DNA of 64,000 nt, taken from IMG/VR virus record IMGVR_UViG_3300017917_003822, positions 186,001 to 250,000 of that record; one strand, written 5' to 3'. Shown here one piece after another: positions 1 through 64,000 of the stretch; positions within the stretch are counted from its first letter, which is position 1; the number at the start of each line of letters is the position of its first letter. The position numbers and the translations under genes were made by a program. The notes beneath the pieces are model-generated. The model worked only from the letters and a program-made list of their open reading frames with translations. It searched no databases and was not told the origin of the DNA.

Positions 1-1
1 A

Positions 2-328
2 AGCCTGGAAGAGCTTGGTGAATATTACGAAGCACAGGGGATCATCAAAAAACCGATTGCGATAACACCAAATCTTGGGGATTTTGATCCGGGCGCTAAT
101 GATCTATTCATGTGGAAAAGATGGCTGGAAAAAAAGAGAATCCTGGAGATTCAGGAGTACCTGGAAAGAAATCCTGATATAACTCACTGGGTTGCTGTGG
201 ATGATTTAAACATGAGCCCAGCATCAAACGGGGGATATGGTCTTGAGAATTTTGTACTGACACCCAGATCAACCGAGGGCATAAAACAACTAGGAATAAA
301 AGAATCAATAATTAAACACTTAAATTAA
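2..328 (+). CDS. HAD-like domain protein (RNA-repair-associated HAD family), 5' truncated by window edge
   Basis: Frame open from nt 2 (SLEELGEYYEAQGIIKKP...); EI..YL...WVAVDD motif. Confidence 0.5.
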   Translation, partial: SLEELGEYYEAQGIIKKPIAITPNLGDFDPGANDLFMWKRWLEKKRILEIQEYLERNPDITHWVAVDDLNMSPASNGGYGLENFVLTPRSTEGIKQLGIKESIIKHLN

Positions 329-334
329 AGAATT

Positions 335-1090
335 ATGTTTACATTTTTTAAAAAATTATTTAGAAAGAGATCTTTAGCAGAAAGGGAACAAGCACACCTT
401 TTTGGTAATTCTTCTACCTCCGATGGGTTGGATAGATCTTTCCTTTTTGATTTTAAAAACTATCAATCAGGTTACAGAGATAATAGCAATATTACGGTGG
501 GCACTTTTCTAATGAGCGGCAGCACTACAGGTGGCGATAACGATAGTAACGACGTGAAGAAAGAGACCAAGAGAAAAATAGAGGTTAAACCAATAGATGT
601 TCTGAATGAGTTGGAAACTATTCCGACCCCTTGGAATCTGTCCAATCTGGATGACAAGATCTCTATACTGGAATATAAAAGGGATCTAATTACACAGAAG
701 TACTCAAGAAGAGAGGTTGAAGCGATGATAGAGCGTCTGCAGAACAGAAAAAAATGGCATAAATTTAAAGACTTCTTCACAGGATTCCAAAACACAACCG
801 ACGAAAAGATCGAGGATCTGTTGGACAAATACGATCTTGTAATGAAAACATCGGATCTTTTTGTACCAGAGTTTCCTGACGAGGCCATAAATATCATGAA
901 GAGCTACAGTGACAATATGATGAAGCTTTGTAAAAAGAAACCAGTTTTCTATGTCATAGCAGAACCAGATAAATTCAAAAAAGCCTGGGAGAAAAGAGAT
1001 CCAATCTTGCTGGTGCAAAGTCCATTTGGGTTCTATTGGCAGATACTTGGTGCATGGGATAAGGAAATGATACTTTTGGGTGAACTATAA
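335..1090 (+). CDS. hypothetical protein
   Basis: 251 aa ORF coupled to the next gene. Confidence 0.8.
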   Translation: MFTFFKKLFRKRSLAEREQAHLFGNSSTSDGLDRSFLFDFKNYQSGYRDNSNITVGTFLMSGSTTGGDNDSNDVKKETKRKIEVKPIDVLNELETIPTPWNLSNLDDKISILEYKRDLITQKYSRREVEAMIERLQNRKKWHKFKDFFTGFQNTTDEKIEDLLDKYDLVMKTSDLFVPEFPDEAINIMKSYSDNMMKLCKKKPVFYVIAEPDKFKKAWEKRDPILLVQSPFGFYWQILGAWDKEMILLGEL

Positions 1091-1596
1091 TGAAGAATCA
1101 ATTTGATGATGCATTCTACCCTCTAATATGGGCACACGTACAACAATATCAAAGGTGCGTCAGTGAATACGGGGGGAAGGAAAGAATAACAAAAAAGGTC
1201 AAGGAGTCATTAAACTCGTGTGTTCAGAAATGGTCAGATTTACCAGCAACAATGGCTTCCTCCAGCGTTATTGAATTCTTTAATTCAAAATTTCCTCATC
1301 TCGATCCTGCCAAGATAACGTGGCACCAGAAATACCTTGTTGGCAGAGATGATAAAAAGAGAGGGATGATAGTGTGGGAACACACAACCCCATTAAATAT
1401 ACTTCTCAAGGAACTGATAACAAAGAAAAATCAGAGGGAGATAAATGAATGTATGAATTCATATTCGGGGGTTTGTTTAATTACCAGGGAGGAGGATGAT
1501 AGGTTAAATGCTAGTGGATTTAGATGTGTAAGGCCTGGAGGCTGGGAAAAATGCTACAGTGATTGTGGGATTGAAGTCATCAAGTTGGATATATAA
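1090..1596 (+). CDS. hypothetical protein (EHxxP...ITxEED motif)
   Basis: 168 aa ORF, TAATG overlap. Confidence 0.75.
   Translation: MKNQFDDAFYPLIWAHVQQYQRCVSEYGGKERITKKVKESLNSCVQKWSDLPATMASSSVIEFFNSKFPHLDPAKITWHQKYLVGRDDKKRGMIVWEHTTPLNILLKELITKKNQREINECMNSYSGVCLITREEDDRLNASGFRCVRPGGWEKCYSDCGIEVIKLDI
1588..1595 (+). promoter_or_regulatory. putative late promoter RATATATA
   Basis: GATATATA, 21 nt before ATG 1617. Confidence 0.55.
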
Positions 1597-1616
1597 TGTA
1601 AATAAAAGATCATAAG

Positions 1617-1988
1617 ATGGAACACATTTTACCATACGAAGCAATCAACGAAGGTGCAGCAGCACTCCCAGCGATGCCTTCTTTTCTCAAATCAGCTGGA
1701 GCTAAACCTACATATGTTCAATACGGAGGTCCGAGAAAAACAAATCAACCACCAAATGCCTGGGAACTAAGGGTACCAGCACCATCCGGGGTTAGCAAGG
1801 AAGAATGGGTAATTACTTTCTTTCCGGACGGATCTTTTAACACAGGGGCAGGATCACAAAAGAATTTTTTAAGAAGTAGCGGTGAATGGAAAGCTGATGC
1901 ATCATCGGATTTTATTTTCGGAACTAAAGCTATCAAGGGGGTTTCTATGAAATTCAACTCGTATATGAGATTGACTCCACTAAATTAA
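1617..1988 (+). CDS. hypothetical, putative virion protein with CTS-like N-terminus
   Basis: MEHILPYEAINE; preceded by late motif. Confidence 0.7.
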   Translation: MEHILPYEAINEGAAALPAMPSFLKSAGAKPTYVQYGGPRKTNQPPNAWELRVPAPSGVSKEEWVITFFPDGSFNTGAGSQKNFLRSSGEWKADASSDFIFGTKAIKGVSMKFNSYMRLTPLN

Positions 1989-2007
1989 GAGGCTAATCAT
2001 AAGATCT

Positions 2008-2043
2008 AAAAGGCAGAGTAATAAATTACCCTGCCTTTTTTTA
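2008..2043 (+). terminator. intrinsic terminator
   Basis: AAAAGGCAG...CTGCCTTTTTTT hairpin plus T-tract. Confidence 0.7.
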
Positions 2044-2045
2044 TT

Positions 2046-2053
2046 GATATATA
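2046..2053 (+). promoter_or_regulatory. putative late promoter RATATATA
   Basis: GATATATA, 22 nt before GTG 2076. Confidence 0.55.
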
Positions 2054-2075
2054 CTAAGACAAAAAGATAAATTTA

Positions 2076-3212
2076 GTGAGCACATCTAGACCATTTGCAT
2101 ACAATCCAGGAACAGGGATAACAGGAACCATTCAGGTAGGGAACTTGGCAGTTGGGTATCCGACGGCTGGATTTGCTGCAACTGGATTGGAGTGGTGGAA
2201 TGGTCCGGATGAGGATCTTGGATACGTGATTGCACAGTCAGTTCCCGATGATAGCCAACCAACTCCTCTACCGGAGACAGCTTCAGTTGGATTCTTTAGG
2301 TCCGACGATCTATCGGACCCTTCATTCATTAGTCTATCTAACGTTATAGCTGGGCTTTCTGGTGCTGGTCCATTTCTCTCAGCATCAAGCGCAAAATCTT
2401 GGTTGAATTCAAATGGATACTGGACATCATATCCGGAGATAACGACAACTACAACAACCACTTTGCCGCCAACGACAACCACGAGCACCACAACGACAAC
2501 AAGTACAACCAGTACCACTACAATAGCTCCTGGTATAGTTACTGATAATTTATTCATGAAGCTTGATGCTAGCAATTACACATCAGGAACTTGGAACGAT
2601 GAGACAGGAAATGGTAATAATGCAACCATAAATGGGGCAACTTGGCAATCAACGGATGGCGGTATCTTTGATTTTGATGGATCCAATGACACCATAAGTA
2701 TACCGGACAACTCAAGTTTAAGATTAAGCACGACGACACAAAAAACGATCCAAGTGTGGGTTAAATTTGATGCTTTAGGTGGATTAAATCAACAAATCCC
2801 AGTATTCGGTAAATTATCATCCTCCTTTAATTTTGATGGTTATTGGGGAGGTCTTTTTTCAAATGCGGGTGCTATTAGATGTGTTACGAACGGAGCAGCA
2901 GTTCAGAAAATCAGCAACTCCATATTAACGGTTAACATAAACACCTGGTATCTCTTTACGTTTATATCTCAAATAACATTCGTCTCAAATACGACCAAGG
3001 TCTATATCAACGAAACTGAGTACATAACAGCTTCTCATGGAAATGACACTTATAACGAGTCTAATCCGCTCTATCTAGGTTGGATAGGATCCGGAGTAGG
3101 TTCACTATATCTAAATGGTAAAATTGGTGCATGTTATTTCTATACTAAGGGTCTTTCAACAGCGGAGATAAGCACTAACTTTAATGCAACAAAATCTAAA
3201 TACGGATTATAA
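2076..3212 (+). CDS. fibre/decoration-like protein: conserved N-domain, Thr-rich linker, LamG (ConA-like) domain
   Basis: LDASNY..W.D.TGNGN.AT...FDFDGSND LamG signature; poly-Thr linker; N-domain paralogous to 7262..8197. Confidence 0.75.
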   Translation: MSTSRPFAYNPGTGITGTIQVGNLAVGYPTAGFAATGLEWWNGPDEDLGYVIAQSVPDDSQPTPLPETASVGFFRSDDLSDPSFISLSNVIAGLSGAGPFLSASSAKSWLNSNGYWTSYPEITTTTTTTLPPTTTTSTTTTTSTTSTTTIAPGIVTDNLFMKLDASNYTSGTWNDETGNGNNATINGATWQSTDGGIFDFDGSNDTISIPDNSSLRLSTTTQKTIQVWVKFDALGGLNQQIPVFGKLSSSFNFDGYWGGLFSNAGAIRCVTNGAAVQKISNSILTVNINTWYLFTFISQITFVSNTTKVYINETEYITASHGNDTYNESNPLYLGWIGSGVGSLYLNGKIGACYFYTKGLSTAEISTNFNATKSKYGL

Positions 3213-3215
3213 GAA

Positions 3216-4889
3216 ATGAGTAACACTATAAAATATGATGCATCATCGGTAATCGGAAATTCCATAAAATCTGGGAATTTTAATATCGGTGTAAATAATA
3301 CACCAGTTGATCTGTCTGGATTTTATAATGGCATTTCACCAATTATTGGAGGTTATACGATTTATATCAATAAAGCTGAAAATGGACCATCAATCTACGC
3401 TCCCAAGAACGATACCGAATTGATTGACATCGCTAATAAATTGGGTGCAGGGGTATCTACCACAGCAGATGCCCTCAATTGGATAAGATCACAATCAAAT
3501 ATGACGGTCCTGAATTCTAATTACCCCCAGATTGTAACGAATGGTCTAGCTTTAAACTTGGATGCCGGATTTGTATCTTCCTATCCAAAAACAGGAACTA
3601 CGTGGACCGATCTGAGCGGGAATGGAATTAATGGAACTTTAGTTAATGGGCCAACTTTTGATTCGTCAAATTATGGAAGTATTGTATTTGACGGTGTTAA
3701 TGATGTTAGTACATTACCAATAAATACTTTTACTAGCGGGTCACCACAAAACGGTACATTTATACTCAAACTTAAAACTCCTCCATTTGATACCACAGCT
3801 CAAGTTATTTTTTTTAGAGACGGTGGTTCAACCGGAAATCTTATTTATTTTTATAGGAATGCTGGTTGGGCAACCAACACTTATGCTTGGTTAATTTATT
3901 CTAATGCCGGTGCGAATATTTTATATGATGTTTATCTTCCCGATCAATGGTATGAAACCGCGTTAACTTTTGATAGCCAGGGAAATGTGAAAACTTATAT
4001 TGATGGAGTATTAAGAGATTCGGAAGTTTGGGATGCTGGTGCAACGTCTTGGAATAGAAGTGGTAGTATTTTACCAAATTTAAGATGTTCGTCCCCAGGT
4101 GGTCCGGGAAATATCCAACGATTTATGTATTATACTAGGGCTTTAAGTGCTAGTGAAATTTTACAAAACTATAACGCAGGCCTCCAAAGATTTATACCAA
4201 CAGATGGATTAGTTCTTTCATTAGATGCTCAAAACACCAATCTTTATGCTACCTCACCAACAACCGCGTATGATGTTAGTGGGAATGATAATAATGGGAC
4301 TTTAATAAATGGGACTCAATATGTTGCTGATGGAGATGGTAGTTGGAGATTTGATGGTGTTGACGATCAAATTACAAATATCGGCACCCTCCCGACATTT
4401 TCATTCATTCAAAACACTGGTATATTTACAATTTGTGCTTGGGTTAGGTTAACTGATTTATCGGCTCCAAGCTATTTTTTGGGTAATAACGACGGAACCG
4501 CATCCAGTAAAGGTTTTTATTTGGGATATCAGGGGTCCAGTGGTAGACTTTGGTTATCAATAACATATGGAGTTGGTGGTCAGGCTACGCTAAATTTACA
4601 AAGAACCAATTTCTTTTTGGATGATAATTGGGTGTTTGTTACTGCGGTTGGAAATGGAACAACCTGTCAATTTTACAGAAACGGACAGACATTTTCGACT
4701 TCCGGAACATTTGGGACTTTCTCAACGGGAGATAGCACAAGAACTCTAGGTCTTGGAAGAATAAACAATTTCAATGGTAGTTATTGGGAAGGTAATGTTT
4801 CACAAACTCAAATTTACAATCGAGCTCTCACTCAAAATGAAATAACAACAATATACAACGCAACAAAATCAAGATATGGAATACAGTAA
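3216..4889 (+). CDS. virion protein with two tandem LamG domains
   Basis: Two LDA...D.SGN..NGTL.NG...FDGV.D...Y.RAL repeats. Confidence 0.75.
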   Translation: MSNTIKYDASSVIGNSIKSGNFNIGVNNTPVDLSGFYNGISPIIGGYTIYINKAENGPSIYAPKNDTELIDIANKLGAGVSTTADALNWIRSQSNMTVLNSNYPQIVTNGLALNLDAGFVSSYPKTGTTWTDLSGNGINGTLVNGPTFDSSNYGSIVFDGVNDVSTLPINTFTSGSPQNGTFILKLKTPPFDTTAQVIFFRDGGSTGNLIYFYRNAGWATNTYAWLIYSNAGANILYDVYLPDQWYETALTFDSQGNVKTYIDGVLRDSEVWDAGATSWNRSGSILPNLRCSSPGGPGNIQRFMYYTRALSASEILQNYNAGLQRFIPTDGLVLSLDAQNTNLYATSPTTAYDVSGNDNNGTLINGTQYVADGDGSWRFDGVDDQITNIGTLPTFSFIQNTGIFTICAWVRLTDLSAPSYFLGNNDGTASSKGFYLGYQGSSGRLWLSITYGVGGQATLNLQRTNFFLDDNWVFVTAVGNGTTCQFYRNGQTFSTSGTFGTFSTGDSTRTLGLGRINNFNGSYWEGNVSQTQIYNRALTQNEITTIYNATKSRYGIQ

Positions 4890-5130
4890 TAGAGAATTTA
4901 TGATTTTTAATGTTAGCGAGCTATCTAACATTAATTTTGATGAGGTTTTAGAAACCTCCGCAGAAACCGTTAGAAAATCGGTGGACGGGACAAAAACTTT
5001 TGTTAAGTGGGATGGGGAAACAATACCTTCATCGGTTCAATCTTTATCAACCAAAGAAGGACCGTATACCTACACCGAAATATTACAAATACTCTCAACA
5101 CCAGAATGGACTGAGCCAATTACAGAATAA
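4876..5130 (+). CDS. small protein accompanying LamG genes (chaperone-like)
   Basis: 84 aa ORF overlapping the LamG gene end. Confidence 0.65.
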   Translation: MEYSNREFMIFNVSELSNINFDEVLETSAETVRKSVDGTKTFVKWDGETIPSSVQSLSTKEGPYTYTEILQILSTPEWTEPITE

Positions 5131-5147
5131 AAGGATTCATAAATCTG

Positions 5148-5155
5148 GATATATA
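5148..5155 (+). promoter_or_regulatory. putative late promoter RATATATA
   Basis: GATATATA, 4 nt before ATG. Confidence 0.6.
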
Positions 5156-5159
5156 AGTC

Positions 5160-6569
5160 ATGAGAAAAAACATACACGACTTTAGCTCTTTTGCTAAGAT
5201 TTATGAAGCTGGAAATGATATTAATCTTATCATCGGAGATTCGATCACACCAATCATTCTTAAAAATTCCAAGTCTCTTGATATTTTAGGAAATGCAGGT
5301 TCGGAAAGAACCCTTTGGAAACCCGGTATGGGTGTTAAGTGGTTGAAGGAAGCCGTTTCTAGATACCCAGTTACTCCAAATGTTAAAAATCTAGTAATCA
5401 ATATCGGAACCAATGGAGCTTTTAATCCAAAGGACGATATTAAAGGCCTAATTCAGGAGGTCAGAAGAGCATTTCCTTCGGCAAGATTATTCGTTGTTCA
5501 GGGATCTTGGGGATGGGGATATAATAAAAATGTAACTCCAGAAAAAGTTAAAACCTATTACGAGAGATTTAGAAATGAGGGGGTGAATGTGATAGATCCG
5601 CCAATCGGAAATGTCAAAGATCCACATACAGATCTTCCAATCTACCAAGAAATAGGGAATGCTATAGACAGAGCAATCTCATTGGGCTTACAGAGAGTTT
5701 CGCCGGAGGAAACCACTTCAGCAGATCAGTCTAAAACACAGGCTACTGGAACAATTATTAGCAGATCAGGGGATCCTTACAAATATAAGGTTGAAAATGA
5801 TCACTGGTTAGCAAAAAGAGAAGATCATTCCAGATGGTATGAAATAACAGGAAAGGATTTTAAACCAGCATACCAGGTTTCAATAGATATCCTGGACAGT
5901 GAAAACCCAAACCTTAGAACACTAGAAGCACCAAAGAGATCTAAAAAACCAGACACCGAGGGTGGTCCAGCAACCACTATTCTTCCTGTTGAGAAGGGAT
6001 CAGATCCGCAAAAGTTAGATCCGGAAGTATCTGAAAAATACAATTTTCATTTAATCCCAGATAACAAGGGAACAAATTACAGATCTGCACAATTTCCGCT
6101 CGAAATAATGAAACAGATGTATCCCAAGTACTCTATAAAGAATGTTATCAGACTTAACGGGGAAGGTAAAGATGGAAGACATCTTAAATCCGATCAATCA
6201 GTTTCTATTGCTGATGAAAGAAAGGTATGTCAGGAAATTGGATGTAACTTCTATGATCTATCAGCAAAAACGGATCAGGATCAGATTAATGAAATACTGT
6301 CGAAGGGTAACACTTTGATACATTGTGCTCATGGGGCAGATAGAACTGGTGGAAATGTTGCTTCGTATTTATATACAAAGAAACCAAATCCAAAATTAAC
6401 CACAACGGAGGAACTTTGGAAGTACACGACACAATATAATGACTGGAATTCATTAGCAATTAAAAAACCAAACACCTTCACTGAGGATGTTTATTTGGAG
6501 CAGGCTAAAAAATTCGGAGTTAGAGATCTGGAGCACGCTCAGGATCTAGCAAAAAAGTATAAACAATAA
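5160..6569 (+). CDS. SGNH/GDSL-like hydrolase fused to Cys-dependent (CX5R) phosphatase
   Basis: IIGDSI, NIGTNG, DPH in the N-half; HCAHGADRTG P-loop in the C-half. Confidence 0.65.
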   Translation: MRKNIHDFSSFAKIYEAGNDINLIIGDSITPIILKNSKSLDILGNAGSERTLWKPGMGVKWLKEAVSRYPVTPNVKNLVINIGTNGAFNPKDDIKGLIQEVRRAFPSARLFVVQGSWGWGYNKNVTPEKVKTYYERFRNEGVNVIDPPIGNVKDPHTDLPIYQEIGNAIDRAISLGLQRVSPEETTSADQSKTQATGTIISRSGDPYKYKVENDHWLAKREDHSRWYEITGKDFKPAYQVSIDILDSENPNLRTLEAPKRSKKPDTEGGPATTILPVEKGSDPQKLDPEVSEKYNFHLIPDNKGTNYRSAQFPLEIMKQMYPKYSIKNVIRLNGEGKDGRHLKSDQSVSIADERKVCQEIGCNFYDLSAKTDQDQINEILSKGNTLIHCAHGADRTGGNVASYLYTKKPNPKLTTTEELWKYTTQYNDWNSLAIKKPNTFTEDVYLEQAKKFGVRDLEHAQDLAKKYKQ

Positions 6570-6581
6570 AAAACAAATAAC

Positions 6582-6869
6582 ATGACAAAGAAAGTAGAAT
6601 TAATTGATTTTTATGCTGATTGGTGTGCGCCATGCAAAATGTTGTCGCCAACAATAGATTCATTGATGAATGAGTATAATGGAGATGAATCTGAGGTTGA
6701 CATCAAAAAATGCAATGTTGATCAGGATGCTGATTTAGCATCTAAATTTGGAGTTAGATCAATACCAACCCTAGTTTTTCTTAAAGATGGCGAGGAGGTA
6801 GGAAGATTGGTAGGGGTACAAAGTAAGGATGCGTTAACAAATAAGATTAACGAGTTGCTAAGCGCATAA
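6582..6869 (+). CDS. trxA: thioredoxin
   Basis: DFYADWCAPCK, VRSIPT. Confidence 0.92.
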   Translation: MTKKVELIDFYADWCAPCKMLSPTIDSLMNEYNGDESEVDIKKCNVDQDADLASKFGVRSIPTLVFLKDGEEVGRLVGVQSKDALTNKINELLSA

Positions 6870-6885
6870 TACATCACCAAATAAC

Positions 6886-6923
6886 AAAAAAAAAAACACA
6901 GAACTTTATCTGTGTTTTTTTTT
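6886..6923. terminator. bidirectional terminator
   Basis: A-tract-CACAGA/TCTGTG-T-tract between convergent genes. Confidence 0.75.
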
Positions 6924-6938
6924 GTTTTCTATTTCTCC

Positions 6939-7082
6939 TTATCTACCCTGACCTCTATAAGCTTTAACGTAGTTTTTGGAATTTTTATTCTTTGACGTTT
7001 TGCTCTTAGCATTTCTCTTGCAAGATTTCTTTTTAACCGGTTTGAATGTTTTGTCTGATGTACCCGACTTAGTTTTTGCCAT
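6939..7082 (-). CDS. small basic protein ending YRGQGR (not in ORF track)
   Basis: Manual translation MAKTKSGTSDKTFKPVKKKSCKRNAKSKTSKNKNSKNYVKAYRGQGR. Confidence 0.7.
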   Translation of the reverse strand: MAKTKSGTSDKTFKPVKKKSCKRNAKSKTSKNKNSKNYVKAYRGQGR

Positions 7083-7110
7083 TTTTTAAGTTAATATTAT
7101 TTTTATTTGG

Positions 7111-7260
7111 TTATGTATTGGGAGAATCTTCCCATATTATTATGTATTTAGCTGCATTCCCATTTTCATTTATCCATTCGCATGCCTGGTCAGATGTACT
7201 AAACTCAATACCAGGAACCTTTAGTGGTGGATTTTGCTCTATGTCTATTATATAATACAT
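7111..7260 (-). CDS. small hypothetical protein (not in ORF track)
   Basis: MYYIIDIEQNPPLKVPGIEF... 49 aa, directly after the fibre gene. Confidence 0.6.
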   Translation of the reverse strand: MYYIIDIEQNPPLKVPGIEFSTSDQACEWINENGNAAKYIIIWEDSPNT

Positions 7261-7261
7261 C

Positions 7262-8197
7262 TTAGTAGAATGATACTGTTATTGTTTGAGTTGATGAATT
7301 ACACGAAGGACCGTTTAATCCTCCCCAGTTAGAATTTTTAATCATAGGTCTGACTGTATATCTACCAGCTCCTCCACAAGCACAGATGCTGTCGTTTGTT
7401 AAGTAAATGGAATTTGCATCGGCGGTACCAGCAACACATCCCTGAACTACTCTCCAAGTATTACTACCTATCACGGTAGAAAAACTTGTTCCGATTGTTG
7501 CTGTTCTTAAAGCATTTGCTATGTCCTGTACTTTGGTTGGATCAGTAACCGTAATTGAAGCTCCTAAATTATTGGATATAGCCATCGTGGTATAAGTGCC
7601 AGTTAGTGATGCTCTAAAAGAGGTCCATGCATTCTCTATGGCTGTTCCCGGAGATTGACCTCCGATGAAAGTTTGAGAAAAGGATCCCGGAGGTACAGGC
7701 ATAGCTGTTGTAGTGGTGCTTGTGCTCGTGGTTGTCGTAGTGGTTGGAGCTATTGTTGTTGTACTAGTTGTTGTACTAGTTGTGGTGGTTGGCGGTAATG
7801 TTGTCGTTGTGGTTGTACTAGTTGTCGTGGTGGTTGTTGTCGTTTCTGGATATGATGTCCAATACCCATTGGTGTTTAGCCAATCTTTAGCATCGCTTGC
7901 ACTAGAAAACGTCTGATTAAAAAGACCGTTACAAAGATCTATAAAACTCTGATCAGACTTAACATCGGATCTCCAGAATCCTATTGTTGGTCCAGGTACT
8001 ATCACAGTTCCCTTACCTGCCGTTCTATCTCCAGATACATGACATATAATATAACCAGGATCCTCATCCGGTCCATTCCACCATTTAACTCCCCCACCAT
8101 AATCTGCAGGTTCACTTCCAACTGCTATGTAACCAATCTGGGAGGTTCCAGTGATTCCAGTCCCGTCATTATAAGCAAAAGATCTAGTTGTTGCCAA
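7262..8197 (-). CDS. fibre/decoration-like protein: conserved N-domain, Thr-rich linker, Cys-containing C-domain
   Basis: Paralogue of 2076 N-domain (FAYN.GTGITGT, WWNGPDED.GY, WLN.NGYWTSYPE); TTG start at 8197 aligns with the paralogue start. Confidence 0.7.
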   Translation of the reverse strand: MATTRSFAYNDGTGITGTSQIGYIAVGSEPADYGGGVKWWNGPDEDPGYIICHVSGDRTAGKGTVIVPGPTIGFWRSDVKSDQSFIDLCNGLFNQTFSSASDAKDWLNTNGYWTSYPETTTTTTTTSTTTTTTLPPTTTTSTTTSTTTIAPTTTTTTSTSTTTTAMPVPPGSFSQTFIGGQSPGTAIENAWTSFRASLTGTYTTMAISNNLGASITVTDPTKVQDIANALRTATIGTSFSTVIGSNTWRVVQGCVAGTADANSIYLTNDSICACGGAGRYTVRPMIKNSNWGGLNGPSCNSSTQTITVSFY

Positions 8198-8223
8198 TTT
8201 TTTTAAACCACTTAGTTTGATTT

Positions 8224-8231
8224 TATATATC
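8224..8231 (-). promoter_or_regulatory. putative late promoter RATATATA
   Basis: GATATATA on minus strand upstream of 8197. Confidence 0.5.
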
Positions 8232-8247
8232 ACATTGGGGCCAAAAT

Positions 8248-8276
8248 AAAAAGGTTCAGTTTTACCTGAACCTTTT
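8248..8276 (-). terminator. intrinsic terminator
   Basis: AAAAGGTTCAG/CTGAACCTTTT inverted repeat. Confidence 0.7.
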
Positions 8277-8300
8277 AAAATTTTCTAATTAAATTTAATC

Positions 8301-8897
8301 TTAAGCCTTGATATCATTGGATTCGATTAGAGTATACGTAAACGACTTCCCATGGATAGCAGCTGCTTTTCTACAGATTGCCATAAACGCTTCAAAATCT
8401 GCAGCTTTCTTAAATACCTGGCATCCCTCAGACCAGTTTTCTACGTATGTAGAATCTGCTCCTGCTTTGTGAATGTTGATTCCGAAAATACCTTCTTGAA
8501 TTTTGCTTTCCTCGAATAACATGTCTCTGTTGGCATCTCTGTAAACCTTAACAGGCTTCTGTTGTTTAAGTGCCTCATATTTACCTTGGTGAAGTCCAAG
8601 AGTGTGCGAACCTCTGTATTGTCCTTCCACTAATCTAGCAACACCTGCTGCATTGTGATATTCCATAACTCCCTTTTTACCAGGATCTGTTGTTGCTGGC
8701 CAGCAGTGGAATTTCCAGTCACCATCAACCTTATATGATAAGGTAAGACAATCATCAAATAAATTCGTAACCTTCTGACCGGTTGAGGAATTTCTAACTC
8801 CTACTATATTAACGTCATAATCTTTCTCTCCTTCAAACCAAACGTAACCTTTTGATTTAACGGCATTTTCTACTTGTTCTCTTGTGTAACAACTCAT
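8301..8897 (-). CDS. putative peptidoglycan peptidase, L,D-transpeptidase (YkuD)-like motif
   Basis: GINIH...WSEGCQV resembles the HxxxSxGC motif; downstream of endolysin. Confidence 0.45.
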   Translation of the reverse strand: MSCYTREQVENAVKSKGYVWFEGEKDYDVNIVGVRNSSTGQKVTNLFDDCLTLSYKVDGDWKFHCWPATTDPGKKGVMEYHNAAGVARLVEGQYRGSHTLGLHQGKYEALKQQKPVKVYRDANRDMLFEESKIQEGIFGINIHKAGADSTYVENWSEGCQVFKKAADFEAFMAICRKAAAIHGKSFTYTLIESNDIKA

Positions 8898-8925
8898 AAC
8901 TTTTTTCTAATTTTATTTTTCTAAT

Positions 8926-9750
8926 TTATTTTAATAAAGAGTAGTACTCCTTAAAGTGTTTGATTCTATCAGCTAAACCAATGGTACCACCATTCACTCT
9001 CCTAGTTACCGAAGTAACAACAGCATCGGTTGCTCCCTGATCGCAGATAGACCAAAGTTTATTAGTATTAAAAAACCAAGCTGCTGAAGCTAGAGGGTAT
9101 TTAGTAGCAACTAAATCTGGATTTGCAAGAATGTCATCGTCAACAAATTTATCAAAAGCAGCGTAGTTTGATTTACCTGTTAGTTGGATATAACCTCTAC
9201 CTCTAAATTTGAAACCGTCTCTAGATGCTTCGTCACCATTACCCATTCTTCCACCATATACTCTGGCAGCGATTTTTTCTGGCTGTCTTGCATATGATTC
9301 ATTCAAATTTCCTGGGAAATATTTAGGGAAGATCTTTTTAAGACCGTCAGCTGAATAGTTCAAATTCTCCTGAACAGCTTTAAATCCACCCGATTCGTGA
9401 CCACATTGAGCTAAAAAGTGAGCTAATCTTAATGTGTTAGTGATGCCAAATTTAGCCGCGGTATCTGGAATTTGTGCGATAACAGAATCGGGAATGTGTC
9501 CCTTTAGTGCGCTCAATTTGAAAGCGGATGGTGGAACTGTAGCTGCCGGAGCTGCTGCAACAGGAGCTGTTCCGAATAATTTAGTCCAAGTTCCAGGTCC
9601 AACAATACCATCAGCAGTAAGACCGTTGGCTGCTTGCCACTCTTTCACTTTAGCCTCAGTACCTGGTCCGAAAGAACCATCTGCGACTAATCCTAATTTC
9701 TCCTGGAGTTTTTTAACGTCATCTCCCTTAGACCCATTTTTTAGTAACAT
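8926..9750 (-). CDS. endolysin: peptidoglycan-binding domain plus GH19 lysozyme/chitinase-like domain
   Basis: DG.FGPGT/DGIVGPGT PG-binding repeats; AHFLAQCGHES, ENLNYS, RGRGYIQLTG, VNGG..GL.DR. Confidence 0.9.
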   Translation of the reverse strand: MLLKNGSKGDDVKKLQEKLGLVADGSFGPGTEAKVKEWQAANGLTADGIVGPGTWTKLFGTAPVAAAPAATVPPSAFKLSALKGHIPDSVIAQIPDTAAKFGITNTLRLAHFLAQCGHESGGFKAVQENLNYSADGLKKIFPKYFPGNLNESYARQPEKIAARVYGGRMGNGDEASRDGFKFRGRGYIQLTGKSNYAAFDKFVDDDILANPDLVATKYPLASAAWFFNTNKLWSICDQGATDAVVTSVTRRVNGGTIGLADRIKHFKEYYSLLK

Positions 9751-9772
9751 AGTTGTTTTGGTTTTTTATTTT

Positions 9773-9780
9773 TATATATT
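9773..9780 (-). promoter_or_regulatory. putative late promoter RATATATA
   Basis: AATATATA on minus strand, 22 nt before endolysin ATG. Confidence 0.55.
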
Positions 9781-9808
9781 CCGATATGGCCAAAAAACTG
9801 GGTGATTA

Positions 9809-9840
9809 TTTTTTTATCCCGACTTTTTTTTGTACATTTG
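9809..9840 (+). promoter_or_regulatory. T-tract/CG-N11/TAnnTTTG promoter
   Basis: CG 9820-21, TACATTTG 9833-40. Confidence 0.7.
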
Positions 9841-9867
9841 CAATGCAATAGGAAATATATAAAGCCA

Positions 9868-10419
9868 ATGAAAATCACACTAACCCTACTTATCATCTTA
9901 TTGACATCTAAGAACCCGGAGCAGATTAATTTTACACCAAAAGAAACACCGGAAAAGATCAGTCATCTAGAAAAAAAATCAGAAAAAGAAGAGGAAATCG
10001 GACGTCTTAATTTACAGAATCTGTATAAAAAAATCGTAAAATCTGGAATAGAATTTCCTGATGTTGCTTTTGCACAAGCAGTTTTGGAATCAGGTTATTT
10101 TAAAAGTAAGATTTCACTTCATAATTCTAATCTTTTTGGAATGAGATTACCAAAAAGCAGACCAACAACAGCTAAAGGAGAAAAAAGAGGCTACTCAGTT
10201 TATGATTCATGGCACGGGAGTGTTGATGACTATAAACTATACCAGGAGAAGATTCTCAGAAAAAAAGAAATAACTAGGGATGAATATTTACAAAAGCTGA
10301 ACCGAAACTATGCATTTAGTCCACTCTATAGTAAAAAGATCTCATCCATTATCAAGAAACATCGAGACATCATAGGTGAGGTACCTGAGCATATGAAAGA
10401 CGGCAAGATAGAAAAATAA
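9868..10419 (+). CDS. GH73 glucosaminidase-like protein with N-terminal hydrophobic segment
   Basis: [23 protein letters not shown]...Y; likely start [10 protein letters not shown] downstream of the promoter. Confidence 0.75.
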
Positions 10420-11396
10420 TGAAAAAAGAAAGAGTTTTAATAACCGGAGCTGCTGGATTCCTTGGCAGTCATTTATGCGATAGGTTTATCAAGGAGGGAT
10501 ATCACGTAATTGGGATGGATAATCTAATTACTGGAGATCTAAGAAACATAGAGCATCTGTTTCATCTTGAACAATTTGAGTTTTACAATCACGACGTAAG
10601 TAAATTCGTTCATGTTCCAGGTGAATTAAAATACATCTTACATTTTGCGTCACCAGCATCTCCGATAGACTACCTTAAAATTCCAATTCAGACTCTAAAG
10701 GTTGGTTCACTAGGTACTCACAATCTTCTAGGTCTAGCAATGGAGAAGAAAGCTAGAATTTTGGTTGCTAGTACATCAGAGGTTTACGGTGATCCTACCA
10801 TCCATCCACAGAACGAGGATTATTGGGGAAATGTTAACCCGGTGGGACCAAGAGGAGTTTATGATGAAGCAAAAAGATTTCAGGAAGCCATCACCATGGC
10901 ATATCACACCTTCCATGGTTTAGAAACAAGAATAGTCAGAATATTCAATACATACGGACCAAGAATGAGGTTAAATGACGGTAGAGTTTTACCGGCTTTT
11001 ATGGGTCAAGCATTAAGAGGAGAGGATTTAACCATCTTTGGTGACGGCAGTCAGACGAGAAGTTTTTGTTACGTTGATGATCTGGTTGAGGGAATCTATA
11101 GGCTTCTTTTAAGTGACTGTCCAGATCCGGTTAATATAGGAAACCCCTCGGAAATTACCATCGGGCAGTTTGCGGAGGAGATTATTAAGCTAACCGGAAC
11201 CGATCAAAAAACTGTTTATAAATCTCTTCCTGTTGATGATCCCAAGCAAAGAAAACCAGATATCACGAAAGCTAAGACAGTACTTAATTGGGAACCCGTC
11301 ATTAGCAGGGAGGAAGGATTGAGGTTGACCTGGGAATATTTCAAATCTCTCCCATCGGAGAGACTTTACGAAGAAGCACATCATAGAAAATTTTAA
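10419..11396 (+). CDS. UDP-glucuronate decarboxylase (UDP-xylose synthase) family SDR
   Basis: [49 protein letters not shown]. Confidence 0.9.
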
Positions 11397-11397
11397 T

Positions 11398-11607
11398 ATG
11401 AAAAAACACGACTGCTATAAATGTAAACACAGGGAAAGAATACCCGGAGATGCACACTCAAAATGTAATGCTGATGTAAAGAAGGGGGATGTTAAAATTA
11501 TTTACTTGAATCAGTGGTCGATCTTTTTTCCAATTAACTACGATCCTGTTTGGATCAAATCATGTAAAAACTACGAATCTAAAATAGAAGAAAATGAAAT
11601 ATGTTAG
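11398..11607 (+). CDS. small Cys-rich hypothetical protein
   Basis: CYKCKHR..PGDAH.C...FPINYDP.W. Confidence 0.7.
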   Translation: MKKHDCYKCKHRERIPGDAHSKCNADVKKGDVKIIYLNQWSIFFPINYDPVWIKSCKNYESKIEENEIC

Positions 11608-12262
11608 CATTGATATCGAGACAAGTGGTCTCGATCCAGAAAGAAATCAGATACTCTCCATTGGTGCAATAATCGAGGACACTGAGAAAAAATTACCTTT
11701 TGATGAATTACCTAAATTTCACGTGGGTATACTAAGACAGGAGATAACGGGATCGTTATTTGCTATTAATTTAAACCGAGATCTTATCGAGACTTTGGTT
11801 CAATATCAAACTGCAGAATCACAGGATGAGAAGAATGATCTTGTGCATATGACAGGTATGCAATTTTTAAAAGAAGAAGATGTCGTGGAAGCATTCCATG
11901 ATTTTCTATATGAGAATGGATTATCCTCTGTTAATTCATTGGAGCATCATATGAAAGTGGTGAATGGAAAATCATATCCAGCATTAACATCAAGAATGAC
12001 TCCCGCGCAAATTAATGTAGCTGGGAAAAATTTTGGAACTTTTGATAAGCTTTTCCTTGAGAGATTGCCTAGATGGAAACAAGCAATCAGGATCAGACAA
12101 AGAATTATAGATCCGTCGGTTATTTTTACTGACTGGAAAGAGGATTCTTCCTTACCTTCTTTAAATCAATGCAAGCAGAGAGCCAAAATTGATGGTGAGG
12201 TTACACATAATGCATTGGAAGATGCATGGGACGTGATAGCATTACTCAGAACACAATACTAA
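11594..12262 (+). CDS. DEDDh 3'-5' exonuclease (DnaQ-like)
   Basis: SIDIETSG, GKNFGTFD, HNALEDA. Confidence 0.85.
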   Translation: MKYVSIDIETSGLDPERNQILSIGAIIEDTEKKLPFDELPKFHVGILRQEITGSLFAINLNRDLIETLVQYQTAESQDEKNDLVHMTGMQFLKEEDVVEAFHDFLYENGLSSVNSLEHHMKVVNGKSYPALTSRMTPAQINVAGKNFGTFDKLFLERLPRWKQAIRIRQRIIDPSVIFTDWKEDSSLPSLNQCKQRAKIDGEVTHNALEDAWDVIALLRTQY

Positions 12263-12265
12263 TTA

Positions 12266-12300
12266 GCAAAAAAAAGCCTAGAAATTTCTAGGCTTTTTTG
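12266..12300. terminator. bidirectional terminator
   Basis: AAAAAAGCCTAGA/TCTAGGCTTTTTT between convergent genes. Confidence 0.8.
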
Positions 12301-12314
12301 TGAATTTATTTATC

Positions 12315-13709
12315 TTATTTACCTGGGTAACCAGTTTCCCTGTGTACTCTTTCAAAAAGTTCTCTCTGTTTGGATTCATTGATGTATTTTGAAAGTTCTC
12401 TTACTCTATCAAAATCTCCAGCATCCAATGCTTGATCAATTAAAGCCATGATGTCTCTTTTAGCCATGTTAGCGTAATCTTCGTCATCTTGCTGCTGGTT
12501 TGCTGGTAATCCTAAATCAGGAGATTCTGTATCTATACCTGCTACGGAAAGTTCATAATCAGCAGTCTCTTTAGCGACCTCGTCAATTATTTTTTGCATA
12601 TCAGTCTTAGCCTTTGGATTTTGACTTAGTATATTAAACATAAGTTCCAAGAATTGTGGCGCAGGTAAAAGCATTAGCTTACCAAAAACATGCTCTCTTA
12701 AATTTTCAATCTTATCAACCTCATTAAATCCGTTAACAAAATCTCTTAAATCAGCTGCTATTTCTGGACCGTATCTAAGATCCTCGATCTCATCGGCCAA
12801 AGAATCTGTGTTTGAAATGATAATCTCTGCACTTTCCTCATCCTCAGGAATTGCGTTAGCAGCAATTAATTCATAGATTCCTTTTACGGTTTCATGAAGA
12901 AGCATAGCAAAATCAGTACCTAAAGCGTAAATTGTTGGTTTAGTTTGATCGAAAAGATCTTCGGTTTCTTCCTCCGGAAGTTCGTCAGTTCTCATTAATT
13001 CATCTAGAATATCTTGAGCTTTCTCCTCATTCTCCTTGTTGTTTTCTGGAGTCTCCCATTCAACCTTAACAGATCCAGCAAATCCTGACTTGTCTCTCTC
13101 CCACATCTCTTTTTGTACCTCCATTGGGATAGTCCAGTCGAAAAATCCTGCTATTTCAGTTATCTTATTTAAGATCTCTCTATACTCTCTTCCCTTATCA
13201 GCACCTAGTATTTCCTCCAATCCGTCAGTAACCTCAGGTAGATTCAGCATAAGTTTTGTATTTTTAGCTTCTCCTTGAGTGATGTTATTAGCTATTTTTC
13301 TCTTGTGGATCTCCGAGATGATTCCAGCATCTTTCAATTCTTTAAGCTGTGGCATTTCTGGCGGTTCAGCAGGAACATTTTCCATCGTTTTCTTGATCTC
13401 ATCGTTCTTAGGAAATCTTATCTTCAACTCAACCTCATCAAGAATTGTTCCGTACATAGCTCTAATAGCTCTTTCAGCTAGTGATTCAAGATCCTTCTCG
13501 TGACCTCTTTGAATCTCTCTGGCTTTGAATACAAGACTCATGAATTGAGGAATCTCTCTACCGTGTCTTCTCTGAAGCTCTCTGTTTTTTTCTTCAGCTT
13601 TTCTCTCAACGTCGGAAAGGTAACTTCCTTCTTTTCCTCCCTCTCCGGGAATAGCTGGATTGCCTTTTAACGAGGCCTCATCGATTTTTTGTTTAAATGA
13701 CTTAATCAT
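12315..13709 (-). CDS. acidic hypothetical protein, putative virion/head protein
   Basis: 464 aa; MIKSFKQKIDE N-terminus; UVR-like C-terminal helix pair. Confidence 0.7.
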   Translation of the reverse strand: MIKSFKQKIDEASLKGNPAIPGEGGKEGSYLSDVERKAEEKNRELQRRHGREIPQFMSLVFKAREIQRGHEKDLESLAERAIRAMYGTILDEVELKIRFPKNDEIKKTMENVPAEPPEMPQLKELKDAGIISEIHKRKIANNITQGEAKNTKLMLNLPEVTDGLEEILGADKGREYREILNKITEIAGFFDWTIPMEVQKEMWERDKSGFAGSVKVEWETPENNKENEEKAQDILDELMRTDELPEEETEDLFDQTKPTIYALGTDFAMLLHETVKGIYELIAANAIPEDEESAEIIISNTDSLADEIEDLRYGPEIAADLRDFVNGFNEVDKIENLREHVFGKLMLLPAPQFLELMFNILSQNPKAKTDMQKIIDEVAKETADYELSVAGIDTESPDLGLPANQQQDDEDYANMAKRDIMALIDQALDAGDFDRVRELSKYINESKQRELFERVHRETGYPGK

Positions 13710-13980
13710 CGTATCTTTCTTTTAATTTTCCAAGATTGAACTCCATTGGAGTTTTATTTTTTCTAAGCTCTTCCATGAATCTCTTCATAACATCCGCAAC
13801 TTTAGCTTTAGGAGCTGGTTCAACAGATGGTTTATCTCTCCTAATCGGACTAGGTCTGGAAGGAGTTTTTGATGGAGAAGTTCCGGGTTTTATTGTTGGA
13901 GCCGGTTGACCAGGCTTAGTAGCTGGTTGATTAGCCGTTTTTGTTGCTAAAAACTCATCAATTTTAGTAATAATCTTCAT
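13702..13980 (-). CDS. Pro-rich hypothetical protein
   Basis: 92 aa; PATKPG/PTIKPG repeats. Confidence 0.7.
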   Translation of the reverse strand: MKIITKIDEFLATKTANQPATKPGQPAPTIKPGTSPSKTPSRPSPIRRDKPSVEPAPKAKVADVMKRFMEELRKNKTPMEFNLGKLKERYDD

Positions 13981-14000
13981 TAGTATTGATTTTTATTTTG

Positions 14001-14010
14001 AATATATATC
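14001..14010. promoter_or_regulatory. bidirectional putative late promoter
   Basis: AATATATATC reads RATATATA on both strands, 21-22 nt before two divergent ATGs. Confidence 0.6.
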
Positions 14011-14029
14011 GAAAGATAATATTATAGAT

Positions 14030-15607
14030 ATGATGACCAATCAAAGTTTCCGTAGTTTTTTTGAAGCTGCACCGTTAATGGAAAATGTTCAGGCGGCAAA
14101 AGACTATTTATTAAAGCAATATGCAGAAAAAAAGAAGATAAAACCTTCTGAGTTAAGCGATGAGGAAAAGAAGGATATTCTTCTTAATCCAAAATTTATT
14201 GAGATCAGAGATCTAGTTGCTAAACAACCAGGATACACTTTACCCTTCCTGATATTCTACATTGAGCAAAAAGCCCATATGGAAGAGCTTGAAGAAATTC
14301 TGGATTACTTAAATAAATTTAAAACTCAGCTTTCCGAACTTAGCATGCCAGTTGCGGATTTTGCTAAGATCCAACCAACTAAGGATGATCCTAGACCTGG
14401 TTACGAACACCTTGGAGATGAGCTTAGAAATATCGAGAGAAGAAGAAAGCTTAAGGAGCTTTATAATGAGCTAACCCCAAGAATGAAAAAACAGTTCAAT
14501 AAAGCATCTAATGAACAAATAGAGGATTTAACAGCTATTTCGAACCAACTTAAATCACTTCCAGATATCGTTAGTAAGGATGATCTTGATGCGGAGGGTA
14601 AACCTAAGGTTCTTAACGCTTGGAAATCTTTTTCCAGAAATATGAAAAAGTACGACGACACAAGAACTTATCCTGAATATGCGGATGAAAAGGTTGCTTT
14701 TGGTGACATAGCAAAGGATGCCCTAGATTTCATAGAGGGTTGGGGACAAGATGAGGACGCACTTCTTAAAAAACTTAAAGAACTAGGACCTCAAGTTGGG
14801 ATCCTGTACGCTAAAAAAGGTTATATTGCGATGTCTGCAAGAACACCGGAGGCCCAAAGGGCAGTGTGTGCGGATACTAACTGGTGTATTAGAACAGATT
14901 CTACCTTCTGGAGCTATGGAGGCGGAAGAATCCAAATAAACATCATCAACAAAAATCTTCCGGTTACAGATAATCTAAGTCTTATTGGTATCACAATCAA
15001 TCCGAATGGAACTATTCACACAGATGCAACCAGACCAAACAACAGGCTTAGAGATCAGAATGGGAGCACATTCAAAACATACATCGATGCACTTCGTGGG
15101 CTTGGTTATCCAGCAGATCTAATTAAGGATGTTGAAGATAAATTCCAAAGAGAAGTAGATATTAAGTTAGCTCTGGAACATTACTATAAAGATGGATCCA
15201 ATCTATCACCAAGAAAAGTCGTAGAATCTCTAATTACGATGAGCAAGGGATTCCTATCAGGGGTAATGCCTCAGGAAGACTGGGAAAGAATATCCGGTAT
15301 CGTATCTCAAATTATCTTTGAAGATAAGGGTCTTACTAAAGGGGCGTTTATGAAGATATTTAAAGAAAATGGTATTTACGTTGAAGCAACATGGAACGTA
15401 TTCGACTCGTTAATCGGTAAGGATTACACAAAAGAGGAGATGAAGGAGATTGGAGACTCAACTAAATCTGGATTGGAAGCAATGGCAGAATTACTTGAGA
15501 TTGAGGACAGCGGGGCATTAGGGATGAGAAAATCTGATGTCGATGCAATGAAGGAGGTAGTTTCTAATAAGAAATGGGTTCTTGAGCAGATCTCAAAAAG
15601 AATGTAA
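14030..15607 (+). CDS. hypothetical protein with TxWC motif
   Basis: 525 aa; DTNWCI. Confidence 0.75.
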   Translation: MMTNQSFRSFFEAAPLMENVQAAKDYLLKQYAEKKKIKPSELSDEEKKDILLNPKFIEIRDLVAKQPGYTLPFLIFYIEQKAHMEELEEILDYLNKFKTQLSELSMPVADFAKIQPTKDDPRPGYEHLGDELRNIERRRKLKELYNELTPRMKKQFNKASNEQIEDLTAISNQLKSLPDIVSKDDLDAEGKPKVLNAWKSFSRNMKKYDDTRTYPEYADEKVAFGDIAKDALDFIEGWGQDEDALLKKLKELGPQVGILYAKKGYIAMSARTPEAQRAVCADTNWCIRTDSTFWSYGGGRIQINIINKNLPVTDNLSLIGITINPNGTIHTDATRPNNRLRDQNGSTFKTYIDALRGLGYPADLIKDVEDKFQREVDIKLALEHYYKDGSNLSPRKVVESLITMSKGFLSGVMPQEDWERISGIVSQIIFEDKGLTKGAFMKIFKENGIYVEATWNVFDSLIGKDYTKEEMKEIGDSTKSGLEAMAELLEIEDSGALGMRKSDVDAMKEVVSNKKWVLEQISKRM

Positions 15608-15614
15608 ATATATA
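15607..15614 (+). promoter_or_regulatory. putative late promoter RATATATA
   Basis: AATATATA, 4 nt before ATG. Confidence 0.55.
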
Positions 15615-15618
15615 CAAT

Positions 15619-16899
15619 ATGGAAAAAGTATTAAGCTATAAAGCTTTCGAATCGGAAGAAATAGAAAACGATTTAAACCCTGAGACAAATCAGGAAGTAG
15701 ATGAAGCCAGAAGCTGGTATTCTTTAAATGATAGAACCAGAGAAATTGCGGAGGCTCTAGATAACACTCAGGAGGGAAGAGATCTTCAAGCAATCGGAGT
15801 AAGAATCTACGAGAGAAGATATGACGAAATCGTAGTTGAAAGAATTTCTGGCCCTATGGCTAAGGTGGCTTTATTTAAAAATGAAGATGGCGAATATTGC
15901 TACGAATACCTTTCAAGTAAGGCTGGTGTTGAAAGATATAATCTTTCTAAATTCGACACACCAGAAAAATGTTTAAGAGCACTTCTTCTAAGAATCATCA
16001 GAAACAATATCCCTGCTGCAATTATTCCTAAAAAAGATATACCAAATCTGAACTTCAATGAACTAGTCCCTGTTGGTGCTAAATTGGATATGCCACAAAT
16101 TCTTGCTAGAATGAAGGAGGTTATCGGAGGTCATGAATTATCGGATCTTGATGTAACTGCAGTAGTTGCTCTACCAACAATTCAGAATCTTGATGATTTA
16201 GGTATGGTTGGTAAGGGATCAAAAAATGACAGAACGATCATCAATAAAGTCGATCAGATCTCACCAAAATACAGATTCTATTCTAGAGCAACCAAAAGGG
16301 TTGGTGAAATCTATGGGGGCTTATTAGCAACCATCGTTGGTGTTAATGAAAGAGACCTGGGAGGAACCATGTTTAGCGATCCTTATGAGGTTTGGAGAGT
16401 GAACAACTCAAACAGAATGCCACTTAATAGTGTTAACTTTAGAACTGGAGACAATTCTGTTAAATGTAACATTCAGGATAACGAGATCTTCGGATCTGTT
16501 TTTATCGCTATATTCAAGAGAACCTTCAAGAGAGCCAAGGGTAGATATGAGAAAGAACATTTGATCGAGCCTACGTACTCAATCAGAAGCGATAGAGACA
16601 ATAAAGTTGAGATTATCAGAGAGTTAAATAGCCTACTTAGTGATTACTTTACTCAGGCCGCTGATACTCTTGAAGCAAGCGTTTTCATCGATCCGGGTGA
16701 GGAGAACACAGCAATCCACACAAACGCTAAAGCTCTAATGGTTAAATTTCTATTGAGAAATGGATCAACTCTACTAAAGGGAATAATCGGAGAGAACGAC
16801 GAGCTACAAGAACTTGTTGATATCACAACTAGAGAGGAAGATGTTGATGCATTAACTAAGAGATTAATTAAAGTATCTAGAGCTCTTAGATACGTATAA
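15619..16899 (+). CDS. hypothetical protein, CTS-like N-terminus
   Basis: 426 aa; MEKVLSYKAFESE. Confidence 0.75.
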   Translation: MEKVLSYKAFESEEIENDLNPETNQEVDEARSWYSLNDRTREIAEALDNTQEGRDLQAIGVRIYERRYDEIVVERISGPMAKVALFKNEDGEYCYEYLSSKAGVERYNLSKFDTPEKCLRALLLRIIRNNIPAAIIPKKDIPNLNFNELVPVGAKLDMPQILARMKEVIGGHELSDLDVTAVVALPTIQNLDDLGMVGKGSKNDRTIINKVDQISPKYRFYSRATKRVGEIYGGLLATIVGVNERDLGGTMFSDPYEVWRVNNSNRMPLNSVNFRTGDNSVKCNIQDNEIFGSVFIAIFKRTFKRAKGRYEKEHLIEPTYSIRSDRDNKVEIIRELNSLLSDYFTQAADTLEASVFIDPGEENTAIHTNAKALMVKFLLRNGSTLLKGIIGENDELQELVDITTREEDVDALTKRLIKVSRALRYV

Positions 16900-16904
16900 T
16901 AAAT

Positions 16905-17153
16905 ATGGAAAATCTACTAGAAAGAAAAAGACAGGACGTTTGCTCGGGGTGCGGTAAATCCATAGGAGACCCAGAAAAAGAGTGTCCACACTGCGGAGCA
17001 TTTCCACAGAAGGCTTATCACGAAAGAGCAGCAGCTAAGACACTTGGGATAGCTAAATGGGTACAGAACTCCCCAGTAATGCAACCTAATCAGAAGCTTA
17101 GCGAGGATAAGGATGGATTACAGAACATTCTATCATTCGACGACTTCAAATAA
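16905..17153 (+). CDS. zinc-ribbon protein
   Basis: CSGCG...CPHCG. Confidence 0.7.
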   Translation: MENLLERKRQDVCSGCGKSIGDPEKECPHCGAFPQKAYHERAAAKTLGIAKWVQNSPVMQPNQKLSEDKDGLQNILSFDDFK

Positions 17154-17169
17154 TATTCACATTTATCAG

Positions 17170-17199
17170 AAATTCCAGCTTATAGCTGGAATTTTTTTT
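17170..17199 (+). terminator. intrinsic terminator
   Basis: AATTCCAGCT/AGCTGGAATT plus T-tract. Confidence 0.75.
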
Positions 17200-17234
17200 G
17201 TTGTATGCCTATAATATAAATAAAGAAAAAAAAT

Positions 17235-17792
17235 ATGAAGCCAATAACAGGGAGAAATGAATCATTTACTAGGGTAATTGATATACTAGAGAATACGTAC
17301 GATTCACCAATAACAATAGTGGAAACCGGGTGTATAAGAAACGTAACAGAGGAAAGTAAATTTGGAGATGGTTGGAGTACATTAAACTGGGAATATTATT
17401 GTAAAAAAACAGAATCCAAAGTTTATGTTGTAGATATTAACGAAGATCATCTTAATCAATCTATGAAGATCGTTCCACCAAGTAAATATGTTGAATATGC
17501 AAAGGATGATTCAATAAACTATCTACGTAATTTTGATAAAAAGATAGATTTATTATTTCTTGACAGCTTTGATTTCTGTGGGGATTCTGAAAATATCAGA
17601 GCATGCCACAATCATTGTTTAAATGAGGCTAAGGCCGCATGGGATAAATTGAATGACAATTGTTTCGTACTAATAGATGATGTGTTCGATAATAGATGGG
17701 CAGGTAAAGGTGAGCTTGCAATACCATATCTTCTGGAAAATGGCTTTGAATTAGTTTACTATATGGATTCACAAGTATTACTTAAGAGATGA
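17235..17792 (+). CDS. class I SAM-dependent methyltransferase
   Basis: IVETGC, VDIN, IDLLFLDS, LIDD. Confidence 0.75.
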   Translation: MKPITGRNESFTRVIDILENTYDSPITIVETGCIRNVTEESKFGDGWSTLNWEYYCKKTESKVYVVDINEDHLNQSMKIVPPSKYVEYAKDDSINYLRNFDKKIDLLFLDSFDFCGDSENIRACHNHCLNEAKAAWDKLNDNCFVLIDDVFDNRWAGKGELAIPYLLENGFELVYYMDSQVLLKR

Positions 17793-18442
17793 AGTATCTA
17801 AATTATTTTGATGGTGCATTTTATATAAATCTCGATAGAAGAACTGACAGAAGGGAATCGTTCGAGATAAAGTCAAATCAAGCAGGTCTTAATATCCCGA
17901 GATTCAAAGCTGTTGAATTATCCCCGGATGATGCTCATAAGAGGGAGGATGATCCAGAATGGTATAAAAAGGAATCATGTACAGCCTCACATCAGGAATG
18001 TATAGAGATAGCAAAGTCGAATAACTGGGAATCTATACTTATATTCGAGGATGACGCCATATTCGATCCCGGATTTAAAGAGAAAGCTAGTAAATGTATA
18101 GAGGATCTCAGAAATATCGAGTGGGATATGTTTTTCTTTGGGGGTGAGCCTAATGATAATTGCACAAGGATTAGTGAAAATATCTATAAAACCAATGGGG
18201 TATACGGTACACATGCTTATGCTATACATAGAAATTTCTATGATAATGCACTAAGATTAAATAGAGGTGTTGGTGTGATAGATGCGATGTATCTGAATTA
18301 TCCTAAGGAAGCAAAAAGATTTTTCTTATCTAGCGAACTTCTCGTTTGGCAGGACGACGATAATTATCCATCGGACTTATGGGTAAATAAATTCAGATCT
18401 GAGCACATTTATAGAGATGCGTATAAAAAATTTGTAATATGA
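17789..18442 (+). CDS. glycosyltransferase family 25
   Basis: YINLDRRTDRR, C..SH, LIFEDDA, GTHAY. Confidence 0.85.
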   Translation: MKYLNYFDGAFYINLDRRTDRRESFEIKSNQAGLNIPRFKAVELSPDDAHKREDDPEWYKKESCTASHQECIEIAKSNNWESILIFEDDAIFDPGFKEKASKCIEDLRNIEWDMFFFGGEPNDNCTRISENIYKTNGVYGTHAYAIHRNFYDNALRLNRGVGVIDAMYLNYPKEAKRFFLSSELLVWQDDDNYPSDLWVNKFRSEHIYRDAYKKFVI

Positions 18443-19230
18443 AAAAGGTTAGCTTCGTTTGCACCACTTATAGAAGATTTAGATGCGTACAGAGGATAGT
18501 TTCACAATATAAAGCTCAGACTTACGCTAATAAGGAGCTAATAATATTCAATACGGATGAAGAATTCCCATATTCTTCCGACCTTAACGATCCTAGTATC
18601 ATCATAATAAATAACGGATCGGATTACATCACGGGTAATCCGTATACCAATCGGGGTCAAATATGTAGAGATGCAGTTACCCATGCAAGCGGTGATTATT
18701 TTATGTTGGCTGATGATGATGACATATATCTTCCATGGCATATAGAGCAGGCAGTTGACGGGATAATAGAAAATGGTAAGGACGCATGGAAGCCACAGAA
18801 AAGTTTCTTTGCAGCTCCAGGTAGGATCGAGCTTTGTCAGAATACACTAGAGGCTTCCGTTATAGTAAAAATGGATCGAATCAGAGAAATTGGATTTAGA
18901 TCAGATTTAACTGGATACGAGGGACTAAGTTGGTATACACAATTAAGAGACGAGGGGAATCTTGATGAAAATAATATGGACTATGTTCCATCATATTGCT
19001 TTAATTGGAGTGATCCAGCAGAAATGGCTGGACATAAGCAATCTGGCGACATTAACAATCCGGATAATTTTGAAAATCATAAGAGAGCCTCGCTTGATTT
19101 TGCTAAAGGCCCTCTGGAGAGAAACCTGGATTTAACACAGGTCTATTCCAAGTATTATGACTTCCTAAGAACTAATAGAGAAATATTCCACCGGGAGTCA
19201 TTCGAAAGATACGCATTAAATTTCCTATAA
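18439..19230 (+). CDS. glycosyltransferase family 2 (GT-A)
   Basis: VS....TY.R, QTYANKELII, GDY...DDDD. Confidence 0.8.
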   Translation: MKKVSFVCTTYRRFRCVQRIVSQYKAQTYANKELIIFNTDEEFPYSSDLNDPSIIIINNGSDYITGNPYTNRGQICRDAVTHASGDYFMLADDDDIYLPWHIEQAVDGIIENGKDAWKPQKSFFAAPGRIELCQNTLEASVIVKMDRIREIGFRSDLTGYEGLSWYTQLRDEGNLDENNMDYVPSYCFNWSDPAEMAGHKQSGDINNPDNFENHKRASLDFAKGPLERNLDLTQVYSKYYDFLRTNREIFHRESFERYALNFL

Positions 19231-19234
19231 TTAA

Positions 19235-19266
19235 TTTTTTTATTCCGGATTCATTCCATACATTTG
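19235..19266 (+). promoter_or_regulatory. T-tract/CG-N11/TAnnTTTG promoter
   Basis: CG 19246-47, TACATTTG 19259-66. Confidence 0.7.
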
Positions 19267-19270
19267 CAAG

Positions 19271-19873
19271 ATGGTAAATAATTTCGACAGAATCCGAGAA
19301 CTGCTTAAATTCCCGGACAGTAATTCATTTTACTTTCTTCAGATATTAAAAAGAAGAAAGGATAATCCAGATCTTGGTAAAGATATGGTGCATATTGCCG
19401 ACTATTACATTTATAGTCTAGAGCAGTATGATGCCATGCAGAAGGACATTATCGATCTTTGTAATTCAAAGAACGCTAGAGCGTACTTTAGACTTAATTT
19501 AAGGGACGCTAATAAGGTCGCTATGCAGACTTTGAAGCGTGTGGTAGATCATATCACGTCTGGAAATTATAAGGCCGTAAAGAGCGCCTATGCGTCCTGT
19601 ACGGGTGAGTATGCATCTGATCCCGATAAGACATGGATCGTTGACATAGACTATAAAGATCTAGAAGGAGACATTGACATGAACATTAATGCAATCATTG
19701 CTCATGTACAGGCTCTAATATTTGAAACTGGGAGAGATGACACCGTTCATACCATCCCTACCAAGAATGGACTTCATGTGATATGCAGACCGTTTAATCT
19801 AAGTAAATTCCGTCAGGTTTATCCATCAATAGATGTACACAAGGATAACCCTACGATATTATATTGTCCATAA
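19271..19873 (+). CDS. putative archaeo-eukaryotic primase (AEP)-like protein
   Basis: WIVDID and TKNGLH resemble AEP motifs I and II. Confidence 0.5.
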   Translation: MVNNFDRIRELLKFPDSNSFYFLQILKRRKDNPDLGKDMVHIADYYIYSLEQYDAMQKDIIDLCNSKNARAYFRLNLRDANKVAMQTLKRVVDHITSGNYKAVKSAYASCTGEYASDPDKTWIVDIDYKDLEGDIDMNINAIIAHVQALIFETGRDDTVHTIPTKNGLHVICRPFNLSKFRQVYPSIDVHKDNPTILYCP

Positions 19874-21321
19874 TGGCTAAAACTAAAACTAAAAAACCCA
19901 TAATTAATCTTGAGACTCTTAACTCGGATCAGGCTAAAGCTTTTGACGAGTTAAGAGATTTCATCTACGACAAGTCCGACGACAGCGTTTACGTGCTAAA
20001 GGGCTGGGCAGGAACAGGTAAAACCTACTGTGTGAGTTTGCTTGTAAGATACGCACTTGAAGTCATACATCCGACACACAACTGGTATAAGATAGCAGTT
20101 ACTGGTCCAACTAATAAATCAGTAAGAGTTATCAAAAAAACCAGTGGACTAAGAAACTCTAGGGTGACTTTTCAAACAATTCATAAGCTTCTTGGACTGA
20201 CCGAGAAGATTACTAATGATGGTAAACAAGAGTTTGTCAATCAGGGAGAATTTAAACCGCAGATCAATTCAATTCGTTTACTTATTATTGATGAGGTTTC
20301 TATGCTCAATGATGATTTATTTCACGAGATTCTGAAATATCGAGAAAAGATTAAAATCATCTGCATGGGGGATCCTGCACAGATTCCACCAGTAGGAAGA
20401 CCAGATTGTATTCCATTTAGAGAAGAACTTGCTGAACATTACAGAATAAAGACTCTAGATCTTAAACAAATCATGAGGCAAAAAGAGGGTAATGCCATAA
20501 TCGATGCTTCAGTTGTGATCAGAAAGGAGCTTTATTCGAACAGACTTAGTATCGACAACGTGTCTAAAGTGAATGAGAATGGCGAGGGTATCAAGTTTTT
20601 AAATCTCAATTGTGCTGAGACGCGTAAGGGATTTTCAGAAAAACTGAGACAGTATTTTGTAACTGAGGATTTTGTAAAAGATTCCGAGTATGCTAAAGTG
20701 ATAGCATGGAGAAATAAAACGGTAGCAACTATGAACAACATCATCAGAAAAACAATCTATGGAGACGTTGCGGAGGGTACTAAAATTCTGGAAGGTGAAA
20801 AACTTATCGCCAACAACCCAGTCATCGAAGACAAGATTATTATATTGAATACCAATGATGAGTTTACTGTTGAGCGTTACACTATAGAAAAGGACACAGC
20901 AAGATTTGTTATTGATGATCATCCCGATGCGGAACCACTGTCAGTTGAATTAAACTATTATGACACGGAGGTAAGTTACCTGAATGATGCAGATGAGGTT
21001 GTTAAGGTCTGGATTAAGATACTACATGAGAGTAGTGAGGTTGAATTTCAGAAGGTTGCTAACATTCTTAAACTTCGAGCAATACAGAAGAGAGGAAAGG
21101 ATAAATCTTGGCTTCATTATTATAACTTTCTAAGAAGATTTGCTGATGTAAATTACGCTTATGCAATCACCGCACACAAATCCCAAGGAAGTACATATAA
21201 CACAACATTCGTTCTGGAGGATGATATTGATATGAATCTGGACATAGTGGAAAGAAACAGAATCAAATATACAGCCTATACAAGAGCGAGTAGAAAGCTC
21301 TATGTTCTAAAGAGATTCTAG
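19873..21321 (+). CDS. SF1B helicase, Dda/RecD-like
   Basis: GWAGTGKT, TIHKLL, IIDEVSM, GDPAQIPP, AITAHKSQGS, YTAYTRA. Confidence 0.9.
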   Translation: MAKTKTKKPIINLETLNSDQAKAFDELRDFIYDKSDDSVYVLKGWAGTGKTYCVSLLVRYALEVIHPTHNWYKIAVTGPTNKSVRVIKKTSGLRNSRVTFQTIHKLLGLTEKITNDGKQEFVNQGEFKPQINSIRLLIIDEVSMLNDDLFHEILKYREKIKIICMGDPAQIPPVGRPDCIPFREELAEHYRIKTLDLKQIMRQKEGNAIIDASVVIRKELYSNRLSIDNVSKVNENGEGIKFLNLNCAETRKGFSEKLRQYFVTEDFVKDSEYAKVIAWRNKTVATMNNIIRKTIYGDVAEGTKILEGEKLIANNPVIEDKIIILNTNDEFTVERYTIEKDTARFVIDDHPDAEPLSVELNYYDTEVSYLNDADEVVKVWIKILHESSEVEFQKVANILKLRAIQKRGKDKSWLHYYNFLRRFADVNYAYAITAHKSQGSTYNTTFVLEDDIDMNLDIVERNRIKYTAYTRASRKLYVLKRF

Positions 21322-21324
21322 TTA

Positions 21325-21356
21325 TTTTTTTTATCCGGGATTATTTGATAGATTTG
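21325..21356 (+). promoter_or_regulatory. T-tract/CG-N11/TAnnTTTG promoter
   Basis: CG 21336-37, TAGATTTG 21349-56. Confidence 0.7.
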
Positions 21357-21378
21357 TAATGTTTAAAAAAATAACAAG

Positions 21379-21627
21379 ATGGCATCAAATCATTATGACG
21401 TGAATCACGAGGTTGAAATAAAAATTAAGGTTAAAATTAAGGCCCTTCATAATTATCGTGATCTTGACGAGGAAGGAAAGAAGAAAGCTATAGATTCAGT
21501 TGTTGACGATCTACCATCCATAGTGGTGCACAGTCTGAATAATCATAATAGATTTGTCAGTTATGGAGATCATCTGGGGTACAAAGATTCTGCAGATAGC
21601 TACACATTGGAAGCTGAAGAAATATAA
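21379..21627 (+). CDS. hypothetical protein
   Basis: ORF after promoter. Confidence 0.7.
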   Translation: MASNHYDVNHEVEIKIKVKIKALHNYRDLDEEGKKKAIDSVVDDLPSIVVHSLNNHNRFVSYGDHLGYKDSADSYTLEAEEI

Positions 21628-21640
21628 AAAAAAATAAACT

Positions 21641-22099
21641 ATGTTATCGGATTTATCAAGAGGAGAAGAAAATGTATTAAAAAGCATCAGAAACTCCGAA
21701 AAGTATCAGGAAAAAAAATTCTCGGACAACTATTTTAAGTTGTCAGGAGAAATGGGAAGGGTTGTGGAGGCTGCCAAAATATACATCCTGGACAACTTCC
21801 GAAAGGTTGATGACTATTCGGATCTTTCCATGATGCTCAGATGTGCAAACCATAAGGGAACCATTTATATTGGTAAGAAGGAGAATAAAAAAAGAAGTAA
21901 ATCCAACATCATCGATAAGATGTTGTCTGAATTGAATGAGATAACGATCGAGGTTTCGTCTTTTGATGATGCAGTTTACGATTGGAGCGACGGAGATTTT
22001 TCAATCGTTTTAAATGGGGTTGGATACAATTGGATAGATCCACTTTCCATCATCAACATAGCGGACCACATAGAAAGCAAACTAGATGAAAACAATTAG
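21641..22099 (+). CDS. hypothetical protein
   Basis: Operon context. Confidence 0.7.
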   Translation: MLSDLSRGEENVLKSIRNSEKYQEKKFSDNYFKLSGEMGRVVEAAKIYILDNFRKVDDYSDLSMMLRCANHKGTIYIGKKENKKRSKSNIIDKMLSELNEITIEVSSFDDAVYDWSDGDFSIVLNGVGYNWIDPLSIINIADHIESKLDENN

Positions 22100-22427
22100 A
22101 TTCTATCGAAAAGATACCAGATGGTATGCTCATTTACCCGAGTACATTGATCAGGGCGGAACTGAGGAGGAATGTGAGATGGTCTCTGGTGCCGACGATT
22201 GGTTGGATCGCATTTCAAATTACTCAGATTCTGTGGTTCTGAATTTATCGGACAAGGACCCTCTATCAGAAAAAATAGTTCTCTACGAGAAGGATGAATT
22301 TGGTGCAACATATGTGGCACATAGCTATAAAGAGGAGGATATCAACCAGATCATGTGGCTTTGTCCGGTGACTGTTTATGTTTTTGGTTGCTATCCTGAA
22401 GTTATTTATTACAGTATTAAAAGATGA
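22086..22427 (+). CDS. hypothetical protein (WY.HLPEY...MVSGAD..LD family)
   Basis: Overlapping operon gene. Confidence 0.7.
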   Translation: MKTIRFYRKDTRWYAHLPEYIDQGGTEEECEMVSGADDWLDRISNYSDSVVLNLSDKDPLSEKIVLYEKDEFGATYVAHSYKEEDINQIMWLCPVTVYVFGCYPEVIYYSIKR

Positions 22428-22672
22428 GAATAAAAGCAATTTACAGAAAAAACCTGAAAATGAGCGAGGGGAAGCTCGCCGCACAGATAGCCCACGCAGT
22501 TAAGAACCTAGGAGAAACCCCGAGGGATTGCGATATAGTCGTTCTAAAGGTTTCAGATAAAAAGTTTGACGAGATGGTTTCGGAGCATGATTGTTACGTT
22601 CAGATAGACAAGGGTCTAACTGAGGTAGAATCAGGAACTAGAACAGCGGCAGCCTGGATAGAAATAAAATAA
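22424..22672 (+). CDS. peptidyl-tRNA hydrolase type 2 (Pth2)-like, short
   Basis: RKNLKMSEGKLAAQIAHA, IVVLKV, DKGLTEV..GT.T. Confidence 0.8.
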   Translation: MRIKAIYRKNLKMSEGKLAAQIAHAVKNLGETPRDCDIVVLKVSDKKFDEMVSEHDCYVQIDKGLTEVESGTRTAAAWIEIK

Positions 22673-22684
22673 CCAACAAGAGAA

Positions 22685-22993
22685 ATGAGCATATTGTCAA
22701 AGATTTTTGGGACGAAAAAAGAGGCCGAAGGTGAAATTAAAATCGAGATACCAGAGGAGGTAATCTTCAAGAAAAAAGAAGTTTCCGAATGGGTAGAATT
22801 CAAGAAACAAAAACCTCCCCACGAAGTTGTTTTAGCTGCCTGTGATACGTATGATTGCGGATGGGTGATGGATACCGCTTGGTGGGATGTTAATAAAAAA
22901 TGTTGGAGAACCACGGGAGCGATTAAATCAAAAAGAGCACATTTAGAATACACCCATTGGAGAAGACTTCCAGTTTCACCAGATGGAAATTAA
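22685..22993 (+). CDS. hypothetical protein (DUF551-like THW motif)
   Basis: W....KPP..VVL...THWRRLP. Confidence 0.6.
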   Translation: MSILSKIFGTKKEAEGEIKIEIPEEVIFKKKEVSEWVEFKKQKPPHEVVLAACDTYDCGWVMDTAWWDVNKKCWRTTGAIKSKRAHLEYTHWRRLPVSPDGN

Positions 22994-23017
22994 TAACATA
23001 ATAAAGGAGACAAGATC

Positions 23018-23317
23018 ATGGATTTATCAACTTACAAATTTCCGGAAGTAACCGGTGCAGACCTAGCATTTCCGACATTCGACACAACAAAGGAGCTAGT
23101 AGATGAAGCAAAAAGAAGGAACCCTGTGAAGGGTATGAAAAAGTTTTCCGAACTATTCTACAGCGGAGGAGAAATAAAACTAAAGGAAGACGTAAAGGGC
23201 ACATGGAAAGAAAACGCCTATCTTTATGCAAGAGCACTGATGGGGAGCTGGGCACCTAAACACGAGAACAAGGAGTTGGTTGTAGGCATGATTTTCGAAG
23301 AATGTCTAGTTCTTTAG
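23018..23317 (+). CDS. hypothetical protein (SW.PKHE.K family)
   Basis: 99 aa ORF. Confidence 0.7.
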   Translation: MDLSTYKFPEVTGADLAFPTFDTTKELVDEAKRRNPVKGMKKFSELFYSGGEIKLKEDVKGTWKENAYLYARALMGSWAPKHENKELVVGMIFEECLVL

Positions 23318-23321
23318 TGGT

Positions 23322-24110
23322 ATGAGCGAGAGTAAATCTCTATTTAAGGCCTTTATCAGGGTGGTAAAATCCATCTCGGAAAGGGATAATTATTTCCTTG
23401 GTGGATTTGGTGCGGTTGAGGTTGTGAGAGAACCTCTAATAGAGGCCAAAGACAAATCTGAGGTTAAGAAGATATTACTGGAGAGATATCCCCAATTTTT
23501 TACCAACGGTAAAGTCCACGAAAGAGAAACTAAGGATAATGCTCAATTTTTCTATGTTGTAATATACCCTCTATACGAATGGGAGAAAAAACAAATCGAA
23601 GAGGGAGAATGGATATGTGAAAGTTGTGGACATATTCATGAAAATCAATATCTGTCAAAACCAAGAATTAACGAGAGGTTATTTGGAACAGATAAGCTCT
23701 TCTGTAGGAGTGACGAGGATCTTTGTCTGGAGAATTACAAGAAGGAATATTATAAGGATGTAGATCTTCCAGATGATCTAGCATACATCAAAAAAGATAG
23801 TCCAAATTACATCTATAAATGTACGGAGAAAGCAACAGGTAAAAGCTACATAGGTAAAACTAGAAATGCTCCATTCTTTAGATGGTGGAATCACCTAACG
23901 CACTCAAGCAGTCCCTTTGGAATTTATCTAAGACAAACCAAATTGAGTGATTGGACTTTCGAAGTTCTTGAGGAGCTGCCAGGAAATATTGATGAGAGCG
24001 AAGTTTTTAGAATAGAATCTGAGTACATAATGAAATACGATAGCATTCAGAATGGCTATAATACGGTAATTAGTAATAAGAAGGTTCTGGCTGATAACAA
24101 CGATAACTAA
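23322..24110 (+). CDS. GIY-YIG nuclease domain protein with Zn-binding region
   Basis: YIYKC......SYIGKT...RWWNH, E...I..Y.....GYN; CESCG. Confidence 0.7.
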   Translation: MSESKSLFKAFIRVVKSISERDNYFLGGFGAVEVVREPLIEAKDKSEVKKILLERYPQFFTNGKVHERETKDNAQFFYVVIYPLYEWEKKQIEEGEWICESCGHIHENQYLSKPRINERLFGTDKLFCRSDEDLCLENYKKEYYKDVDLPDDLAYIKKDSPNYIYKCTEKATGKSYIGKTRNAPFFRWWNHLTHSSSPFGIYLRQTKLSDWTFEVLEELPGNIDESEVFRIESEYIMKYDSIQNGYNTVISNKKVLADNNDN

Positions 24111-24161
24111 CTTTTTGTAGCTTGTTTCAGTTGCAAATTATTAGCTAAACATGTAAAAATT

Positions 24162-24353
24162 ATGGATAAGTGGAATTACGATAAAAGAGTTAGAGAATTA
24201 TCTCAAAAAATTGAACAGTATAAAATACACGCTAAACGTGAAATTGAAAACAATAAAGTTTGTCATCCAAGCAAAGTGAGAAATAATTCTCAACGATATT
24301 TGGAAATCTGTAAACAAAGGTATAAGGATTTTACAGGTGAGGACTATGAATAA
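24162..24353 (+). CDS. cassette gene 1, hypothetical
   Basis: 63 aa; followed by TTGCTTATAAC core. Confidence 0.65.
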   Translation: MDKWNYDKRVRELSQKIEQYKIHAKREIENNKVCHPSKVRNNSQRYLEICKQRYKDFTGEDYE

Positions 24354-24363
24354 TTTTTATTGC

Positions 24364-24418
24364 TTATAACGTTCCCACGCTTGGCGAAGTGGCGGATGTA
24401 AAGCACTAAATTTTTAAT
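24364..24418 (+). repeat. attC-like half-site A (right arm missing)
   Basis: TTATAAC-GTTCCCACGCTTGGCGAAGTGGCGG...CACTAAATTT; no complementary arm follows. Confidence 0.6.
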
Positions 24419-24428
24419 TAAACAAATT

Positions 24429-24647
24429 ATGAAAAAGAACAAAACTCGAAATATAGACAAACAACTTCAAAAATTGTTATATGAACAATATGGTGAAGAA
24501 TACACTCAATGGTATATGAAAACTTTTGATGTTAAATTATATTTTGATGGAGCGGAAACATCAGATAGAGGTTATTTAACAGATAGAGAGTTTGACGAAT
24601 GGAAAGAAGAAAAATGGAAACAATTTTTGTCCAAGTATGGTTATTAA
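24429..24647 (+). CDS. cassette gene 2, hypothetical
   Basis: 72 aa; followed by ATATAAC core. Confidence 0.65.
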   Translation: MKKNKTRNIDKQLQKLLYEQYGEEYTQWYMKTFDVKLYFDGAETSDRGYLTDREFDEWKEEKWKQFLSKYGY

Positions 24648-24658
24648 AAATTTATTAT

Positions 24659-24791
24659 ATATAACGTTTTCCGTGTATAATAAGTGGCGTACACGATAAA
24701 CCAAGCCACTAAATTTAAAAATTAACTTTAAAATACAAAACAAATGAAAAATTTAAAACTTAGAAGCCATTTTTTATACACGTTGTTATGT
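24659..24791 (+). repeat. attC-like site B
   Basis: TAAC(24662)-GTTTTC-CGTGTATAATAAGTGGC pairs with GCCATTTTTTATACACG-TT-GTTA(24785-88). Confidence 0.8.
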
Positions 24792-25028
24792 GTAGTTTTT
24801 TTAACATCTTGTAATTGTGATAAACAAAAAAAAGAAATTATTATTGAAGAAAATAATCATCAAGAAGATTATTACATTTACAATGATACATTACAAAATA
24901 ATGCAATTCAAGAAAAAAATAATAGTAGCGGTGTAGGTATCACAACAAGTAGTAAATTAGGTGTAGAAGTAACAGAAGGTGTTTATATTAATTCAAGCGG
25001 TGAGTTAGAATTAGGATTTGGTTTGTAA
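24744..25028 (+). CDS. cassette gene 3, putative lipoprotein
   Basis: MKNLKLRSHFLYTLLCVVFLTSC lipobox; start lies inside site B. Confidence 0.7.
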   Translation: MKNLKLRSHFLYTLLCVVFLTSCNCDKQKKEIIIEENNHQEDYYIYNDTLQNNAIQEKNNSSGVGITTSSKLGVEVTEGVYINSSGELELGFGL

Positions 25029-25034
25029 AATTAC

Positions 25035-25157
25035 ACATAACGGTTTGCGTATTGGCGTTGTTGCCAATACTGATGTTAAATTGAAAAACTAAATTTGAAA
25101 TATATGGAAAATGACAATATGAAACAAGAAGGCAATAACGCTAATACGCTGTTATCG
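25035..25157 (+). repeat. attC-like site C
   Basis: TAAC(25038)-GGTTT-GCGTATTGGCGTTGTTGCC pairs with GGCAATAACGCTAATACGC-T-GTTA(25151-54). Confidence 0.8.
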
Positions 25158-25352
25158 GCAGTTGTTGTTCATCCACATCCGATAATTGAAATGCAAATAA
25201 AGAACTTTAAAAAAGATGAAGTTGGCTACATCGCTGAATGTATTTTATACAACAAAGAATTTAAAGAAGTAGAAAGCTCATTCTTTATTGACGAATATAG
25301 AGCCAACGAAATCATTGATTTAATGCAGACGTTTTTGAACAATTGCCGATAA
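25104..25352 (+). CDS. cassette gene 4, hypothetical
   Basis: ATG 25104 or 25119 inside site C; stop codon is the TAA of the terminal core AACAATTGCCGATAA. Confidence 0.65.
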
Positions 25353-25536
25353 AAAATATATTGATAATACTTCATCTATACACACTTTAAGACATTCATC
25401 ATTTACAAATTTACTAGAATCTGGAACAGATTTAAGGATAATTCAAAAAATTGCGGGACATTCAAGTTCCAAAACAACAGAAATCTACACCCATGTTTCG
25501 AATAATATCCTAAATAAAGTAAAACTTCCGATTTAA
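25351..25536 (+). pseudogene. C-terminal fragment of a tyrosine recombinase (XerC/D-integrase family); not in ORF track
   Basis: [61 protein letters not shown]; HxLRH, GH and catalytic Tyr present; in-frame TGA at 25336 and no start codon. Confidence 0.9.
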
Positions 25537-25568
25537 TTTTTTTATGTCGAGATAATTAATTACTTTTG
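25537..25568 (+). promoter_or_regulatory. T-tract/CG-N11/TAnnTTTG promoter
   Basis: CG 25548-49, TACTTTTG 25561-68. Confidence 0.7.
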
Positions 25569-25600
25569 TTTTCTTAATAATCCACTATAAATCATAAAAA

Positions 25601-26170
25601 ATGGGACTAGATATCACGGTTTATAAACCAATTAAAGTAAAGGAGGAGGATTTTCAAAAGATTGAGGATTTTTTAAACATCGAAGACCACCCGGAACTTT
25701 CAGTGTTTTCTGATTTTATATTCGAGAAAGAAAACGAATACTATGATCTTGAAAACGAAGCCAGAGATCTGGGTTACAATCTTGAGGATTTAATCTGGAC
25801 CGGAACATCTTTTGGACCGGAATCTGCTTACACTTTCAAAGATAGTGATGGAAATGATGTTAAAATTATCATCACAAAAACAATCAAGAAAATTGATAAG
25901 TGTATTGCCATCGAGGAGGTTGGGTATCAGAGAAAAGGTGCGAATAAAAAATTCTATGAAGATAAGATATGGGACAGTCCATGTGTTATAGATCAGAAGA
26001 CACTAAACAATCACTGGGAGACTTACTTTTCAAACCAAACCCCCGAGAGCAAAGGTGGATGGGGAAGCGGGGTTGAATATGAACAGGATGATGAGACCAT
26101 GAGAAAAAACTTTAAGAAAAATATCATAGATAAATTCATCGAGGGGGAAACTTTTGTCATATATCATTAG
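25601..26170 (+). CDS. hypothetical protein (MGLD family)
   Basis: MGLDITVY...EVGYQRK. Confidence 0.75.
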   Translation: MGLDITVYKPIKVKEEDFQKIEDFLNIEDHPELSVFSDFIFEKENEYYDLENEARDLGYNLEDLIWTGTSFGPESAYTFKDSDGNDVKIIITKTIKKIDKCIAIEEVGYQRKGANKKFYEDKIWDSPCVIDQKTLNNHWETYFSNQTPESKGGWGSGVEYEQDDETMRKNFKKNIIDKFIEGETFVIYH

Positions 26171-26179
26171 GAGAGCTTT

Positions 26180-26404
26180 ATGAAAAATGAAACTATTATA
26201 AAAAAGGTTTTTAAGGAATTTGGTGAGAACTTTAATGACTTAACAGGTAGTCAATTATTAGCTATTGATGAGTGTATGTTATTAGCAAGACAAGACAAAG
26301 CCAATAGAGTAATTAAAGAAATTGAAAATCGCACTAATAAAGTGGGTTGTTTTTGGGCTGATGAGGAAAGAACGAAAAAAATAATCCATGGATACGGGAA
26401 TTAA
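26180..26404 (+). CDS. hypothetical protein
   Basis: Operon context. Confidence 0.65.
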   Translation: MKNETIIKKVFKEFGENFNDLTGSQLLAIDECMLLARQDKANRVIKEIENRTNKVGCFWADEERTKKIIHGYGN

Positions 26405-26412
26405 GTAATATT

Positions 26413-26682
26413 ATGAGAGTTGGAGATTTATATGAAATGGGATTCTTTCATAGAGATGGCAATTATGCAACATCCAAATGGATAGTTAAAGATGATGGAT
26501 GGGGTGAAAATAGTTCAGCAACCATACAATATAGACCAGGAAATGGGATCGTTTTGAATAGCGGAGACGATGTAGATTTTAGCAGATTTTCCCTCTGTAT
26601 TTATGGTAATTCATCATGTCCCAGTATACCAGTAAAAATAAGATCCAAGGAGGACCTGATTCAGCTGGAGAGATTCTTCTAA
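26413..26682 (+). CDS. hypothetical protein
   Basis: Operon context. Confidence 0.65.
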   Translation: MRVGDLYEMGFFHRDGNYATSKWIVKDDGWGENSSATIQYRPGNGIVLNSGDDVDFSRFSLCIYGNSSCPSIPVKIRSKEDLIQLERFF

Positions 26683-26694
26683 AAAAAATATGCT

Positions 26695-27159
26695 ATGGAA
26701 AGAAAAACATCAAAAGAATGGTATGATTTAATACCGGATGAATATGGATTAAAAATACTAGATCCAGATGGATGGGATAGAGAAAATTTCCAGATTTCTT
26801 TTTATGAGGAACTGATAACAAGGGAGGAGTTCAAAAATAGAATATCACTTTCCACGATTCAATGTAAAAAAATTAATTTCCTCGATGATGTCACATATAA
26901 GGGGAGTTCTCTAAATGGGCACACCATAGAAGACATTAAGGCAGAAATTTCAAAGTCCACAGGTTACGATCCTTCAAATATTAGATTATTTGGTTCAAGA
27001 ATAACGGGTGGTTGGAACGATCATTCGGATCTTGATGTCGCTATAATGGACGAAAATAAAGTTCATTTGTGTTTATCCAGTGTAAACTATCTTGGATTAA
27101 ACTGTGAGATCCGATTTGTTGAAGATTTTGAGGTCTCCTGGTTAAAGGATTCAGTTTAA
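26695..27159 (+). CDS. DPDGWDR domain fused to a minimal nucleotidyltransferase
   Basis: IRLFGSR..G....SDLDVA Pol-beta superfamily motif. Confidence 0.6.
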   Translation: MERKTSKEWYDLIPDEYGLKILDPDGWDRENFQISFYEELITREEFKNRISLSTIQCKKINFLDDVTYKGSSLNGHTIEDIKAEISKSTGYDPSNIRLFGSRITGGWNDHSDLDVAIMDENKVHLCLSSVNYLGLNCEIRFVEDFEVSWLKDSV

Positions 27160-27182
27160 TTAACAATAAACCACAAATTTAA

Positions 27183-27214
27183 TTTTTTTATCCCGAAATA
27201 ATTTACTATGTTTG
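27183..27214 (+). promoter_or_regulatory. T-tract/CG-N11/TAnnTTTG promoter
   Basis: CG 27194-95, TATGTTTG 27207-14. Confidence 0.7.
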
Positions 27215-27232
27215 CGTCTATAATCCTTAGAG

Positions 27233-28312
27233 ATGAAATACGACATAAACATATTAAATAGCTATATTGATAATGGGCTGCTGGAAAAAAACCCACATCC
27301 AACATTACCTCTCGATATCTACAACTACTCCCGGGAGTGCCAATTTTCACGTCATTGGGATGAGATAACCCTCAACATGAGGGGCACAGTCTTAGACAGA
27401 GATGGAAATGTAGTAGCAAGAACATTTTCAAAATTCTTCAATCTGGAAGAACATCAACCCGAAGAAATTCCAAATGAATCATTTGACGTTTTTGAAAAAA
27501 TGGATGGTTCACTGGGTATTTTATTTAATTACAACGATCAGTGGATATTTGCAACTAAGGGATCATTCTCGTCAGATCAATCAATCAGAGGTAAGGAAAT
27601 TTTGGAGAAGTACGACTATCAAAGTCTAGCGAAAGATTGCACATATTTATTCGAGATCATATATCCAGAAAATAGAATTGTCGTCAGCTACGATTTCGAA
27701 GATCTAGTACTATTAGCAATCATCAATAACGAGGATGGCTATGAATATGACATACACTCGGAGGAGGCGCTTTCTGATGTACTGGATATCAAGGGTTTTA
27801 GAATTGTTAAAAAATACCATGGAGTTCAGGACTATAAGGAGCTTAAGAAAATCATAGATAACAATGCAGAGGGATTCGTCATCAGATTCAAATCTGGTTT
27901 CAGAATGAAGATCAAAGGGGAAGAGTATGTTAGACTCCATCGGCTTCTAACAAACTTCTCGAACATTGACATCTGGGAACTTTTGAAGAATGGGGAGGAT
28001 CTTGGTAATTTTCTGGACAGAGTTCCTGATGAATTTGATCTCTGGGTCAAGAATATTATCTCAGATCTAAGAAGACAGTACCTGGTAATCGAGGAATCAG
28101 CACATGAGGTCCATTCATCATTCTTTGTTGCGAGACCAGATTTTTCGAGAGAAGCGGGAAAGAAAGAATATGCTCTGTGGGTTAAAGAACAAGAAAAGAA
28201 TTTGCAAGGTATATTATTTTGTCTGTATGACGAGAAAAGGTATTCGGATCACATTTGGAAAATGATAAGACCGAAATACCAAAAACCATTTTGGAACAAA
28301 ATTGAGGATTGA
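27233..28312 (+). CDS. RNA ligase, T4 Rnl1 family
   Basis: KFFN, EKMDGSLG, ATKGSF, FEIIYPENRIV, EGFV, KIK. Confidence 0.88.
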   Translation: MKYDINILNSYIDNGLLEKNPHPTLPLDIYNYSRECQFSRHWDEITLNMRGTVLDRDGNVVARTFSKFFNLEEHQPEEIPNESFDVFEKMDGSLGILFNYNDQWIFATKGSFSSDQSIRGKEILEKYDYQSLAKDCTYLFEIIYPENRIVVSYDFEDLVLLAIINNEDGYEYDIHSEEALSDVLDIKGFRIVKKYHGVQDYKELKKIIDNNAEGFVIRFKSGFRMKIKGEEYVRLHRLLTNFSNIDIWELLKNGEDLGNFLDRVPDEFDLWVKNIISDLRRQYLVIEESAHEVHSSFFVARPDFSREAGKKEYALWVKEQEKNLQGILFCLYDEKRYSDHIWKMIRPKYQKPFWNKIED

Positions 28313-28313
28313 T

Positions 28314-28955
28314 ATGAAAATTATATTAGAAAAAAACCAGAATTTATATTTCACGAGTGATACACACTATAATCACTCCAATATTTGCCGGGGAACGTCA
28401 AATTGGCCAGGCGGAAGAGGAACCCGAAATTTCCATTCACTTGGAGAGATGAACGATGCCATAGTCTCTGGGATCAATTCTATTGTAGGTCCTGACGATT
28501 ATCTTGTTCATATGGGAGATTGGAGCTTTGGTGGATTTGAATCTATCATAGAATTCAGAAAAAGAATAGCATGTAAGAACATTATTCTTTTCCTCGGGAA
28601 TCACGATCATCATATCAGAAACAATAAGGAAGGTGTTCAAGGATACTTTAGAAAAGTTTCAAGCTACGATGTACTGGATATTAGAAGACCGGAAGGAAAG
28701 GAAACTGCTAAATATCAATTTGTATGTTGTCACTTTCCCATAGCAAGTTGGGACGGCATGAACAAGAAGGTTCCACATCTACATGGTCACGTTCACTTGC
28801 CTCCAAATTTAAAAATTCACGAGGGGAGAGCAATGGACGTTGGAGTAGATGGAAACAATCTACAACCCTACAGCTTAAATGAAATATTAAAGATCATGAA
28901 GGATCGTCCAATTAAACATTTGACTTTACCAAAAGACCATCACACAGAGGAATAG
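28314..28955 (+). CDS. calcineurin-like metallophosphoesterase
   Basis: SDTH, GD, GNHD, HFP, HGHVH, DVGVD. Confidence 0.88.
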   Translation: MKIILEKNQNLYFTSDTHYNHSNICRGTSNWPGGRGTRNFHSLGEMNDAIVSGINSIVGPDDYLVHMGDWSFGGFESIIEFRKRIACKNIILFLGNHDHHIRNNKEGVQGYFRKVSSYDVLDIRRPEGKETAKYQFVCCHFPIASWDGMNKKVPHLHGHVHLPPNLKIHEGRAMDVGVDGNNLQPYSLNEILKIMKDRPIKHLTLPKDHHTEE

Positions 28956-28956
28956 T

Positions 28957-29088
28957 ATGGAAGTAAATGTGGCACAAAGGAGGTTTTGTATCTGGAGATT
29001 AGAATTGTGGTGGATCGCTTTTGATTTGCACCAATTTCATCCGGAAGGTAGGGTTCATTTAAGAGGTAACTGGTTCTGGAGAATATAA
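28957..29088 (+). CDS. small Trp-rich hypothetical peptide (not in ORF track)
   Basis: MEVNVAQRRFCIWRLELWWIAFDLHQFHPEGRVHLRGNWFWRI fills the gap. Confidence 0.4.
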   Translation: MEVNVAQRRFCIWRLELWWIAFDLHQFHPEGRVHLRGNWFWRI

Positions 29089-29099
29089 AAACAAGAGAA

Positions 29100-29273
29100 A
29101 TGATAACACAAGAAATTTTAAACACTTTTGTCTTCGATACAATCGGGGGAGAAAAATTTGGGGTCAATGATCCAATAGCTCATGATGAGATTATTGGATA
29201 CTATCCATCGAGAGAGGAAGCAGAAAAAGCTTTCATTGAGTACGTAGAAAAAGAAGGTATAATATTCGAATAA
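29100..29273 (+). CDS. small hypothetical protein (not in ORF track)
   Basis: MITQEILNTFVFD... 57 aa; TAATG overlap with the next gene. Confidence 0.6.
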   Translation: MITQEILNTFVFDTIGGEKFGVNDPIAHDEIIGYYPSREEAEKAFIEYVEKEGIIFE

Positions 29274-29719
29274 TGGAAAATTCAAGAACTGGATACAGTA
29301 TAATTAAACCAACCATGTTTCTCATAAGAGGAATCCCAGGATCTGGTAAATCGACATTTGCAAATCACATCTGGAACGAGTATGCAATCTGCGAAGCAGA
29401 CAAATACTTCATAGACAAGGAAACTGGTGAATATAAATTTGATGCCTCTAAGCTGAAGGATGCGCATGAATGGTGCAGAAATGAAGTTGAGAACAGAATG
29501 AAAGAACATCATCTTAATCCACAGTACTATCCTGAAATAGCAGTGTCCAATACATTCACCCAAGAATGGGAAATGCAAAATTATCTGGATCTTGCTGATA
29601 AGTATGGTTATCAGGTTGTTTCTTTGATAGTGGAGAACCGACACGGAGGATCGAACGTTCACAACGTTCCGGAAGAAACCTTGGATAGAATGAGACAAAG
29701 ATTTGAAATTAAACTATAA
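29273..29719 (+). CDS. P-loop kinase, polynucleotide-kinase (AAA_33)-like
   Basis: RGIPGSGKST, EAD.YF, SNTF, HNVP. Confidence 0.8.
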   Translation: MENSRTGYSIIKPTMFLIRGIPGSGKSTFANHIWNEYAICEADKYFIDKETGEYKFDASKLKDAHEWCRNEVENRMKEHHLNPQYYPEIAVSNTFTQEWEMQNYLDLADKYGYQVVSLIVENRHGGSNVHNVPEETLDRMRQRFEIKL

Positions 29720-29725
29720 CAACCA

Positions 29726-30472
29726 ATGGAGGAATTAACATTATCGGAAGCTAAAGAAAAATACAGAGTCAGAAAGGCTTTCGACATCTACATAGAGGAC
29801 AAACTTCATACAGTTTATGATATAGATGGATATGAACATAAAAATGGTGAATGGAACGGTACACCAACAACGTGGTGGTTGGATTACAGCAGGGATGTAG
29901 TTAGAGGCGAGGTTACTCCGGAGAGAAATCTGATTCCATATGTTGATAAGGGAAATAATAGGATCTGCTGGGAAATTCGTTTCAAACAGAGAAATTATAT
30001 GAAGCACAAATGGGACGAATGGAGCTTGAGGAACTCTGGAACCTGCGAGATATTTGCAAATGGCAAAAAGGTCTACAGCTTTGGTACATTTGATGTTTCA
30101 TACGCTCTAAGTAAGGCACAATATCTGATGGTTCAGTTAAGAGAACATCCGTATGATTTTCTCAATCCGGAGAATGAGCAAGATAGAAAGATATGGTACT
30201 ATGGTCTACCGGCTAAGGTTAAGCCTAGCGATTATGCACCAGGAGAAATTAGTATACTCCCAGATTACACTGGAATTGAACCAGAAAGATGGTGGGATGA
30301 ATACGAGAAAAGAAGAAAACCTGTGGATTTGAAATCGGATAGAGAACTCAGCGAGTGGGAAAAACAAGACATTGAATCTGACGAGCAGGATTTTAATGAG
30401 ACTAGGAGCTACGGCAGAATAAATCACGGCGATGCACTCTGGGACGGAATGATAAATTGGTTTAGAAACTAA
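29726..30472 (+). CDS. hypothetical protein
   Basis: 248 aa ORF. Confidence 0.75.
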   Translation: MEELTLSEAKEKYRVRKAFDIYIEDKLHTVYDIDGYEHKNGEWNGTPTTWWLDYSRDVVRGEVTPERNLIPYVDKGNNRICWEIRFKQRNYMKHKWDEWSLRNSGTCEIFANGKKVYSFGTFDVSYALSKAQYLMVQLREHPYDFLNPENEQDRKIWYYGLPAKVKPSDYAPGEISILPDYTGIEPERWWDEYEKRRKPVDLKSDRELSEWEKQDIESDEQDFNETRSYGRINHGDALWDGMINWFRN

Positions 30473-30478
30473 TAAGGA

Positions 30479-30862
30479 ATGACAACATCTCTTATCATCA
30501 GAGGCGAAGTTTTGGGAGCATATGATCTTACTTTTGAAGAATTTAAGACATCGGAGCTCAGAACAGTTTTTTTCGAGGAGATCGAAAGAACAATCAGCAT
30601 GATATATCAGAGATACGCTTTTGAACCAAGAAGTCCAAAAGTTTTAGCAAAGATACTCGAGGATTCGAGGGAGATTCTATTTCCAGGTAAACCCAATGTT
30701 AGATTAACATTTAGCAAGGACGTAAATAAAGGAAGACTCGATTTGAATGTCATCATGAACTCGATGAAAATAGTAATCAGGAAGCAAGAGCTTTCCATAG
30801 TTGAATATCTGATCCACTTGGCAGCAATTAAGTGTGGCATCGCTTTTATAAAAATAAAATAA
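30479..30862 (+). CDS. hypothetical protein
   Basis: 127 aa ORF. Confidence 0.65.
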   Translation: MTTSLIIRGEVLGAYDLTFEEFKTSELRTVFFEEIERTISMIYQRYAFEPRSPKVLAKILEDSREILFPGKPNVRLTFSKDVNKGRLDLNVIMNSMKIVIRKQELSIVEYLIHLAAIKCGIAFIKIK

Positions 30863-30867
30863 TAAAC

Positions 30868-31278
30868 ATGGAATATAATTTATTTCTAGACGACTTCAGG
30901 CACCCATATGATTGTGTGCCATATATGCCGAATCGTGAAATTTACGCGAAATGGAAATGGGAGATAGTTAGAAACTATGACGAGTTTGTCGAGTATATTA
31001 CGAAAAATGGTCTTCCTACTCACGTCTCATTCGATCACGATCTTGCTGATGAGCATTATGACGATAGCATGTATGGAGGTCAGGCAGACTATGATAGGAT
31101 GTATCAGGAATTCAAGGAAAAGACTGGACTTGACTGTGCAAAATGGTTAGTTGATTACTGTATGGACAACAACCAGAAGCTTCCTGAATATTCTGTTCAC
31201 TCGATGAATCCTGCTGGTGGAAAAAACATTCTGGAGTACCTTAACAACTTTAAAAAATTTCAGGAAGATGGAAAATAA
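30868..31278 (+). CDS. cyclic-phosphate-processing receiver-like domain protein
   Basis: LFLDD.R, SFDHDL, TG.DCAKW, VHSMNP.G. Confidence 0.75.
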   Translation: MEYNLFLDDFRHPYDCVPYMPNREIYAKWKWEIVRNYDEFVEYITKNGLPTHVSFDHDLADEHYDDSMYGGQADYDRMYQEFKEKTGLDCAKWLVDYCMDNNQKLPEYSVHSMNPAGGKNILEYLNNFKKFQEDGK

Positions 31279-31675
31279 GAAACCTCTCAGAACACTATCA
31301 AAAGAAGATCTCATTAATAGCTTCAACCACGGTCTGACTGTTGGAGGACTTAAAAAATTCATCGAGGAGAACAACGTTCCGGATGATGCCAAAGTTATGG
31401 TTCAGAGAGTTCATGACCACTACTTTGAAAATAATAATTGGGGAGTTTATCTAAAGGAGGGCTATTGGTATTATTCGGCAGAAAAAACAAATGAAAATAT
31501 GCTCGAGGAGATCGAGAGAAGAAACAAAGGGCTTGAACCTGAATATGATCTAGAAGATCCAAAATCTTTAATGGTAGAGCTCGGAGATGAACTTAAGGAA
31601 CAATATTATCCAGCTTGGTCATGTGTTAGATACAGAGATGACCAGGATTTATTATTTATAGACTCACATTATTAA
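31268..31675 (+). CDS. hypothetical protein
   Basis: LTVG.LKKF...PDD. Confidence 0.7.
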   Translation: MENKKPLRTLSKEDLINSFNHGLTVGGLKKFIEENNVPDDAKVMVQRVHDHYFENNNWGVYLKEGYWYYSAEKTNENMLEEIERRNKGLEPEYDLEDPKSLMVELGDELKEQYYPAWSCVRYRDDQDLLFIDSHY

Positions 31676-31689
31676 CAAAAAATAGAAAT

Positions 31690-32358
31690 ATGAACAACTC
31701 AGCAGAATTTAGAAAATACGCTTTAAGTCAGGGTATAAGCTCGCTAACACTGGACTATCACGATAAACAAATCCAGGCATCAATGACTCCGATGATCCTT
31801 GAGGAAAGGGAAATGAGAGTCACCCAGATGACTGTTTTTGATAGATTGATGATGGATAGAATCCTTTGGGTAGCTGGTCCGGTTAACGATAGAATGTCAA
31901 CCATAGTTCAGGCTCAACTTATGTTCCTTGATTCCGTTGATGATAGGGATATTACTATGCACATTGACTCCCCCGGTGGGTCTGTTAAATCTGGTCTGAG
32001 TATGGTTGATGTTATGTCGTATATTAAATCGGATATCCGAACAGTTAACACAGGGATGGCAGCTTCGATGGGATCAATTTTACTTGGAGCAGGAACTAAA
32101 GGAAAAAGATCGTCGTTAAGATTTAGTAAAGTTATGTTGCACCAATCCAGCGGTGGATTTAGTGGAAACATCCAGGATGCAGAAATCGACATGATAGAAT
32201 GGAAAAAATACAATGAGATCCTGTTTGAGTTATTGGGTGAATATTGTGACAAACCAGCAGAACAAGTAATGCAAGATGCGACTAGGGATTTTTGGTTGAG
32301 TGCAGATGATGCTGTTGCTTATGGCATTATCGACGAGGTAATCAGATCTAAAAAATAA
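31690..32358 (+). CDS. clpP: ATP-dependent Clp protease proteolytic subunit
   Basis: AQLMFL, DSPGGSV, GMAASMG (Ser), MLHQ (His), RDFWLSA. Confidence 0.95.
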   Translation: MNNSAEFRKYALSQGISSLTLDYHDKQIQASMTPMILEEREMRVTQMTVFDRLMMDRILWVAGPVNDRMSTIVQAQLMFLDSVDDRDITMHIDSPGGSVKSGLSMVDVMSYIKSDIRTVNTGMAASMGSILLGAGTKGKRSSLRFSKVMLHQSSGGFSGNIQDAEIDMIEWKKYNEILFELLGEYCDKPAEQVMQDATRDFWLSADDAVAYGIIDEVIRSKK

Positions 32359-32367
32359 TATCGGGAT

Positions 32368-32577
32368 ATGGCCAAGGGAAACTATATAATTCACGAGGAG
32401 CTCAACGACAAACAGCAGAAAATGTACGAAGAATGGATCGCTCACATTAAAGCGATCTATGGTGAGTATGGTACATTTACCTGGAAGGTTACTCCGACAG
32501 GTATTGGAAGCGGAATATCCGTTTATAGTCACAAAACAAAAACTGAATTGGATCTAACAGATGTCGATAGCTGGTAA
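32368..32577 (+). CDS. hypothetical protein (TPTGIG family)
   Basis: 69 aa ORF. Confidence 0.7.
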   Translation: MAKGNYIIHEELNDKQQKMYEEWIAHIKAIYGEYGTFTWKVTPTGIGSGISVYSHKTKTELDLTDVDSW

Positions 32578-32896
32578 CAAGGAAAAAGAATTATGTGAAT
32601 GCGGGAAGATGGCCGTTTGGTGCTACCTTCCAGGTTACAGAGATGGTAGCAGTCCATATTCCTGTGAAGATTGCGTAAATCGAGGTTGTGACTGTAATCA
32701 CCGATATGTTGACCCTAACTCATATCATCCTCCACTCGATGAACCGGATCTTCCAGATGGTGAGGAGGGGGTTGATTGGACTTGGGTAGATGAAGATAAG
32801 AAAGCATGGACATATATCGACGAAAAGGGAAGACAGTATCCCTGCTGTGAATATCATCATGATCCCGAGGGGTTCGACGTTTACGAGGAAGACTAA
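32561..32896 (+). CDS. Cys-rich hypothetical protein
   Basis: CECG, CEDC..RGCDC, PCCEY. Confidence 0.7.
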   Translation: MSIAGNKEKELCECGKMAVWCYLPGYRDGSSPYSCEDCVNRGCDCNHRYVDPNSYHPPLDEPDLPDGEEGVDWTWVDEDKKAWTYIDEKGRQYPCCEYHHDPEGFDVYEED

Positions 32897-32909
32897 AAAA
32901 AGATAATAT

Positions 32910-33200
32910 ATGGTAGAATTAAAAGAAAAGAAAGAAATTTTGATCTGTGATTGCCACTCGACAGAACACCAGGTCGTGATATATTACAGTGAGGATGAGT
33001 TTGAGGATGGTAGAAAATACCCCATGTGTTATTTTCATATTCACTTAAACAAATTACCATTTCTGGAGAGACTGAGGTATGCGATCAAATACATATTCGG
33101 ACGGAAGTCGAGATATGGGGCATTCGATGAATTTATCATTAACCCATCCGATGCTGATAAGTTACAGGATCTGGTTAATTATTTAAAACAAAAAGAATGA
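32910..33200 (+). CDS. hypothetical protein
   Basis: CDCHS.EH. Confidence 0.7.
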   Translation: MVELKEKKEILICDCHSTEHQVVIYYSEDEFEDGRKYPMCYFHIHLNKLPFLERLRYAIKYIFGRKSRYGAFDEFIINPSDADKLQDLVNYLKQKE

Positions 33201-33424
33201 TCTGGAAAAGTATCGAAGAAGAAACTCCGGTTGCCTATGAAAGTGGTAACTGGGACGGACTAAGAAGCGAAGAAGTTCTGGTGTCTGATAAAGAAGGTAA
33301 ATTGAACATAGCCCGAATGTATAAGGGCACAATGGACGGATCTCACTTTAGACAATTCTATGACCATCGAGATTTTGAGATACCTGAAGTAACTCACTGG
33401 TGTAAAATTCCCATGCTACTTTAG
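33197..33424 (+). CDS. DUF551-like hypothetical protein
   Basis: W.SIEE..P...VTHW..IP. Confidence 0.65.
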   Translation: MIWKSIEEETPVAYESGNWDGLRSEEVLVSDKEGKLNIARMYKGTMDGSHFRQFYDHRDFEIPEVTHWCKIPMLL

Positions 33425-33443
33425 TGCATGGGAATTTTTTTTT
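33404..33443 (+). terminator. intrinsic terminator
   Basis: AAAATTCCCATGC/GCATGGGAATTTT plus T-tract. Confidence 0.7.
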
Positions 33444-33451
33444 GATATATA
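33444..33451 (+). promoter_or_regulatory. putative late promoter RATATATA
   Basis: GATATATA, 4 nt before ATG. Confidence 0.6.
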
Positions 33452-33455
33452 GTTC

Positions 33456-34193
33456 ATGCTAAAATACCTAAAGGAATATCACGAATTTGAATATTCACAA
33501 GAAACAGATCTTAATGAGGGGTTTCTCGGTGACATCAAGGACATATGGAACAGCTTCATGAGACTAGTCGAAAAAATACTCAAGGAGAAGAAGGCTGGTC
33601 AGAAAACAAAGACACCAACAGTAAAAAAACCTTCACCCCTGGAGGGTCAACATATGTTATATCTTCCGCATCAACAGGGACCATCCGGTGCTGTTAAATT
33701 GGTAGATGTTTATAGAGGTAAAAAGAAACTCGATCCAAACGACAGAACAAAGCTACTTAAGAATATGCCATCATCGGATCCAGGCTATCAAAAAGTTTTA
33801 AAAGGTAACGATAGGGAGGCGGTAACTGCTTTTCTGAATTACCAAAAAAATACATGGGATAATTATCAAAAGGAAGCTCTATCAAAAATAAAACTACCAG
33901 AAAATAAGGTAGTTAAAAAAGCGATAGATAAGCTACCAAATCCAAATTTTCCTAAAGAATTTTTAACCACTGTGGCTTATAAGGAATCGAGATTTGTTCC
34001 AAATCCACCAACAAACAAAACATATAGAGGACTATTTCAAATAGGTCCTTCTGCGTGGGCACAATTAAAAAGAATAAACCCGGAAAAATATAAAGGATCT
34101 CTCCCACCAATAGATCCTATCAAAAACACCCAAGCGGGTCACGATTATCTTAAGTGGACCTACGAACAATTTGAAAAGGACGTAAGGGTATAA
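33456..34193 (+). CDS. lytic transglycosylase (SLT-like) domain protein with CTS-like N-terminus
   Basis: VAYKESRF, GLFQI, DP..N...G..YL. Confidence 0.65.
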   Translation: MLKYLKEYHEFEYSQETDLNEGFLGDIKDIWNSFMRLVEKILKEKKAGQKTKTPTVKKPSPLEGQHMLYLPHQQGPSGAVKLVDVYRGKKKLDPNDRTKLLKNMPSSDPGYQKVLKGNDREAVTAFLNYQKNTWDNYQKEALSKIKLPENKVVKKAIDKLPNPNFPKEFLTTVAYKESRFVPNPPTNKTYRGLFQIGPSAWAQLKRINPEKYKGSLPPIDPIKNTQAGHDYLKWTYEQFEKDVRV

Positions 34194-34772
34194 TTATTTT
34201 TTATCTTTTAGATTTGCTTTTGCTTGCTTGTATAGCGCTTTATCACCGACTTCGGTTGTTCTTCCGCCAGTCACAAAAGAATTAACTCTTGCCATGGCCC
34301 ATTGCTGAGGAGTAGTTCCGGGAACATGACCAGTTTTCCAAGCCGCATAGCCTCTAGCCCAAACTTTCTTTAATATACCAAGAGGGAATCCGGTCTTATC
34401 CGATTTCTTTTTAAGAGCCTTGTATACCGGACTATTTTTACCCATTGACGATTCTTGTAAAATTTCCTCCGTCAAATCATCATTTTCTATAAGGATATCC
34501 TCAAAAAGATTGTCTGGCAAGCCGAATGAATCGAAATCCACTATATTCTTAGGTTCGAAGTTGTCACTTTCACCAAACATCTCCTTATACTTTTTCGTGT
34601 ATTTAGATGCTTTGGTTGGAACAGGTTTACCCTTTCCAGCTTTTCTGCTTTTATAGTCAGCATCCCATGGACCGTATGCTGATGAGTCATCATCTGCTTT
34701 GTGTCCGTGTTTTTTAATTTCTCTCTTCATCACTTCCGGATTTCTGGTGAGATATTTCTTAGGTAATTTCAT
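34194..34772 (-). CDS. DUF5824-like protein
   Basis: GILKKVWARGYAAWKTGH.PGTTPQQWAMARVNSF. Confidence 0.65.
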   Translation of the reverse strand: MKLPKKYLTRNPEVMKREIKKHGHKADDDSSAYGPWDADYKSRKAGKGKPVPTKASKYTKKYKEMFGESDNFEPKNIVDFDSFGLPDNLFEDILIENDDLTEEILQESSMGKNSPVYKALKKKSDKTGFPLGILKKVWARGYAAWKTGHVPGTTPQQWAMARVNSFVTGGRTTEVGDKALYKQAKANLKDKK

Positions 34773-34776
34773 ATTC

Positions 34777-34784
34777 TATATATC
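34777..34784 (-). promoter_or_regulatory. putative late promoter RATATATA
   Basis: GATATATA on minus strand, 4 nt before ATG. Confidence 0.6.
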
Positions 34785-34803
34785 GTAAAATTTTTTGAAT
34801 TAA

Positions 34804-34835
34804 TTTTTTTAATTCGAGAGAATGCCCTATATTTG
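34804..34835 (+). promoter_or_regulatory. T-tract/CG-N11/TAnnTTTG promoter
   Basis: CG 34815-16, TATATTTG 34828-35. Confidence 0.7.
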
Positions 34836-34850
34836 AGAAAAAAATACAAC

Positions 34851-35705
34851 ATGAGTCATTTCACAGTAATGGTTATCGGGGAGAATCCAGAAGATCAACT
34901 TGCCCCGTTTCAAGAAAATAACATGAGCAATTGTCCGGAGGAGTATCTGGAATTCAACGACGAAACTGAAATTCTACAGAAAGAATGGGAGAGCCTATCT
35001 GAGGATGAAAAAAACGAATATGATGACTTCGAATCTTTCGTTGGTGATCGTGGATATGATGAACATGAAGGTAAGTTTGGTTATTGGGAGAACCCAAACG
35101 CCAAATGGGACTGGTATGTTCTGGGAGGAAGATGGACCGGTTTCTTTAAAATGAAACCAGGTCACAAAGGAGAATCTGGCAGGGGTGGATTGTTTACACC
35201 ACCACCAGCGTCAGGAACTGCGGATTCAGCTCTCAAGAAGGATATAGACTTCAGAGAGATGCGAAGAAGTGCTGGTGAGGAGGCTGGTAAAACTTGGGAT
35301 AAAGTCATGAAAATCGTTGGTAATTTGAAAGATTATGCAACTTGGGAATATGTTAGGGATACCATATCATCAGGTGATATTGATGCTGCCAGAGAGTATT
35401 ATGCCAATCAGAAAGCAGTTGTCAAGCTAAATGAATACAACAGAAAAAACAGCTACAAGATGGCATTTATTAATCTTGATGATTTTGTGGGTTCAAGAGA
35501 GGATTACTGTATCGATGCTGCCAATTCTTCATTCGTAACTTTCGCAGTAATTAAGGACGGAGTTTGGTATGAAAAAGGATCAATGGGATGGTGGGGAATG
35601 GTTAGCAACGAGAAAAATCAGGATGATTGGAATTCGGAGGTTTCTAAAATGATCGACGAACTACCGGAGGACACACTAATCTCAGTTTACGACTGTCATA
35701 TTTAA
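34851..35705 (+). CDS. conserved phage protein (NPNAKWDWY..GGRW ... DCH family)
   Basis: MSHF.VMVIG, NPNAKWDWYVLGGRW, G.MGWWG, YDCHI. Confidence 0.75.
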   Translation: MSHFTVMVIGENPEDQLAPFQENNMSNCPEEYLEFNDETEILQKEWESLSEDEKNEYDDFESFVGDRGYDEHEGKFGYWENPNAKWDWYVLGGRWTGFFKMKPGHKGESGRGGLFTPPPASGTADSALKKDIDFREMRRSAGEEAGKTWDKVMKIVGNLKDYATWEYVRDTISSGDIDAAREYYANQKAVVKLNEYNRKNSYKMAFINLDDFVGSREDYCIDAANSSFVTFAVIKDGVWYEKGSMGWWGMVSNEKNQDDWNSEVSKMIDELPEDTLISVYDCHI

Positions 35706-35709
35706 TCCA

Positions 35710-36165
35710 ATGATTAAGAATAACGAAAATAAATCCATCTGCTTCGGTTGCGGACAGTGCTGCAAATCTCTTCCTGGTATAGTCTCTCCAAGTGATCTGA
35801 AAGAGGTTACTGTGGAGTCACTAACAGATCTTTTTGAGTCTGGCTATCAGTTTGATTACTGGGAAGGCAATCTAACGGGTAACCCGGAACATGATGACAT
35901 AACTTTCTTCTACCTACGTCCGCAGACAAAGAGCTCGGTTAACAAGATAGTTGATGCCTCCTGGGGGGGAGAATGTGTTTTTCTAAATGATGACGGATGT
36001 TCAAAATCTTTCGAAGAAAGACCATCCCAATGCAGAGCTTTGACACCATCGAAAGATGGTAACTGCTACCTTGATAAAAAATACGAGAAAAAGATCATGA
36101 TAGAGGAATGGTTACCGTACAATGAAATAATTATCGAAACGATTGATAAGATAAGTAAGGATTGA
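35710..36165 (+). CDS. YkgJ-like Cys-cluster (CxxCxxCC) protein
   Basis: CFGCGQCC, CVFL...GC....RPSQCR. Confidence 0.8.
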   Translation: MIKNNENKSICFGCGQCCKSLPGIVSPSDLKEVTVESLTDLFESGYQFDYWEGNLTGNPEHDDITFFYLRPQTKSSVNKIVDASWGGECVFLNDDGCSKSFEERPSQCRALTPSKDGNCYLDKKYEKKIMIEEWLPYNEIIIETIDKISKD

Positions 36166-36254
36166 TAATATGTATTACATTTTAACATTTTTAGCTGGTT
36201 TTATCATCGGAGCAGCAAGGGAAAGAGTGCTAAATTATAAAAATAAAAAATAAT

Positions 36255-36869
36255 ATGCCAACAGGATACACAGCAGGAATTATAGAAGGTAAAATCACCA
36301 CTTTTGAACAGTTTGCTAAAAAATGTATGAGAGCTTTCGGAGCAACAATTCATATGAGGGACGAGTCGCTAGATGCTGAATATGAACCTAGGACTCCATC
36401 AGATTATTATGTTGCTAGTCTGGAACGGGCAAAGAGAAAAATTAAGGAATTAGACGAATTACCAGATTCTCATTTTATTCAGGAGGAGATTTCACAAATC
36501 AAAAACGAAATAGTAAGAATAACCGATAAAATAGAGGAGATCAAAAAATCAAAAAAAAGATTGGAAACAATACTTTCTGATGTTGAAGCGTGGGTCCCCC
36601 CTGGGGAGGACCACATGAACTTCAAGGATTTCATGATCCAACAGTTGACCGATACTATTGATAGAGATTGCGACACGGAATATTATGATGCCGAGTTGGA
36701 CAAATATTACAAAAAACTCGAATCCCCTATCGACGTGGAGTCAATAAAAGAGGAGTTAAGAAATTCTTTTGAATATGATATTGAGAGATGTCAAAAAAAT
36801 CTAGACGAGGAAATAGCTAGATGTAAATCATCAAACGATTGGGTTGAAACTTTATTAAAATCTATATAA
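36255..36869 (+). CDS. conserved phage protein (MPTGYT family), coiled-coil
   Basis: MPTGYT...C.RAFGA.IHMRD. Confidence 0.75.
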   Translation: MPTGYTAGIIEGKITTFEQFAKKCMRAFGATIHMRDESLDAEYEPRTPSDYYVASLERAKRKIKELDELPDSHFIQEEISQIKNEIVRITDKIEEIKKSKKRLETILSDVEAWVPPGEDHMNFKDFMIQQLTDTIDRDCDTEYYDAELDKYYKKLESPIDVESIKEELRNSFEYDIERCQKNLDEEIARCKSSNDWVETLLKSI

Positions 36870-37037
36870 ATGGAACAAATTGTCATTATAACTAGTAGTC
36901 AATCGACTATCAACGAGCATCTCCGCTCCGGATGGAGGGTTAAATCTGTGACAGCACAACATGTGGTAACAGGAAGTACCTCCCAAATGAGAGGTGATTT
37001 TTGTTTTGTTTTGGAAAAAAATAACGAACACAAATAA
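36870..37037 (+). CDS. small hypothetical protein (not in ORF track)
   Basis: MEQIVIITSSQSTINEHLRSGW... 55 aa. Confidence 0.55.
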   Translation: MEQIVIITSSQSTINEHLRSGWRVKSVTAQHVVTGSTSQMRGDFCFVLEKNNEHK

Positions 37038-37046
37038 ACTATAACA

Positions 37047-38189
37047 ATGGAAAGAAAATTAGCAAGTATACAGAAAATAGGAAAAGTTCTGCCTATAGAG
37101 GGAGCAGATGCAATCGAGATGGTAATGGTTAACTCGTGGAAGGTCGTTTCTAAGAAGGATGAATTCAAGGAAGGTGACTATTGCGTTTATTTTGAAATTG
37201 ATTCATTTCTTCCAATTAGAGAGGAATTTGAGTTCTTGAGAAAATCCTCCTATAGAAAGATGGGGGATCTTGAGGGATTCAGACTAAAAACCATAAAACT
37301 TAGAGGACAGGTTAGTCAGGGGCTTTGTTTACCAATCTCCATATTGGAGGGAGATGGTGAAATGAAAATTGGAATCAGCAAGCAACCTTGGGGAGATCAA
37401 TTACAGCTTGGTCCTTATGACGATGCTCTTGTTATTCAAGAAGGAGTTGATGTCACAGAACATTTGGGAGTTGTTAAATTTGAACCACCTATACCGGCTG
37501 AACTTGCAGGAAAGGTTAAAGGAAATTTCCCTGGTTTCATCAGAAAAACAGACGAGGAAAGAATCCAGAATATGACGAAGCAATTTGAGGAGATGAAGTC
37601 ACATCAATACTACATCACGGAAAAACTTGACGGTAGTTCAGCAACTTACTATTTTAGAGACGGGGTTTTCGGTGTCTGTTCAAGAAACCTTGAGTTAGCG
37701 GATCCTGGAGAATTTGTACCTGGTACTATCATTGGTGAAGATGGTGTCGAAAGACCCAAAAAAGAAAATACATTCTGGAAGGTTGCTAGAGAGCTAAAGA
37801 TAGCAGAAAAACTAGGATCTCTTAATCAAAATTACGCAATCCAGGGGGAGCTTATTGGGGAAGGAGTGCAAGGAAATCCTTACAAGATCAAAGGACACAC
37901 ACTTAGAATATTTAATGTATTCAATATCGATCAACAGGAGTATCTGGGACTTGATGAAATGAGGGATTTTCTTTCGAAGGTTAATGTTGACGATTCACCA
38001 TTGGAATTGGTTCCTGTCATTGATGAAAACTACAAGCTGCATGGAACCATCGAGGAAATTCTACAATATGCTGAGGGTAAATCAGTTCTTCATAATGAGG
38101 CCGAGAGAGAAGGAATTGTTATCAGAAACAAAGACAAGAGCATCTCATTCAAGGCTATTTCTAATAAATTCTTGCTAAAGGAAAAATAG
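37047..38189 (+). CDS. RNA ligase, DRB0094/Rnl5 family
   Basis: RKLAS, PIEGADAIE, YFEIDS, KLRGQVSQG, KTDEERIQN, EKLDGSS, EREGIV, FKAISN. Confidence 0.9.
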   Translation: MERKLASIQKIGKVLPIEGADAIEMVMVNSWKVVSKKDEFKEGDYCVYFEIDSFLPIREEFEFLRKSSYRKMGDLEGFRLKTIKLRGQVSQGLCLPISILEGDGEMKIGISKQPWGDQLQLGPYDDALVIQEGVDVTEHLGVVKFEPPIPAELAGKVKGNFPGFIRKTDEERIQNMTKQFEEMKSHQYYITEKLDGSSATYYFRDGVFGVCSRNLELADPGEFVPGTIIGEDGVERPKKENTFWKVARELKIAEKLGSLNQNYAIQGELIGEGVQGNPYKIKGHTLRIFNVFNIDQQEYLGLDEMRDFLSKVNVDDSPLELVPVIDENYKLHGTIEEILQYAEGKSVLHNEAEREGIVIRNKDKSISFKAISNKFLLKEK

Positions 38190-38190
38190 T

Positions 38191-38514
38191 ATGCAGAAAC
38201 ATCAATTAGAATATTTCGATTGGTTCGATATCCAAAGAGAAATCTGTAAGGAGATGGGTATTGAAGAACAATACTTCAGAGATTATCACAAGTTAGTTGG
38301 TGGAGAATATAAGGATCTTTGGCATATTTGGCTGGAATACTTCCAGTCGGAGGTTACAAATGATACGATAGTTCGTAATGATTGCGATGAAAGAATGGAA
38401 ATTAAAATTGAATGGATAACCGAAGAAGGTGACGAATGGGCAATACCCTTTGTTGAGGCGGTTTACAAGGTTTGGGATAAATTCGGAATCGAGTATGTAA
38501 GATACAGCTGGTAA
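38191..38514 (+). CDS. hypothetical protein
   Basis: 107 aa ORF. Confidence 0.7.
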   Translation: MQKHQLEYFDWFDIQREICKEMGIEEQYFRDYHKLVGGEYKDLWHIWLEYFQSEVTNDTIVRNDCDERMEIKIEWITEEGDEWAIPFVEAVYKVWDKFGIEYVRYSW

Positions 38515-38530
38515 ATACAAAATACTATAA

Positions 38531-39565
38531 ATGAAAATAATTATCACAGGAGGTGCGGGTTATATTGGATCCCACACTGCAGTAGAAGCACTAAGAGCAG
38601 GTCATGAAGTTATCATTATAGATTCCTTCATCAATTCATCGAGAGATGTACTTAAAAACATAGAAAAAGCATCAGGCAAGCCTTTTGTAGCTATCGATGT
38701 ATGTATGACTCAGAATACGCTAGATATTGCGGAGAAGCTTTTTGGTTTTGCACATAACACCGATGCAATTATTCACTTTGCTGCATTAAAGGATTCCCCA
38801 GGATCAACAGAAAACCCGCTGGGATATTATAGAAACAATATAGACTCATTGCTTAGTGCGCTGGGGGTTTCTAAATTACTTAAAATCAAGAACTTCATAT
38901 TCTCCAGTTCTGCGACGGTTTATGGTTATCCCGAGTATCTACCGATCAAAGAAACACACCCAATTCTAAGAGGAACTACACCATACGGGACTTCAAAAAT
39001 AATGGGAGAATGGATTCTAGAGGATGTAACCAGAGGTAACGATATGAGGTCCGTTGCACTGAGGTATTTTAATCCGGCTGGTGCAGATCACACTGGACTT
39101 ATTGGGGAAATGCCAATAGGTAGAGCAACAAACCTTGTACCTATTATAACACAATCAGCCGCTGGAATATATGGTCCGTTAAAAATAACTGGTACTGATT
39201 ATTCAACTCCAGATGGCTCTGCGATTAGAGACTACATCCACGTGACGGACTTAGCAAAGGCGCACTTAGCGGCTCTAGATTGGATGGTTGACCACGAAAT
39301 GAAGTTCTTTGAGACTTTTAATCTGGGTACGGGTAGAGGAACATCGGTAATTGAAATGGCTGAATTGTTCGACAAGGAGATTGCCCCGGGCTTATTAAAA
39401 ACAGAGTTTGCTGATAGAAGACCAGGAGATCCGGCCGAAGTTTGGTGTGATTCATCAAAGGCACAAAGAATTCTTGGATGGAGATCTGAATTAGACAACT
39501 TGGATATTTTGAGAAGTGCCTGGGAGTGGCAGAAGAACATTGCAACTGAGAATTCGGATATATAA
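38531..39565 (+). CDS. galE: UDP-glucose 4-epimerase
   Basis: TGGAGYIGSH, HFAALK, SSSATVYG, YGTSK, LRYFNP, RDYIHV.DLA. Confidence 0.9.
   Translation: MKIIITGGAGYIGSHTAVEALRAGHEVIIIDSFINSSRDVLKNIEKASGKPFVAIDVCMTQNTLDIAEKLFGFAHNTDAIIHFAALKDSPGSTENPLGYYRNNIDSLLSALGVSKLLKIKNFIFSSSATVYGYPEYLPIKETHPILRGTTPYGTSKIMGEWILEDVTRGNDMRSVALRYFNPAGADHTGLIGEMPIGRATNLVPIITQSAAGIYGPLKITGTDYSTPDGSAIRDYIHVTDLAKAHLAALDWMVDHEMKFFETFNLGTGRGTSVIEMAELFDKEIAPGLLKTEFADRRPGDPAEVWCDSSKAQRILGWRSELDNLDILRSAWEWQKNIATENSDI
39557..39564 (+). promoter_or_regulatory. putative late promoter RATATATA
   Basis: GATATATA, 4 nt before ATG. Confidence 0.6.
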
Positions 39566-39568
39566 TGG

Positions 39569-40213
39569 ATGAAAAACATTAAACTATTCGAAGATTTTAG
39601 TAACATACCGGATTTCAATGATATTATTGATCAGGTCGTAAAATTCCTTGAGAAGGATAAGAAGGACCTGATTTCAGTTAACAAGATGCATATAATCATA
39701 AAAAAAGCTTTTGATTCGGTCACGTTGGCCGAATTATTTAGCTTTCTGAATAATCTGGGATATAAAATGACAATATATCCCGACATTTCACCCTCCTCAA
39801 TGAATTCGAGATTTACTGTAAGTAAAATAAACTACAAGGATCCCATAGGTGATCTAAAATACGGTCTTAGTTTATTAATAGATTCAAAGTTAGGAGAAAA
39901 GCAGACTAAAACCTGCATTAACATATTGGGAAACAACATTGGAATAACCAGTCTGGGTAATTTCATGCAGGATATTTTAATCAAAAAAATCAACGACAAT
40001 GAAATTGATTTGCTTTTCTGGAACGGGAAATATTTAGTTACAGGCGAATTTGAACAGACGTCCATCCACCGGGAGGATGATATGGTTGCATTAGACTTTG
40101 AAAGCTACGAGACTTCAGATAAAAGAGACTATATTCTTTCCGCTACTGCATCAGGATCTTGGGCGGCAGGATATGATATTGAACAAATCGAATATATAGA
40201 TTTTTTAAATTAA
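39569..40213 (+). CDS. hypothetical protein, CTS-like N-terminus
   Basis: MKNIKLFEDF. Confidence 0.7.
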   Translation: MKNIKLFEDFSNIPDFNDIIDQVVKFLEKDKKDLISVNKMHIIIKKAFDSVTLAELFSFLNNLGYKMTIYPDISPSSMNSRFTVSKINYKDPIGDLKYGLSLLIDSKLGEKQTKTCINILGNNIGITSLGNFMQDILIKKINDNEIDLLFWNGKYLVTGEFEQTSIHREDDMVALDFESYETSDKRDYILSATASGSWAAGYDIEQIEYIDFLN

Positions 40214-40680
40214 TTCCCTATAGACATCCTTCTGTGTATTTGTTTTTTTGCATGATTTATCAGGTAGTCTCCAACTCCAGGAACTTTAAGAAGGTATGCT
40301 AATTCGGCTCTGTAACACACCAATTCTTCCTCATTTTCCGACATTTTTTGGTTACTCATCCTAATCATTAGGTGAAAGGATTCATGTACTAAAACCGCAC
40401 ATATGTTGTCTATATCATCATACTGAATGTCTCTTCGGGAGATGATGATAGTTCCTTTGGTGTCTATACCCCCGCCACTGTTGGTTGAAAAAGAACCATT
40501 CCAAAAGGAAATATTATTGCACGAGTTAACTATAATGTCATAGTAGGCAGGATCAACGGATTTAATTTTATCCAAAGCCATCTGTGCCTTAACTTCCCAA
40601 AAATCACCAGCACGGTCTATTTTAATTTGGGCAGTTGAAAAAATGGGAAGGATAAATATTATCAATAGGTTTTTTAGCAT
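40210..40680 (-). CDS. putative secreted zincin-like metallopeptidase
   Basis: Signal peptide; VHESFH...EE (HExxH). Confidence 0.55.
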   Translation of the reverse strand: MLKNLLIIFILPIFSTAQIKIDRAGDFWEVKAQMALDKIKSVDPAYYDIIVNSCNNISFWNGSFSTNSGGGIDTKGTIIISRRDIQYDDIDNICAVLVHESFHLMIRMSNQKMSENEEELVCYRAELAYLLKVPGVGDYLINHAKKQIHRRMSIGN

Positions 40681-40684
40681 AACC

Positions 40685-40692
40685 TATATATT
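40685..40692 (-). promoter_or_regulatory. putative late promoter RATATATA
   Basis: AATATATA on minus strand, 4 nt before ATG. Confidence 0.55.
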
Positions 40693-40707
40693 TTTAAAAA
40701 AGAGAGA

Positions 40708-41151
40708 ATGATGACTAGATCAAAAACAAAAAAGCAACCGGAAAAAAGAAGTGACGAGATTACCGATCTGGAGGTTGCTAGAAAAATGTTAAAAATATAC
40801 CAGAGCGCACAGGACAGAAAGCTTGACTTTGATCTTGGCTTTGAGTCGGTTAAAAAATTATTGTCATACCCAACTTGTTACTATACTGGAAGAAGATTTG
40901 AAGAGGAAGGTTCGTTTTCCAGAAGTTTCGATAGAGTTGATTCATCCAAGGGATACGTCGAGGGAAATGTTGTTGCATGCACTGTTGACATTAACGGGAA
41001 AAAGAGCAATTTATCGGTGGAGGAAATAGAATGTCTGTACATTAAATTGGTTAAGCCTCAATCGTTTAAAATGGAGGAGTCCAAAAAAATAGAAATGGAG
41101 GTAAATTTCCAGGAAATAAATAATCTGGAGGGGAACCAGGAGGATATATAA
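40708..41151 (+). CDS. T4 Srd-like / degenerate HNH-fold protein
   Basis: SAQDR..DFDL....K.LL....CYYTG..F......SFDRVD...GYVEGNVV. Confidence 0.55.
   Translation: MMTRSKTKKQPEKRSDEITDLEVARKMLKIYQSAQDRKLDFDLGFESVKKLLSYPTCYYTGRRFEEEGSFSRSFDRVDSSKGYVEGNVVACTVDINGKKSNLSVEEIECLYIKLVKPQSFKMEESKKIEMEVNFQEINNLEGNQEDI
41143..41150 (+). promoter_or_regulatory. putative late promoter RATATATA
   Basis: GATATATA, 4 nt before ATG. Confidence 0.6.
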
Positions 41152-41154
41152 TGA

Positions 41155-41958
41155 ATGGAGATAAAAAATTTTAATACCTGGATAACTGAATCTGAAGACC
41201 CGGATAATGGTATAGTAAACAAGGACCACATAGATAAATTAATCAACGATGTGGATTTTTTAAAAAGAGTACCCAAGGGAGATCTACGTTTTGAGGTTCT
41301 TAAAAACGGTCAGCAACCACCATTAAAGTTTTATCTAATTAGGATAATGACGCATGGAAGCCTCTATAGACAAATAAACAGGCTGCTGGATGAAACCGGA
41401 TTTGATGTTGTACCCGATATGGTTGGTAATTATATTACAATTACAATTTTAATTGATGATAGCCTTCCCGGAGGCGATTTTAAAATCAAACAGCTATATG
41501 ACTGGAGTGAAAGACATAATATGACTGTTTTATCAAACCCGAAGAACTATGATCAATTAAAAAACGTTGTAGAGAAATCAATTGAACATATTTTCGAGAA
41601 AATAAAACAGGTTAGATTGATTGTCCCATCAAACATAAGAAAGATTGAAGGATTCTCGGATAAGATTAAGGAGAGCGTAAAGTCCCTTTACGATGGTATA
41701 ATTGATAATTTTATTGAGAATGGAAGTATACCAAACGAACTAATTGATGATGATATTCTGACTGAAATTTTCACTAAAACTCTTCATGAAAATCCACAGT
41801 ACATTGAGAAAATAAACAATCTACCTCCATCTGCTAAGAAGAGGATTTTTAAAAGCTCGTTGGATCTTTTCAAGGACGATAATATTGAAATAAATCAAAA
41901 AACTCTGAACGGCATAGTGGCGTTCTTCAAAGTTAAAAAAACATGGGGGATGATATGA
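41155..41958 (+). CDS. hypothetical protein, CTS-like N-terminus
   Basis: MEIKNFNTWITES. Confidence 0.7.
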   Translation: MEIKNFNTWITESEDPDNGIVNKDHIDKLINDVDFLKRVPKGDLRFEVLKNGQQPPLKFYLIRIMTHGSLYRQINRLLDETGFDVVPDMVGNYITITILIDDSLPGGDFKIKQLYDWSERHNMTVLSNPKNYDQLKNVVEKSIEHIFEKIKQVRLIVPSNIRKIEGFSDKIKESVKSLYDGIIDNFIENGSIPNELIDDDILTEIFTKTLHENPQYIEKINNLPPSAKKRIFKSSLDLFKDDNIEINQKTLNGIVAFFKVKKTWGMI

Positions 41959-42353
41959 CAAAAAATCTAAAAACCTTTGAAAGCTGGAATAGTAAGGACG
42001 ACGAAATAGAGAATCTTCAGGAGTTGCTTAATTATAACATGGATTATATTAGAGAACTCTTCGATGAGAGAACCATGGAATCGGATTTCTTGGAAATTTC
42101 GGAACCGGAAGAATTTGTGGTTGAATATTGGCCTAAATCTTTGGATGGAGCCATTCCAAAGAGAATCTCATATTATATAGACGAGATCGCGGAGAAAATA
42201 TCGGAGCGAATGAAAAATAAAATCGATTGGAGATTCTCACCTAACGGCAACGTGCAGAGAATAATTTTCGAACTCGATAGTCCTGTAAATACGGAACATT
42301 TGGAACTCGTCAGAAAATTTAATAAAACAAAAGAAAAACTAAGATACACATAA
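41955..42353 (+). CDS. hypothetical protein, CTS-like N-terminus
   Basis: MTKNLKTFESW; ATGA overlap. Confidence 0.7.
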   Translation: MTKNLKTFESWNSKDDEIENLQELLNYNMDYIRELFDERTMESDFLEISEPEEFVVEYWPKSLDGAIPKRISYYIDEIAEKISERMKNKIDWRFSPNGNVQRIIFELDSPVNTEHLELVRKFNKTKEKLRYT

Positions 42354-42383
42354 ATCCGGATTTAACCCCGGATTTATTTTTTT
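42350..42383 (+). terminator. intrinsic terminator overlapping the next promoter
   Basis: ATAAATCCGG/CCGGATTTAT plus T-tract. Confidence 0.65.
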
Positions 42384-42408
42384 GTAACGGATTCATTTAT
42401 TACATTTG
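42377..42408 (+). promoter_or_regulatory. T-tract/CG-N11/TAnnTTTG promoter
   Basis: CG 42388-89, TACATTTG 42401-08. Confidence 0.7.
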
Positions 42409-42426
42409 CCAGATAATATAGAAAAA

Positions 42427-42714
42427 ATGGATCATCTTTCAAAATACTTATCTTCGCCAAAACCGGAGGAAATAGTAGTCCAGTCCAGATATTCATATGT
42501 TGATCAATTACATTTGGAGAATAGTAATGTGGATATCGAGAGTGCACTTAAGAACGATATAGCTAGAAAAATGGTTGATATTTTAATCGAGAGGAATCTG
42601 ATTGAATTTAAAATGATTAACACAACAAATCCATACGAAGCTTCAGTTACGATTTCAGGTAAAATAAAAGTCCAACCTCCGTATTTAGAATTTAAACTTT
42701 CAGGAATGATATGA
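42427..42714 (+). CDS. hypothetical protein
   Basis: ATG downstream of promoter. Confidence 0.65.
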   Translation: MDHLSKYLSSPKPEEIVVQSRYSYVDQLHLENSNVDIESALKNDIARKMVDILIERNLIEFKMINTTNPYEASVTISGKIKVQPPYLEFKLSGMI

Positions 42715-43154
42715 TCAAGAAATCTGTAAATATAGTTAATAAAAAGGCAAAATTTGAGTTCGAGTTCATCAGGGTTTTAGATGCTGGAATTCAGCTAACC
42801 GGATCCGAGGTCAAATCAATTAGGGATTCAAAAGTGGATTTTACAGATTCATATTGCTATTTTGTAAATAATGAGTTATTCATTAAGAATTTACACATTT
42901 CGTCCAATGACTATCGTTATTCACACGATCCCAAAAGAGAAAGAAAACTACTTCTTAAAAGGAGAGAACTAGATAAGCTACAGAAGGATCTCGTTAAAAA
43001 TATGAGCATAGTTCCATATAGAATTCACGAAAACGGAAAATCTCTACTAAAAATAGAAATAGCTTTGGGTAGAGGAAAAAAACTTTATGATAAAAGAGAA
43101 ACTATCAAAAGTAGGGACATCGAAAGAGAAACACAAAAACAACTTAAGGGATAA
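42711..43154 (+). CDS. smpB: SsrA-binding protein SmpB
   Basis: NKKAKF, AGIQLTGSEVKSIR, HDPKRERKLLL, GRGKKLYDKRE. Confidence 0.95.
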   Translation: MIKKSVNIVNKKAKFEFEFIRVLDAGIQLTGSEVKSIRDSKVDFTDSYCYFVNNELFIKNLHISSNDYRYSHDPKRERKLLLKRRELDKLQKDLVKNMSIVPYRIHENGKSLLKIEIALGRGKKLYDKRETIKSRDIERETQKQLKG

Positions 43155-43170
43155 TCAAAATTTATTTATC

Positions 43171-43722
43171 ATGGAAAAGAAAATCAACTTCGTCATCAGC
43201 AAAGAAGATAAGATTCGTTGGATCATAGAAAAACACGTTCAGACAAATCACCAATATTCAGAATATTTACCGTACGAGTTTCATTTAAGAATGGTAGCTC
43301 AGGTTGCTAAAGACTTCGACTACCTTATACCATCCGAAGAAATGAGGGAGTCGATATTGATAGCTGCATACGGTCACGATCTTATCGAGGATACCAGAGT
43401 TTCCTATAATGATGTTAAATCTATCCTCGGCGTAACTGTGGCTGATATTATCTATGCATTAACCAATGAGAAGGGTAAAAATAGAAAGGAGAGAGCAAAT
43501 TCTAAATATTATGAGGGCATCTTAGAAACTCCAGGTGCAGTTTTTGTTAAACTCTGCGATCGTATTGCCAATGTTCAGTATTCTAAAATGACCAAAAGCA
43601 GAATGTTCGAAATGTACAAGAAGGAGAATCCAGAATTTCTAACCAGTCTGGGATTTCCTAAGGGACAAAGTCACCCATTGGAGCCAATGAGTAAATATTT
43701 GTTAAATTTATTTGAGGATTAA
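43171..43722 (+). CDS. HD-domain hydrolase, Mesh1/SpoT (p)ppGpp-hydrolase-like
   Basis: PYEFHL..V, HDLIEDT, VKLCDRIAN. Confidence 0.8.
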   Translation: MEKKINFVISKEDKIRWIIEKHVQTNHQYSEYLPYEFHLRMVAQVAKDFDYLIPSEEMRESILIAAYGHDLIEDTRVSYNDVKSILGVTVADIIYALTNEKGKNRKERANSKYYEGILETPGAVFVKLCDRIANVQYSKMTKSRMFEMYKKENPEFLTSLGFPKGQSHPLEPMSKYLLNLFED

Positions 43723-43725
43723 ATT

Positions 43726-44004
43726 ATGAAACATAAGGCCATCAGAGGTAACAGGGGTAACGGAAAACCAGCTAATCCCTACGCATATCCGGTTTCAAGT
43801 AACAGTACCACATATTATGGAATGACCCTGAGGGACCATTTTGCTGGGATAGCAATGCAGGGTCTGATCAGTAATTTTAAAGGTGATGTTTCCGCTAATT
43901 ATGAAATTGTATCTATTGCTTCCTACAAGATGGCCGATGCCATGCTAAAGGAAAGATGCATAGAGAGATCATTAGATACTGATGACGACCAATCAAAATT
44001 TTAA
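43726..44004 (+). CDS. phage protein (GMTLRD.FA family)
   Basis: GMTLRDHFAGIAMQG...ADAML.ER. Confidence 0.75.
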   Translation: MKHKAIRGNRGNGKPANPYAYPVSSNSTTYYGMTLRDHFAGIAMQGLISNFKGDVSANYEIVSIASYKMADAMLKERCIERSLDTDDDQSKF

Positions 44005-44013
44005 CGTTTATAA

Positions 44014-44045
44014 TTTTTTAATCCCGAATGATATTCATATATTTA
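44014..44045 (+). promoter_or_regulatory. T-tract/CG-N11 promoter variant
   Basis: CG 44025-26, TATATTTA 44038-45. Confidence 0.6.
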
Positions 44046-44064
44046 GGAAACTAAAATTAAAAGG

Positions 44065-44472
44065 ATGAAAAGATTAGAAAATTTTTTAGATACTGCCTCG
44101 ACATGGAAGGTTTTTATTTTTGGATGGGTATTTTCTGGAGTATTGGCCTTTCTATTATTTCAGTTCCTTCCAGACGGTACAGAATTGGAGAGAGACGCAT
44201 TTATTAATTTTAAGATTGGTGCCACGATGGGGATTATATTAGGATTAGTTTTCGCTCTTCTGAACTCAATGGCCAAAAAATCTCAAAAATTTTGGGATTA
44301 CTCAAAAGAAGTTAAATCGTTAATAGATAAGGCGGAAACTAAGGAGGAATTAAGTTCCATTTATAAAAATGAATTTAATACTTTGAGAAATTTATCGATG
44401 GGCAACCCACACTCAATGGAACTAACAAGATTGTTCGCAATCTTGCAAACAAAACATAAATATGGAAAATAA
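44065..44472 (+). CDS. membrane protein (2 TM)
   Basis: Two hydrophobic segments. Confidence 0.7.
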   Translation: MKRLENFLDTASTWKVFIFGWVFSGVLAFLLFQFLPDGTELERDAFINFKIGATMGIILGLVFALLNSMAKKSQKFWDYSKEVKSLIDKAETKEELSSIYKNEFNTLRNLSMGNPHSMELTRLFAILQTKHKYGK

Positions 44473-45130
44473 AAAGAAACATTTGGATGTGGAAAATCCA
44501 ATGGCAATTCTTGCTGCTTTTACTCAAATGATTTCTGATCCAGGTATCGGAAATTACTTTGGTGGTCTCATCAAAGAAATGGATCCAGAATCAAAGTACC
44601 CACACGACAAATTAGGTGGCGGCTATGAATTACGTGAAATTGAAATTCTTGCAGAGGGTGGTCAATTCATCGTAAATAATCGAGAAAAATACTCACATTT
44701 ATACCATAACGGATTAAAAGTTTCTGATGAAGTCTTTCGTAGAGGTGGAACCGGTGGTAAATTCAAGGATGGTTATTGTAAACTAATTCATTACATTCAA
44801 AAGGAGCCTCATACTGAAAAACGTCACGGATTTGATTTTGGTACTCATGTTATCATTAATCACTTAGGTGATATTAAGCTGAAAGGAGAAGGTATATCCT
44901 CATACCCGGACCATATAGGAGGACACTTGGGATCTCTTGGTAATTATGTATATGACTTAAGAACAGGTGAAGCGATTGCGGTGAAAAGCTCAACCTCCAT
45001 TACTGGCTCTAATTGTATCATAATCGATCACCGTTACGAATGGTACAATAAGGATATCTCAATGCCTCTAGGCATTTACCAAATAGATTTCTGGACAGCA
45101 GAAATCAAAAAAATTGACGACGTAAAATAA
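44462..45130 (+). CDS. hypothetical protein
   Basis: 222 aa ORF. Confidence 0.75.
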   Translation: MENKKKHLDVENPMAILAAFTQMISDPGIGNYFGGLIKEMDPESKYPHDKLGGGYELREIEILAEGGQFIVNNREKYSHLYHNGLKVSDEVFRRGGTGGKFKDGYCKLIHYIQKEPHTEKRHGFDFGTHVIINHLGDIKLKGEGISSYPDHIGGHLGSLGNYVYDLRTGEAIAVKSSTSITGSNCIIIDHRYEWYNKDISMPLGIYQIDFWTAEIKKIDDVK

Positions 45131-45137
45131 ATCTACT

Positions 45138-45638
45138 ATGAAATTTAACTATATAGAAGGGGATTTAATCAAGTTAGCTAAAGAGGGTAAATTTGATGTC
45201 ATCACACACGGATGCAACTGTTTATCCACAATGGGAGCCGGAATTGCACCACAAATGGCAAAAGCTTTCGGGTGCGACAAATTTGAGATGGAGTTAATCG
45301 GACCAGATATCAATAAACTGGGAAACATCGACTACCAAACCATGGTTTTAGGTGAGAATGCAGTTTGGTCACTGGAGGATTTTAAAAATAATAGAAATGA
45401 ACCTGAATTGATTGTTATTAATTCATACACTCAATATCACTACGGAGGTCAAAAACCTCTAGATTATGAGGCATTGACATTGTGTCTCCGTAAAATCAAT
45501 CATCAATTCAAAGGAAAGCATATCGGATTACCAAAGATTGGAGCTGGATTGGCAGGAGGAAACTGGAATCGAATAGAGCACATCATACAAACGGAATTAA
45601 AAGACATGGAGGTGTCAGTGGTAATCTATAAAGGATAA
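45138..45638 (+). CDS. macrodomain (ADP-ribose binding/hydrolase)
   Basis: GDL, HGCNC...MGAGIA, YTQY, PKIGAGLAGG.W. Confidence 0.88.
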   Translation: MKFNYIEGDLIKLAKEGKFDVITHGCNCLSTMGAGIAPQMAKAFGCDKFEMELIGPDINKLGNIDYQTMVLGENAVWSLEDFKNNRNEPELIVINSYTQYHYGGQKPLDYEALTLCLRKINHQFKGKHIGLPKIGAGLAGGNWNRIEHIIQTELKDMEVSVVIYKG

Positions 45639-45659
45639 GAAACAAAGAAAAATATTAAA

Positions 45660-45818
45660 ATGAAAAGATTAAAAGACTTACTGGCTCCAGCCTACTTAGG
45701 ATTTGCACTTTCTTTTTTTGCAAATCTGAGCTTTACAAACCCAAAATTTTGGGCAATATTAATTCCATTCCTGGTTATTGTAAAAGTAACAGGATTTAAC
45801 ACAAAAGAGAATGAGTAG
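45660..45818 (+). CDS. small membrane protein (not in ORF track)
   Basis: MKRLKDLLAPAYLGFALSFF... 52 aa. Confidence 0.55.
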   Translation: MKRLKDLLAPAYLGFALSFFANLSFTNPKFWAILIPFLVIVKVTGFNTKENE

Positions 45819-46392
45819 AACAGAATTTCACACAGGAAAATTATACCCGGTTAGATTCTCAGGATCTTTAGAAGAGGCCTGCAGGGATATTGCTAGAAGA
45901 CACAATTTTGATCTTGGAGAAAACTGGAAGGAAGAATTCAGAGATAAATTTGACGAATATTCAAATAAAAAGGATCATGCCTCAGAGGAGTACTTTATTC
46001 ATGGTGAAAATTTATATCGGGTAATAGATCACGAGGAGAGTGACTCAGAGGAATATTTCATGAAGCTTATTAGAAATTCGGACGGTAGCATCTCATTTAT
46101 AGGTCAATTTTATAACGGGGGTACATGTTTCTCGGAAATGCTGGAAGATGCACTTAGTGAACTAAAGCCGACCTACGTTGAACTTATAAGAAATGAGATT
46201 GATGAAATTGTTAAAGAACACAACCAACCTCAACCTAAGACTGTTCCAAGTGCAGGATCTCTGATTATGAAATATAGAGGTCTTGATAGAGCAAGGAAGC
46301 TTTTTGAGGGTGCAGCAGAGGAAACGAAATCAGACGTATTTAAAAGTTCGGCTTACGAAGCAACCCTGAAAACAATTCTTAAATCTAATTAA
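45811..46392 (+). CDS. hypothetical protein (FYNGGTC family)
   Basis: 193 aa ORF. Confidence 0.7.
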   Translation: MSRTEFHTGKLYPVRFSGSLEEACRDIARRHNFDLGENWKEEFRDKFDEYSNKKDHASEEYFIHGENLYRVIDHEESDSEEYFMKLIRNSDGSISFIGQFYNGGTCFSEMLEDALSELKPTYVELIRNEIDEIVKEHNQPQPKTVPSAGSLIMKYRGLDRARKLFEGAAEETKSDVFKSSAYEATLKTILKSN

Positions 46393-46914
46393 ATGAAAAC
46401 AATAGAGATAGAGGATTCGGTATACGAAAAGCTAATTGAGCTTGCAACCGAGATGACGACTCAAGATCCTAGATGTACGAGGATGCCTCACATGTTCCAG
46501 ATCAGAGACTGGGAAAGAGATTATGATTGGAACCTAAATGGTGATACTAAGTGCTGGATCGATCGAGATGACGACTTTACTGTTATTGAGACGCTCGAAG
46601 AGTTCAAAGATCATCTGGCGTACTTGGGAATTGATGCACCTGAAAATATTAATGAGCTTTGGGAGGACGATTGGGATTTAAAGGATTGGATCTCCGATAA
46701 CTGCGATCGATTAGAAGAATGCTCGTATTCAATGAGAGCAATCTATAAGAACTGCTTCTTAACCGCAAAGGCTGCTGAAGAACATTTAAAGTCGAATTAT
46801 TATCACTATCATCCAAACGCGGATGTTTATTTAAATCATGCTTGGAGAAATCCGGAGGCAGATCTTGTATCGGAGTTTCTGTGCAGTTTGGTAGGAAAAT
46901 CACTACATACATAG
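46393..46914 (+). CDS. hypothetical phage protein
   Basis: TQDPRCT..P...FLT.KAA..H...N.YHY. Confidence 0.7.
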   Translation: MKTIEIEDSVYEKLIELATEMTTQDPRCTRMPHMFQIRDWERDYDWNLNGDTKCWIDRDDDFTVIETLEEFKDHLAYLGIDAPENINELWEDDWDLKDWISDNCDRLEECSYSMRAIYKNCFLTAKAAEEHLKSNYYHYHPNADVYLNHAWRNPEADLVSEFLCSLVGKSLHT

Positions 46915-46993
46915 AACTTTTTCGGAGTACTGATCTATAATAACAATTAACCAGCATCCAACCCAACGGAAGGTTGCACAATACCATATAATT

Positions 46994-47767
46994 ATGAAAG
47001 ACGCACTAGGCGACAGAATGAAAGAGTTCTATGAGGATAGAACTAGAATCAAACTCCCAAGGAGAACCTACACAATTATCCGCATCGACGGAAAAGCATT
47101 TCACACTTACACAAAAGGATTAGAAAGACCGTTTGACGAAGGTCTAATTGAAGACATGAACGGCACGACTGCATACCTGTGCAAGAATATACAGGGTGCT
47201 AAATTCGGTTACGTCCAATCCGATGAGATCTCACTAGTATTAACAGATTTTGATGATCTAAGTACACACGCATGGTTTGATAACAATCTTCAAAAGATGG
47301 CTTCTGTTGCAGCATCGATGGCCACATCTGAATTTAATCGATTGAGATTGATGAGAGATTCAAAGAACGGAGCACTTGATATTCGAGAGCTAAACCTTTT
47401 TAAAATGGCACAGTTTGATGCTAGAGTGTTTCAAATTCCATTTATCGATGAAGTTGAAAACTACTTCATCTGGAGACAACAGGATGCAGTAAGGAATAGT
47501 ATATCATCAGTTGCACAAAGCCTATACAGTCCAAAGCAACTACACGGGGTTAAGACTGATCAGATGCAGGAGATGATCTTTCAAAAAGGAATTAATTGGA
47601 ACGACTATGATTTCCGTCTGAAAAGAGGTGCAGTTATCGGGAAGGTCCCAGTTGAGCTAACCAGCGGGGACGTAACTTACACAAGGAATAGATGGATGGT
47701 AATAGACACTCCAACATTTACTCAGGATAGAGAATTCATTAAAAATCTTTTAAAAATAGAAAAATGA
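46994..47767 (+). CDS. thg1: tRNA(His) guanylyltransferase Thg1 / TLP
   Basis: LGDRMK.YE, IRIDGKAFH, YVQSDEIS, FDARVF, YFIWRQQDA.RNS. Confidence 0.92.
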   Translation: MKDALGDRMKEFYEDRTRIKLPRRTYTIIRIDGKAFHTYTKGLERPFDEGLIEDMNGTTAYLCKNIQGAKFGYVQSDEISLVLTDFDDLSTHAWFDNNLQKMASVAASMATSEFNRLRLMRDSKNGALDIRELNLFKMAQFDARVFQIPFIDEVENYFIWRQQDAVRNSISSVAQSLYSPKQLHGVKTDQMQEMIFQKGINWNDYDFRLKRGAVIGKVPVELTSGDVTYTRNRWMVIDTPTFTQDREFIKNLLKIEK

Positions 47768-48156
47768 AAAGTAAATTTTACTTTCAAGCAGGAAAGGTCC
47801 ATTCAATTACATTAACTCCAGAAAGGGAATCCGGTTACGAATGGTTTGAAGCAATTCCAGAACAATCCAAAAAGTTCCTAGGATTTACAATCGGTACCAT
47901 ACCATCAGTTCCAGCTGGATGGTCTGATTATGAAGATGGCAGATTACGAAAAGAATCATCATATTTCGAACAGTACTCCTGGTATCGTGTTGACGAGGTA
48001 AATAAAAAAGTCTTTAATAAAGCAAACATTAGCATTCGCTTTAATTATAAGGAGAGTTATGGAATGAATTTTAATTCTAATGAGGAGGCTCAACAGTGGA
48101 TTGACGATTTAATCAAAGAAACCGGATTGGAATTTTCAGTAATCGTTAACAAATAA
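47764..48156 (+). CDS. hypothetical protein
   Basis: ATGA overlap. Confidence 0.7.
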   Translation: MKSKFYFQAGKVHSITLTPERESGYEWFEAIPEQSKKFLGFTIGTIPSVPAGWSDYEDGRLRKESSYFEQYSWYRVDEVNKKVFNKANISIRFNYKESYGMNFNSNEEAQQWIDDLIKETGLEFSVIVNK

Positions 48157-48162
48157 GCATAA

Positions 48163-48194
48163 TTTTTTTATGCCGAGGATATTTTATATCTTTG
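48163..48194 (+). promoter_or_regulatory. T-tract/CG-N11/TAnnTTTG promoter
   Basis: CG 48174-75, TATCTTTG 48187-94. Confidence 0.7.
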
Positions 48195-48211
48195 TTAAAA
48201 AATAAAAAATA

Positions 48212-48970
48212 ATGGAAGAAAATGTTTTCGATAGGGGTTTACCTAAATGGCCAGCTCTAGTAGTAAAAGGGAAACCCGTTACGAAAGATCAGGCTAAGGA
48301 GATCATAGTTCGAACCTCTGGATTTTATTTTGGATGTAACGACAGGGAGTGGGAATCAATTATAAACGAGCTCATCTTCGGAATTCGAGCAACTAGTAAC
48401 GAATTCGATAAGTTGCTGAAAGAAAAACATGGAATAGACGAAAAGGATTTCAATAAATTCTGGGAAGTCAAGGAGAGTTATTACGAAAAATATAGCCCTG
48501 TAGAGAATCTTGACTATCTAACAAATAGTAGGATTTCGTCAGCCTGGATTGGTGGACCACATGGATGGTGCTCGTGGAACGGTAAGATTGGTTGTTCTAA
48601 TTACAACATCGGAAAATACCCATCAGTTACGGATGTCTATAACGAATGGGTAGAAATAGCCAAAGCATTTCCATTTCTAGATCTTAAATGTCAACTTATG
48701 AATGGAGAGGCTGGAGAGGACGAAGTTCCAGTTCCAGTTGTTGAATTCGAAGTTAAAGATGGGGAGGTTAAGGCATACGCTCCGAAAGAAATTCTAGATT
48801 ACCCTTGCTTCGGATCTGATGATATTGCACTTAGATTTTCAAATCCGTATGCGGAGAGAGGCTGTGACAGAGAAACCCTTAAAGATGCGCTTGAATACGT
48901 TTCAGCGGAATTTGTAACAAGAGAAAAAATCAAGAAAAATGAATTTTGGGTGGATTTACCCGAAATCTAA
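48212..48970 (+). CDS. hypothetical protein (GGPHGW family)
   Basis: 252 aa ORF. Confidence 0.75.
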   Translation: MEENVFDRGLPKWPALVVKGKPVTKDQAKEIIVRTSGFYFGCNDREWESIINELIFGIRATSNEFDKLLKEKHGIDEKDFNKFWEVKESYYEKYSPVENLDYLTNSRISSAWIGGPHGWCSWNGKIGCSNYNIGKYPSVTDVYNEWVEIAKAFPFLDLKCQLMNGEAGEDEVPVPVVEFEVKDGEVKAYAPKEILDYPCFGSDDIALRFSNPYAERGCDRETLKDALEYVSAEFVTREKIKKNEFWVDLPEI

Positions 48971-48990
48971 TTAACTAAATTATAGAAAAA

Positions 48991-49533
48991 ATGAAATTAA
49001 ATTTAAATTCAACATCAGCAAGATTATATCGATGGGTATTTGCAACTAGTAGAATGCCAGATTCTCTTTGTCCATATTTTTGGAAACTCGTACTTATGTG
49101 GATCGTCTTGATTCCATACACGATACTTTCCTTGCCGTATATGACGATTCAAAAATTGTCAGAAGGCGATTTTTTCGAAAGAGGAAGTTCTTTCGGTGAA
49201 AAGCCTGGTTCAGGTTTGGTGATTTGGGGAGCTATTTATTTAGCTGGAGTTATGCTCTTCTCAATCTCAGTTTTTTGGGTCGATTTTCCAAAAGAATCGT
49301 TCGCTGAACACATGCAGATTTTAGGAATTTTCCTGTGGATCATCACATTAGGTGTTGGCGGATGGAACGGTACTAAATGGTTGATTGAGAAGTATAAGGA
49401 CTCTAAAATAAAGTACGATGAAAATGGTTACCGAATCTGGGAACCGGTTAAGGAAAAATCTGACTCAATCATAGTATCATTCGTTAAATCGACGTACCAT
49501 AAGTACTGTCCTAAAATTGAATGGTTTAAATAA
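48991..49533 (+). CDS. membrane protein
   Basis: SLCPYFW plus three hydrophobic segments. Confidence 0.7.
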   Translation: MKLNLNSTSARLYRWVFATSRMPDSLCPYFWKLVLMWIVLIPYTILSLPYMTIQKLSEGDFFERGSSFGEKPGSGLVIWGAIYLAGVMLFSISVFWVDFPKESFAEHMQILGIFLWIITLGVGGWNGTKWLIEKYKDSKIKYDENGYRIWEPVKEKSDSIIVSFVKSTYHKYCPKIEWFK

Positions 49534-49541
49534 TAGAAATC

Positions 49542-49979
49542 GTGGAAGAGAAAGATTTAAGGAGTTTGTCTCAGAGAATGAAGGATTGGTTTGATAGTCC
49601 GGAGGGAAGGAAGTCAGCCGAGGACTACTTCGAAAAGCTTAAAAAGAAAGAAGAGGTTTTAGAAAAAAGATGCGAGAGATTAAAAACTCATTTTAGTGAC
49701 AATCAATCTTTCGATTCTCTAATGTCAAGGATCTTAGAGAAACAAGAAAAATACGACAAGAGACACTATTACACGTATACCGAGAGGCCTCTGCATGTAA
49801 CCGATCTGGTCTGGGAATTGGCTTCAAGCGAGGGAACCCCAATCGAACCAGTTGATGGTTTAACGGAAAACTTTCCCTCCTCTATCTATGAATATTTTGG
49901 ATATCAATTTGCTATCACACACGGACAAGGTTCGGTGTTAAGCATCTACAAAAACAAGGAATGCTTGTATAGAAGTTAA
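49542..49979 (+). CDS. hypothetical protein (HGQG)
   Basis: GTG start, 145 aa. Confidence 0.7.
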   Translation: MEEKDLRSLSQRMKDWFDSPEGRKSAEDYFEKLKKKEEVLEKRCERLKTHFSDNQSFDSLMSRILEKQEKYDKRHYYTYTERPLHVTDLVWELASSEGTPIEPVDGLTENFPSSIYEYFGYQFAITHGQGSVLSIYKNKECLYRS

Positions 49980-49989
49980 TCTGGTAATT

Positions 49990-50367
49990 ATGAGAATAAG
50001 AATCAATAACATAGAGTGCAGAAAGTACACATCAACAAAAACTGATGATGTTCATTATGAGATCATAAAATGGGAACCTAATGAATACTTCGGTCAGGAG
50101 GAGAAACTGAGAAAAGAGGGTTATGAGGATAGCTTTGGTGGCGATTTTCTAGTGAAGAATGGACATAATATACAAAAAACATTTTTCTCTAGTCCTGAAT
50201 ATTGCTTTACTATAGCATCATTATATCTCAATAGAAGAGAACCTTGCGTGTATTTAGAAAGCGTAGCTTCAAGACTTCTTGACTTGAACGAAGACGAGAT
50301 CAAAGATTTTTTTGAGGTCTACAGATCAGCTGTTCCTAGGATAGAGAAAAAACATTTTAGAGATTAG
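49990..50367 (+). CDS. hypothetical protein
   Basis: 125 aa ORF. Confidence 0.7.
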   Translation: MRIRINNIECRKYTSTKTDDVHYEIIKWEPNEYFGQEEKLRKEGYEDSFGGDFLVKNGHNIQKTFFSSPEYCFTIASLYLNRREPCVYLESVASRLLDLNEDEIKDFFEVYRSAVPRIEKKHFRD

Positions 50368-50370
50368 AAC

Positions 50371-50523
50371 ATGGACAGAGAAACTGAAAAAATCTGGATT
50401 GGAATTCTCATCTTTCTTTTCGGATTTGCTGCAGGATATTTGCTTGCAAGTTCTATTCTAGATAAGAGGGAAGTTACTGAGGAGGATATGATAGAATTAA
50501 ATAAAACACAATACTACGAATAA
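50371..50523 (+). CDS. small membrane protein (not in ORF track)
   Basis: MDRETEKIWIGILIFLFGFAAGYLL... 50 aa. Confidence 0.55.
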   Translation: MDRETEKIWIGILIFLFGFAAGYLLASSILDKREVTEEDMIELNKTQYYE

Positions 50524-50524
50524 T

Positions 50525-50857
50525 ATGAAAACAAAAATTGTTATTTTGATTGGGCTTCTACTTGCTCTTATCATTGCGTGCGAGGAAGCTGGGATCACCA
50601 GAACTAAAATACAGGGCACGGAGGGAAACCTACCTCCAGAATTGAAGGGATTAAAGATCTATGACGTTTCTACCGGAGGTGGATCTTATGTTAAGGTTGG
50701 TATTTTAAACGGAGAGGTCAATGGACTAACATACCCGAAGGGAAAACTTCAGGAATCTTTAATAATGGTCCAGAACGGTAAAAATAGAGTAATAGAAATT
50801 GAATCAATCATTTCGGAAAATGATTCCATCATCGTTGTTAAAAAATCAACCAAGTAA
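50525..50857 (+). CDS. putative lipoprotein
   Basis: MKTKIVILIGLLLALIIAC. Confidence 0.65.
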   Translation: MKTKIVILIGLLLALIIACEEAGITRTKIQGTEGNLPPELKGLKIYDVSTGGGSYVKVGILNGEVNGLTYPKGKLQESLIMVQNGKNRVIEIESIISENDSIIVVKKSTK

Positions 50858-51066
50858 TGGTATCTGCTGATTTTAAAAGAATGATGTCCGAGAGTGACGG
50901 TAGTCAAAGATCAAAAGAATATATCGAACAACTTGCAAGACAACACGGCTACATTCTTGAATGGGATAAAGGGATTGCTTATGCCGAGACCAGATGTGGC
51001 TGGAGGGAAGAGATGCAAAGAGATAGGGAAGCAGTAAGAAGAGCCAAAGCTAGAGGTTGCTTTTAA
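50857..51066 (+). CDS. hypothetical protein
   Basis: TAATG overlap. Confidence 0.6.
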   Translation: MVSADFKRMMSESDGSQRSKEYIEQLARQHGYILEWDKGIAYAETRCGWREEMQRDREAVRRAKARGCF

Positions 51067-51078
51067 AAATATAATATT

Positions 51079-51279
51079 ATGAACGAAAAAGACGAAAAAA
51101 TGAATGATGATTTATGGTGTCACTACAGCAATCTTCCCTCGCCGATGGCTTACGCCGAATGTGCAGATTATGACAGCATGGGAAATCACGGGAGATTTCC
51201 GGAAACAAAGAAAAAGAATCCTAAATCAATTCTTAAAAGGATGAAGAAGCTAAAATTAATCTCAACAATACTTCATTAA
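51079..51279 (+). CDS. hypothetical protein (WCHYS.LPSP)
   Basis: 66 aa ORF. Confidence 0.6.
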   Translation: MNEKDEKMNDDLWCHYSNLPSPMAYAECADYDSMGNHGRFPETKKKNPKSILKRMKKLKLISTILH

Positions 51280-51296
51280 TTATCAAGACTAGAAAA

Positions 51297-51782
51297 ATGA
51301 ATAAAGAAAATCAACCATGGCTAAGAGCCAGCATTAAAATAACAAAACCAATAGTTCTAATTGATATGGACGGGGTTATTTGTGATTTTGATAAGAGAGC
51401 TAAAGAACTGGAGGCACAAGGTATTAAAGGTCACAGTCTTTTCAAACATCCGAGTGCATACAGAGCTTTAGAACCCATAGAAGGAGCGGTTGATGCATGG
51501 CACGATTTACAGGATAAGTACGAGACCTATATTTTAAGTACTCCACCTTGGAGTAATCCTGATGCTTGGTCAGAAAAAAGAATCTGGGTTCAGCAGTATC
51601 TAGGTGACAGTGCTAAGAAAAAACTGATCCTATGTCACAACAAAGGTCTAGTTATCGGTGATTATCTTATCGATGATCGAATTGCCAACGGTGTAGCTGA
51701 TTTCAAGGGGGAACACATTCACTTTGGAACAGATAAGTTTCCTGGATGGGAAAGTGTACTTGAGTATCTTAAATCTAAATAA
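51297..51782 (+). CDS. 5'(3')-deoxyribonucleotidase (HAD, NT5C-like)
   Basis: IDMDGVICDF, LSTPP, EKR.W, GDYLIDD. Confidence 0.85.
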   Translation: MNKENQPWLRASIKITKPIVLIDMDGVICDFDKRAKELEAQGIKGHSLFKHPSAYRALEPIEGAVDAWHDLQDKYETYILSTPPWSNPDAWSEKRIWVQQYLGDSAKKKLILCHNKGLVIGDYLIDDRIANGVADFKGEHIHFGTDKFPGWESVLEYLKSK

Positions 51783-51799
51783 TATGAATTTTGATATAG

Positions 51800-52033
51800 A
51801 TGAGAGGTGGCTTTAAATCTCTAAGAGATCAGTATTATGACATTATATTAGGAAAGGTCATGATACCCAAGGAAGATCTCAATGAGGTAGAAATGGAAAT
51901 AATCGATGCTGGTTTCGAACTGATGAAGGAAAAACTTGAGGATATAAAAATTCTCAATGATGAGATAAAGAGACTATCGATAGAGAACGCAAATCTAAAA
52001 GCATATAACGACGATAAAGAATACGGTGAATAA
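51800..52033 (+). CDS. hypothetical coiled-coil protein
   Basis: 77 aa ORF. Confidence 0.6.
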   Translation: MRGGFKSLRDQYYDIILGKVMIPKEDLNEVEMEIIDAGFELMKEKLEDIKILNDEIKRLSIENANLKAYNDDKEYGE

Positions 52034-52065
52034 TTTTTATTCACCGTATTCTTTTATTAATCTTG
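52034..52065 (+). promoter_or_regulatory. T-tract/CG-N11 promoter variant
   Basis: CG 52045-46, TAATCTTG 52058-65. Confidence 0.65.
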
Positions 52066-52081
52066 CTAAAAAATAAAAAGG

Positions 52082-52825
52082 ATGTTTAAATTTTACGAAG
52101 TAGGTGGAAAAGTTAGAGATGAGATTTTAGGTCTAGAATCTAAGGACGTTGATTATGTTGCAGTTCCGAACGATGGGCTATTGGAAAAGAATCATGACGC
52201 TTATGAGATGTTTGTCATTCTCGAAACCTATCTGCACAATCAGAATTTTGAAATTTTTCTAACAACACCAGAATGCTTTACGATCAGAGCAAAATTCCCG
52301 AAGGATCATAAATATCAAGGGGTTGCTGATTTCGTGATGGCAAGGAAAGAGGTTGGATACATTCAGGGTACAAGAACTCCGATCATTAAACCTGGAACAC
52401 TATATGATGATCTTGAAAGAAGAGACTTTACTCTTAATGCACTAGCAAGAGATGAAGACGGTCAAATTATTGATTATTTCAATGGTTTAAACGATCTAAA
52501 TGAGAAAAAGCTTGTAACCCCTCTGGAAGCAAAAACAACGATGCTAGACGATCCCTTAAGGCTTCTAAGAGCTTTCAGATTTTCAATCACCAAGGGATTT
52601 GAGATATCACCGGACATTATGAATACCTGCACGAGCAACGAGGTTATAGATAAGTTGGAGACTGTTGTTTCTCAGGAAAGAATCCGGGAGGAGATTTTTA
52701 AAATGACGAAGCATGACACATTAGGTACGTTGGAACTATTCGAGAGAATAAGAGTTCTAAACCCAAGAATTTTGAAAATTATATTCAGTAACGGTATGTG
52801 GCTAAAACCAACAAACGAGAAATAA
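52082..52825 (+). CDS. tRNA nucleotidyltransferase (CCA-adding)/poly(A) polymerase family, short form
   Basis: VGG.VRD...G..SKDVD, DLERRDFTLNALA, DDPLRLLRA.RF, SQERI.EE. Confidence 0.9.
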   Translation: MFKFYEVGGKVRDEILGLESKDVDYVAVPNDGLLEKNHDAYEMFVILETYLHNQNFEIFLTTPECFTIRAKFPKDHKYQGVADFVMARKEVGYIQGTRTPIIKPGTLYDDLERRDFTLNALARDEDGQIIDYFNGLNDLNEKKLVTPLEAKTTMLDDPLRLLRAFRFSITKGFEISPDIMNTCTSNEVIDKLETVVSQERIREEIFKMTKHDTLGTLELFERIRVLNPRILKIIFSNGMWLKPTNEK

Positions 52826-52827
52826 TT

Positions 52828-53049
52828 ATGGACAAGAAAAACGAGTTTAAAAACGTAATCCCAGGCAAAATCTATAGACACTATAAGGGAGGTCTGTATG
52901 AGGTTTTACATTTAGCAACGCACACTGATGACGATTCGATAATGGTCATCTATCGCTCAGTTCACTTCGGAACATATTATGCTAGACCATTGTCTGATTG
53001 GAACACACCAGTAAACAACAACCCAAGATTTTATGAATACAACGGATAG
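52828..53049 (+). CDS. DUF1653 family protein
   Basis: GKIYRHYKGGLYEV...A.HT...YARP. Confidence 0.8.
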   Translation: MDKKNEFKNVIPGKIYRHYKGGLYEVLHLATHTDDDSIMVIYRSVHFGTYYARPLSDWNTPVNNNPRFYEYNG

Positions 53050-53344
53050 GAACAAATTTTTAGAAATGGATGGACTTTATTGGGAATCTGAGACCCATGA
53101 ATGGTTCAATGACAAGATATCTACGGATTATGCCAGAAAAAAATCCGTTCTATGGGGAAGCGGAGAACAGAACGATGCACTGGACGTAGTTTGCTTTGTG
53201 GTTAGAAACAAAGAGACCGGAGAGTATGATCGGGTTATGGTTGACGCTAAAACTAGTCAGCCAATCTACGATACAAAATCACTGGAGGATCTTTCATACA
53301 AGATAGATCAAATGAAAGTAACAAAAAGATTCAACAATGCCTGA
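53033..53344 (+). CDS. hypothetical protein
   Basis: Overlapping operon gene. Confidence 0.7.
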   Translation: MNTTDRNKFLEMDGLYWESETHEWFNDKISTDYARKKSVLWGSGEQNDALDVVCFVVRNKETGEYDRVMVDAKTSQPIYDTKSLEDLSYKIDQMKVTKRFNNA

Positions 53345-54074
53345 ATTTAAACTACTTTGTCCCGTCTGTAGATCTGAACTGGAGATTACACACACCGGTC
53401 GATATCAGGATATGTGCGAGCATGTATCAAATCCAAATTCCGAACCTAGCCTGAAGGATGGCTACCAATGCACAAACGTTGATTGGTGCGAAGCTGCACT
53501 GATGAATTTCACTTGGATAGCTGACGGTGATGTTTTTCTATCTGATCCTCCACCAGGAGTAACAAGAAGTGGTGCGTTTGATAAACTAGAGAAGTTAAGC
53601 ACCAGTGGCATGACATATGCGATAAACTCATGGAATCATTTTTACCGTAGAGGCAAAGCTGAAATAGCTAAACGTTCTAGAAAAATTCATATCGGGAAAT
53701 ATACACTCAAGATCGAACCTAAAGAACTTGGATATAAGTACCCAACGTATAAACAATATATGCCAAGTACATTCAGCTGGAGATATGAGATATGGAAAAA
53801 AAATGAAAATCACACTTCAACACATATTATACCAATCCATGAAATGGTCCTTTATACAGTCGGTAGCTTTAAAAGAACCTATGGATTAATTCAGAGGGGA
53901 AGTGAACACAAGTCTAATGTAAGAGAATGTATGGAATATATGACAGGGAGAAGGTATGGTCAGGATGACGATAGACTCTATGTCAGAATTTCGGCATTTC
54001 TGATTAAATTTTTATATCCGCTAAAATGCAGAAAGATACGAAGATTAACTAAAGAATTGAATATAACATGGTGA
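53337..54074 (+). CDS. hypothetical protein with N-terminal Zn ribbon
   Basis: CPVC...EHV.NPN...C....C. Confidence 0.7.
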   Translation: MPEFKLLCPVCRSELEITHTGRYQDMCEHVSNPNSEPSLKDGYQCTNVDWCEAALMNFTWIADGDVFLSDPPPGVTRSGAFDKLEKLSTSGMTYAINSWNHFYRRGKAEIAKRSRKIHIGKYTLKIEPKELGYKYPTYKQYMPSTFSWRYEIWKKNENHTSTHIIPIHEMVLYTVGSFKRTYGLIQRGSEHKSNVRECMEYMTGRRYGQDDDRLYVRISAFLIKFLYPLKCRKIRRLTKELNITW

Positions 54075-54415
54075 GAATGAGCAGACAAAGTGGGAGGACA
54101 TCAAAAATAGCTCTTTTTGCAGCTACCCAGCTATTCGAGGTTGGACAGGTGGTCGTTACAGATCACACCTCATTTGAATATAAGTCAGCTAGAAATGATA
54201 CTCAGATGTATCTTGTTGATAAGATCAAAAGAATATATCATGCCATTAATTCGAGGGACACTGATGAGTATGAAATTCATCATAACATAATCCCAGCTGG
54301 ACAGAGAGGGCGTAATGATTTTATGGTTGTTCATCTATGGGTGGAATTTAAAAAGAAGAGAAAAAATACTGAAGATGAGGAAGTTGAATGGATAAAACTA
54401 AAAGATTATGAATAA
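54068..54415 (+). CDS. hypothetical protein (RQSGRT, degenerate P-loop)
   Basis: 115 aa ORF. Confidence 0.65.
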   Translation: MVRMSRQSGRTSKIALFAATQLFEVGQVVVTDHTSFEYKSARNDTQMYLVDKIKRIYHAINSRDTDEYEIHHNIIPAGQRGRNDFMVVHLWVEFKKKRKNTEDEEVEWIKLKDYE

Positions 54416-54662
54416 AGCAAAATATGTAATAGTAGAAGGAAGTGCCATCGTTTTCTCTGCAGCTATCCAACATAAAGATATGGTTGGATTTAACCAAAAA
54501 TGCGAGGGTGCTGGGTTTGTAACTTTTTACACACAATTGGATACCTACGGTGATACCATTATCAAAGCCGATTGTTATGGTGAATCAATTTCACTTGGGA
54601 TTAAATCAAGAGGGGCTGAAGATAGCGCCATTGTAACCAGACAAATTTCAAACATCTTCTGA
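54408..54662 (+). CDS. hypothetical protein (GAGF...CYGES.SL family)
   Basis: 84 aa ORF. Confidence 0.7.
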   Translation: MNKAKYVIVEGSAIVFSAAIQHKDMVGFNQKCEGAGFVTFYTQLDTYGDTIIKADCYGESISLGIKSRGAEDSAIVTRQISNIF

Positions 54663-54666
54663 TAAC

Positions 54667-55086
54667 ATGTACAGAGAATATTCACTTCTTGAAATTGGTA
54701 AACCAAATTCTATTGGCAACATCTATGACAGAGAAGGTGTTGAAAAGATATTAGAGATATTTCACGATAAGGGCTCTCTATCGGGCGAATTTGTTGAAAC
54801 ACGTACGGGGGAAAGGGATTCGATTTTATCTAAAACTCATGACATACATCACATGTATGTCGAGGACGATTTCTTGGTGATAGTGGTGAAATTTATGGAC
54901 ACTAAAAACGGGAGGATAGCAGAGAGAGCGTTTAGTGAGGGTGAGGCCGTATTTAGACCAACGATCAGAGGAAAAATCAACTACGATACTCAAATAATCA
55001 AAGTGATTGATGTTATAAGCATAGATCTGATCTCAATAAACGATAGAATAACATCCCCCGATATATCATGGAAAAAATTAAAATAA
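54667..55086 (+). CDS. divergent prohead-protease (T4 gp21-like) paralogue
   Basis: N..G.IY.RE, GE, THDI, FMDTKNG.I, TIRG, DLI follow the gp21 motif order. Confidence 0.45.
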   Translation: MYREYSLLEIGKPNSIGNIYDREGVEKILEIFHDKGSLSGEFVETRTGERDSILSKTHDIHHMYVEDDFLVIVVKFMDTKNGRIAERAFSEGEAVFRPTIRGKINYDTQIIKVIDVISIDLISINDRITSPDISWKKLK

Positions 55087-55097
55087 CCTTCAAATAA

Positions 55098-55129
55098 TTT
55101 TTTATTACCGAATAACTTATCTACATTTG
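55098..55129 (+). promoter_or_regulatory. T-tract/CG-N11/TAnnTTTG promoter
   Basis: CG 55109-10, TACATTTG 55122-29. Confidence 0.7.
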
Positions 55130-55156
55130 TCAAACAATCTTAAAAAAAAAGAAGTC

Positions 55157-55573
55157 ATGGCGGTAATATCAATCAATTACGACGGAGGCGGTAAAGAATA
55201 TGACGATAACGATAACGTTATTGGGGAAATACCAATAGTATACGAATCAGTTGAACTGAGTATCTCAGGTTCAGACAGAATTATTTTTTCTAGTGGTAAT
55301 TTTATTAAAGATTGGTATGATGCTAAGAAGAAATATCTGGAGAATGATGAGGATCCAGTTTTTTGTCACTCGTCATCAGTCGATCATTTCTTCATGGACG
55401 GTGCAAAATACGACAGCGCATATCTACATGTTGTTGACGGGTCACCAGTTCTTAAGTATTTAGATCGAACCAAGGAAGATTGGTATCTAGATCCAATTGG
55501 TGAAGGATGGGAATTCTTTGTTAACGAGGGAGAAACCCCAACATTTGAAGAACTTAAAGAGTTTTGTAAATAA
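55157..55573 (+). CDS. hypothetical protein
   Basis: ATG after promoter. Confidence 0.7.
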   Translation: MAVISINYDGGGKEYDDNDNVIGEIPIVYESVELSISGSDRIIFSSGNFIKDWYDAKKKYLENDEDPVFCHSSSVDHFFMDGAKYDSAYLHVVDGSPVLKYLDRTKEDWYLDPIGEGWEFFVNEGETPTFEELKEFCK

Positions 55574-56193
55574 TGAAAGCCACTGTAAAATATGATGTTC
55601 TTTTCTACAATGGTGAAAGGGGAACGGTAAGAGAAACGTACGATTGTCCAGACTTTGAGGATATGGGTCCACAACAGGTAGTAATAAACGGAGAAAAAAT
55701 CTCGGACGAGTACAACAACACAATAGAGAACCAGATCGATGAATGGGTCTCGGATCTTGATAAGAGAGACTTAATGAATTCCAGAGACATTGCCATCATA
55801 TTTAATTGGGAGATTATATCGGCTAAAAAGGAGACAACCAAAAATTTAATCGTCAAAGAAAGAAAGCTTACCCAGTCTGAGTTGGTTGGTTTATTTGTTA
55901 AGATGTCTCCAATGTCAGACGAATTAAAAACTGAATTCGTTGCAGTTTACAAGGAACTAAAACCATCAATCAAGAATCTTAAGTTCGACAAGCAAATTGA
56001 TATAACATTCAAGGGATTAAATATTGGAATGAAAGCTGCGAGTCAGGCATATAAGTACATTAACGAATTTTCAAAGACCATGAGCGATATGAAAACTGAG
56101 GACTATAAATCTGTTTCATGGGGAGAAACGGTTTTTAATAAAAAGAAGATGTTGGAGGATGCTAAGGAAAAAACAACTAAGAAATTAGAATAG
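55573..56193 (+). CDS. hypothetical protein
   Basis: 206 aa ORF. Confidence 0.7.
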   Translation: MKATVKYDVLFYNGERGTVRETYDCPDFEDMGPQQVVINGEKISDEYNNTIENQIDEWVSDLDKRDLMNSRDIAIIFNWEIISAKKETTKNLIVKERKLTQSELVGLFVKMSPMSDELKTEFVAVYKELKPSIKNLKFDKQIDITFKGLNIGMKAASQAYKYINEFSKTMSDMKTEDYKSVSWGETVFNKKKMLEDAKEKTTKKLE

Positions 56194-56197
56194 ACAT

Positions 56198-56347
56198 ATG
56201 GAAACTATTTATATTATCTCAATTTTACTATTTTTTAATCTGTTGTTATTCTTAATTATCTACATGGACAAAAAGATCTCAGAACTACCAGACAACCACC
56301 GCTTTAAGAAATGGTGGGAGAGAAATATAATAGGTCCGGAGGAATAA
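56198..56347 (+). CDS. small membrane protein (not in ORF track)
   Basis: METIYIISILLFFNLLLFLIIY...FKKWWERNIIG 49 aa. Confidence 0.55.
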   Translation: METIYIISILLFFNLLLFLIIYMDKKISELPDNHRFKKWWERNIIGPEE

Positions 56348-56425
56348 TATTTATCAACAACTAAAATTTTTATAATAAGGAATGACTAAATTTGTAATTT
56401 TTAACTTTAATTTTAATTTATATTT

Positions 56426-57868
56426 ATGACAACTATTTTATCTTTGGTATCTTACATAGTACCTGCAATTATCGGAATCTTTATTTTAATTTATATTCTC
56501 TCATTAAGGAGAATTGTACCAACCAATGTGGTTCACATCGTTCAAAGAGGAAACCAAACTGTTTCATACGGAACAAATAAACAATCAAATGTTTATTATG
56601 AATGGCCAAGCTGGCTACCTAAATTAGGGGTAACTGTTCGTGTTCTTCCTGTATCTAACTTCGATATTGATTTGAAACGTTATGAAGCTTATGATAAAGA
56701 TCGTGTACCATTTGTCGTCGACGTTAAAGCTTTCTTCCATATTTCGAATACAAACATTGCAGCTGAAAAGGTTGAATCTTTCGAAGAACTTAGAGGCCAA
56801 TTAGAAAATGTAGTTCAAGGTGCGGTTCGTTCAATCTTAGCTAAATCTAAATTGGAAGAGATCATGGAGGAACGTTCAGTCTTTGGTAAACAATTTACCG
56901 ACGCAGTCAACACAGATTTACAAAACTGGGGTGTTGAAGCAATAAAAAGTATTGAATTAATGGACGTAAGAGACGCTGACGGATCTCACGTAATCCAACA
57001 GATCATGGCAAAACGTATGTCAGCAATCGACATGGAATCAAGAACTGAAGTTGCTAAAAACCAGAAACTTGCGAAACAGGCAGAGCTTGAAGCCAAAAAA
57101 GAGATTGATGTAACTACGGCGGAGACTGAGAGAATTGCCGGAGAAGCACAAGCACAATCTCAACAAGCAATCGGTATCGCCAAAGCAGAATCGATGAAGA
57201 AAACTGGTATTGCCGAACAAGAGTCAATTTCAGAAATTGCCAGAGCCGAAAGAGCCACTGCAGAACAGCAAATGGAGGTTGTTAAGGTCAACCAGGTAAA
57301 ACAAGCAGAGATCGACAGAGAGCGTGAAATTATTACTGCCGAACAGGAAAAACAAAAAATGGAAATCCAGGCACAGGCTGATAAATTTAGAATTGAAACC
57401 GAAGCTGCTGCTCAATTAGAAGCAAAAAGAAAAGAGGCTGAGGCTGTTAAAACCGTCGGATCCGCAGAAGCAGAGGTTATTAAGGCTAAGGGTATTTCAG
57501 AGGCTGAATCTAAAAAGGCAATGGAATTGGCAGGGGTAACTGCACAAACAACACTGGCGAAAGAAATTGGTGAGAACAAGCCTTATCAAGAGTACTTAAT
57601 TAAAGTTAAGGAAGTTGAAGTTAGTCAAGTTGTTGGAGTTGCTCAGTATGAGTCTATGGCAAAAGCATTATCAGCAGCTGACTTAAAGCTATTAGTTAAC
57701 AGTGGAGATGTTCATTCTGGAATTGGTAAGTTATCTGACTTATTTACATCAAAGGGTGCATCTCAGATTAACGGGTTACTTGAAGGTCTAAAACAAACCG
57801 ACGAGGGCAAGAATTTATTAGAGATGCTGAACGGCTTAACTTCGTCTAAGGTTACTAAATCTGAATAA
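56426..57868 (+). CDS. SPFH/flotillin family membrane protein
   Basis: N-terminal TM, band-7 domain, Ala/Glu/Gln-rich coiled coil. Confidence 0.85.
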   Translation: MTTILSLVSYIVPAIIGIFILIYILSLRRIVPTNVVHIVQRGNQTVSYGTNKQSNVYYEWPSWLPKLGVTVRVLPVSNFDIDLKRYEAYDKDRVPFVVDVKAFFHISNTNIAAEKVESFEELRGQLENVVQGAVRSILAKSKLEEIMEERSVFGKQFTDAVNTDLQNWGVEAIKSIELMDVRDADGSHVIQQIMAKRMSAIDMESRTEVAKNQKLAKQAELEAKKEIDVTTAETERIAGEAQAQSQQAIGIAKAESMKKTGIAEQESISEIARAERATAEQQMEVVKVNQVKQAEIDREREIITAEQEKQKMEIQAQADKFRIETEAAAQLEAKRKEAEAVKTVGSAEAEVIKAKGISEAESKKAMELAGVTAQTTLAKEIGENKPYQEYLIKVKEVEVSQVVGVAQYESMAKALSAADLKLLVNSGDVHSGIGKLSDLFTSKGASQINGLLEGLKQTDEGKNLLEMLNGLTSSKVTKSE

Positions 57869-57872
57869 CAGG

Positions 57873-58220
57873 ATGAAGGTTATTATAGCAGGAAGCAGAG
57901 AATTCTCAAATTTCCAACTCATGTTTGCCAAATGCGAGGAGATACTCGGGGACGCTGAACAGGTAGAAATTGTCAGCGGAACAGCAAGAGGAGCGGATAA
58001 AATGGGAGAGCACTATGCTAGTCTAAAAGGGTTCAAAGTTAAACAATTTCCCGCTGACTGGAATAAATTCGGCAAGGCTGCTGGTCACATTAGAAATAAA
58101 GAGATGGCAGAATACGCAGATATGCTGATAGCTTTCTGGGATGGAATAAGTTCAGGAACCAGTAGCATGATTAATCTCGCTAAGGAGAATGGACTTGAAG
58201 TTCACGTCATTAGATATTAA
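57873..58220 (+). CDS. SLOG-family protein (YspA/DUF2493-like)
   Basis: IIAGSR, VSGTARGAD, FPADW..GKAAG.IRN, AFWDG.S.GT..MI. Confidence 0.85.
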   Translation: MKVIIAGSREFSNFQLMFAKCEEILGDAEQVEIVSGTARGADKMGEHYASLKGFKVKQFPADWNKFGKAAGHIRNKEMAEYADMLIAFWDGISSGTSSMINLAKENGLEVHVIRY

Positions 58221-58241
58221 ATAATCTCGAAACACACTAAC

Positions 58242-58271
58242 AAAAAACCCAATCATCAGATTGGGTTTTTT
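58242..58271. terminator. bidirectional terminator
   Basis: AAAAAACCCAATC/GATTGGGTTTTTT between convergent genes. Confidence 0.8.
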
Positions 58272-58283
58272 ATTGTTTTTTTA

Positions 58284-58553
58284 TTATGAGTAGGGTTTAT
58301 CCATCGTTGGGTAACCTGTTCTGTCCATACATTTTTTAAGATACCCCATGGCCTCATTAATATATCCCTCATATGTGTGTGCCTCCTCCATATCATCGTG
58401 ATAATCTTTAGCTTCCTTTGTCAGATACTCCTCACAAAGTTTTTCCATCTGCATTTTAGCAGATTCACTCATACAAGAACTTCCCTCCTGCATTCCGTAA
58501 TTTTCCTGAATTTCGGAAATCCCGTAATTTTCATAAGATTGTAAATTTTTCAT
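58284..58553 (-). CDS. acidic hypothetical protein, CTS-like N-terminus
   Basis: MKNLQSYENY. Confidence 0.7.
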   Translation of the reverse strand: MKNLQSYENYGISEIQENYGMQEGSSCMSESAKMQMEKLCEEYLTKEAKDYHDDMEEAHTYEGYINEAMGYLKKCMDRTGYPTMDKPYS

Positions 58554-58571
58554 AGTATTTTATTTAATTTT

Positions 58572-58820
58572 TTATTGTTCGTCTCCAGTTTTTTTGGAAT
58601 TTTTAGCTGAAAATATTTTTTCGATTACAGTTAAACCTAAACCACCACCTGCTATTAAAACAAGGGCATCAAACATAAACTCCGGAGTAACGAAATCCTT
58701 AGAATTTATTGTTGCAACCCAGGTTAAGATTATCACATTAAATAATGCAAAAAGTGCGGCGAACCTCTTGCTAGAAGTATCACTTTGCCCCGAAAGTAGG
58801 TCGTTAAAAAACTTTTTCAT
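58572..58820 (-). CDS. 2-TM small membrane protein, holin candidate
   Basis: SSKR followed by two TM segments; late motif upstream. Confidence 0.5.
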   Translation of the reverse strand: MKKFFNDLLSGQSDTSSKRFAALFALFNVIILTWVATINSKDFVTPEFMFDALVLIAGGGLGLTVIEKIFSAKNSKKTGDEQ

Positions 58821-58842
58821 GTCTATTTTGGTTATTTTAATC

Positions 58843-58871
58843 TATATATCTGAAAATGACTTAAATATATA
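58843..58871. promoter_or_regulatory. divergent pair of putative late promoters
   Basis: GATATATA minus (58843-50, 22 nt to ATG) and AATATATA plus (58864-71, 4 nt to ATG). Confidence 0.6.
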
Positions 58872-58875
58872 GTAC

Positions 58876-59313
58876 ATGAAGAATCTACTTGAATATAATC
58901 ACTGGAACAATAACAGCATAAAATGGAACCAAGGAGGCTGGTTGTTGATTAAAGGTAAACCTAATAAAGAGGGTAAATCTCACATTTTCGCAGCACAGGT
59001 TAGAAACGTGAGCCAGCTTGCTAGATATAAGACTAGTGGCAAGGAAGGTATACCCGTTAATATGGCGAATCTATATCCAGATTTTTATGGGATTGTTACC
59101 GATAGTTCGGGTGAAATAAAGGCTATGAAACTTATTTCAGATACAGCTTATATAGATAAGTGGATTGGTTTAAAAAATCTTAGTGTTGGTCTAAATAAAA
59201 ACAAGACTCTAAATTGGAGAGAAACCATTGCAGAAACATCACTGAGCAAGGTACTAAAATCAAATGAAGGTTTACTAAAAAATTCAGATGAATTTATAAT
59301 ACCTCAGAAATAA
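58876..59313 (+). CDS. hypothetical protein, CTS-like N-terminus
   Basis: MKNLLEYNHW. Confidence 0.7.
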   Translation: MKNLLEYNHWNNNSIKWNQGGWLLIKGKPNKEGKSHIFAAQVRNVSQLARYKTSGKEGIPVNMANLYPDFYGIVTDSSGEIKAMKLISDTAYIDKWIGLKNLSVGLNKNKTLNWRETIAETSLSKVLKSNEGLLKNSDEFIIPQK

Positions 59314-59345
59314 ACCGGCAGTTTATATTTTAAATATAAAATAAA

Positions 59346-59921
59346 CTATTTCTTATTTTTTAATAGATCATTAATAACCCATTGATCTCTCTCATCAATA
59401 TGGATATCACTTAGATCCGTGTATGGTATTTTTTCTAGTTCCAAATAATTTTTAATTATGGAGTCTATTTTGACGATTTCCTCCTTATCGTGGAATCTTA
59501 TCCCGTCTGAAGTCTCCTCGTCATCCAAAAATGGAGGAACGTAATATATCTTGTGCCATCTCCCTATTGATTTTAATATCTCTTTCTGAATGTGATTGAT
59601 GGTTGCAATATCCTTCAGACTGAGATTTGTACTAAATAGAGATCTGAAATAAAAATAATTAAGAACAGAGCTGGAGTCACAAACTATCCACTCCTTACTT
59701 CCCATGTACATGCTCTCCCTTGCAAGCTGCTTATAGAATATAACAATCTGATCCGTCGGGGTATCAGGTATTCCCCACTCGGCTATGTAATCAGTAGCAG
59801 CCTCACCTACAAAGACTGAATTTTTCTTTCTAATCTTTAAACCATGATGTACCGAAGTTGCCAATGTGCTTTTTCCTGAACTTGGTGCACCTATAACTGA
59901 AACTAATTTAGATGTGCTCAT
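59346..59921 (-). CDS. NadR/Ttd14-like P-loop kinase (AAA_28)
   Basis: GAPSSGKST, E.A.DYI, VCDS, DGIR. Confidence 0.7.
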   Translation of the reverse strand: MSTSKLVSVIGAPSSGKSTLATSVHHGLKIRKKNSVFVGEAATDYIAEWGIPDTPTDQIVIFYKQLARESMYMGSKEWIVCDSSSVLNYFYFRSLFSTNLSLKDIATINHIQKEILKSIGRWHKIYYVPPFLDDEETSDGIRFHDKEEIVKIDSIIKNYLELEKIPYTDLSDIHIDERDQWVINDLLKNKK

Positions 59922-59973
59922 TATTTTCTATTTTAATTTTATATCAAAGGTGTTTAAAATAATTTCACATTTA

Positions 59974-60005
59974 TTTTTTATTACCGTGAATCTTTTTTAC
60001 ATTTG
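59974..60005 (+). promoter_or_regulatory. T-tract/CG-N11/TAnnTTTG promoter
   Basis: CG 59985-86, TACATTTG 59998-60005. Confidence 0.7.
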
Positions 60006-60040
60006 TCATCTATAAAAACAAAAAACAAAATTATTAAAAA

Positions 60041-60598
60041 ATGGAAACATCAAAAATTATTAAGTACTCAATTATTGCATTAGTTGCATTTTTATTCATT
60101 GGGATATTCTCCAGTGTGATCTCAGTTTCTAACCAGGAGGTTGATTTAAGAAACAGATTCAAACAAAAGATGGATCAGAGAACTGCATTTTACGACAAAA
60201 TGTGGAAGACTATTTCTCAGAAATCTCAAGTTGCGATCAAGAATGATAGCTCATTCGCAAAGAATGTTAATGTCATCATGGAGGGAAGAAAGGATGCACC
60301 TCAAGTCTTTATGAAGTGGGTCCAAGAAAGTAATCCGAACGCAAATTATGAATCAGTTGCAGCTTTATATGGAGACCTTAGCAGAGCTATCGAGGGACAA
60401 AGAAACGATTTCTTCATGGAGGAAAAAATGATCCAGGGAATAGTTTTAGAGCACGATAATATAATGTCAAAATTCCCATCTGGATTTATCCTATCAACAT
60501 TTATGGGCAGAACAAAACTTGTCTATAAGCCTATCACATCGGACAGAACCGACGAGGTCATTAAAACCGGCAAGGATAACGACGTGGACGTATTCTAA
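60041..60598 (+). CDS. membrane-anchored helical protein (LemA-like topology)
   Basis: N-terminal TM; W..ESNP, IE..R..F, FP. Confidence 0.6.
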   Translation: METSKIIKYSIIALVAFLFIGIFSSVISVSNQEVDLRNRFKQKMDQRTAFYDKMWKTISQKSQVAIKNDSSFAKNVNVIMEGRKDAPQVFMKWVQESNPNANYESVAALYGDLSRAIEGQRNDFFMEEKMIQGIVLEHDNIMSKFPSGFILSTFMGRTKLVYKPITSDRTDEVIKTGKDNDVDVF

Positions 60599-60662
60599 TA
60601 TTCAATAAAAAACTAAAGCCAGTCTTAGGACTGGCTTCTTATAATTTTTAAATCGTATCAAT

Positions 60663-61871
60663 ATGTCAATCTGGTTTTGTTTACTTATACCCGTAGTGGG
60701 TGCTTTAGTTATGCTAAAGTGGTTCAGAAAAAATCTTGCCTGGTGGGAGGTTATTGTTCCCGCTGTTGTTTGTTTTTTATTCATACTAATCTTTAAACTG
60801 ACGGTTGAAAGAATCCAGGTTAATGATACTGAATATCACGGAGCAATCATAACGGAGGCAAGATATTATGAGTATTGGGAAACTTATGTTCATAAAACAT
60901 GCACAAGGACAGTTAGCTGTGGTAAGAATTGCACGACCACGGTTAGCTACGATTGTTCATATTGTGACGAGACACCGAAACGTTGGACCGTTGTTAATTC
61001 ATTGGGTGAGGAATTTAGAGTATCGGAAGAATATTATAAATATCTGACTAAAAAATGGAAAGCAACACCAAAATTTGTTGAACTTAATAGAGATATTGAT
61101 TATACTGGTGGTTGTGGACAGGACGGAGATATGTACGTCATTAAATGGAATGTTGATCCGATGACTGCTGAATCAACCACAACTGATCACTGGTACGAAA
61201 ATAGAATACAGGCAGCACACACCGCATTCGATTTCGTTGATGTTACTGAAGAAGATGTCAAAAAATACTCTCTCTACGATTATCCCGACGTAAATGGATT
61301 CCACCAGGAAACTGTTCTTGGAATGGATAAAGCCAAATGGATCACCAAGATCCAAACTAACCGAATGAAACAATGGGGTAAATTTCTAAATGGTCATCTG
61401 GGAGTAAAGAAACATGCCCGCATCTATTTTCTTTTCTTTGTTGATAAATCAATGTTAGCTGCAAATATGCAGGAGGCTTATTGGGACGGAGGAAATGATA
61501 ACGAGCTAGTTGTTTGCATTGGACTTAGCAGTAAATCCAAGGAGATTCAATGGGTTAAACCTTTCTCATGGTCACCAACGGGAAGAATAGTTCCTGATGT
61601 TCGTGAGGGTATAATGAAAAATCCAGATTTTAATGTTGATCAAATAGCAAAAACCGTTTGGAGTACTGTCGATAAAGAATATGTTAGAAGAGACTTCGAG
61701 GAATTTTCATATGTAACGGTTGAACCTCCTACATGGGCTATTTGGGTAACATTCTTTATAACTTTGGCAATAACAATTGGAATTTGTTATTGGGCAGTTG
61801 TTAATGATATAGATGGGGGCAACGATCCGATATTCGGAAAAACAAATCGCTATGGAGGATATAGATATTAA
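60663..61871 (+). CDS. membrane protein with Cys-rich periplasmic domain
   Basis: 2 N-terminal and 1 C-terminal TM; CTRTVSCGKNC...YDCSYC; GGNDNELVVCIG. Confidence 0.7.
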   Translation: MSIWFCLLIPVVGALVMLKWFRKNLAWWEVIVPAVVCFLFILIFKLTVERIQVNDTEYHGAIITEARYYEYWETYVHKTCTRTVSCGKNCTTTVSYDCSYCDETPKRWTVVNSLGEEFRVSEEYYKYLTKKWKATPKFVELNRDIDYTGGCGQDGDMYVIKWNVDPMTAESTTTDHWYENRIQAAHTAFDFVDVTEEDVKKYSLYDYPDVNGFHQETVLGMDKAKWITKIQTNRMKQWGKFLNGHLGVKKHARIYFLFFVDKSMLAANMQEAYWDGGNDNELVVCIGLSSKSKEIQWVKPFSWSPTGRIVPDVREGIMKNPDFNVDQIAKTVWSTVDKEYVRRDFEEFSYVTVEPPTWAIWVTFFITLAITIGICYWAVVNDIDGGNDPIFGKTNRYGGYRY

Positions 61872-62193
61872 AAAAACGGTGTCTTTTAAAAATAGACACG
61901 GAAAGGAGATCCTAATTTCAAGAACTGGACTAAATGAATTTAGAATGAGAGGGATTGACACCTTCTTTATGAGAACTTCAACAACCGATGATGGAAAACT
62001 TATTATGTTTGATCCTTCAGGTGGTCCTTATATGACAGCAGAGCACAATGATAGTCCAGGAATAGATATGGGATTTTTTGATATCGAGTGGGAAGGACTT
62101 AGAGTTGAATCTATGACCTGGGGTGAAATTAGTGGAGAAGTTATTCTAAAGTGCTATTCAGAAAAACCAGTAGATTGGGTTGAAGTTAAATAA
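61852..62193 (+). CDS. hypothetical protein (DPSGGP)
   Basis: NRHG...FDPSGGPY. Confidence 0.7.
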   Translation: MEDIDIKKTVSFKNRHGKEILISRTGLNEFRMRGIDTFFMRTSTTDDGKLIMFDPSGGPYMTAEHNDSPGIDMGFFDIEWEGLRVESMTWGEISGEVILKCYSEKPVDWVEVK

Positions 62194-62770
62194 AAGCTCT
62201 CTTCTTAATCTCCAGATACTTATTTATATTCTTTTCGAACTCTTCCTTGGTCTGGTTTATTTTTCCGAGGAAGATTTCTCTTTCCCTTTCTGTTAATCTA
62301 TTGTAAACCTTGATAAAGGAACCCGGATCTGATTTATAGACGTCAACAATCACATTTCCAAAGTTGGCATCTTGTCCCGTTGTTGCGTAGTCTATCGCTC
62401 TGCCCTTTCTGCTTTTATATCTCTTTCTTGCCCATTCCAGAACGTAGAAAAATCTAAGATTCCAATCATCAAGAGTTCTTATCTCGGTAAATCTCTTAAG
62501 AATATGAACATGGAATGAATTTTGATATCCCGGGGTCGATTTTCTTATCGGCCCATTTCCATAAATTGTGATGCAATTACCGGGCCTATCCATATCAAGT
62601 TCATCATTATAAAGTCTCATATTTCCATTATCCCAGATCCTGTCGGTTGTGGAATCATAAAACCCAACAGATTCTAAAACTGAAAAAATAGGCAGGGCCT
62701 TTACCTCATCCAGGGTATAGTTATAACCATTAGATTCGAAAAGAGCAAAGGACTTTAAATTGATCATCAT
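62186..62770 (-). CDS. hypothetical protein, CTS-like N-terminus
   Basis: MINLKSFALFES; AATATATA at 62794-62801 minus. Confidence 0.7.
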   Translation of the reverse strand: MMINLKSFALFESNGYNYTLDEVKALPIFSVLESVGFYDSTTDRIWDNGNMRLYNDELDMDRPGNCITIYGNGPIRKSTPGYQNSFHVHILKRFTEIRTLDDWNLRFFYVLEWARKRYKSRKGRAIDYATTGQDANFGNVIVDVYKSDPGSFIKVYNRLTEREREIFLGKINQTKEEFEKNINKYLEIKKRAFI

Positions 62771-62800
62771 ACGTGTGGTTTAAATTTATCCCATATATAT

Positions 62801-62832
62801 TTTTTTTATTCCGATGCTTTTTTATACATTTG
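62801..62832 (+). promoter_or_regulatory. T-tract/CG-N11/TAnnTTTG promoter
   Basis: CG 62812-13, TACATTTG 62825-32. Confidence 0.7.
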
Positions 62833-62843
62833 TAAAAAAAATA

Positions 62844-63602
62844 ATGGATATGAACCCTATATTGGAATCAGTAAAAGATTTTTGTCAGGTTAGAAACACC
62901 GGAAGAGCGTATGAGAATGGACCAGAACCAACTCCAAGGGTTAATTTCATAATCAGCCTATTAGAAAAGTTTGAGATACCGTACGAGATCGATGTGTTCG
63001 ATGATTTTGATACGAATCTATATAATATCGTCATGAGAGGAACGAGTAAAAGAATGGTGATAGCACATCATGATATAGTCAATCCCAACTCAGAAAATGC
63101 CAATGATAACTCAGCATCAGTTATTAATGCGATCTATTTAAAGTCGCTGGTACCTGAACTTAACGTGGTTATTACCGACGGTGAGGAAGTTGGTTTCCGC
63201 GGTGCTAGAAGATTGGCCAAGAGAATAGTTAGCGGCGATTTTGGTGAGATTGAGTGGGTTCTCAATATAGAACTATCGGGAAGAGGGGGTAAACATTTCA
63301 TGATAGGTAAACATGACGGCAAACTAACCGAACATATCGTGGACATGTTCGATCCACCGATTGTGCAGACCCCAGGAAGCGATTGTTATGCGCTTGCTTC
63401 ATATGGGATAGATACTAATGTAATCAATCCACTTCCACTTCTGAGCGAAGGTCAGATTTCAGAAATAGCTAGCAACAATGGGTATTTGGATAATTCGTCA
63501 TGGTGGTTATGTCACAGCGACGAGGACACTCTAGACAAGATATCAACGAAAGACATGGAAGAGTTCGTAACTGAGGTTCTTGTTCCGATTGTAACAAAAT
63601 AA
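62844..63602 (+). CDS. M28-family zinc peptidase
   Basis: AHHD, ANDNSAS, DGEEVG..G, LNIE, SD, HS.ED. Confidence 0.82.
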   Translation: MDMNPILESVKDFCQVRNTGRAYENGPEPTPRVNFIISLLEKFEIPYEIDVFDDFDTNLYNIVMRGTSKRMVIAHHDIVNPNSENANDNSASVINAIYLKSLVPELNVVITDGEEVGFRGARRLAKRIVSGDFGEIEWVLNIELSGRGGKHFMIGKHDGKLTEHIVDMFDPPIVQTPGSDCYALASYGIDTNVINPLPLLSEGQISEIASNNGYLDNSSWWLCHSDEDTLDKISTKDMEEFVTEVLVPIVTK

Positions 63603-63610
63603 AAATATAA

Positions 63611-63811
63611 ATGATAGGAGCAGTTGTAATTAAAGCGGAGTACATCTCGGAGGCCAAAGAGAAATACGGTAATGAAATGGTGGATAAGATCTTCACTCTA
63701 ATGAAAGGACAACATCCGGATACCATTTTATGGGAACTAGAAAATGAGGAAAAAGAATGTTTTTTGTTACTGATGAAAAATAGATATCAAAAAGATGAAA
63801 CAAAAAACTAA
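63611..63811 (+). CDS. hypothetical protein
   Basis: 66 aa ORF. Confidence 0.6.
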   Translation: MIGAVVIKAEYISEAKEKYGNEMVDKIFTLMKGQHPDTILWELENEEKECFLLLMKNRYQKDETKN

Positions 63812-63881
63812 ATGGCGGATATAGTAAAAGACAACTCTAGAAGGCTTGGTTTAAACCACTCATAGATGTTTGTTTTGGTTC

Positions 63882-63910
63882 ACCAGGGTCCAATTGGACT
63901 CTGGTTTTTT
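63882..63910 (+). terminator. intrinsic terminator
   Basis: CCAGGGTCC/GGACTCTGG plus T-tract. Confidence 0.65.
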
Positions 63911-63945
63911 GTTTCCCGTGAATATATAAAAAAAATCTTGTTGTT

Positions 63946-64000
63946 ATGGGTCTAACTAGTTCAGAAATAGTTGAAGAAATTCTTCATGAATGCCACAAAT
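63946..64000 (+). CDS. start of a gene truncated by the window edge
   Basis: MGLTSSEIVEEILHECHK after AATATATA 63921-28. Confidence 0.45.
   Translation, partial: MGLTSSEIVEEILHECHK

What the first reader, a model, noticed from the sequence alone, without database searches (positions are those of the whole stretch)
1588..63928. Second motif RATATATA with bimodal spacing to the start codon (4 nt or 21-23 nt)
Seen: about 18 copies on both strands before virion-like and lysis genes. Eight are exactly 4 nt from ATG (5160, 15619, 33456, 34772, 39569, 40680, 41155, 58876) and seven are 21-23 nt away (1617, 2076, 9750, 13980, 14030, 58820, 62770). One 10-mer at 14001-14010 serves two divergent genes. 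Established: T4 late promoters are a lone TATAAATA box read by the phage sigma gp55. Inference: this is the late promoter of this phage; the 4-nt class yields leaderless mRNAs and the other a fixed leader of about 18 nt, giving two translation modes.
Basis: partly seen in the sequence, partly recalled or inferred. Interest (0 to 1): 0.6.

Follow-up and report, generated by a model that had tools for sequence, protein, structure and literature searches.

The report
Late promoter box giving leaderless mRNAs
RATATATA is very probably the T4-style late promoter of a 271-kb jumbo phage of Bacteroidota. About a quarter of its copies sit so close to the start codon that the mRNA should begin at the AUG, an arrangement not seen in T4 or one cyanophage.

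Summary
The window holds 19 RATATATA copies. All 8 listed 4-nt cases and all 7 listed 21-23-nt cases check out. RATATATA-N4-ATG occurs 8 times against 0.19 expected.

The window is bases 186001-250000 of a 270,629-bp phage, which has 84 copies. ATATATA is the most enriched 7-mer upstream of genes in this phage and in four relatives.

Pooled spacing is sharply bimodal: a peak at 4 nt (39), a near-empty zone at 8-14 nt, and a broad mode at 15-31 nt. The 5th base after the box is a purine in 94% of long-spacing sites, which marks the likely start of transcription. In the 4-nt class that base is the A of ATG.

The phage encodes a gp55-family sigma with region 2 only. Its only solved-structure match is T4 gp55. 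Boxes precede sheath, prohead protease, endolysin and virion genes. Replication genes instead use a separate Bacteroidota-type TAnnTTTG promoter.

Box presence and spacing class are kept in orthologues while flanks diverge to random. The box is also depleted inside genes.

So this is a T4-type late promoter variant with a systematic leaderless class. No transcript data could be obtained, so start sites, timing and the sigma assignment are inferred.

The parts
1588..1595 (+). Late box GATATATA, long class. It lies 21 nt before ATG 1617 (123 aa). Predicted start A1600, leader 17 nt.
   Evidence: 5th-base purine rule
2046..2053 (+). Late box, long class. It lies 22 nt before GTG 2076, a 378-aa virion structural protein followed by a paralogue at 3216-4889. 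Predicted start G2058.
   Evidence: phrog_8510 E=9e-18 and 2e-32
5148..5155 (+). Late box, short class. It lies 4 nt before ATG 5160 (469 aa, function unknown). The predicted start is the A of ATG, so the mRNA is leaderless. Orthologues keep the box at 4-5 nt.
8224..8231 (-). Box GATATATA at the 5' edge of ORF 7262-8233(-). The start codon is uncertain; a TTG lies 26 nt downstream.
   Evidence: no family hit
9773..9780 (-). Late box, long class. It lies 22 nt before ATG 9750, the endolysin gene 8926-9750(-). It is kept in G002-G004 at 18-21 nt.
   Evidence: (phrog_181 E=4.5e-71)
9854..9861 (+). Box 6 nt before ATG 9868 (183 aa, endolysin-like). The same gene also has an early-type promoter starting at 9819.
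   Evidence: phrog_21890 E=7e-10
14001..14010 (.). Bidirectional pair sharing one TATATA core. AATATATA on + (14001-14008) lies 21 nt before ATG 14030. GATATATA on - (14010-14003) lies 22 nt before ATG 13980. Predicted starts are A14013 (+) and A13998 (-).
   Evidence: both arms kept in G001-G003
15607..15614 (+). Late box, short class. It overlaps the TAA stop of the upstream gene and lies 4 nt before ATG 15619 (426 aa). The box is kept at 5 nt in L025/G001 and 4 nt in L026, and the protein aligns from residue 1 in G001.
33444..33451 (+). Late box, short class, 4 nt before ATG 33456 (245 aa, SLT lytic transglycosylase domain).
   Evidence: (PF01464 E=3.7e-10)
34777..34784 (-). Late box, short class, 4 nt before ATG 34772 (192 aa).
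39557..39564 (+). Late box, short class, 4 nt before ATG 39569 (214 aa; N-terminus MKNIKLFEDF).
40191..40198 (+). Orphan AATATATA at the 3' end of gene 39569-40213, with no downstream same-strand start within 500 nt. Probably non-functional.
40685..40692 (-). Late box, short class, 4 nt before ATG 40680 (156 aa). Kept at 4 nt in G002.
41143..41150 (+). Late box, short class, 4 nt before ATG 41155 (267 aa). The box is kept at 4-5 nt in all four relatives, although the proteins are only 25-49% identical.
58843..58850 (-). Late box, long class, 22 nt before ATG 58820 (82 aa). It stands back-to-back with the next box, 13 bp apart.
58864..58871 (+). Late box, short class, 4 nt before ATG 58876 (145 aa).
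62794..62801 (-). Late box, long class, 23 nt before ATG 62770 (194 aa). It overlaps the T-run of a divergent early-type promoter at 62811(+).
63921..63928 (+). Box 17 nt before ATG 63946 (61-aa ORF that runs past the window end).

Best explanation
RATATATA is the -10-type box of the late promoters of a T4-related jumbo phage that most likely infects a member of the Bacteroidota. The host RNA polymerase core carries the phage's 119-aa gp55-family sigma, which has region 2 only. It recognises the lone box without any -35 element and starts at the first purine 5 nt (sometimes 6 nt) downstream, so the box occupies about -12 to -5.

Where the box lies 4 nt before ATG, or 5 nt with a pyrimidine at the 5th base, the transcript begins at the A of AUG. 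Such an mRNA has no leader and must be translated by the leaderless route. This applies to about 28% of gene-proximal boxes.

Where the box lies 15-31 nt upstream, the transcript has an A-rich leader of about 11-27 nt with no Shine-Dalgarno sequence, as is usual for Bacteroidota messages. Leaders of about 4-10 nt would serve neither route and are almost absent.

Shown here: the motif, its position, its conservation, its avoidance inside genes, the gp55 homologue, and the gene classes it precedes. Inferred: the start sites, late timing, which sigma reads the box, and the mode of translation.
For: 1. Position. ATATATA is the top enriched 7-mer in the 60 nt upstream of genes (56 observed, 2.1 expected) in this phage and in all four whole relatives fetched. 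52 of 84 boxes lie within 35 nt upstream of a gene start, against about 2 expected.

2. Fixed start signal. In 188 long-class sites from five genomes, the 5th base after the box is A in 144 and G in 32. No -35-like column exceeds 0.4 bit.

3. Spacing. There is a peak at d=4 (39 sites; p=3e-16 within d=0-7). d=8-14 holds 11 sites against 59 expected (p=1e-16). In the d=5 class the 5th base is a pyrimidine in 12 of 16 sites, against 12 of 188 in the long class (p=5e-10). The first purine is then again the A of ATG.

4. Sigma. The gp55-like gene matches PHROG 234 at E=1.5e-15, cyanophage gp55 at 3.7e-11 and T4 gp55 at 1.3e-6. Its only PDB hit is 7d7c_F, T4 gp55. The counterparts of T4 Y97 and T99 are kept in the alignment. 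In T4 these residues hold A-12 and A-8 (PMC7892883). The phage has no Rpb2-type polymerase of its own.

5. Gene classes. Boxes precede the tail sheath, the prohead protease with the major head protein gene directly downstream, a tail-fibre-like protein, endolysin, an SLT protein and virion proteins. Ligase, exonucleases, ribonucleotide reductase, topoisomerase II and thymidylate synthase lack a box. Several of them carry a different promoter ending in TAnnTTTG.

6. Conservation. Between G000 and its orthologues, box status is box/box 107, box/none 46, none/box 29 and none/none 649 (odds ratio 52). Spacing class is kept: long-long 77, short-short 23, crossed 4. Flanks of short-class pairs are 34% identical, against 30% expected by composition.

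7. Avoidance. Inside genes the box is depleted on the sense strand (113 observed, 199-268 expected) and more so on the antisense strand (32 observed, 120-184 expected).

8. One RNA gene fits. The predicted mature 5' G of the phage tmRNA is the 6th base after a box whose 5th base is T.

9. Translation context. Shine-Dalgarno-like words occur before only 4-6% of genes. Leaders peak in A at -11 to -14 and at -3, as in Flavobacterium (PMC6847099).
Against: - There is no transcript evidence. The one possible RNA run holds only short, low-depth contigs that cannot show 5' ends.
- No gp33 or gp45 homologue was found, so a T4-like clamp-activated mechanism is unproven.
- The gp55-like protein is shorter than T4 gp55 (119 against 185 aa).
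- Gene starts come from a longest-ORF heuristic.
- Exact-box retention in the short class is only about half: 24 of 49 orthologues keep a box, 23 of them in the short class.
- Host transcripts in a model Bacteroidota species are mostly leadered (PMC6847099), so efficient leaderless translation in this host is assumed, not known.
Confidence: 0.78

Rival explanations
1. The box is a promoter, but it is read by a different sigma: the phage's 202-aa ECF-like sigma or a host alternative sigma. In that case the gp55-like protein serves other sites.
For: An ECF-like sigma with regions 2 and 4 is encoded at genome 22041-22649, in an operon with an early-type promoter. No experiment links either sigma to the box.
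Against: ECF and other sigmas that have region 4 use a -35 element, and none is seen upstream of the box. A sigma with region 2 only fits a lone -10 box, as in T4 (PMC2988020). The box matches TATAAATA at 6 of 8 positions. The gp55 residues that hold A-12 and A-8 in T4 are conserved (PMC7892883).
Confidence: 0.12
2. The box acts at the RNA level rather than as a promoter. It would be an A/U-rich translation enhancer or ribosome-binding patch on polycistronic mRNA, or a processing site.
For: Bacteroidota lack Shine-Dalgarno sequences and rely on A-rich upstream bases (PMC6847099). Many short-class boxes lie directly after the stop codon of an upstream gene in the same orientation.
Against: A translation signal should sit at one distance from the start codon, not at 4 nt and again at 15-31 nt with a gap between. 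The conserved purine sits at a fixed distance from the box, not from the ATG. Boxes work in divergent pairs between genes and before a tmRNA gene. The strong antisense avoidance inside genes fits a DNA-level signal.
Confidence: 0.06
3. The pattern is an artefact of AT-rich intergenic DNA combined with mis-called start codons.
For: The raw count in the window is only about 2.5 sd above dinucleotide shuffles. Starts were called by a longest-ORF rule.
Against: RATATATA-N4-ATG occurs 8 times against 0.19 expected. There is a strong R preference before ATATATA (84 R against 9 Y). The pattern replicates in five genomes. Orthologue alignments start at residue 1. The box is retained while flanks are randomised.
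Confidence: 0.02

Closest known systems
T4 late promoter TATAAATA read by gp55 (with gp33 and the gp45 clamp)
   Same: Both are a lone 8-bp A/T box at the -10 position with no -35 element. Both occur on either strand before virion and lysis genes. Both phages encode a sigma of the gp55 family. The box is identical at 6 of 8 positions, and T4 also accepts A at the first position (PMC2988020).
   Different: The fifth box position is T instead of A. The conserved start purine is the 5th base after the box; in T4 the box is placed at -13 to -6, which puts the start at the 6th base. The sigma is 119 aa rather than 185 aa. No gp33 or gp45 homologue was detected. T4 late boxes are followed by Shine-Dalgarno leaders and show no pile-up at 4 nt.
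Late-promoter variants of other T4-related phages (KVP40, 44RR, S-PM2, Aeh1; cyanophage ACG-2014i checked here)
   Same: These are in-silico consensus boxes close to TATAAATA, paired with a conserved gp55 (PMC2988020).
   Different: In the one cyanophage checked, the three ATAAATA boxes checked that lie 4-5 nt before an ATG are not at annotated starts. The annotated starts lie 22-77 nt downstream. A leaderless class is therefore not evident there.
TA-led (leaderless) genes of Actinobacteria and Deinococcus-Thermus
   Same: A -10-like box about 10-12 nt upstream of the start codon is taken as the signature of leaderless mRNA (PMC3160421).
   Different: There the box is the host housekeeping TAnnnT. 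Here it is a phage-specific late box in a host phylum whose own transcripts are mostly leadered (PMC6847099).
Bacteroidota primary-sigma promoter (-33 TTTG, -7 TAnnTTTG)
   Same: The same phage uses such a -7 box for a second promoter class before replication-type and small genes.
   Different: RATATATA lacks the TTTG core and any upstream partner. The two classes mark different gene sets.

Membership tests
T4-type (gp55-dependent) late promoter system | The phage encodes a gp55-family sigma with region 2 only | tested here: met
   L010:9487-9846 (119 aa) matches PF04542 region 2 only, and phrog_234 'late sigma transcription factor' at E=1.5e-15. It also matches cyanophage gp55 at 3.7e-11 and T4 gp55 at 1.3e-6. 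Its sole PDB hit is 7d7c_F. It is conserved in all five genomes.
T4-type (gp55-dependent) late promoter system | A lone 8-bp A/T box at about -10 with no -35 element | tested here: met
   Logos of 66 and 188 sites show no upstream column above 0.4 bit and a purine at a fixed 5th base downstream.
T4-type (gp55-dependent) late promoter system | The box sequence is TATAAATA | tested here: not met
   The consensus is RATATATA, identical at 6 of 8 positions. TATAAATA itself is not enriched (20 and 17 copies on the two strands).
T4-type (gp55-dependent) late promoter system | The box precedes late (virion, lysis) genes on either strand and not replication genes | tested here: met
   Sheath, prohead protease, endolysin, SLT and virion proteins have a box. 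Ligase, ribonucleotide reductase, topoisomerase II, thymidylate synthase and exonucleases do not.
T4-type (gp55-dependent) late promoter system | gp33 co-activator and gp45 sliding-clamp activator | tested here: inconclusive
   There was no hit with PF09116 or PF02916, nor by phmmer with T4 gp33 or gp45 or cyanophage gp45. A gp44-like clamp loader is present at E=1e-38, so a diverged clamp is likely.
T4-type (gp55-dependent) late promoter system | A C-terminal clamp-binding epitope on gp55 that is shared with other clamp partners | tested here: inconclusive
   The C-terminal tail TIPFSYITGEDNSYNV is conserved in the clade, but no other protein ends in a similar motif.
T4-type (gp55-dependent) late promoter system | Transcripts start a few bases downstream of the box, late in infection | not testable with these tools
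   The only candidate RNA run gave short contigs without usable ends.
Leaderless mRNA genes | A -10-type box about 10-12 nt upstream of the start codon | tested here: met
   The box ends 4 nt before the start codon in 39 genes of five genomes, and 5-7 nt before it in 31 more.
Leaderless mRNA genes | The mRNA 5' end lies at the start codon and translation is leader-independent | not testable with these tools
   This is inferred from the purine rule and from the pyrimidine at the 5th base in the d=5 class.
Bacteroidota primary-sigma promoter | A -7 element TAnnTTTG | tested here: not met
   RATATATA sites lack it. A separate class of 21 plus-strand sites in G000 carries it.

The most novel reading that the evidence does not exclude
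A clade of widespread aquatic jumbo phages of Bacteroidota has rebuilt the T4 late programme so that about a quarter of late transcripts are born leaderless, with leader lengths of 4-10 nt excluded by selection. This would give the phage a second, initiation-signal-independent translation channel. Many late proteins in both spacing classes share an N-terminal MKNIKxFEDF-type tag and may be packaged into the capsid. The phage also carries its own tmRNA and a RimK-like ribosomal protein S6 modifier, so it may actively reshape host translation late in infection.
Probability: 0.4. Interest if true: 0.7.

Novelty: new variant of a known kind. Interest (0 to 1): 0.55.

Why it matters
T4-type late transcription is a textbook system, but it is known almost only from Proteobacteria and cyanobacteria phages. 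In this work it was found only as a T4/gp55-type system.

This analysis gives a precise, testable late-promoter consensus and predicted start sites for an uncultured but widespread lineage of jumbo phages of Bacteroidota. Near-identical DNA occurs in 17 studies.

It also shows a designed split of late genes into leaderless and leadered messages, with a forbidden zone between the two. That natural experiment defines the minimum leader a ribosome that does not use Shine-Dalgarno pairing needs, which makes an open question about translation initiation in Bacteroidota directly testable.

The box is also a practical annotation aid. It marks late genes and true start codons in genomes where most proteins have no known relatives.

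Tried and rejected
- RNA evidence. One run search and one read-laying were allowed. The only possible RNA run (X20) gave 151-319-nt contigs at depth 2-5, so there is no verdict on 5' ends.
- Megablast of the window against the phage collection found no match.
- A phage multisubunit RNA polymerase (PF00562) was not found, so a phiKZ/AR9-type late system was dropped.
- gp45 and gp33 searches by Pfam and phmmer found nothing.
- A search for a shared C-terminal clamp motif found only the gp55-like protein.
- A third promoter motif was sought, modelled on the conserved region upstream of the gp55 gene. It does not recur above control.
- The strict Bacteroidota two-box pattern TTTG-N17-21-TAnnTTTG is not enriched. 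The real early class has a T-run plus yCCG in place of TTTG.
- RATATATA-N4-ATG is not enriched in Chryseobacterium phage MA9V-2, Tenacibaculum phage PTm1, LR756500 or Lak-B5. The arrangement is therefore specific to this sub-clade. Upstream regions in MA9V-2 show a GTATACTA-like box instead.
- PHROG, Pfam and Atlas searches left most short-class proteins unexplained.
- A first Markov simulation and one phmmer run timed out and were redone.

Full report
**What the window is.** The window is bases 186001-250000 of a 270,629-bp viral record judged 99% complete. It has 36% G+C, and about 90% of genes lie on one strand.

The phage is T4-related:
- It has a T4-type portal (PF07230, E=8e-58).
- It has gp4-like head completion and gp2-like end-protector genes.
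- It has a gp44-like clamp loader, tail sheath, tail tube, prohead protease and major head protein.

The nearest portal and gp55 relatives are uncultured huge phages (LR756500-LR756504), the Lak phages of Prevotella, Chryseobacterium phages MA9V-1 and MA9V-2, Tenacibaculum phage PTm1 and Sphingomonas phage PAU.

Three further observations fit this relative set:
- Shine-Dalgarno-like words occur before only 4-6% of genes.
- Leaders are A-rich at -3 and at -11 to -14. This is the pattern described for Flavobacterium (PMC6847099).
- A second promoter class ends in TAnnTTTG.

The host is therefore most likely a member of the Bacteroidota. This is an inference.

**The observation.**
- The window has 19 RATATATA copies.
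- Eight end exactly 4 nt before an ATG that opens a long ORF.
- Seven end 21-23 nt before a start codon.
- One 10-mer at 14001-14010 carries a box on each strand for two divergent genes.

The bare count is only about twice the shuffle expectation (19 against 10.5). The arrangement RATATATA-N4-ATG is 40-fold over expectation, at 8 against 0.19.

In the whole genome there are 84 copies. ATATATA is preceded by a purine in 84 cases and a pyrimidine in 9. It is the most enriched 7-mer in the 60 nt upstream of genes, with 56 genes against 2.1 expected. 52 boxes lie within 35 nt upstream of a same-strand gene start, where about 2 are expected.

**Replication in relatives.** A protein of the window (15619-16899) found eight related loci in seven jumbo-phage contigs of 218-373 kb and one 41-kb fragment, at 63-77% identity. 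Four of these genomes were fetched whole.

In each of them ATATATA is again the top upstream 7-mer, and the spacing histogram has the same shape. The pooled counts are:
- d=4: 39 sites.
- d=5: 16 sites.
- d=6: 6 sites.
- d=7: 9 sites.
- d=8-11: 3 sites.
- d=12-14: 8 sites.
- d=15-31: 184 sites.

The gap holds 11 sites against 59 expected under a flat distribution (p=1e-16). The spike at 4 nt has p=3e-16.

**Where transcription should start.** In the 188 long-class sites, the 5th base after the box is A in 144 and G in 32. It is followed by an A-rich stretch. Upstream there is only mild T-richness, part of it from terminator tails, and nothing like a -35 element. A purine at a fixed distance from a lone A/T box is what a start site looks like.

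In the 4-nt class this base is the A of ATG. In the 5-nt class the 5th base is a pyrimidine in 12 of 16 cases, against 6% in the long class (p=5e-10). The first purine is then again the A of ATG.

One RNA gene gives an independent hint. The ARAGORN-predicted mature 5' G of the phage tmRNA is the 6th base after a box whose 5th base is T. This holds in this genome only.

With the start at the 5th base, the long class has leaders of about 11-27 nt, and leaders of 4-10 nt are nearly absent.

**Are the 4-nt ATGs real starts?** Four observations say yes:
- They are the first start codon of long ORFs.
- They pile up at one offset, while offsets 0-3 hold 6 cases in all.
- Orthologue alignments begin at residue 1 on both sides.
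- Upstream flanks of orthologous short-class pairs are 34% identical, against 30% expected by composition. The box and its 4-5-nt spacing are nonetheless kept.

**Which polymerase reads the box?** No phage Rpb2-type polymerase is present. Two sigma genes are.

One is a 119-aa protein with region 2 only. Its matches are:
- PHROG 234, 'late sigma transcription factor', at E=1.5e-15.
- Cyanophage gp55 at 3.7e-11.
- T4 gp55 at 1.3e-6.
- In the Protein Data Bank, T4 gp55 alone (7d7c_F).

It is almost invariant across the five phages. In the T4 structure, gp55 holds nontemplate A-12 with Y97 and A-8 with T99 (PMC7892883). The aligned residues are Y and T here, within NPFAYFTQ against NPHAYITQ in T4. 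The box keeps A at the matching second and sixth positions.

The T4 box is TATAAATA at -13 to -6, with A tolerated at the first position (PMC2988020). RATATATA differs mainly at the fifth position.

The other sigma is ECF-like, with regions 2 and 4. It sits in an early-type operon. It would be expected to need a -35 element, which the boxes lack.

gp33 and gp45 homologues were not detected. The clamp-activation part of the T4 mechanism therefore remains open.

**Which genes follow the box?** Boxes stand before:
- the tail sheath (d=29);
- the prohead protease (d=26), with the major head protein gene directly downstream;
- a tail-fibre-like protein;
- a head-closure-like protein;
- the endolysin (window 8926-9750, d=22);
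- an SLT transglycosylase protein (window 33456, d=4);
- virion structural proteins (window 2076).

DNA ligase, two exonucleases, dCMP deaminase, ribonucleotide reductase, topoisomerase II, thymidylate synthase and the clamp loader have no box. Several of these genes, and many small genes, are instead preceded by a second conserved promoter: a T-run, then yCCG, 15 bases, then TTTG, that is TAnnTTTG. There are 21 plus-strand copies in this genome, and the class is present in all five.

The two classes are largely complementary, which supports an early/late split. Most short-class genes have no recognisable family.

**Selection.** Box presence is strongly shared between orthologues (107/46/29/649, odds ratio 52). 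Spacing class is kept: long-long 77, short-short 23, crossed 4. These counts are not phylogenetically independent, but the randomised flanks show that the time elapsed was enough to erase unselected sequence.

Inside genes the box is avoided. The sense strand has 113 copies against 199-268 expected. The antisense strand has 32 against 120-184 expected. This is expected for a strong promoter element.

**Comparison with known systems.** T4 late boxes are followed by Shine-Dalgarno leaders and show no accumulation at 4 nt. In cyanophage ACG-2014i, the three boxes checked that lie 4-5 nt before an ATG are not at annotated starts.

RATATATA-N4-ATG is not enriched in MA9V-2, PTm1, LR756500 or Lak-B5. 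MA9V-2 seems to use a GTATACTA-like box. The variant box together with the leaderless class is thus a feature of this sub-clade.

The logic of inferring leaderless genes from a -10 box about 10-12 nt before the start codon is established for bacteria (PMC3160421). In Flavobacterium johnsoniae, 87% of host transcripts have leaders over 10 nt (PMC6847099). The phage pattern is therefore not simply inherited from the host.

The literature searches found no description of this box or of leaderless late genes in T4-related phages. The library does not cover all journals.

**Limits.** No transcript 5' ends could be examined, because the single candidate RNA run was uninformative. Late timing, the sigma assignment, the start positions and leaderless translation are all inferences from sequence. 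Gene calls are heuristic.

**Verdict.** It is a new variant of a known kind of system.

Noticed in passing
window 9819, 19245, 21335, 25547, 27193, 34814, 48173, 55108, 59984, 62811 (+ strand; first base of yCG): A second conserved promoter class: a T-run, then yCCG, 15 bases, then TTTG (TAnnTTTG, the Bacteroidota -7 box). It precedes the ligase, exonuclease and dCMP deaminase/ECF-sigma genes and many small genes. G000 has 21 plus-strand copies, and the class is present in all five genomes.
   Followed up: partly
N-termini of box-preceded genes, e.g. window 15619, 39569, 58876; genome 49805, 56767, 265560: Late proteins share an N-terminal pattern M-x-x-[ILVMF]-x-x-[FYW]-x-x-[FYWL] (for example MKNIKLFEDF). 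The odds ratio against other genes is 7-41 in each of five genomes, with p from 1e-5 to 3e-11. It recalls the conserved capsid targeting sequence of T4 internal proteins (PMC3012670). The sequence resemblance itself is from memory and was not tested.
   Followed up: partly
genome 157052-157523 (L016:17052-17523), outside the window: A phage-encoded tmRNA with tag EVEYAVAA. Its 5' end lies 6 nt after a late box. G003 and G004 also carry a tmRNA, but without an exact box.
   Followed up: partly
genome 47404-47411 (L011:7404-7411), inside the prohead protease gene 46011-47960: A box inside the protease gene, followed 24 nt later by an in-frame ATG that would give a 174-aa C-terminal product. This may be a nested scaffold-like gene with its own late promoter.
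   Followed up: no
genome 30977-32572 and 32577-34202: Two tandem portal-like genes (PF07230 E=8e-58; phrog_213 E=4e-65).
   Followed up: no
genome 150676-152133: A RimK-like 'ribosomal protein S6 glutaminyl transferase' homologue (phrog_2599, E=2e-20) with a late box 26 nt upstream. Together with the tmRNA it hints at phage action on translation.
   Followed up: no
genome 29220-29487 and the same place in G001-G004: A conserved terminator hairpin followed by a conserved GAAAT...TA(A/G)AAT stretch lies upstream of the gp55 gene in all five genomes. It matches neither promoter class. It may be a middle promoter, but no recurring copies were found.
   Followed up: partly
window 58843-58871 and 62794-62830: Two promoter pairs. 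One is a back-to-back late/late pair 13 bp apart. The other is a late box whose A-run is the complement of the T-run of a divergent early-type promoter.
   Followed up: no
window 9000-17000: Near-identical DNA is held by runs from 17 studies of pond, lake, river, salt marsh, wastewater, marine and soil metagenomes. One pond run carries the whole stretch without a difference and may be the source.
   Followed up: no
G002 (L033-L051) 37975-69403: The 373-kb relative carries 33 tRNA genes, while this phage has one (tRNA-Tyr, anticodon ATA as called by ARAGORN).
   Followed up: no
G003 118510 and G004 117912 (orthologues of genome 127027): Short-class genes whose start codon is GTG, 4-5 nt after the box. 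These would be leaderless mRNAs beginning with GUG.
   Followed up: no

Follow-up and report, generated by a model that had tools for sequence, protein, structure and literature searches.

A short N-terminal tag shared by unrelated late proteins of a 270-kb phage: a probable capsid-targeting propeptide of the T4 kind

When late proteins that are otherwise unrelated begin alike, the question arises what the common beginning is for. This question is raised by a 64,000-nucleotide stretch of DNA (hereafter, the window), which is contained in a 270,629-bp phage genome from IMG/VR and in which one short N-terminal motif recurs at dispersed late genes. As argued below, the shared N-terminus is probably a capsid-targeting propeptide of the T4 kind, and the most likely role of this tag, judging from the genes, is to load about 33 unrelated late proteins into the head, after which it would be clipped off. 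Megablast comparison of a 6-kb part of the window with the phages in GenBank returned no match; the closest named relatives are LR756500-LR756504 and LR745206, all huge phages (Al-Shayeb et al. 2020), as well as the Lak Prevotella phages, with 35-54% identity in the protease, over the matched parts, and 29-46% in the capsid protein. The promoters and the absence of SD sites suggest that the host is probably a member of Bacteroidota.

The motif was captured in a position-specific matrix (PSSM), with leave-one-out scoring. At a threshold of at least 8 bits, the matrix recovers 25 of the 360 annotated N-termini as compared to 0.28% of 1070 internal Met positions, and scanning 2167 ATG-ORFs in all six frames with a cut-off of at least 10 bits yields 33 tagged ORFs in the genome (approximately 9% of the genes), ten of them in the window. 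The tag is 11-20 residues long, with the consensus M-K-N-I-K-S-F-E-D-F-L-N-E, and its conserved columns are two aromatics, at 0 and +3, followed by L/I-x-E. Genes that directly follow the late-promoter motif RATATATA, taken without any pattern-based selection, are enriched in aromatics at residues 7 and 10, in an aliphatic residue at 4 and in acids at 8 and 12; an aromatic pair at a spacing of 3 is found in 24 of 55 late genes, and at spacings of 1, 2 and 4-6 in only 2-6. The twelve N-termini that were listed in the original prediction are all present at the respective ORF starts, but two of them are only weakly tag-like, namely that of 12315-13709(-), with 4.2 bits, and that of 14030-15607, which falls below the listing threshold and is missed by the profile HMM.

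In the window, the series opens with a late-promoter motif, GATATATA, at 1588..1595(+), 21 nt before the ATG at 1617 of a tagged ORF of 123 aa (1617..1988(+); PSSM 16.4 bits, HMM E = 0.14) that has no Pfam or PHROG match and a predicted cut after Glu12 (I-N-E↓G, the arrow marking the cut). The next motif, 5148..5155(+), precedes its ATG by 4 nt, a spacing that is kept in 12 orthologous loci, and is followed by a tagged ORF of 469 aa (5160..6569(+); PSSM 17.9, predicted cut after Glu16) which combines the tag with an SGNH/GDSL esterase domain and a dual-specificity-phosphatase-like domain: a Foldseek search with its AF2 model returns SGNH hydrolases and TpbA-type phosphatases, there is a weak Pfam Y_phosphatase3 match under the curated cut-off, and F8 and E16 are invariant among the orthologues whereas the linker, residues 17-24, varies. 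Overlapping divergent motifs, one per strand, lie at 14001..14010. The minus-strand one (14003-14010(-)) serves a two-ORF late operon, 12315..13980(-), that is weakly tag-like with an x-x-E↓A site and was not counted as tagged (13702-13980(-), 92 aa, 2.8 bits; 12315-13709(-), 464 aa), and on the plus strand there is a late ORF of 525 aa from the original list (14030..15607(+)), with no Pfam, PHROG or PDB match, where a weakly tag-like F-F-E↓A was likewise not counted. The motifs at 15607..15614(+), 33444..33451(+), 39557..39564(+) and 41143..41150(+) each end 4 nt before the ATG of a tagged ORF, respectively one of 426 aa (15619..16899(+); PSSM 17.2, HMM E = 0.003, predicted cut after Glu11), one of 245 aa whose C-terminal domain is an SLT lytic transglycosylase (33456..34193(+); Pfam SLT E = 3.7e-10, PSSM 19.2, predicted cut after Glu21, L-N-E↓G), one of 214 aa that is the second-best HMM match of the genome (39569..40213(+); PSSM 25.9, HMM E = 2.7e-5) and one of 267 aa with a tagged orthologue in the relative G001 (41155..41958(+); PSSM 19.0, predicted cut after Glu12, I-T-E↓S). 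As a hint only, a contig from an RNA-labelled run starts exactly at 39569, the ATG of a tagged ORF. The second gene of the 41155 late operon, 132 aa, is tagged as well (41955..42353(+); PSSM 13.7, HMM E = 0.005), its true start being the internal ATG at 41955 and not the one at 41943. A tagged ORF of 89 aa, 58284..58553(-) (start at 58553; PSSM 16.6), is second in a late operon with a promoter at 58843-58850(-) and, according to an operon walk, an untagged leader, 58572-58820(-); the divergent partner of this promoter, 58864..58871(+), stands 4 nt before the ATG of a tagged ORF of 145 aa (58876..59313(+); PSSM 21.9). The last tagged ORF, of 193 aa with the second Met as start, occupies 62186..62767(-) (start at 62767; PSSM 14.9, promoter 62794-62801(-), predicted cut after Glu11, L-F-E↓S).

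The number of RATATATA motifs in the window, 19, exceeds the expected 10.5 only marginally; their position, however, is non-random, with 56 genes in the genome carrying the motif no more than 45 nt upstream. The distance to the ATG has its mode at exactly 4 nt (eleven late genes), and a second group lies at 15-31 nt. Across 57 aligned sites, the promoter takes the form (G)GATATATA(R), with alternating A and T, and there is no conserved column from -30 to -2, i.e., no -35 region. A single short -10-like element without a -35 region, together with a gp55-type sigma factor, is common to this phage and the T4 late promoters, although the letters differ (GATATATA here, TATAAATA in the T4 late consensus); the gp55 homologue of this phage matches T4 gp55 with E = 4.8e-6, and its Sigma70_r2 domain exceeds the respective cut-off. 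All 33 tagged ORFs belong to RATATATA units (24 directly behind the motif, nine one to three genes downstream) as compared to 117 of 327 untagged ones (Fisher p = 2.9e-14), and none belongs to the other promoter class, TAnnTTTG. Thus, the original claim that the tagged genes keep to RATATATA holds for the entire genome, and the motif is not equally frequent in the two classes. RATATATA units are also headed by the sheath, protease and neck genes.

By homology, the phage possesses a T4-type head core, with a gp23-family capsid protein and a gp21/S77 prohead protease. The protease gene (genome 46011-47960) matches Pfam Peptidase_S77 with 30.5 bits, the cut-off being 27, and the PHROG head maturation protease family (phrog_207) with E = 4e-37; its His78 and Ser133/134 are unchanged across 20 orthologues. 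The capsid gene (E = 4e-42) adjoins it. A search of this genome with T4 gp22 found no scaffold homologue, and an 828-aa head-module protein had no match in the phage collection. The end of the capsid propeptide, S-L-N-E↓S-A-G, is invariant in 43 relatives, and this propeptide aligns in pattern with that of T4 gp23. In the tagged proteins, [ILV]-N-E occurs at residues 8-45 in 17 of 33 cases, compared to 18 of 327 other proteins (p = 4e-11); the predicted P1 Glu, which is Glu by construction, has its median at residue 14 (range 11-36), with L/I/V at P3 in 24 of 32 sites, N at P2 and S/G at P1'. The ORF at 58876 is the only tagged one lacking x-x-E within about 45 residues past the tag core. The same core recurs 13 times in the helical C-terminal 14-residue repeats of the protease-scaffold protein, and 11 of the 13 units are among the 100 best-scoring of 73,431 internal positions for this core. 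AF2 models the repeats as long helices at low confidence (mean pLDDT 45 for this protein) and places the tag helix with low confidence as well; a complex predicted between the entire protease-scaffold protein and the first 40 residues of a tagged SLT protein scored 0.00 without controls, which is evidence neither way.

Given these sites, the motif could serve no more than recognition, as an extended site for the prohead protease or for some other late protease; it would then keep late enzymes as inactive pro-forms until they are cut, and would not target them to the head. The best-conserved, C-terminal part of the tag is, indeed, a cleavage-type motif, and the same core is found in the protease's own repeats and the capsid propeptide; however, the N-terminal half of the tag, that is, the aliphatic residue and the first aromatic, matches the cleavage part in conservation, and the equivalent T4 residues perform targeting, not processing (PMC9026906). 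Furthermore, S77 proteases work inside proheads, and therefore their substrates must reach the prohead. We consider a recognition site without targeting unlikely.

Even if the tag does target, its bearers might be destined not for the head interior but for the tail or baseplate, the membrane, a chaperone, a degradation system or some similar late assembly or site. The recognisable tail proteins (sheath, neck) and the signal-peptide proteins, whose genes stand under the same promoter, lack the tag, whereas scaffold-like proteins encoded beside the capsid and protease genes bear it, and the tag is acidic, not membrane-like. Such a destination thus appears quite improbable, notwithstanding the many targeting roles of amphipathic N-terminal helices and the fact that the SLT cargo could equally act at the tail tip.

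Could the similarity, then, reside in nucleic acid, with a downstream box for leaderless mRNAs or a recombination cassette translating into similar peptides by chance? The eleven late genes in which exactly 4 nt separate promoter and ATG, and the mRNAs of which may therefore be leaderless, and the Lys/Asn-rich, hence A-rich, second codons are compatible with this possibility. Yet at conserved tag residues identical residues share the identical codon at a frequency of 0.506, against 0.489 expected from genome-wide usage; because synonymous codons there follow the genome-wide usage, only the peptide is conserved. Conservation acts on the peptide, not on the DNA; the spacing of the aromatics and the Glu are features of a protein; and tagged genes are found at both the 4-nt and the 15-31-nt spacing as well as inside operons. 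A feature of this kind is thus very improbable. The portable promoter-plus-tag DNA module of the original prediction is not supported either, given the two spacing classes, the nine tagged genes without a promoter of their own and the neutral codons.

What the original prediction had said about diverse cargo, on the other hand, is borne out: the tagged proteins are mutually unrelated, and the SLT enzyme and the esterase-phosphatase named there are both among them. Common descent of all tagged proteins as diverged paralogues, with the N-terminus as the last recognisable remnant, is hardly credible even considering the 12 tagged genes clustered at genome 262-270 kb and the 10-copy tandem array in the relative G001, since past residue 25 only one of 528 pairs is similar (the SLT protein at 33456 and a second one at genome 265560), the Pfam domains in the cargo (SLT, ADK, RimK) are unrelated to one another and have cellular homologues without the extension, and the phage LR756500.1 has the tag on 17 families without a homologue here. 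The single similar pair in 528 and the neutral codon usage led us to reject all three readings: paralogy, a cassette of DNA and a signal in the mRNA. The enzymes among the tagged proteins comprise two SLT proteins, the SGNH esterase-phosphatase, an adenylate kinase and a RimK-like ATP-grasp enzyme; one further protein has a weak, sub-threshold PRTase-like match. We know of no precedent for an adenylate kinase or an ATP-grasp ligase packaged in a head. For most tagged proteins, Pfam and PHROGs return nothing, and phmmer searches of the PDB with four large proteins of the window gave no match; an anti-defence role of the cargo, as once proposed, is not supported. Because scaffold-like head-module proteins beside the capsid gene are tagged too, the tag would mark incorporation into the prohead core generally and not only injected effectors.

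In five complete relatives, the tag HMM detects 13-30 copies each. The 462-kb huge phage LR756500.1 has 25, none on cargo homologous to that of the present genome, and, in a whole-record HMM search, its tagged genes are located away from its head region; the head regions of Tenacibaculum phage PTm1, LR756500.1 and Lak-A1 contain no tagged ORFs near the capsid gene. The HMM has no match in T4, PTm1 or Lak-A1, so that Lak-A1, unlike LR756500.1, is devoid of the tag by this profile. Orthologues at 48-75% identity differ in the linker but retain the promoter and the tag, in which Phe and Glu are invariant. Our literature search found no paper describing the tag in these huge or Lak phages.

The capsid-targeting propeptide can be envisaged to act as follows; that the tag binds the core and is cleaved, and that its bearers are packaged and injected, is what we infer. 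Late genes would be read from the short GATATATA-type promoter, probably via the gp55-like sigma factor. About 33 late proteins begin with the tag, which would fold into a short helix whose hydrophobic face consists of the aliphatic residue and the two aromatics three apart, with the [L/I/V]-[N/x]-Glu site directly after it. The aromatic face would bring the protein into the prohead scaffolding core and, once the shell has assembled, the gp21/S77 protease would cut after Glu, freeing the mature protein inside the head while the tag exits. Since the core recurs 13 times in the protease-scaffold repeats, the tag probably mimics one scaffold repeat unit or else shares the extended protease-recognition motif of the repeats. 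At least some of the cargo would be ejected with the DNA.

A broader reading, which we offer tentatively and regard as doubtful, is that the uncultivated phages of an entire clade, 250-460 kb in genome size, share the grammar aromatic-x-acidic-aromatic-L/I-x-Glu with the T4 CTS and with their own scaffold repeat, the tag being a scaffold-repeat mimic by which two to three dozen proteins would be packaged and injected in each phage, with the cargo replaced wholesale between lineages. It is possible, taken jointly with that reading, that the injected cargo includes enzymes of nucleotide metabolism and protein modification. If true, no phage would be known with a larger or more plastic arsenal of injected proteins, and a natural packaging tag that can be transferred would exist outside Enterobacteria. 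Should the tag work as envisaged above, sequence alone would suffice to read which proteins of uncultivated huge phages are injected or lie in the inner head, the 18-position HMM yielding 13-31 candidates in each genome, about one of them a false match. The four mapped residues of the T4 CTS would then represent an old, general grammar of gp21-type head assembly that is tied to the scaffold's own repeat, the unexpected cargo (adenylate kinase, RimK-like ligase, esterase-phosphatase) would have a testable early action in the host, and a second natural protein-packaging tag would be at hand for engineering phages of Bacteroidota-type hosts.

Among the known systems, T7 provides a rationale for the two tagged SLT proteins: its gp16, a core and ejection protein with a peptidoglycan-cutting transglycosylase domain, is thought to travel in the head and to exit with the DNA. 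The T7 core proteins, however, are not known to bear a cleavable targeting tag, nor is T7 known to have a prohead protease. In phiKZ, 201phi2-1 and SPN3US, a gp21-like protease cuts propeptides of head and ejection proteins after Glu (PMC5694885, PMC9026906). The phiKZ-like phages resemble the present one in being giant and in having a gp21-family protease with a long C-terminal extension, and they process many inner-head proteins, as is predicted here; their propeptides, though, are mostly over 100 residues long, with the motif S/A/G-x-E, and share no common N-terminal tag except in one pair of paralogues, as opposed to the short, uniform, genome-wide tag described here.

The closest counterpart is the CTS of T4, and here the capsid-targeting anatomy that had been postulated for the window is recovered, namely aromatics three apart and L/I-x-Glu in a genome that encodes a gp21-family protease and a gp55-like sigma factor. 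In T4 IPIII, residues 4 and 7 (Tyr, Phe) serve targeting and residues 8 and 10 (Ile, Glu) serve processing, the cleavage motif of gp21 being L/I-x-E (PMC9026906); the conserved columns of the tag correspond to these mapped residues. Both the T4 CTS (in IPI, IPII, IPIII and the Alt propeptide), which gp21 removes, and the tag are N-termini of 10-20 residues on unrelated proteins, late in T4 and predicted to be late here. Each genome also encodes a protease of the gp21 family, a capsid protein of the gp23 family and a late sigma factor of the gp55 type, and in both phages the capsid propeptide bears the same cleavage motif as the tag. The likeness is one of residue pattern, without a profile-level match: the tag matrix gives the T4 CTS 3-6 bits, and only after a post hoc 3-residue register shift, with IPIII then ranking 8th and IPII 21st of 1441 T4 ORFs, while a matrix made from the scaffold repeats only places IPIII and IPII 2nd and 3rd and Inh 5th among the same ORFs, at only 4.4 bits. 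The tag differs from the T4 CTS in being three residues longer at the start, in an extra conserved aliphatic residue and in Asn instead of Ala at P2, as well as in its carriers, about 33 as compared to a handful in T4 and here including metabolic-type enzymes and scaffold-like proteins. The T4 CTS system is probably represented in this phage by a new and greatly expanded variant.

A shared N-terminal tag with the consensus M-K-N-I-K-S-F-E-D-F-L-N-E is confirmed. All 12 N-termini listed in the original prediction are found at the ORF starts given for them, and its pattern holds genome-wide for 21 of the 56 genes with the late promoter motif RATATATA at most 45 nt upstream, as compared to 12 of the 304 others (p = 2.6e-11). 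Thirty clear members were used to derive a 14-column matrix, which, with leave-one-out scoring, accepts 10 of the 12, those at window positions 12315-13709 (-) and 14030-15607 being weak. At a threshold of 8 bits or more, this matrix selects 25 of the 360 annotated N-termini; among internal Met positions, the fraction is 0.28%. When all 2167 ATG-ORFs of the genome were scanned in six frames, 33 were tagged with a score of at least 10 bits, and three start codons were corrected, including that at window position 41955. In a pattern-free analysis, the residues enriched in genes directly behind the promoter motif are an aliphatic one at position 4, aromatics at positions 7 and 10 and acids at positions 8 and 12, and spacing 3 is the only enriched distance between paired aromatics. 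The HMM scan suggested originally was performed with an 18-position profile of the 33 tags, which, searched against the raw genome at E up to 0.2, found 31 of them and a single false match. We found no paper describing this tag in a literature search that covered part of the journals.

The tag is confined to one promoter class. All 33 tagged ORFs belong to RATATATA units (24 directly behind the motif, the other 9 lying one to three genes further on), as compared to 117 of 327 untagged ORFs (operon walk, p = 2.9e-14), and none of the 33 falls into the TAnnTTTG class, so that the equal frequency in both classes, which had been named as speaking against the prediction, is not observed. The motif itself is in mild excess in the window (19 occurrences versus 10.5 expected), with no conserved sequence upstream of it. 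Its placement is not random: the distance to the ATG clusters at exactly 4 nt (11 genes) and at 15-31 nt; the 4-nt sites, from which the mRNAs would be leaderless or nearly so, are found in the window at 5148-5160, 15607-15619, 33444-33456, 39557-39569, 41143-41155 and 58864-58876, with six further ones outside it. In an RNA-labelled metagenome run, one contig begins exactly at 39569, contig ends being unreliable as start sites. A homologue of the T4 late sigma factor gp55 is encoded at genome positions 29487-29846 (E = 4.8e-6 versus T4 gp55, above the Sigma70_r2 cut-off). At window positions 14001-14010 and 58843-58871, late promoters lie back to back and diverge, each leading into an operon with tagged or tag-like genes; at the former site, the two motifs overlap within one palindromic A/T run.

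Several late genes lack the tag. Two paralogues at window positions 2076-3212 (+) and 7262 to about 8190 (-), located behind GATATATA and with apparent GTG and TTG starts, have the common N-terminal sequence R-x-F-A-Y-N-x-G-T-G-I-T-G-T and may be fibre-like structural proteins. The untagged genes at 8926-9750 (-), 9868-10419 (+) and 40210-40680 (-) encode, respectively, an endolysin-like protein with PG_binding_1 and GH19 domains, a glucosaminidase whose N-terminus is hydrophobic and a signal-peptide protein; among the late genes, a signal-type N-terminus and the tag exclude each other. An untagged thioredoxin-like ORF (W-C-x-P-C) at 6582-6869 (+) directly follows, in the same late unit, the tagged esterase-phosphatase gene.

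The genome encodes head machinery of the T4 type. The prohead protease (genome 46011-47960; 649 residues) contains a Peptidase_S77 (T4 gp21) domain in its N-terminal third, the catalytic domain spanning residues 1-230, and its gene is immediately followed by a Gp23-family capsid gene; a second, shorter member of this family is located at about 178.5 kb. Downstream of the capsid gene, coiled-coil-like proteins of 380, 296 and 85 residues are encoded, the first two of them tagged (18.6 and 7.2 bits) and the third with a short N-terminus that looks tag-like; further tagged genes follow at genome positions 56767 and 59071. The N-terminus of the capsid protein, invariant in 43 relatives, contains I-I-E|S and S-L-N-E|S-A-G, arranged like P-L-L-E|G and L-T-E|A in T4 gp23. 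The sequence [ILV]-N-E is found within residues 8-45 in 17 of 33 tagged proteins versus 18 of 327 others, and the first x-x-Glu past the second aromatic residue (median residue 14) has L/I/V at P3, N at P2 and S/G at P1'. The cleavage motif predicted in this way matches the L/I-x-E specificity of T4 gp21 (PMC9026906). The tag is probably a capsid-targeting and processing propeptide of the T4 type, carried by about 9% of the genes in a clade of uncultivated huge phages.

Enzymes are found among the tagged proteins, namely, an SLT transglycosylase (window 33456-34193), a second SLT protein (genome 265560), an SGNH esterase with a dual-specificity-phosphatase-like part (window 5160-6569), a RimK-like ATP-grasp enzyme (genome 150676) and a complete adenylate kinase (genome 138700), the Pfam domain of which starts at residue 27, immediately after the tag; a PRTase-like match at genome 264424 is weak (22.2 bits, under the 26.3 cut-off), and the other eight tagged ORFs of the window have no recognisable domain. 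It appears rather unlikely that the tag is purely a cleavage site of pro-enzymes. The tagged SLT proteins recall T7 gp16, an inner-head protein with an SLT domain; for the remaining tagged enzymes, we know of no precedent as head cargo. RATATATA also heads the genes for the tail sheath, the protease, neck or head closure and other structural proteins, and targeting by the tag to another late structure is an improbable explanation. A signal at the RNA or DNA level is very improbable as the source of the likeness, since codon choice for Phe, Glu and Asn at the conserved sites matches that of the genome as a whole and identical residues share a codon at a frequency of 0.506 versus 0.489 expected, with no excess. 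That the tagged proteins are diverged paralogues can be practically dismissed, because similarity beyond the first 25 residues is seen in one of 528 pairs, the two SLT proteins, a result that also bears out the diverse cargo of the original prediction, which named the SLT enzyme and the esterase-phosphatase.

Given this neutral codon usage and the unrelated cargo, conservation sits on the peptide, and there is no shared DNA cassette. The portable promoter-plus-tag module envisaged in the original prediction is accordingly disfavored as a physical unit by the neutral codons and the variable promoter spacing; portability is supported at the level of the protein, where the tag is stable while the cargo is replaced. 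Twelve orthologues of the esterase-phosphatase (48-75% identity) retain the tag, with Phe8 and Glu16, the predicted cleavage residue, both invariant, and the promoter at its distance of 4 bases from the ATG; the segment from the Glu to the G-D-S catalytic motif differs in length and sequence among them; adenylate kinase orthologues retain the tag as well. In genome searches with the tag profile (E up to 0.1), five complete relatives of 250-434 kb give 13-30 matches each, and the huge phage LR756500.1 (462 kb; capsid protein 46% identical) gives 25; Lak-A1 gives one, with a stop inside, and PTm1 none. The relative G001 (IMGVR_UViG_3300024239_000013) has 31 tagged proteins, 18 of which are orthologues of tagged proteins in this genome and 3 lack a homologue here; its tandem array of ten tagged paralogues (L118:511-9400; 231-315 aa, near-identical tags) has a single, untagged homologue at genome positions 267830-268819. 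No homologue of any of the 25 proteins tagged in LR756500.1 is encoded here, hence a stable tag with exchanged cargo.

The window covers bases 186001-250000 of one IMG/VR virus record of 270,629 bp, rated 99% complete. The record opens (genome 1-120) inside a Gly/Ser-rich repeat-coding stretch, so that a gene is probably truncated at its left end. Just past the window, at the right end (262348-270386), twelve tagged genes lie within 8 kb. Circular permutation of the genome, if present, would place this cluster beside the structural module, and the cluster is reminiscent of the variable loci for internal proteins in T-even phages. The A-rich leaders, the lack of Shine-Dalgarno sites and the TAnnTTTG motif ahead of many genes suggest a Bacteroidota-type host. 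A nucleotide search of GenBank phages with 6 kb of the window found no close relative; at the protein level, the huge phages LR756500-LR756504 and LR745206 come closest among named phages, together with the Lak Prevotella phages, followed by Tenacibaculum PTm1, Flavobacterium MaF61 and Sphingomonas PAU. The capsid protein has at least 185 relatives in IMG/VR, the best 80 of which are 71-90% identical, and near-identical DNA is found in runs of 16 studies of pond, lake, wastewater, soil, salt-marsh and marine samples.

In the ten-residue capsid-targeting sequence (CTS) of T4 internal protein IPIII, targeting depends mainly on the aromatic residues 4 and 7, and processing on Ile8 and Glu10 (PMC9026906). 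When aligned on the aromatics, these residues correspond to tag columns 0, +3, +4 and +6, which are among the best conserved. An Asp at P1 in T4 prevents processing and leaves targeting intact. The tag matrix gives the T4 sequences only 3-6 bits (with the register shifted by three residues, IPIII ranks 8th and IPII 21st of 1441), and the profile has no match in T4; the likeness thus appears to lie in the grammar, without homology that could be demonstrated. The top T4 match of the matrix is a small ORF downstream of uvsW (AF158101 114210-114440 (+)), and gp61.1 (18966-19130 (-)) has an N-terminal peptide nearly identical to the internal-protein targeting sequence.

A similar motif recurs within the protease. 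Its C-terminal half (residues about 295-476; genome 46893-47438, outside the window) consists of 13 tandem repeats of 14 residues, Y-S-E-Y-L-A-E-N-L-D-K-x-I-x, which are kept in 20 orthologues, are each closed by an L-x-E cleavage-type site and are modeled by AF2, with low confidence, as long continuous helices. With the eight-column tag core, 11 of the 13 units rank within the top 100 of 73,431 internal proteome positions. Conversely, a matrix derived solely from the repeats of the 20 orthologues scores the tags of this phage above its other N-termini (p = 7e-4) and, at low absolute scores, places T4 IPIII and IPII 2nd and 3rd and the gp21 inhibitor Inh 5th of 1441 ORFs. Post hoc, we infer that one extended motif, which could be either the extended recognition site of the protease or a scaffold-packing helix, may be common to the tag, the scaffold repeat and the T4 CTS.

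What the first reader, a model, noticed from the sequence alone, without database searches (positions are those of the whole stretch)
24091..25536. Integron-like cassette array with a tyrosine-recombinase remnant inside a jumbo phage
Seen: four small unrelated genes separated by imperfect hairpins that open with TAAC and close with GTTA (site B 24662-24788, site C 25038-25154, half-site A from 24367). The inner stems differ in sequence but keep the architecture: a 5-6 nt versus 1-2 nt asymmetric bulge next to the core, a stem of about 17-19 bp, and ACTAAATTT in all three loops. The outer flanks pair across each gene rather than across each hairpin: GTTATGTGTAGTTTT (24785) with AAAATTACACATAAC (25027-41), and GTTATCGGCAGTTGTT (25151) with AACAATTGCCGATAA (25338-52). 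The array ends in an unannotated integrase fragment (HTLRH...GH...TTEIY) and is visibly more AT-rich than its flanks. Established: complementary core/inverse-core ends on each cassette and structure-not-sequence conservation are hallmarks of integron attC cassettes, which recombine as folded ssDNA. Inference: a Bacteroidota-type, non-canonical integron-like gene-capture system carried by a phage, which standard annotation would probably miss.
Basis: partly seen in the sequence, partly recalled or inferred. Interest (0 to 1): 0.92.

Follow-up and report, generated by a model that had tools for sequence, protein, structure and literature searches.

The report
Integron-like gene-cassette array in a phage
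This stretch of a giant phage genome is the broken remnant of a gene-swapping platform that is built like a bacterial integron but uses a simpler recombinase, and intact versions turn out to be common in phages and bacteria of the Bacteroidota group.

Summary
A hairpin detector, junction matrices and a covariance model, the last two built only from other contigs, find sites B (24662-24788) and C (25038-25154) and the half-site A. The only other matches in the 64-kb window are two at background level.

Full-length relatives of the 61-residue integrase remnant are 265-269-aa Xer-like tyrosine recombinases. In 79 viral contigs they sit directly downstream of arrays of the same hairpins: 223 sites upstream, 0 downstream, all in one polarity.

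- Cassettes shared between arrays begin and end at the core TAACG.
- A conserved attI-like site, TAAC|TATTATATATA, lies 36 or 52 nt before the integrase start in most relatives.
- Sibling phages differ exactly there. The cultured Polaribacter phages Freya_9 and Freya_10 differ by one 304-nt cassette.
- Window gene 2 recurs in three other contexts and ends at the same core.

The recombinase lacks the IntI-specific insertion, so this is not an integron in the strict sense. It is a parallel system, also present on Bacteroidota, Chlorobi and Ignavibacteria chromosomes. The window copy is a fossil: its last cassette is fused into the integrase gene, so attI and about 206 codons are gone. I found no published description.

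The parts
24111..24366 (+). Cassette 1 remnant. It holds gene 1 (24162-24353, 63 aa) and ends in a proper X' arm before the core of site A. Its left boundary is not resolved.
   Evidence: The GC drop begins near 24100. The left-junction matrix scores 17.4 bits at 24355-24380. No site lies upstream of gene 1.
24367..24428 (+). Site A, a decayed hairpin of the 125-nt class. It keeps the core TAACG, the 5' stem arm and the loop motif ACTAAATTT. The 3' arm is lost; a weak trace lies before GTTAT at 24475.
   Evidence: The left part resembles 125-nt sites such as L003 2441 and the bacterial sites.
24367..24664 (+). Cassette 2: site A plus gene 2 (24429-24647, 72 aa) plus the X' arm and the TAA of the next core.
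   Evidence: Homologues at 87-90% identity occur in three metagenome contigs with different neighbours. In the two contigs that keep the 3' end of the gene (L167, L169), homology ends at X'-TAACG and a different hairpin follows.
24662..24788 (+). Site B, an attC-like hairpin of 127 nt. Its loop holds ACTAAATTT (a possible -7 promoter box) and the start of gene 3.
   Evidence: I13; 32 bits, E 1.5e-4.
24744..25028 (+). Gene 3, a 94-aa predicted lipoprotein with a signal peptide and an L-T-S-C lipobox. Its signal peptide is encoded by the 3' stem arm, GTTA and the X arm.
   Evidence: Read from the translation. No family match reaches its cut-off.
24785..24799 (+). X arm of cassette 3. It is complementary to 25027-25041 across the gene.
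   Evidence: I21: 15 nt, 93%. The single non-Watson-Crick position is the family's conserved G.T at position 7 after GTTA.
25027..25041 (+). X' arm of cassette 3 plus the core TAAC of site C.
   Evidence: left junction 23.4 bits.
25038..25154 (+). Site C, an attC-like hairpin of 117 nt. Its loop holds TAAATTTG and the start of gene 4.
   Evidence: I6; + strand -19.2 kcal/mol, z -3.1; - strand -14.4; 52 bits, E 4e-9. L042 4787-4913 is 91% identical over exactly this element.
25104..25352 (+). Gene 4, 82 aa from the ATG at 25104. Its stop codon is the TAA of the terminal core.
   Evidence: In 28 of 141 cassettes of relatives the stop is likewise the TAA of the next core.
25151..25166 (+). GTTA of site C plus the X arm of cassette 4. 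It is complementary to 25338-25352.
   Evidence: I24: 15 nt, 93%.
25338..25352 (+). X' arm plus TAA, the 3' end of cassette 4. Here the array is fused to the interior of the integrase gene.
   Evidence: DNA homology to full-length integrase genes starts at 25349-25352 in about 60 loci. The junction 17-mer at 25349-25365 scores above the 99th percentile of attI-likeness among all positions of the integrase genes.
25351..25536 (+). Integrase remnant, residues 207-267 of a 267-aa Xer-like tyrosine recombinase, plus its stop codon. It keeps H-x-x-R, H and the catalytic Y. It lacks the first Arg and the Lys.
25537..25552 (+). Phage intergenic motif TTTTTTTAYNYCGRRR. It follows the integrase stop here and in the relatives, and is probably a phage promoter.
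   Evidence: 6 copies in the window against 0.75 expected, all on the + strand.

Best explanation
Window 24111-25536 is the inactivated remnant of a cassette-capture platform native to a group of Bacteroidota-type phages.

**Intact layout (seen in relatives).** An array of up to ten single-gene cassettes, all on one strand, is followed by an attI-like site, TAAC|TATTATATATA. The site lies 36 or 52 nt before the start codon of a 265-269-aa Xer-like tyrosine recombinase gene.

**One cassette.** A cassette runs from one core TAA|CG to the next. It has three parts:
- an imperfect hairpin of about 48, 88 or 125 nt, in which TAACG pairs with TGTTA, followed by a 4-nt bulge on the 5' side, then a 12-20-bp stem whose sequence varies but whose pairing is kept;
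- the gene body;
- an X' arm complementary to the X arm that follows the hairpin.

In an excised circle the two arms would therefore extend the core into a 16-bp stem.

**Inferred mechanism.** The recombinase recognises the folded + strand and cleaves between A and C of the 5' core. It exchanges strands with attI (insertion) or with another cassette site (excision), as in integrons. In the 125-nt class the loop carries the start codon, and probably the promoter, of the gene that follows, so each phage cassette is self-expressing.

**The window copy.** Three to four cassettes remain. The 3' core of the last cassette is joined to an attI-like position inside the recombinase gene. This deleted attI and codons 1-206, after which site A decayed.
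For: **Shown.**
- Sites are unique in the window and are recovered by models built elsewhere.
- In 79 viral loci, 223 of 224 sites lie upstream of the integrase and none downstream, although there is more sequence downstream. All share one polarity.
- Stems covary: 16 of 19 pairs in the 88-nt class and 10 of 20 pairs in the 48-nt class show compensatory changes.
- Non-Watson-Crick stem positions are 241 G.T against 5 A.C on the + strand. In bacterial arrays the G.T-rich strand is antisense to the cassette genes. This points to a folded DNA strand rather than an RNA.
- X and X' arms of neighbouring sites match at 8.3 of 12 positions, against 4.3 for random partners.
- Cassettes shared between arrays start and stop at TAACG.
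- The attI-like site is conserved.
- L048, L049 and L051 are identical from that site onward and unrelated before it.
- Freya_1 and Freya_10 differ by 4.9 kb holding 12 genes, and Freya_9 and Freya_10 by one 304-nt cassette. Both differences sit exactly at AAC|ACCCC, about 50 nt before the integrase start.
- Window gene 2 recurs in other contexts.
- Of 141 cassettes, 137 have their longest ORF on the + strand, with stops at or within about 20 nt of the next core.
- The catalytic R, K, H-x-x-R, H and Y are invariant in 26 full-length relatives.

**Inferred.** Cleavage position, single-strand substrate, circular intermediate, promoter in the loop, and how the truncation arose.
Against: - No recombination has been observed directly for this recombinase. 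All evidence is comparative.
- The recombinase lacks the I2 helix that IntI uses to read extrahelical bases, so how it would recognise a hairpin is unknown.
- The MFE fold of site B is no better than that of shuffled sequence, because its loop is long and AT-rich.
- The left end of the window array shows no site.
- The truncation junction has only 4 nt of shared sequence (ATAA). It could equally be a microhomology deletion. Its attI-likeness is modest, 0.9 bits against 15-19 for most true sites.
- The Freya integrase is only 34% identical to this family. Its sites are barely detected by the model: only the first one, at 19 bits.
Confidence: 0.85

Rival explanations
1. The hairpins are only regulatory elements, a terminator plus a promoter between small phage genes. 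This would resemble the promoter-early stem-loops of T4-type phages, where any shuffling comes from homologous recombination between repeats.
For: - Loops of the 125-nt class contain promoter-like boxes and start codons.
- The hairpins form sequence-similar families shared between arrays.
- The region is a hyperplastic zone of small ORFs between a Dda-like helicase and an RNA ligase.
Against: - Homology between arrays breaks at a 5-nt core, not inside the repeats.
- Arrays have strict polarity and adjacency to one recombinase family.
- A conserved attI-like site marks where siblings differ.
- X/X' complementarity across each gene has no regulatory rationale.
- In bacterial arrays the well-pairing strand is antisense to the genes.
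Confidence: 0.05
2. The sites are ordinary integron attC sites captured from a host integron, that is, a CALIN. A canonical IntI supplied by the host services them, and the short recombinase nearby is an unrelated lysogeny or Xer-type enzyme.
For: - The sites have AAC/GTT cores, an unpaired spacer and a variable loop, like attC.
- HattCI called a 48-nt-class site of Polaribacter phage P12002L an attC, and that phage has no integrase.
Against: - IntI1 did not recombine that P12002L site (PMC9892861).
- No IntI-type gene is evident in the loci I looked at in detail (ORF lists).
- The insertion point lies 36-52 nt from the short recombinase's start codon and is conserved with it.
- Polarity relative to that gene is invariant.
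Confidence: 0.05
3. The system is the same cassette platform, but recombination takes place on double-stranded DNA at the conserved cores, in the manner of Xer at dif or of pdif modules. The hairpin potential would be incidental.
For: - The recombinase is Xer-like and lacks I2.
- The core TAACG and the flank positions (A-T-T, five variable bases, then TAAC) are conserved in sequence.
Against: - Stem sequences are not conserved but stem pairing is.
- The strong G.T over A.C asymmetry only makes sense for one folded strand.
- Sites are direct repeats of 48-130 nt, not 28-bp sites with two binding arms.
Confidence: 0.08
4. The pattern arose by chance in AT-rich DNA.
For: Single 15-nt inverted repeats with one mismatch are not rare in 2 kb of AT-rich sequence. 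One search lists 175 inverted pairs.
Against: Shuffles give no such site. Independent models hit only these coordinates above background. Hundreds of homologous sites exist elsewhere.
Confidence: 0.01

Closest known systems
Integrons (IntI integrase, attC cassette sites, attI)
   Same: - Arrays of single-gene cassettes are separated by imperfect hairpins that keep structure rather than sequence.
- The cores are AAC/GTT, and the site length range (48-130 nt) is similar to that of attC.
- An unpaired spacer sits next to the core. TAAC-GGTTG here recalls, from memory, the spacer of attC-aadA7.
- Insertion occurs at a site next to the integrase gene.
- Only one strand folds well.
- Cassette ends are complementary, as expected after circularisation.
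- The bacterial relatives have the canonical order, gene then site.
   Different: - The recombinase is about 50 residues shorter in the region where IntI has its specific insertion (34 residues against 82 in VchIntIA). It scores below the IntI model cut-offs.
- In phages the hairpin precedes its gene and contains the gene's start, so cassettes probably carry their own promoter.
- Phage cassette genes are co-oriented with the integrase and read toward it.
- The extended X/X' stem is 16 bp with a fixed G.T.
- The element is carried by phages, including a jumbo phage.
CALINs in phage genomes (Qi et al. 2023, PMC9892861)
   Same: That study reported attC-like sites flanking methyltransferase genes in Polaribacter phage P12002L. 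Its primer sequence for P12002L_attC1 is a 48-nt-class site with the invariant loop CGTTTTAATG. My model finds 3-4 sites in that phage.
   Different: The sites were interpreted there as components of bacterial integrons lacking an integrase. No cognate recombinase, attI or phage-native platform was recognised. IntI1 failed on attC1.
CTX-phi integration by XerCD on a folded single-stranded attP
   Same: It is a precedent for a Xer-type recombinase without an I2 helix acting on a hairpin folded from one DNA strand (background knowledge; PMC3442271 appears).
   Different: It has one site per phage, integrates a whole genome at dif, and has no cassette arrays and no dedicated recombinase.
Promoter-early stem-loops (PeSL) of T4-type phages
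   Same: Small accessory genes in a hyperplastic region are each preceded by a stem-loop with a promoter (from memory).
   Different: PeSLs have no recombinase, no conserved crossover core and no attI. They are thought to shuffle by homologous recombination.
pdif (Xer) modules of Acinetobacter plasmids
   Same: Small gene modules are bounded by sites for a Xer-type recombinase (from memory).
   Different: pdif sites are 28-bp double-stranded sites with conserved arms in alternating inverted orientation. The sites here are long hairpins in direct orientation.

Membership tests
Integron (as defined by IntI + attC + attI) | The integrase carries the IntI-specific additional domain (I2 helix around patch III). 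| tested here: not met
   Against VchIntIA (2a3v), residues 174-207 (34 aa) stand where IntI4 has 176-257 (82 aa). TIGR02249 scores 155 bits against a cut-off of 265, and NF011946 scores 98 against 435, each split into two stretches. The bacterial relatives and Freya are likewise below the cut-offs.
Integron (as defined by IntI + attC + attI) | attC-type sites: imperfect hairpins with AAC/GTT cores, an unpaired spacer and a variable loop, conserved in structure rather than sequence. | tested here: met
   The IntegronFinder attC model itself could not be run.
Integron (as defined by IntI + attC + attI) | An attI insertion site lies next to the integrase gene, and new cassettes enter there. | tested here: met
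   Met in the relatives: a conserved TAAC|TATTATATATA lies 36 or 52 nt before the ATG in most of them, and siblings diverge or differ by one cassette exactly there. In the window the site is deleted.
Integron (as defined by IntI + attC + attI) | Cassettes are promoterless ORFs followed by their own attC and expressed from a common Pc promoter. | tested here: not met
   In phage arrays the hairpin travels with the gene downstream of it. In the 125-nt class, 35 of 60 ORFs start inside the loop. In bacterial relatives the gene precedes the site. Promoter activity was not tested.
Integron (as defined by IntI + attC + attI) | One folded DNA strand is the substrate, with replicative resolution. | not testable with these tools
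   The support is indirect only: 241 G.T against 5 A.C in the stems on one strand, and that strand is antisense to the genes in bacteria.
Xer/XerA chromosome-dimer resolution | The recombinase reaches the family cut-off and acts on a single conserved 28-bp dif site. | tested here: not met
   NF040815 scores 171 bits against a cut-off of 220 for the phage proteins, and 220-222 for the bacterial relatives. The sites are multiple long hairpins with variable arms.
Shufflon / invertible-segment systems | Identical short repeats in inverted orientation flank segments that flip, with coding on both strands. | tested here: not met
   All sites share one orientation, and 137 of 141 cassettes code on the + strand.
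Rfam structured-RNA families, including the Bacteroidota motif Flavo-1 | A match to a curated covariance model. | tested here: not met
   Nothing meaningful appeared at E up to 10 in the window region or at E up to 1 in five arrays. The only matches were spurious miRNA-like hairpin hits.

The most novel reading that the evidence does not exclude
This is a second integron-type system, driven by a short Xer-like recombinase that reads folded single-stranded hairpins without the I2 helix. It is widespread in Bacteroidota, Chlorobi and Ignavibacteria and in their phages. The phages, including virulent and jumbo ones, use it to acquire, lose and exchange self-expressing accessory genes such as orphan methyltransferases and other likely counter-defence genes. 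It is either an independent invention or a relative of the ancestor from which IntI-based integrons arose.
Probability: 0.6. Interest if true: 0.92.

Novelty: new variant of a known kind. Interest (0 to 1): 0.88.

Why it matters
1. **Origin of integrons.** Integron biology holds that gaining the I2 helix was the step that let a Xer-like enzyme recombine hairpins (PMC4792948 and PMC7790495, seen). A natural cassette platform without I2 would test that view directly and bears on how integrons arose.
2. **Phage accessory genes.** The system gives phages a dedicated gene-capture device. Its cassettes form a ready-sorted catalogue of small accessory genes, most of unknown function. Hits among the 35 longest include DNA methylases, an Arr-like protein, a GNAT, an RNA ligase and an exoribonuclease.
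3. **Annotation.** An integrase gene in flavobacterial phages such as Freya, Leef and Ingeline is currently read as a hint of lysogeny. At least in Freya it may serve cassette exchange instead.
4. **Detection.** These arrays are invisible to integron finders that require IntI. At best they would be reported as orphan attC clusters.
5. **Tools.** A compact recombinase with short structured sites could become a tool for Bacteroidota genetics.

Tried and rejected
- **Rfam.** There was no family match for the window region or for five arrays.
- **GenBank phages.** There was no DNA similarity to the 6-kb region. The flanking gene 25601-26170 has no relative in IMG/VR apart from itself.
- **Window genes 1, 3 and 4.** They have no homologues in the fetched loci. 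The one exception is the hairpin-encoded N-terminus of gene 4, found in L042. Only gene 2 was searched in the large protein database.
- **Right arm of site A and a site upstream of gene 1.** I looked for both and found neither.
- **Pseudo-attI at the truncation junction.** My first scoring used the wrong register. After correction, the junction is in the top 1% of positions in the integrase genes, and the homologous position ranks first to third within the gene in 18 relatives. Its absolute score is low, so I keep integrase-mediated deletion as only the slightly preferred reading.
- **Shufflon/inversion and pdif-module readings.** I rejected both because all sites have the same orientation.
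- **RNA-structure reading.** I rejected it because the pairing-competent strand is antisense to the genes in the bacterial arrays.
- **Not attempted.** I built no phylogeny placing the recombinase relative to IntI and XerC/D/A, because no reference sequences were available by id. I made no structure prediction. I did not reconstruct the rearrangement that moved ORF 21641-22099 relative to the array.
- **Literature.** Seven full-text searches found no description of this system. The library does not hold most subscription journals, so prior work cannot be excluded.
Full report

Yes.

- The repeat finder returns the two hairpin stems: 24672-24688 with 24766-24782, and 25047-25065 with 25131-25149.
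- It also returns the two cross-gene pairs: 24785-24799 with 25027-25041, and 25152-25166 with 25338-25352.
- A purpose-written detector looked for TAAC, a spacer, a stem, a spacer and GTTA. It finds exactly these two sites in all 64 kb and none in 20 shuffles.
- The island has GC 0.23-0.31 against 0.35-0.43 around it.
- The frame 25339-25533 matches the last quarter of the phage-integrase domain at E 1e-13. tblastn finds no other piece of that gene in the window.
- The window comes from a 270,629-bp IMG/VR contig with virion, Dda-like helicase and RNA-ligase genes.

**2. What are the relatives?**

The 61-residue remnant is up to 93% identical to the C-termini of 265-269-aa proteins in at least 144 viral contigs.

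- In 79 loci I found 224 hairpins of the same design. Of these, 223 lie upstream of the integrase gene, one overlaps it and none lies downstream, although more sequence was available downstream (410 kb against 278 kb).
- All have the long spacer on the TAAC side.
- Lengths fall into three classes: about 48, 88 and 125 nt.
- RNAalifold recovers the hairpin in each of the two classes tested. In the 88-nt class 16 of 19 pairs show compensatory changes, and in the 48-nt class 10 of 20 do.
- It also shows that TAACG pairs with TGTTA and that a 4-nt bulge follows on the 5' side.
- A covariance model built from 24 sites of the 88-nt class, none from the window, hits the window at 25038-25154 (E 4e-9) and 24662-24788 (E 1.5e-4). 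Its only other match is one at noise level.
- Junction matrices add the left junction of site A. Their only other hit is one at background level.

**3. What is the mobile unit?**

- Most similarity between different arrays is confined to the hairpins. It starts at TAAC and ends at GTTA, much as repeat families do in chromosomal integrons.
- Where a gene is shared, homology runs from one TAACG to the next TAACG (L018/L024, 97.6% over 422 nt), or it stops exactly at the downstream TAACG and a different hairpin follows (L008/L038, L030/L034). The hairpin therefore belongs to the gene after it.
- Across 137 neighbouring site pairs, the 12 nt after GTTA and the 12 nt before the next TAAC are complementary at 8.3 positions, against 4.3 for random partners.
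- Position 7 of that pairing is a conserved G.T. This is what a circularised cassette would need.
- Of 141 cassettes, 137 have their longest ORF on the + strand (median 84 aa). The stop is often the TAA of the next core.
- In the 125-nt class the ORF usually starts inside the loop. Window sites B and C belong to that class.
- The signal peptide of window gene 3 is read from the 3' arm, the core and the X arm.

**4. Is there an insertion site, and do arrays change?**

- Nearly all full-length relatives have TAAC followed by TATTATATATA, most often 36 or 52 nt before the start codon. What precedes that TAAC is variable and looks like an X' arm.
- L048, L049 and L051 are the same phage from that point on, and are unrelated before it.
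- Among cultured phages, distant homologues of the integrase (32-39% identity) occur in Polaribacter phages Freya and Leef and in Cellulophaga phage Ingeline.
- Freya_1 and Freya_10 differ by 4.9 kb holding 12 small genes, inserted at ...TTTACAAC|ACCCC..., about 50 nt before the integrase start.
- Freya_9 and Freya_10 are identical except for one 304-nt cassette at the same point. That cassette begins with G after AAC and ends in ...GCTAAC.
- The other isolates hold intermediate subsets. The related Danklef phages share 38% of the region tested at 97% identity.
- The paper that described these phages lists the genome-size range but does not mention cassettes (PMC8776804).
- Window gene 2 has 87-90% homologues on three short metagenome contigs with different neighbours.
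- In the two that keep the 3' end of the gene (L167 and L169), homology ends at X'-TAACG and different hairpins follow.

**5. Which strand, DNA or RNA?**

- Within the stems there are 3164 Watson-Crick pairs, 241 G.T and only 5 A.C on the + strand. The + strand can therefore fold, and the complement would carry A.C mismatches.
- Site C folds at -19.2 kcal/mol on the + strand and -14.4 on the - strand.
- Relatives of the integrase at 42-47% identity occur in genomes and MAGs assigned to Bacteroidota, Chlorobi and Ignavibacteria.
- There the sites lie downstream of the integrase in the opposite orientation, one after almost every ORF.
- In those arrays the G.T-rich strand is antisense to the cassette genes. 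An RNA role therefore cannot be general. A folded DNA strand, the equivalent of the integron bottom strand, is the simplest reading.
- The bacterial layout is the canonical one, gene then site. Cassettes there include a GNAT and a beta-lactamase-fold gene.

**6. The recombinase**

- Twenty-six full-length relatives are 76% identical on average. The catalytic R, K, H-x-x-R, H and Y are invariant.
- The best curated models are XerA (171 bits, cut-off 220) and IntI (155 bits, cut-off 265, in two stretches).
- Against VchIntIA, 34 residues stand where IntI has 82. The IntI-specific insertion is therefore absent.
- The bacterial relatives sit right at the cut-off of a model named 'site-specific tyrosine recombinase/integron integrase'.

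**7. What happened in the window?**

- DNA homology to full-length integrase genes begins at 25349-25352 in about 60 loci. That is immediately after the X' arm and TAA of cassette 4, whose stop codon is that TAA.
- The core's C and everything up to codon 206 are missing. A deletion between the cassette's 3' core and an internal position of the gene explains this.
- That internal position is attI-like: it lies in the top 1% of positions in these genes. The homologous position ranks first to third within its gene in 18 relatives.
- Only ATAA is shared at the junction, so a microhomology deletion cannot be excluded.
- Site A has since lost its 3' arm, and the left end of the array is not marked by a site.
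- Other contigs also carry decayed integrases.
- In related jumbo phages (L014, L024, L007) an intact array and integrase sit in the same helicase-to-ligase interval, but in a different order relative to ORF 21641-22099.

**8. Comparison with known systems, and novelty**

- The system works like an integron but fails the defining IntI test. In phages it also has the gene-site order reversed, with self-contained expression signals.
- Qi et al. (PMC9892861) reported attC-like sites in Polaribacter phage P12002L as orphan integron parts. Their attC1 primer sequence is a 48-nt-class site, and IntI1 did not recombine it.
- My model finds three to four such sites there, flanking Mom-like and methyltransferase genes.
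- Seven literature searches found no description of the recombinase-hairpin-attI platform.
- I rate it a new variant of a known kind.

Noticed in passing
window 19235, 25537, 27183, 34804, 48163, 62801 (+ strand): The intergenic motif TTTTTTTAYNYCGRRR occurs 6 times against 0.75 expected. It follows the integrase stop here and in L014 and L024, and it also precedes the array in L024. It is probably a phage promoter, and might allow the whole array-plus-integrase module to move by homologous exchange.
   Followed up: partly
window 23322-24110: A 262-aa ORF with a zinc-ribbon-like N-terminal part and a GIY-YIG homing-endonuclease domain ends exactly where the AT-rich island begins (at GATAACTAAC).
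   Followed up: partly
L008 1109 and 2296; L012 3589 and 5052; L020 2306 and 4764; L021 5091 and 5400; L028 17: A subclass of 125-nt hairpins encodes a conserved N-terminal peptide ending E-N-L-N-I-S-D-V. The codons of that ending are the 3' stem arm plus GTTA. Unrelated cassette proteins therefore share a hairpin-encoded leader.
   Followed up: no
L157 8569-8694, L097 9867-9992 and other bacterial sites: Loops of the 125-nt sites contain 2-4 repeats of GCAC[AT]AA[AT]GTT. The window motif ACTAAATTT looks like a version of this. ACTAAA is present in 26 of 80 loops of the 125-nt class in phages.
   Followed up: partly
L166 (Polaribacter phage P12002L) 38035-39245: Three hairpin sites on the gene-sense strand precede a small gene, a DNA methyltransferase gene and a Mom-like gene. 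A weaker fourth hit lies at 32797-32925. The phage has no integrase of this family.
   Followed up: partly
L162, L165, L170 and records MT732463-MT732472: Ten isolates of Polaribacter phage Freya from one host form a graded series, with 0 to 12 cassettes upstream of the integrase. The Danklef phages, on another host strain, share some of those cassettes at 97% identity.
   Followed up: partly
L157 6620-7786, L097 6677-7813, L098, L125, L099: In the bacterial relatives, the integrase ORF counted from its first ATG is 355-388 aa. This would add about 100 N-terminal residues with no Pfam match. The true start was not checked.
   Followed up: no
L037 about 5930-6010; L070 about 5900-6010: Other viral contigs carry integrases inactivated by internal deletions, so decay of this recombinase is recurrent.
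   Followed up: partly
window 21641-22099: The homologue of this 152-aa ORF lies immediately after the integrase in L014 and L024. Homologues also lie downstream of the integrase in L007, L008 and L011. In the window it lies 3.2 kb before the array remnant, which implies a rearrangement of the interval between the Dda-like helicase (19864-21321) and the RNA ligase (27233-28312).
   Followed up: partly
window 27233-28312 and 37047-38189; L014 216-1280: The window has two RNA ligase genes, matching PHROG families phrog_562 and phrog_968. In the related phage L014 an RNA-ligase gene is itself a cassette within the array.
   Followed up: no
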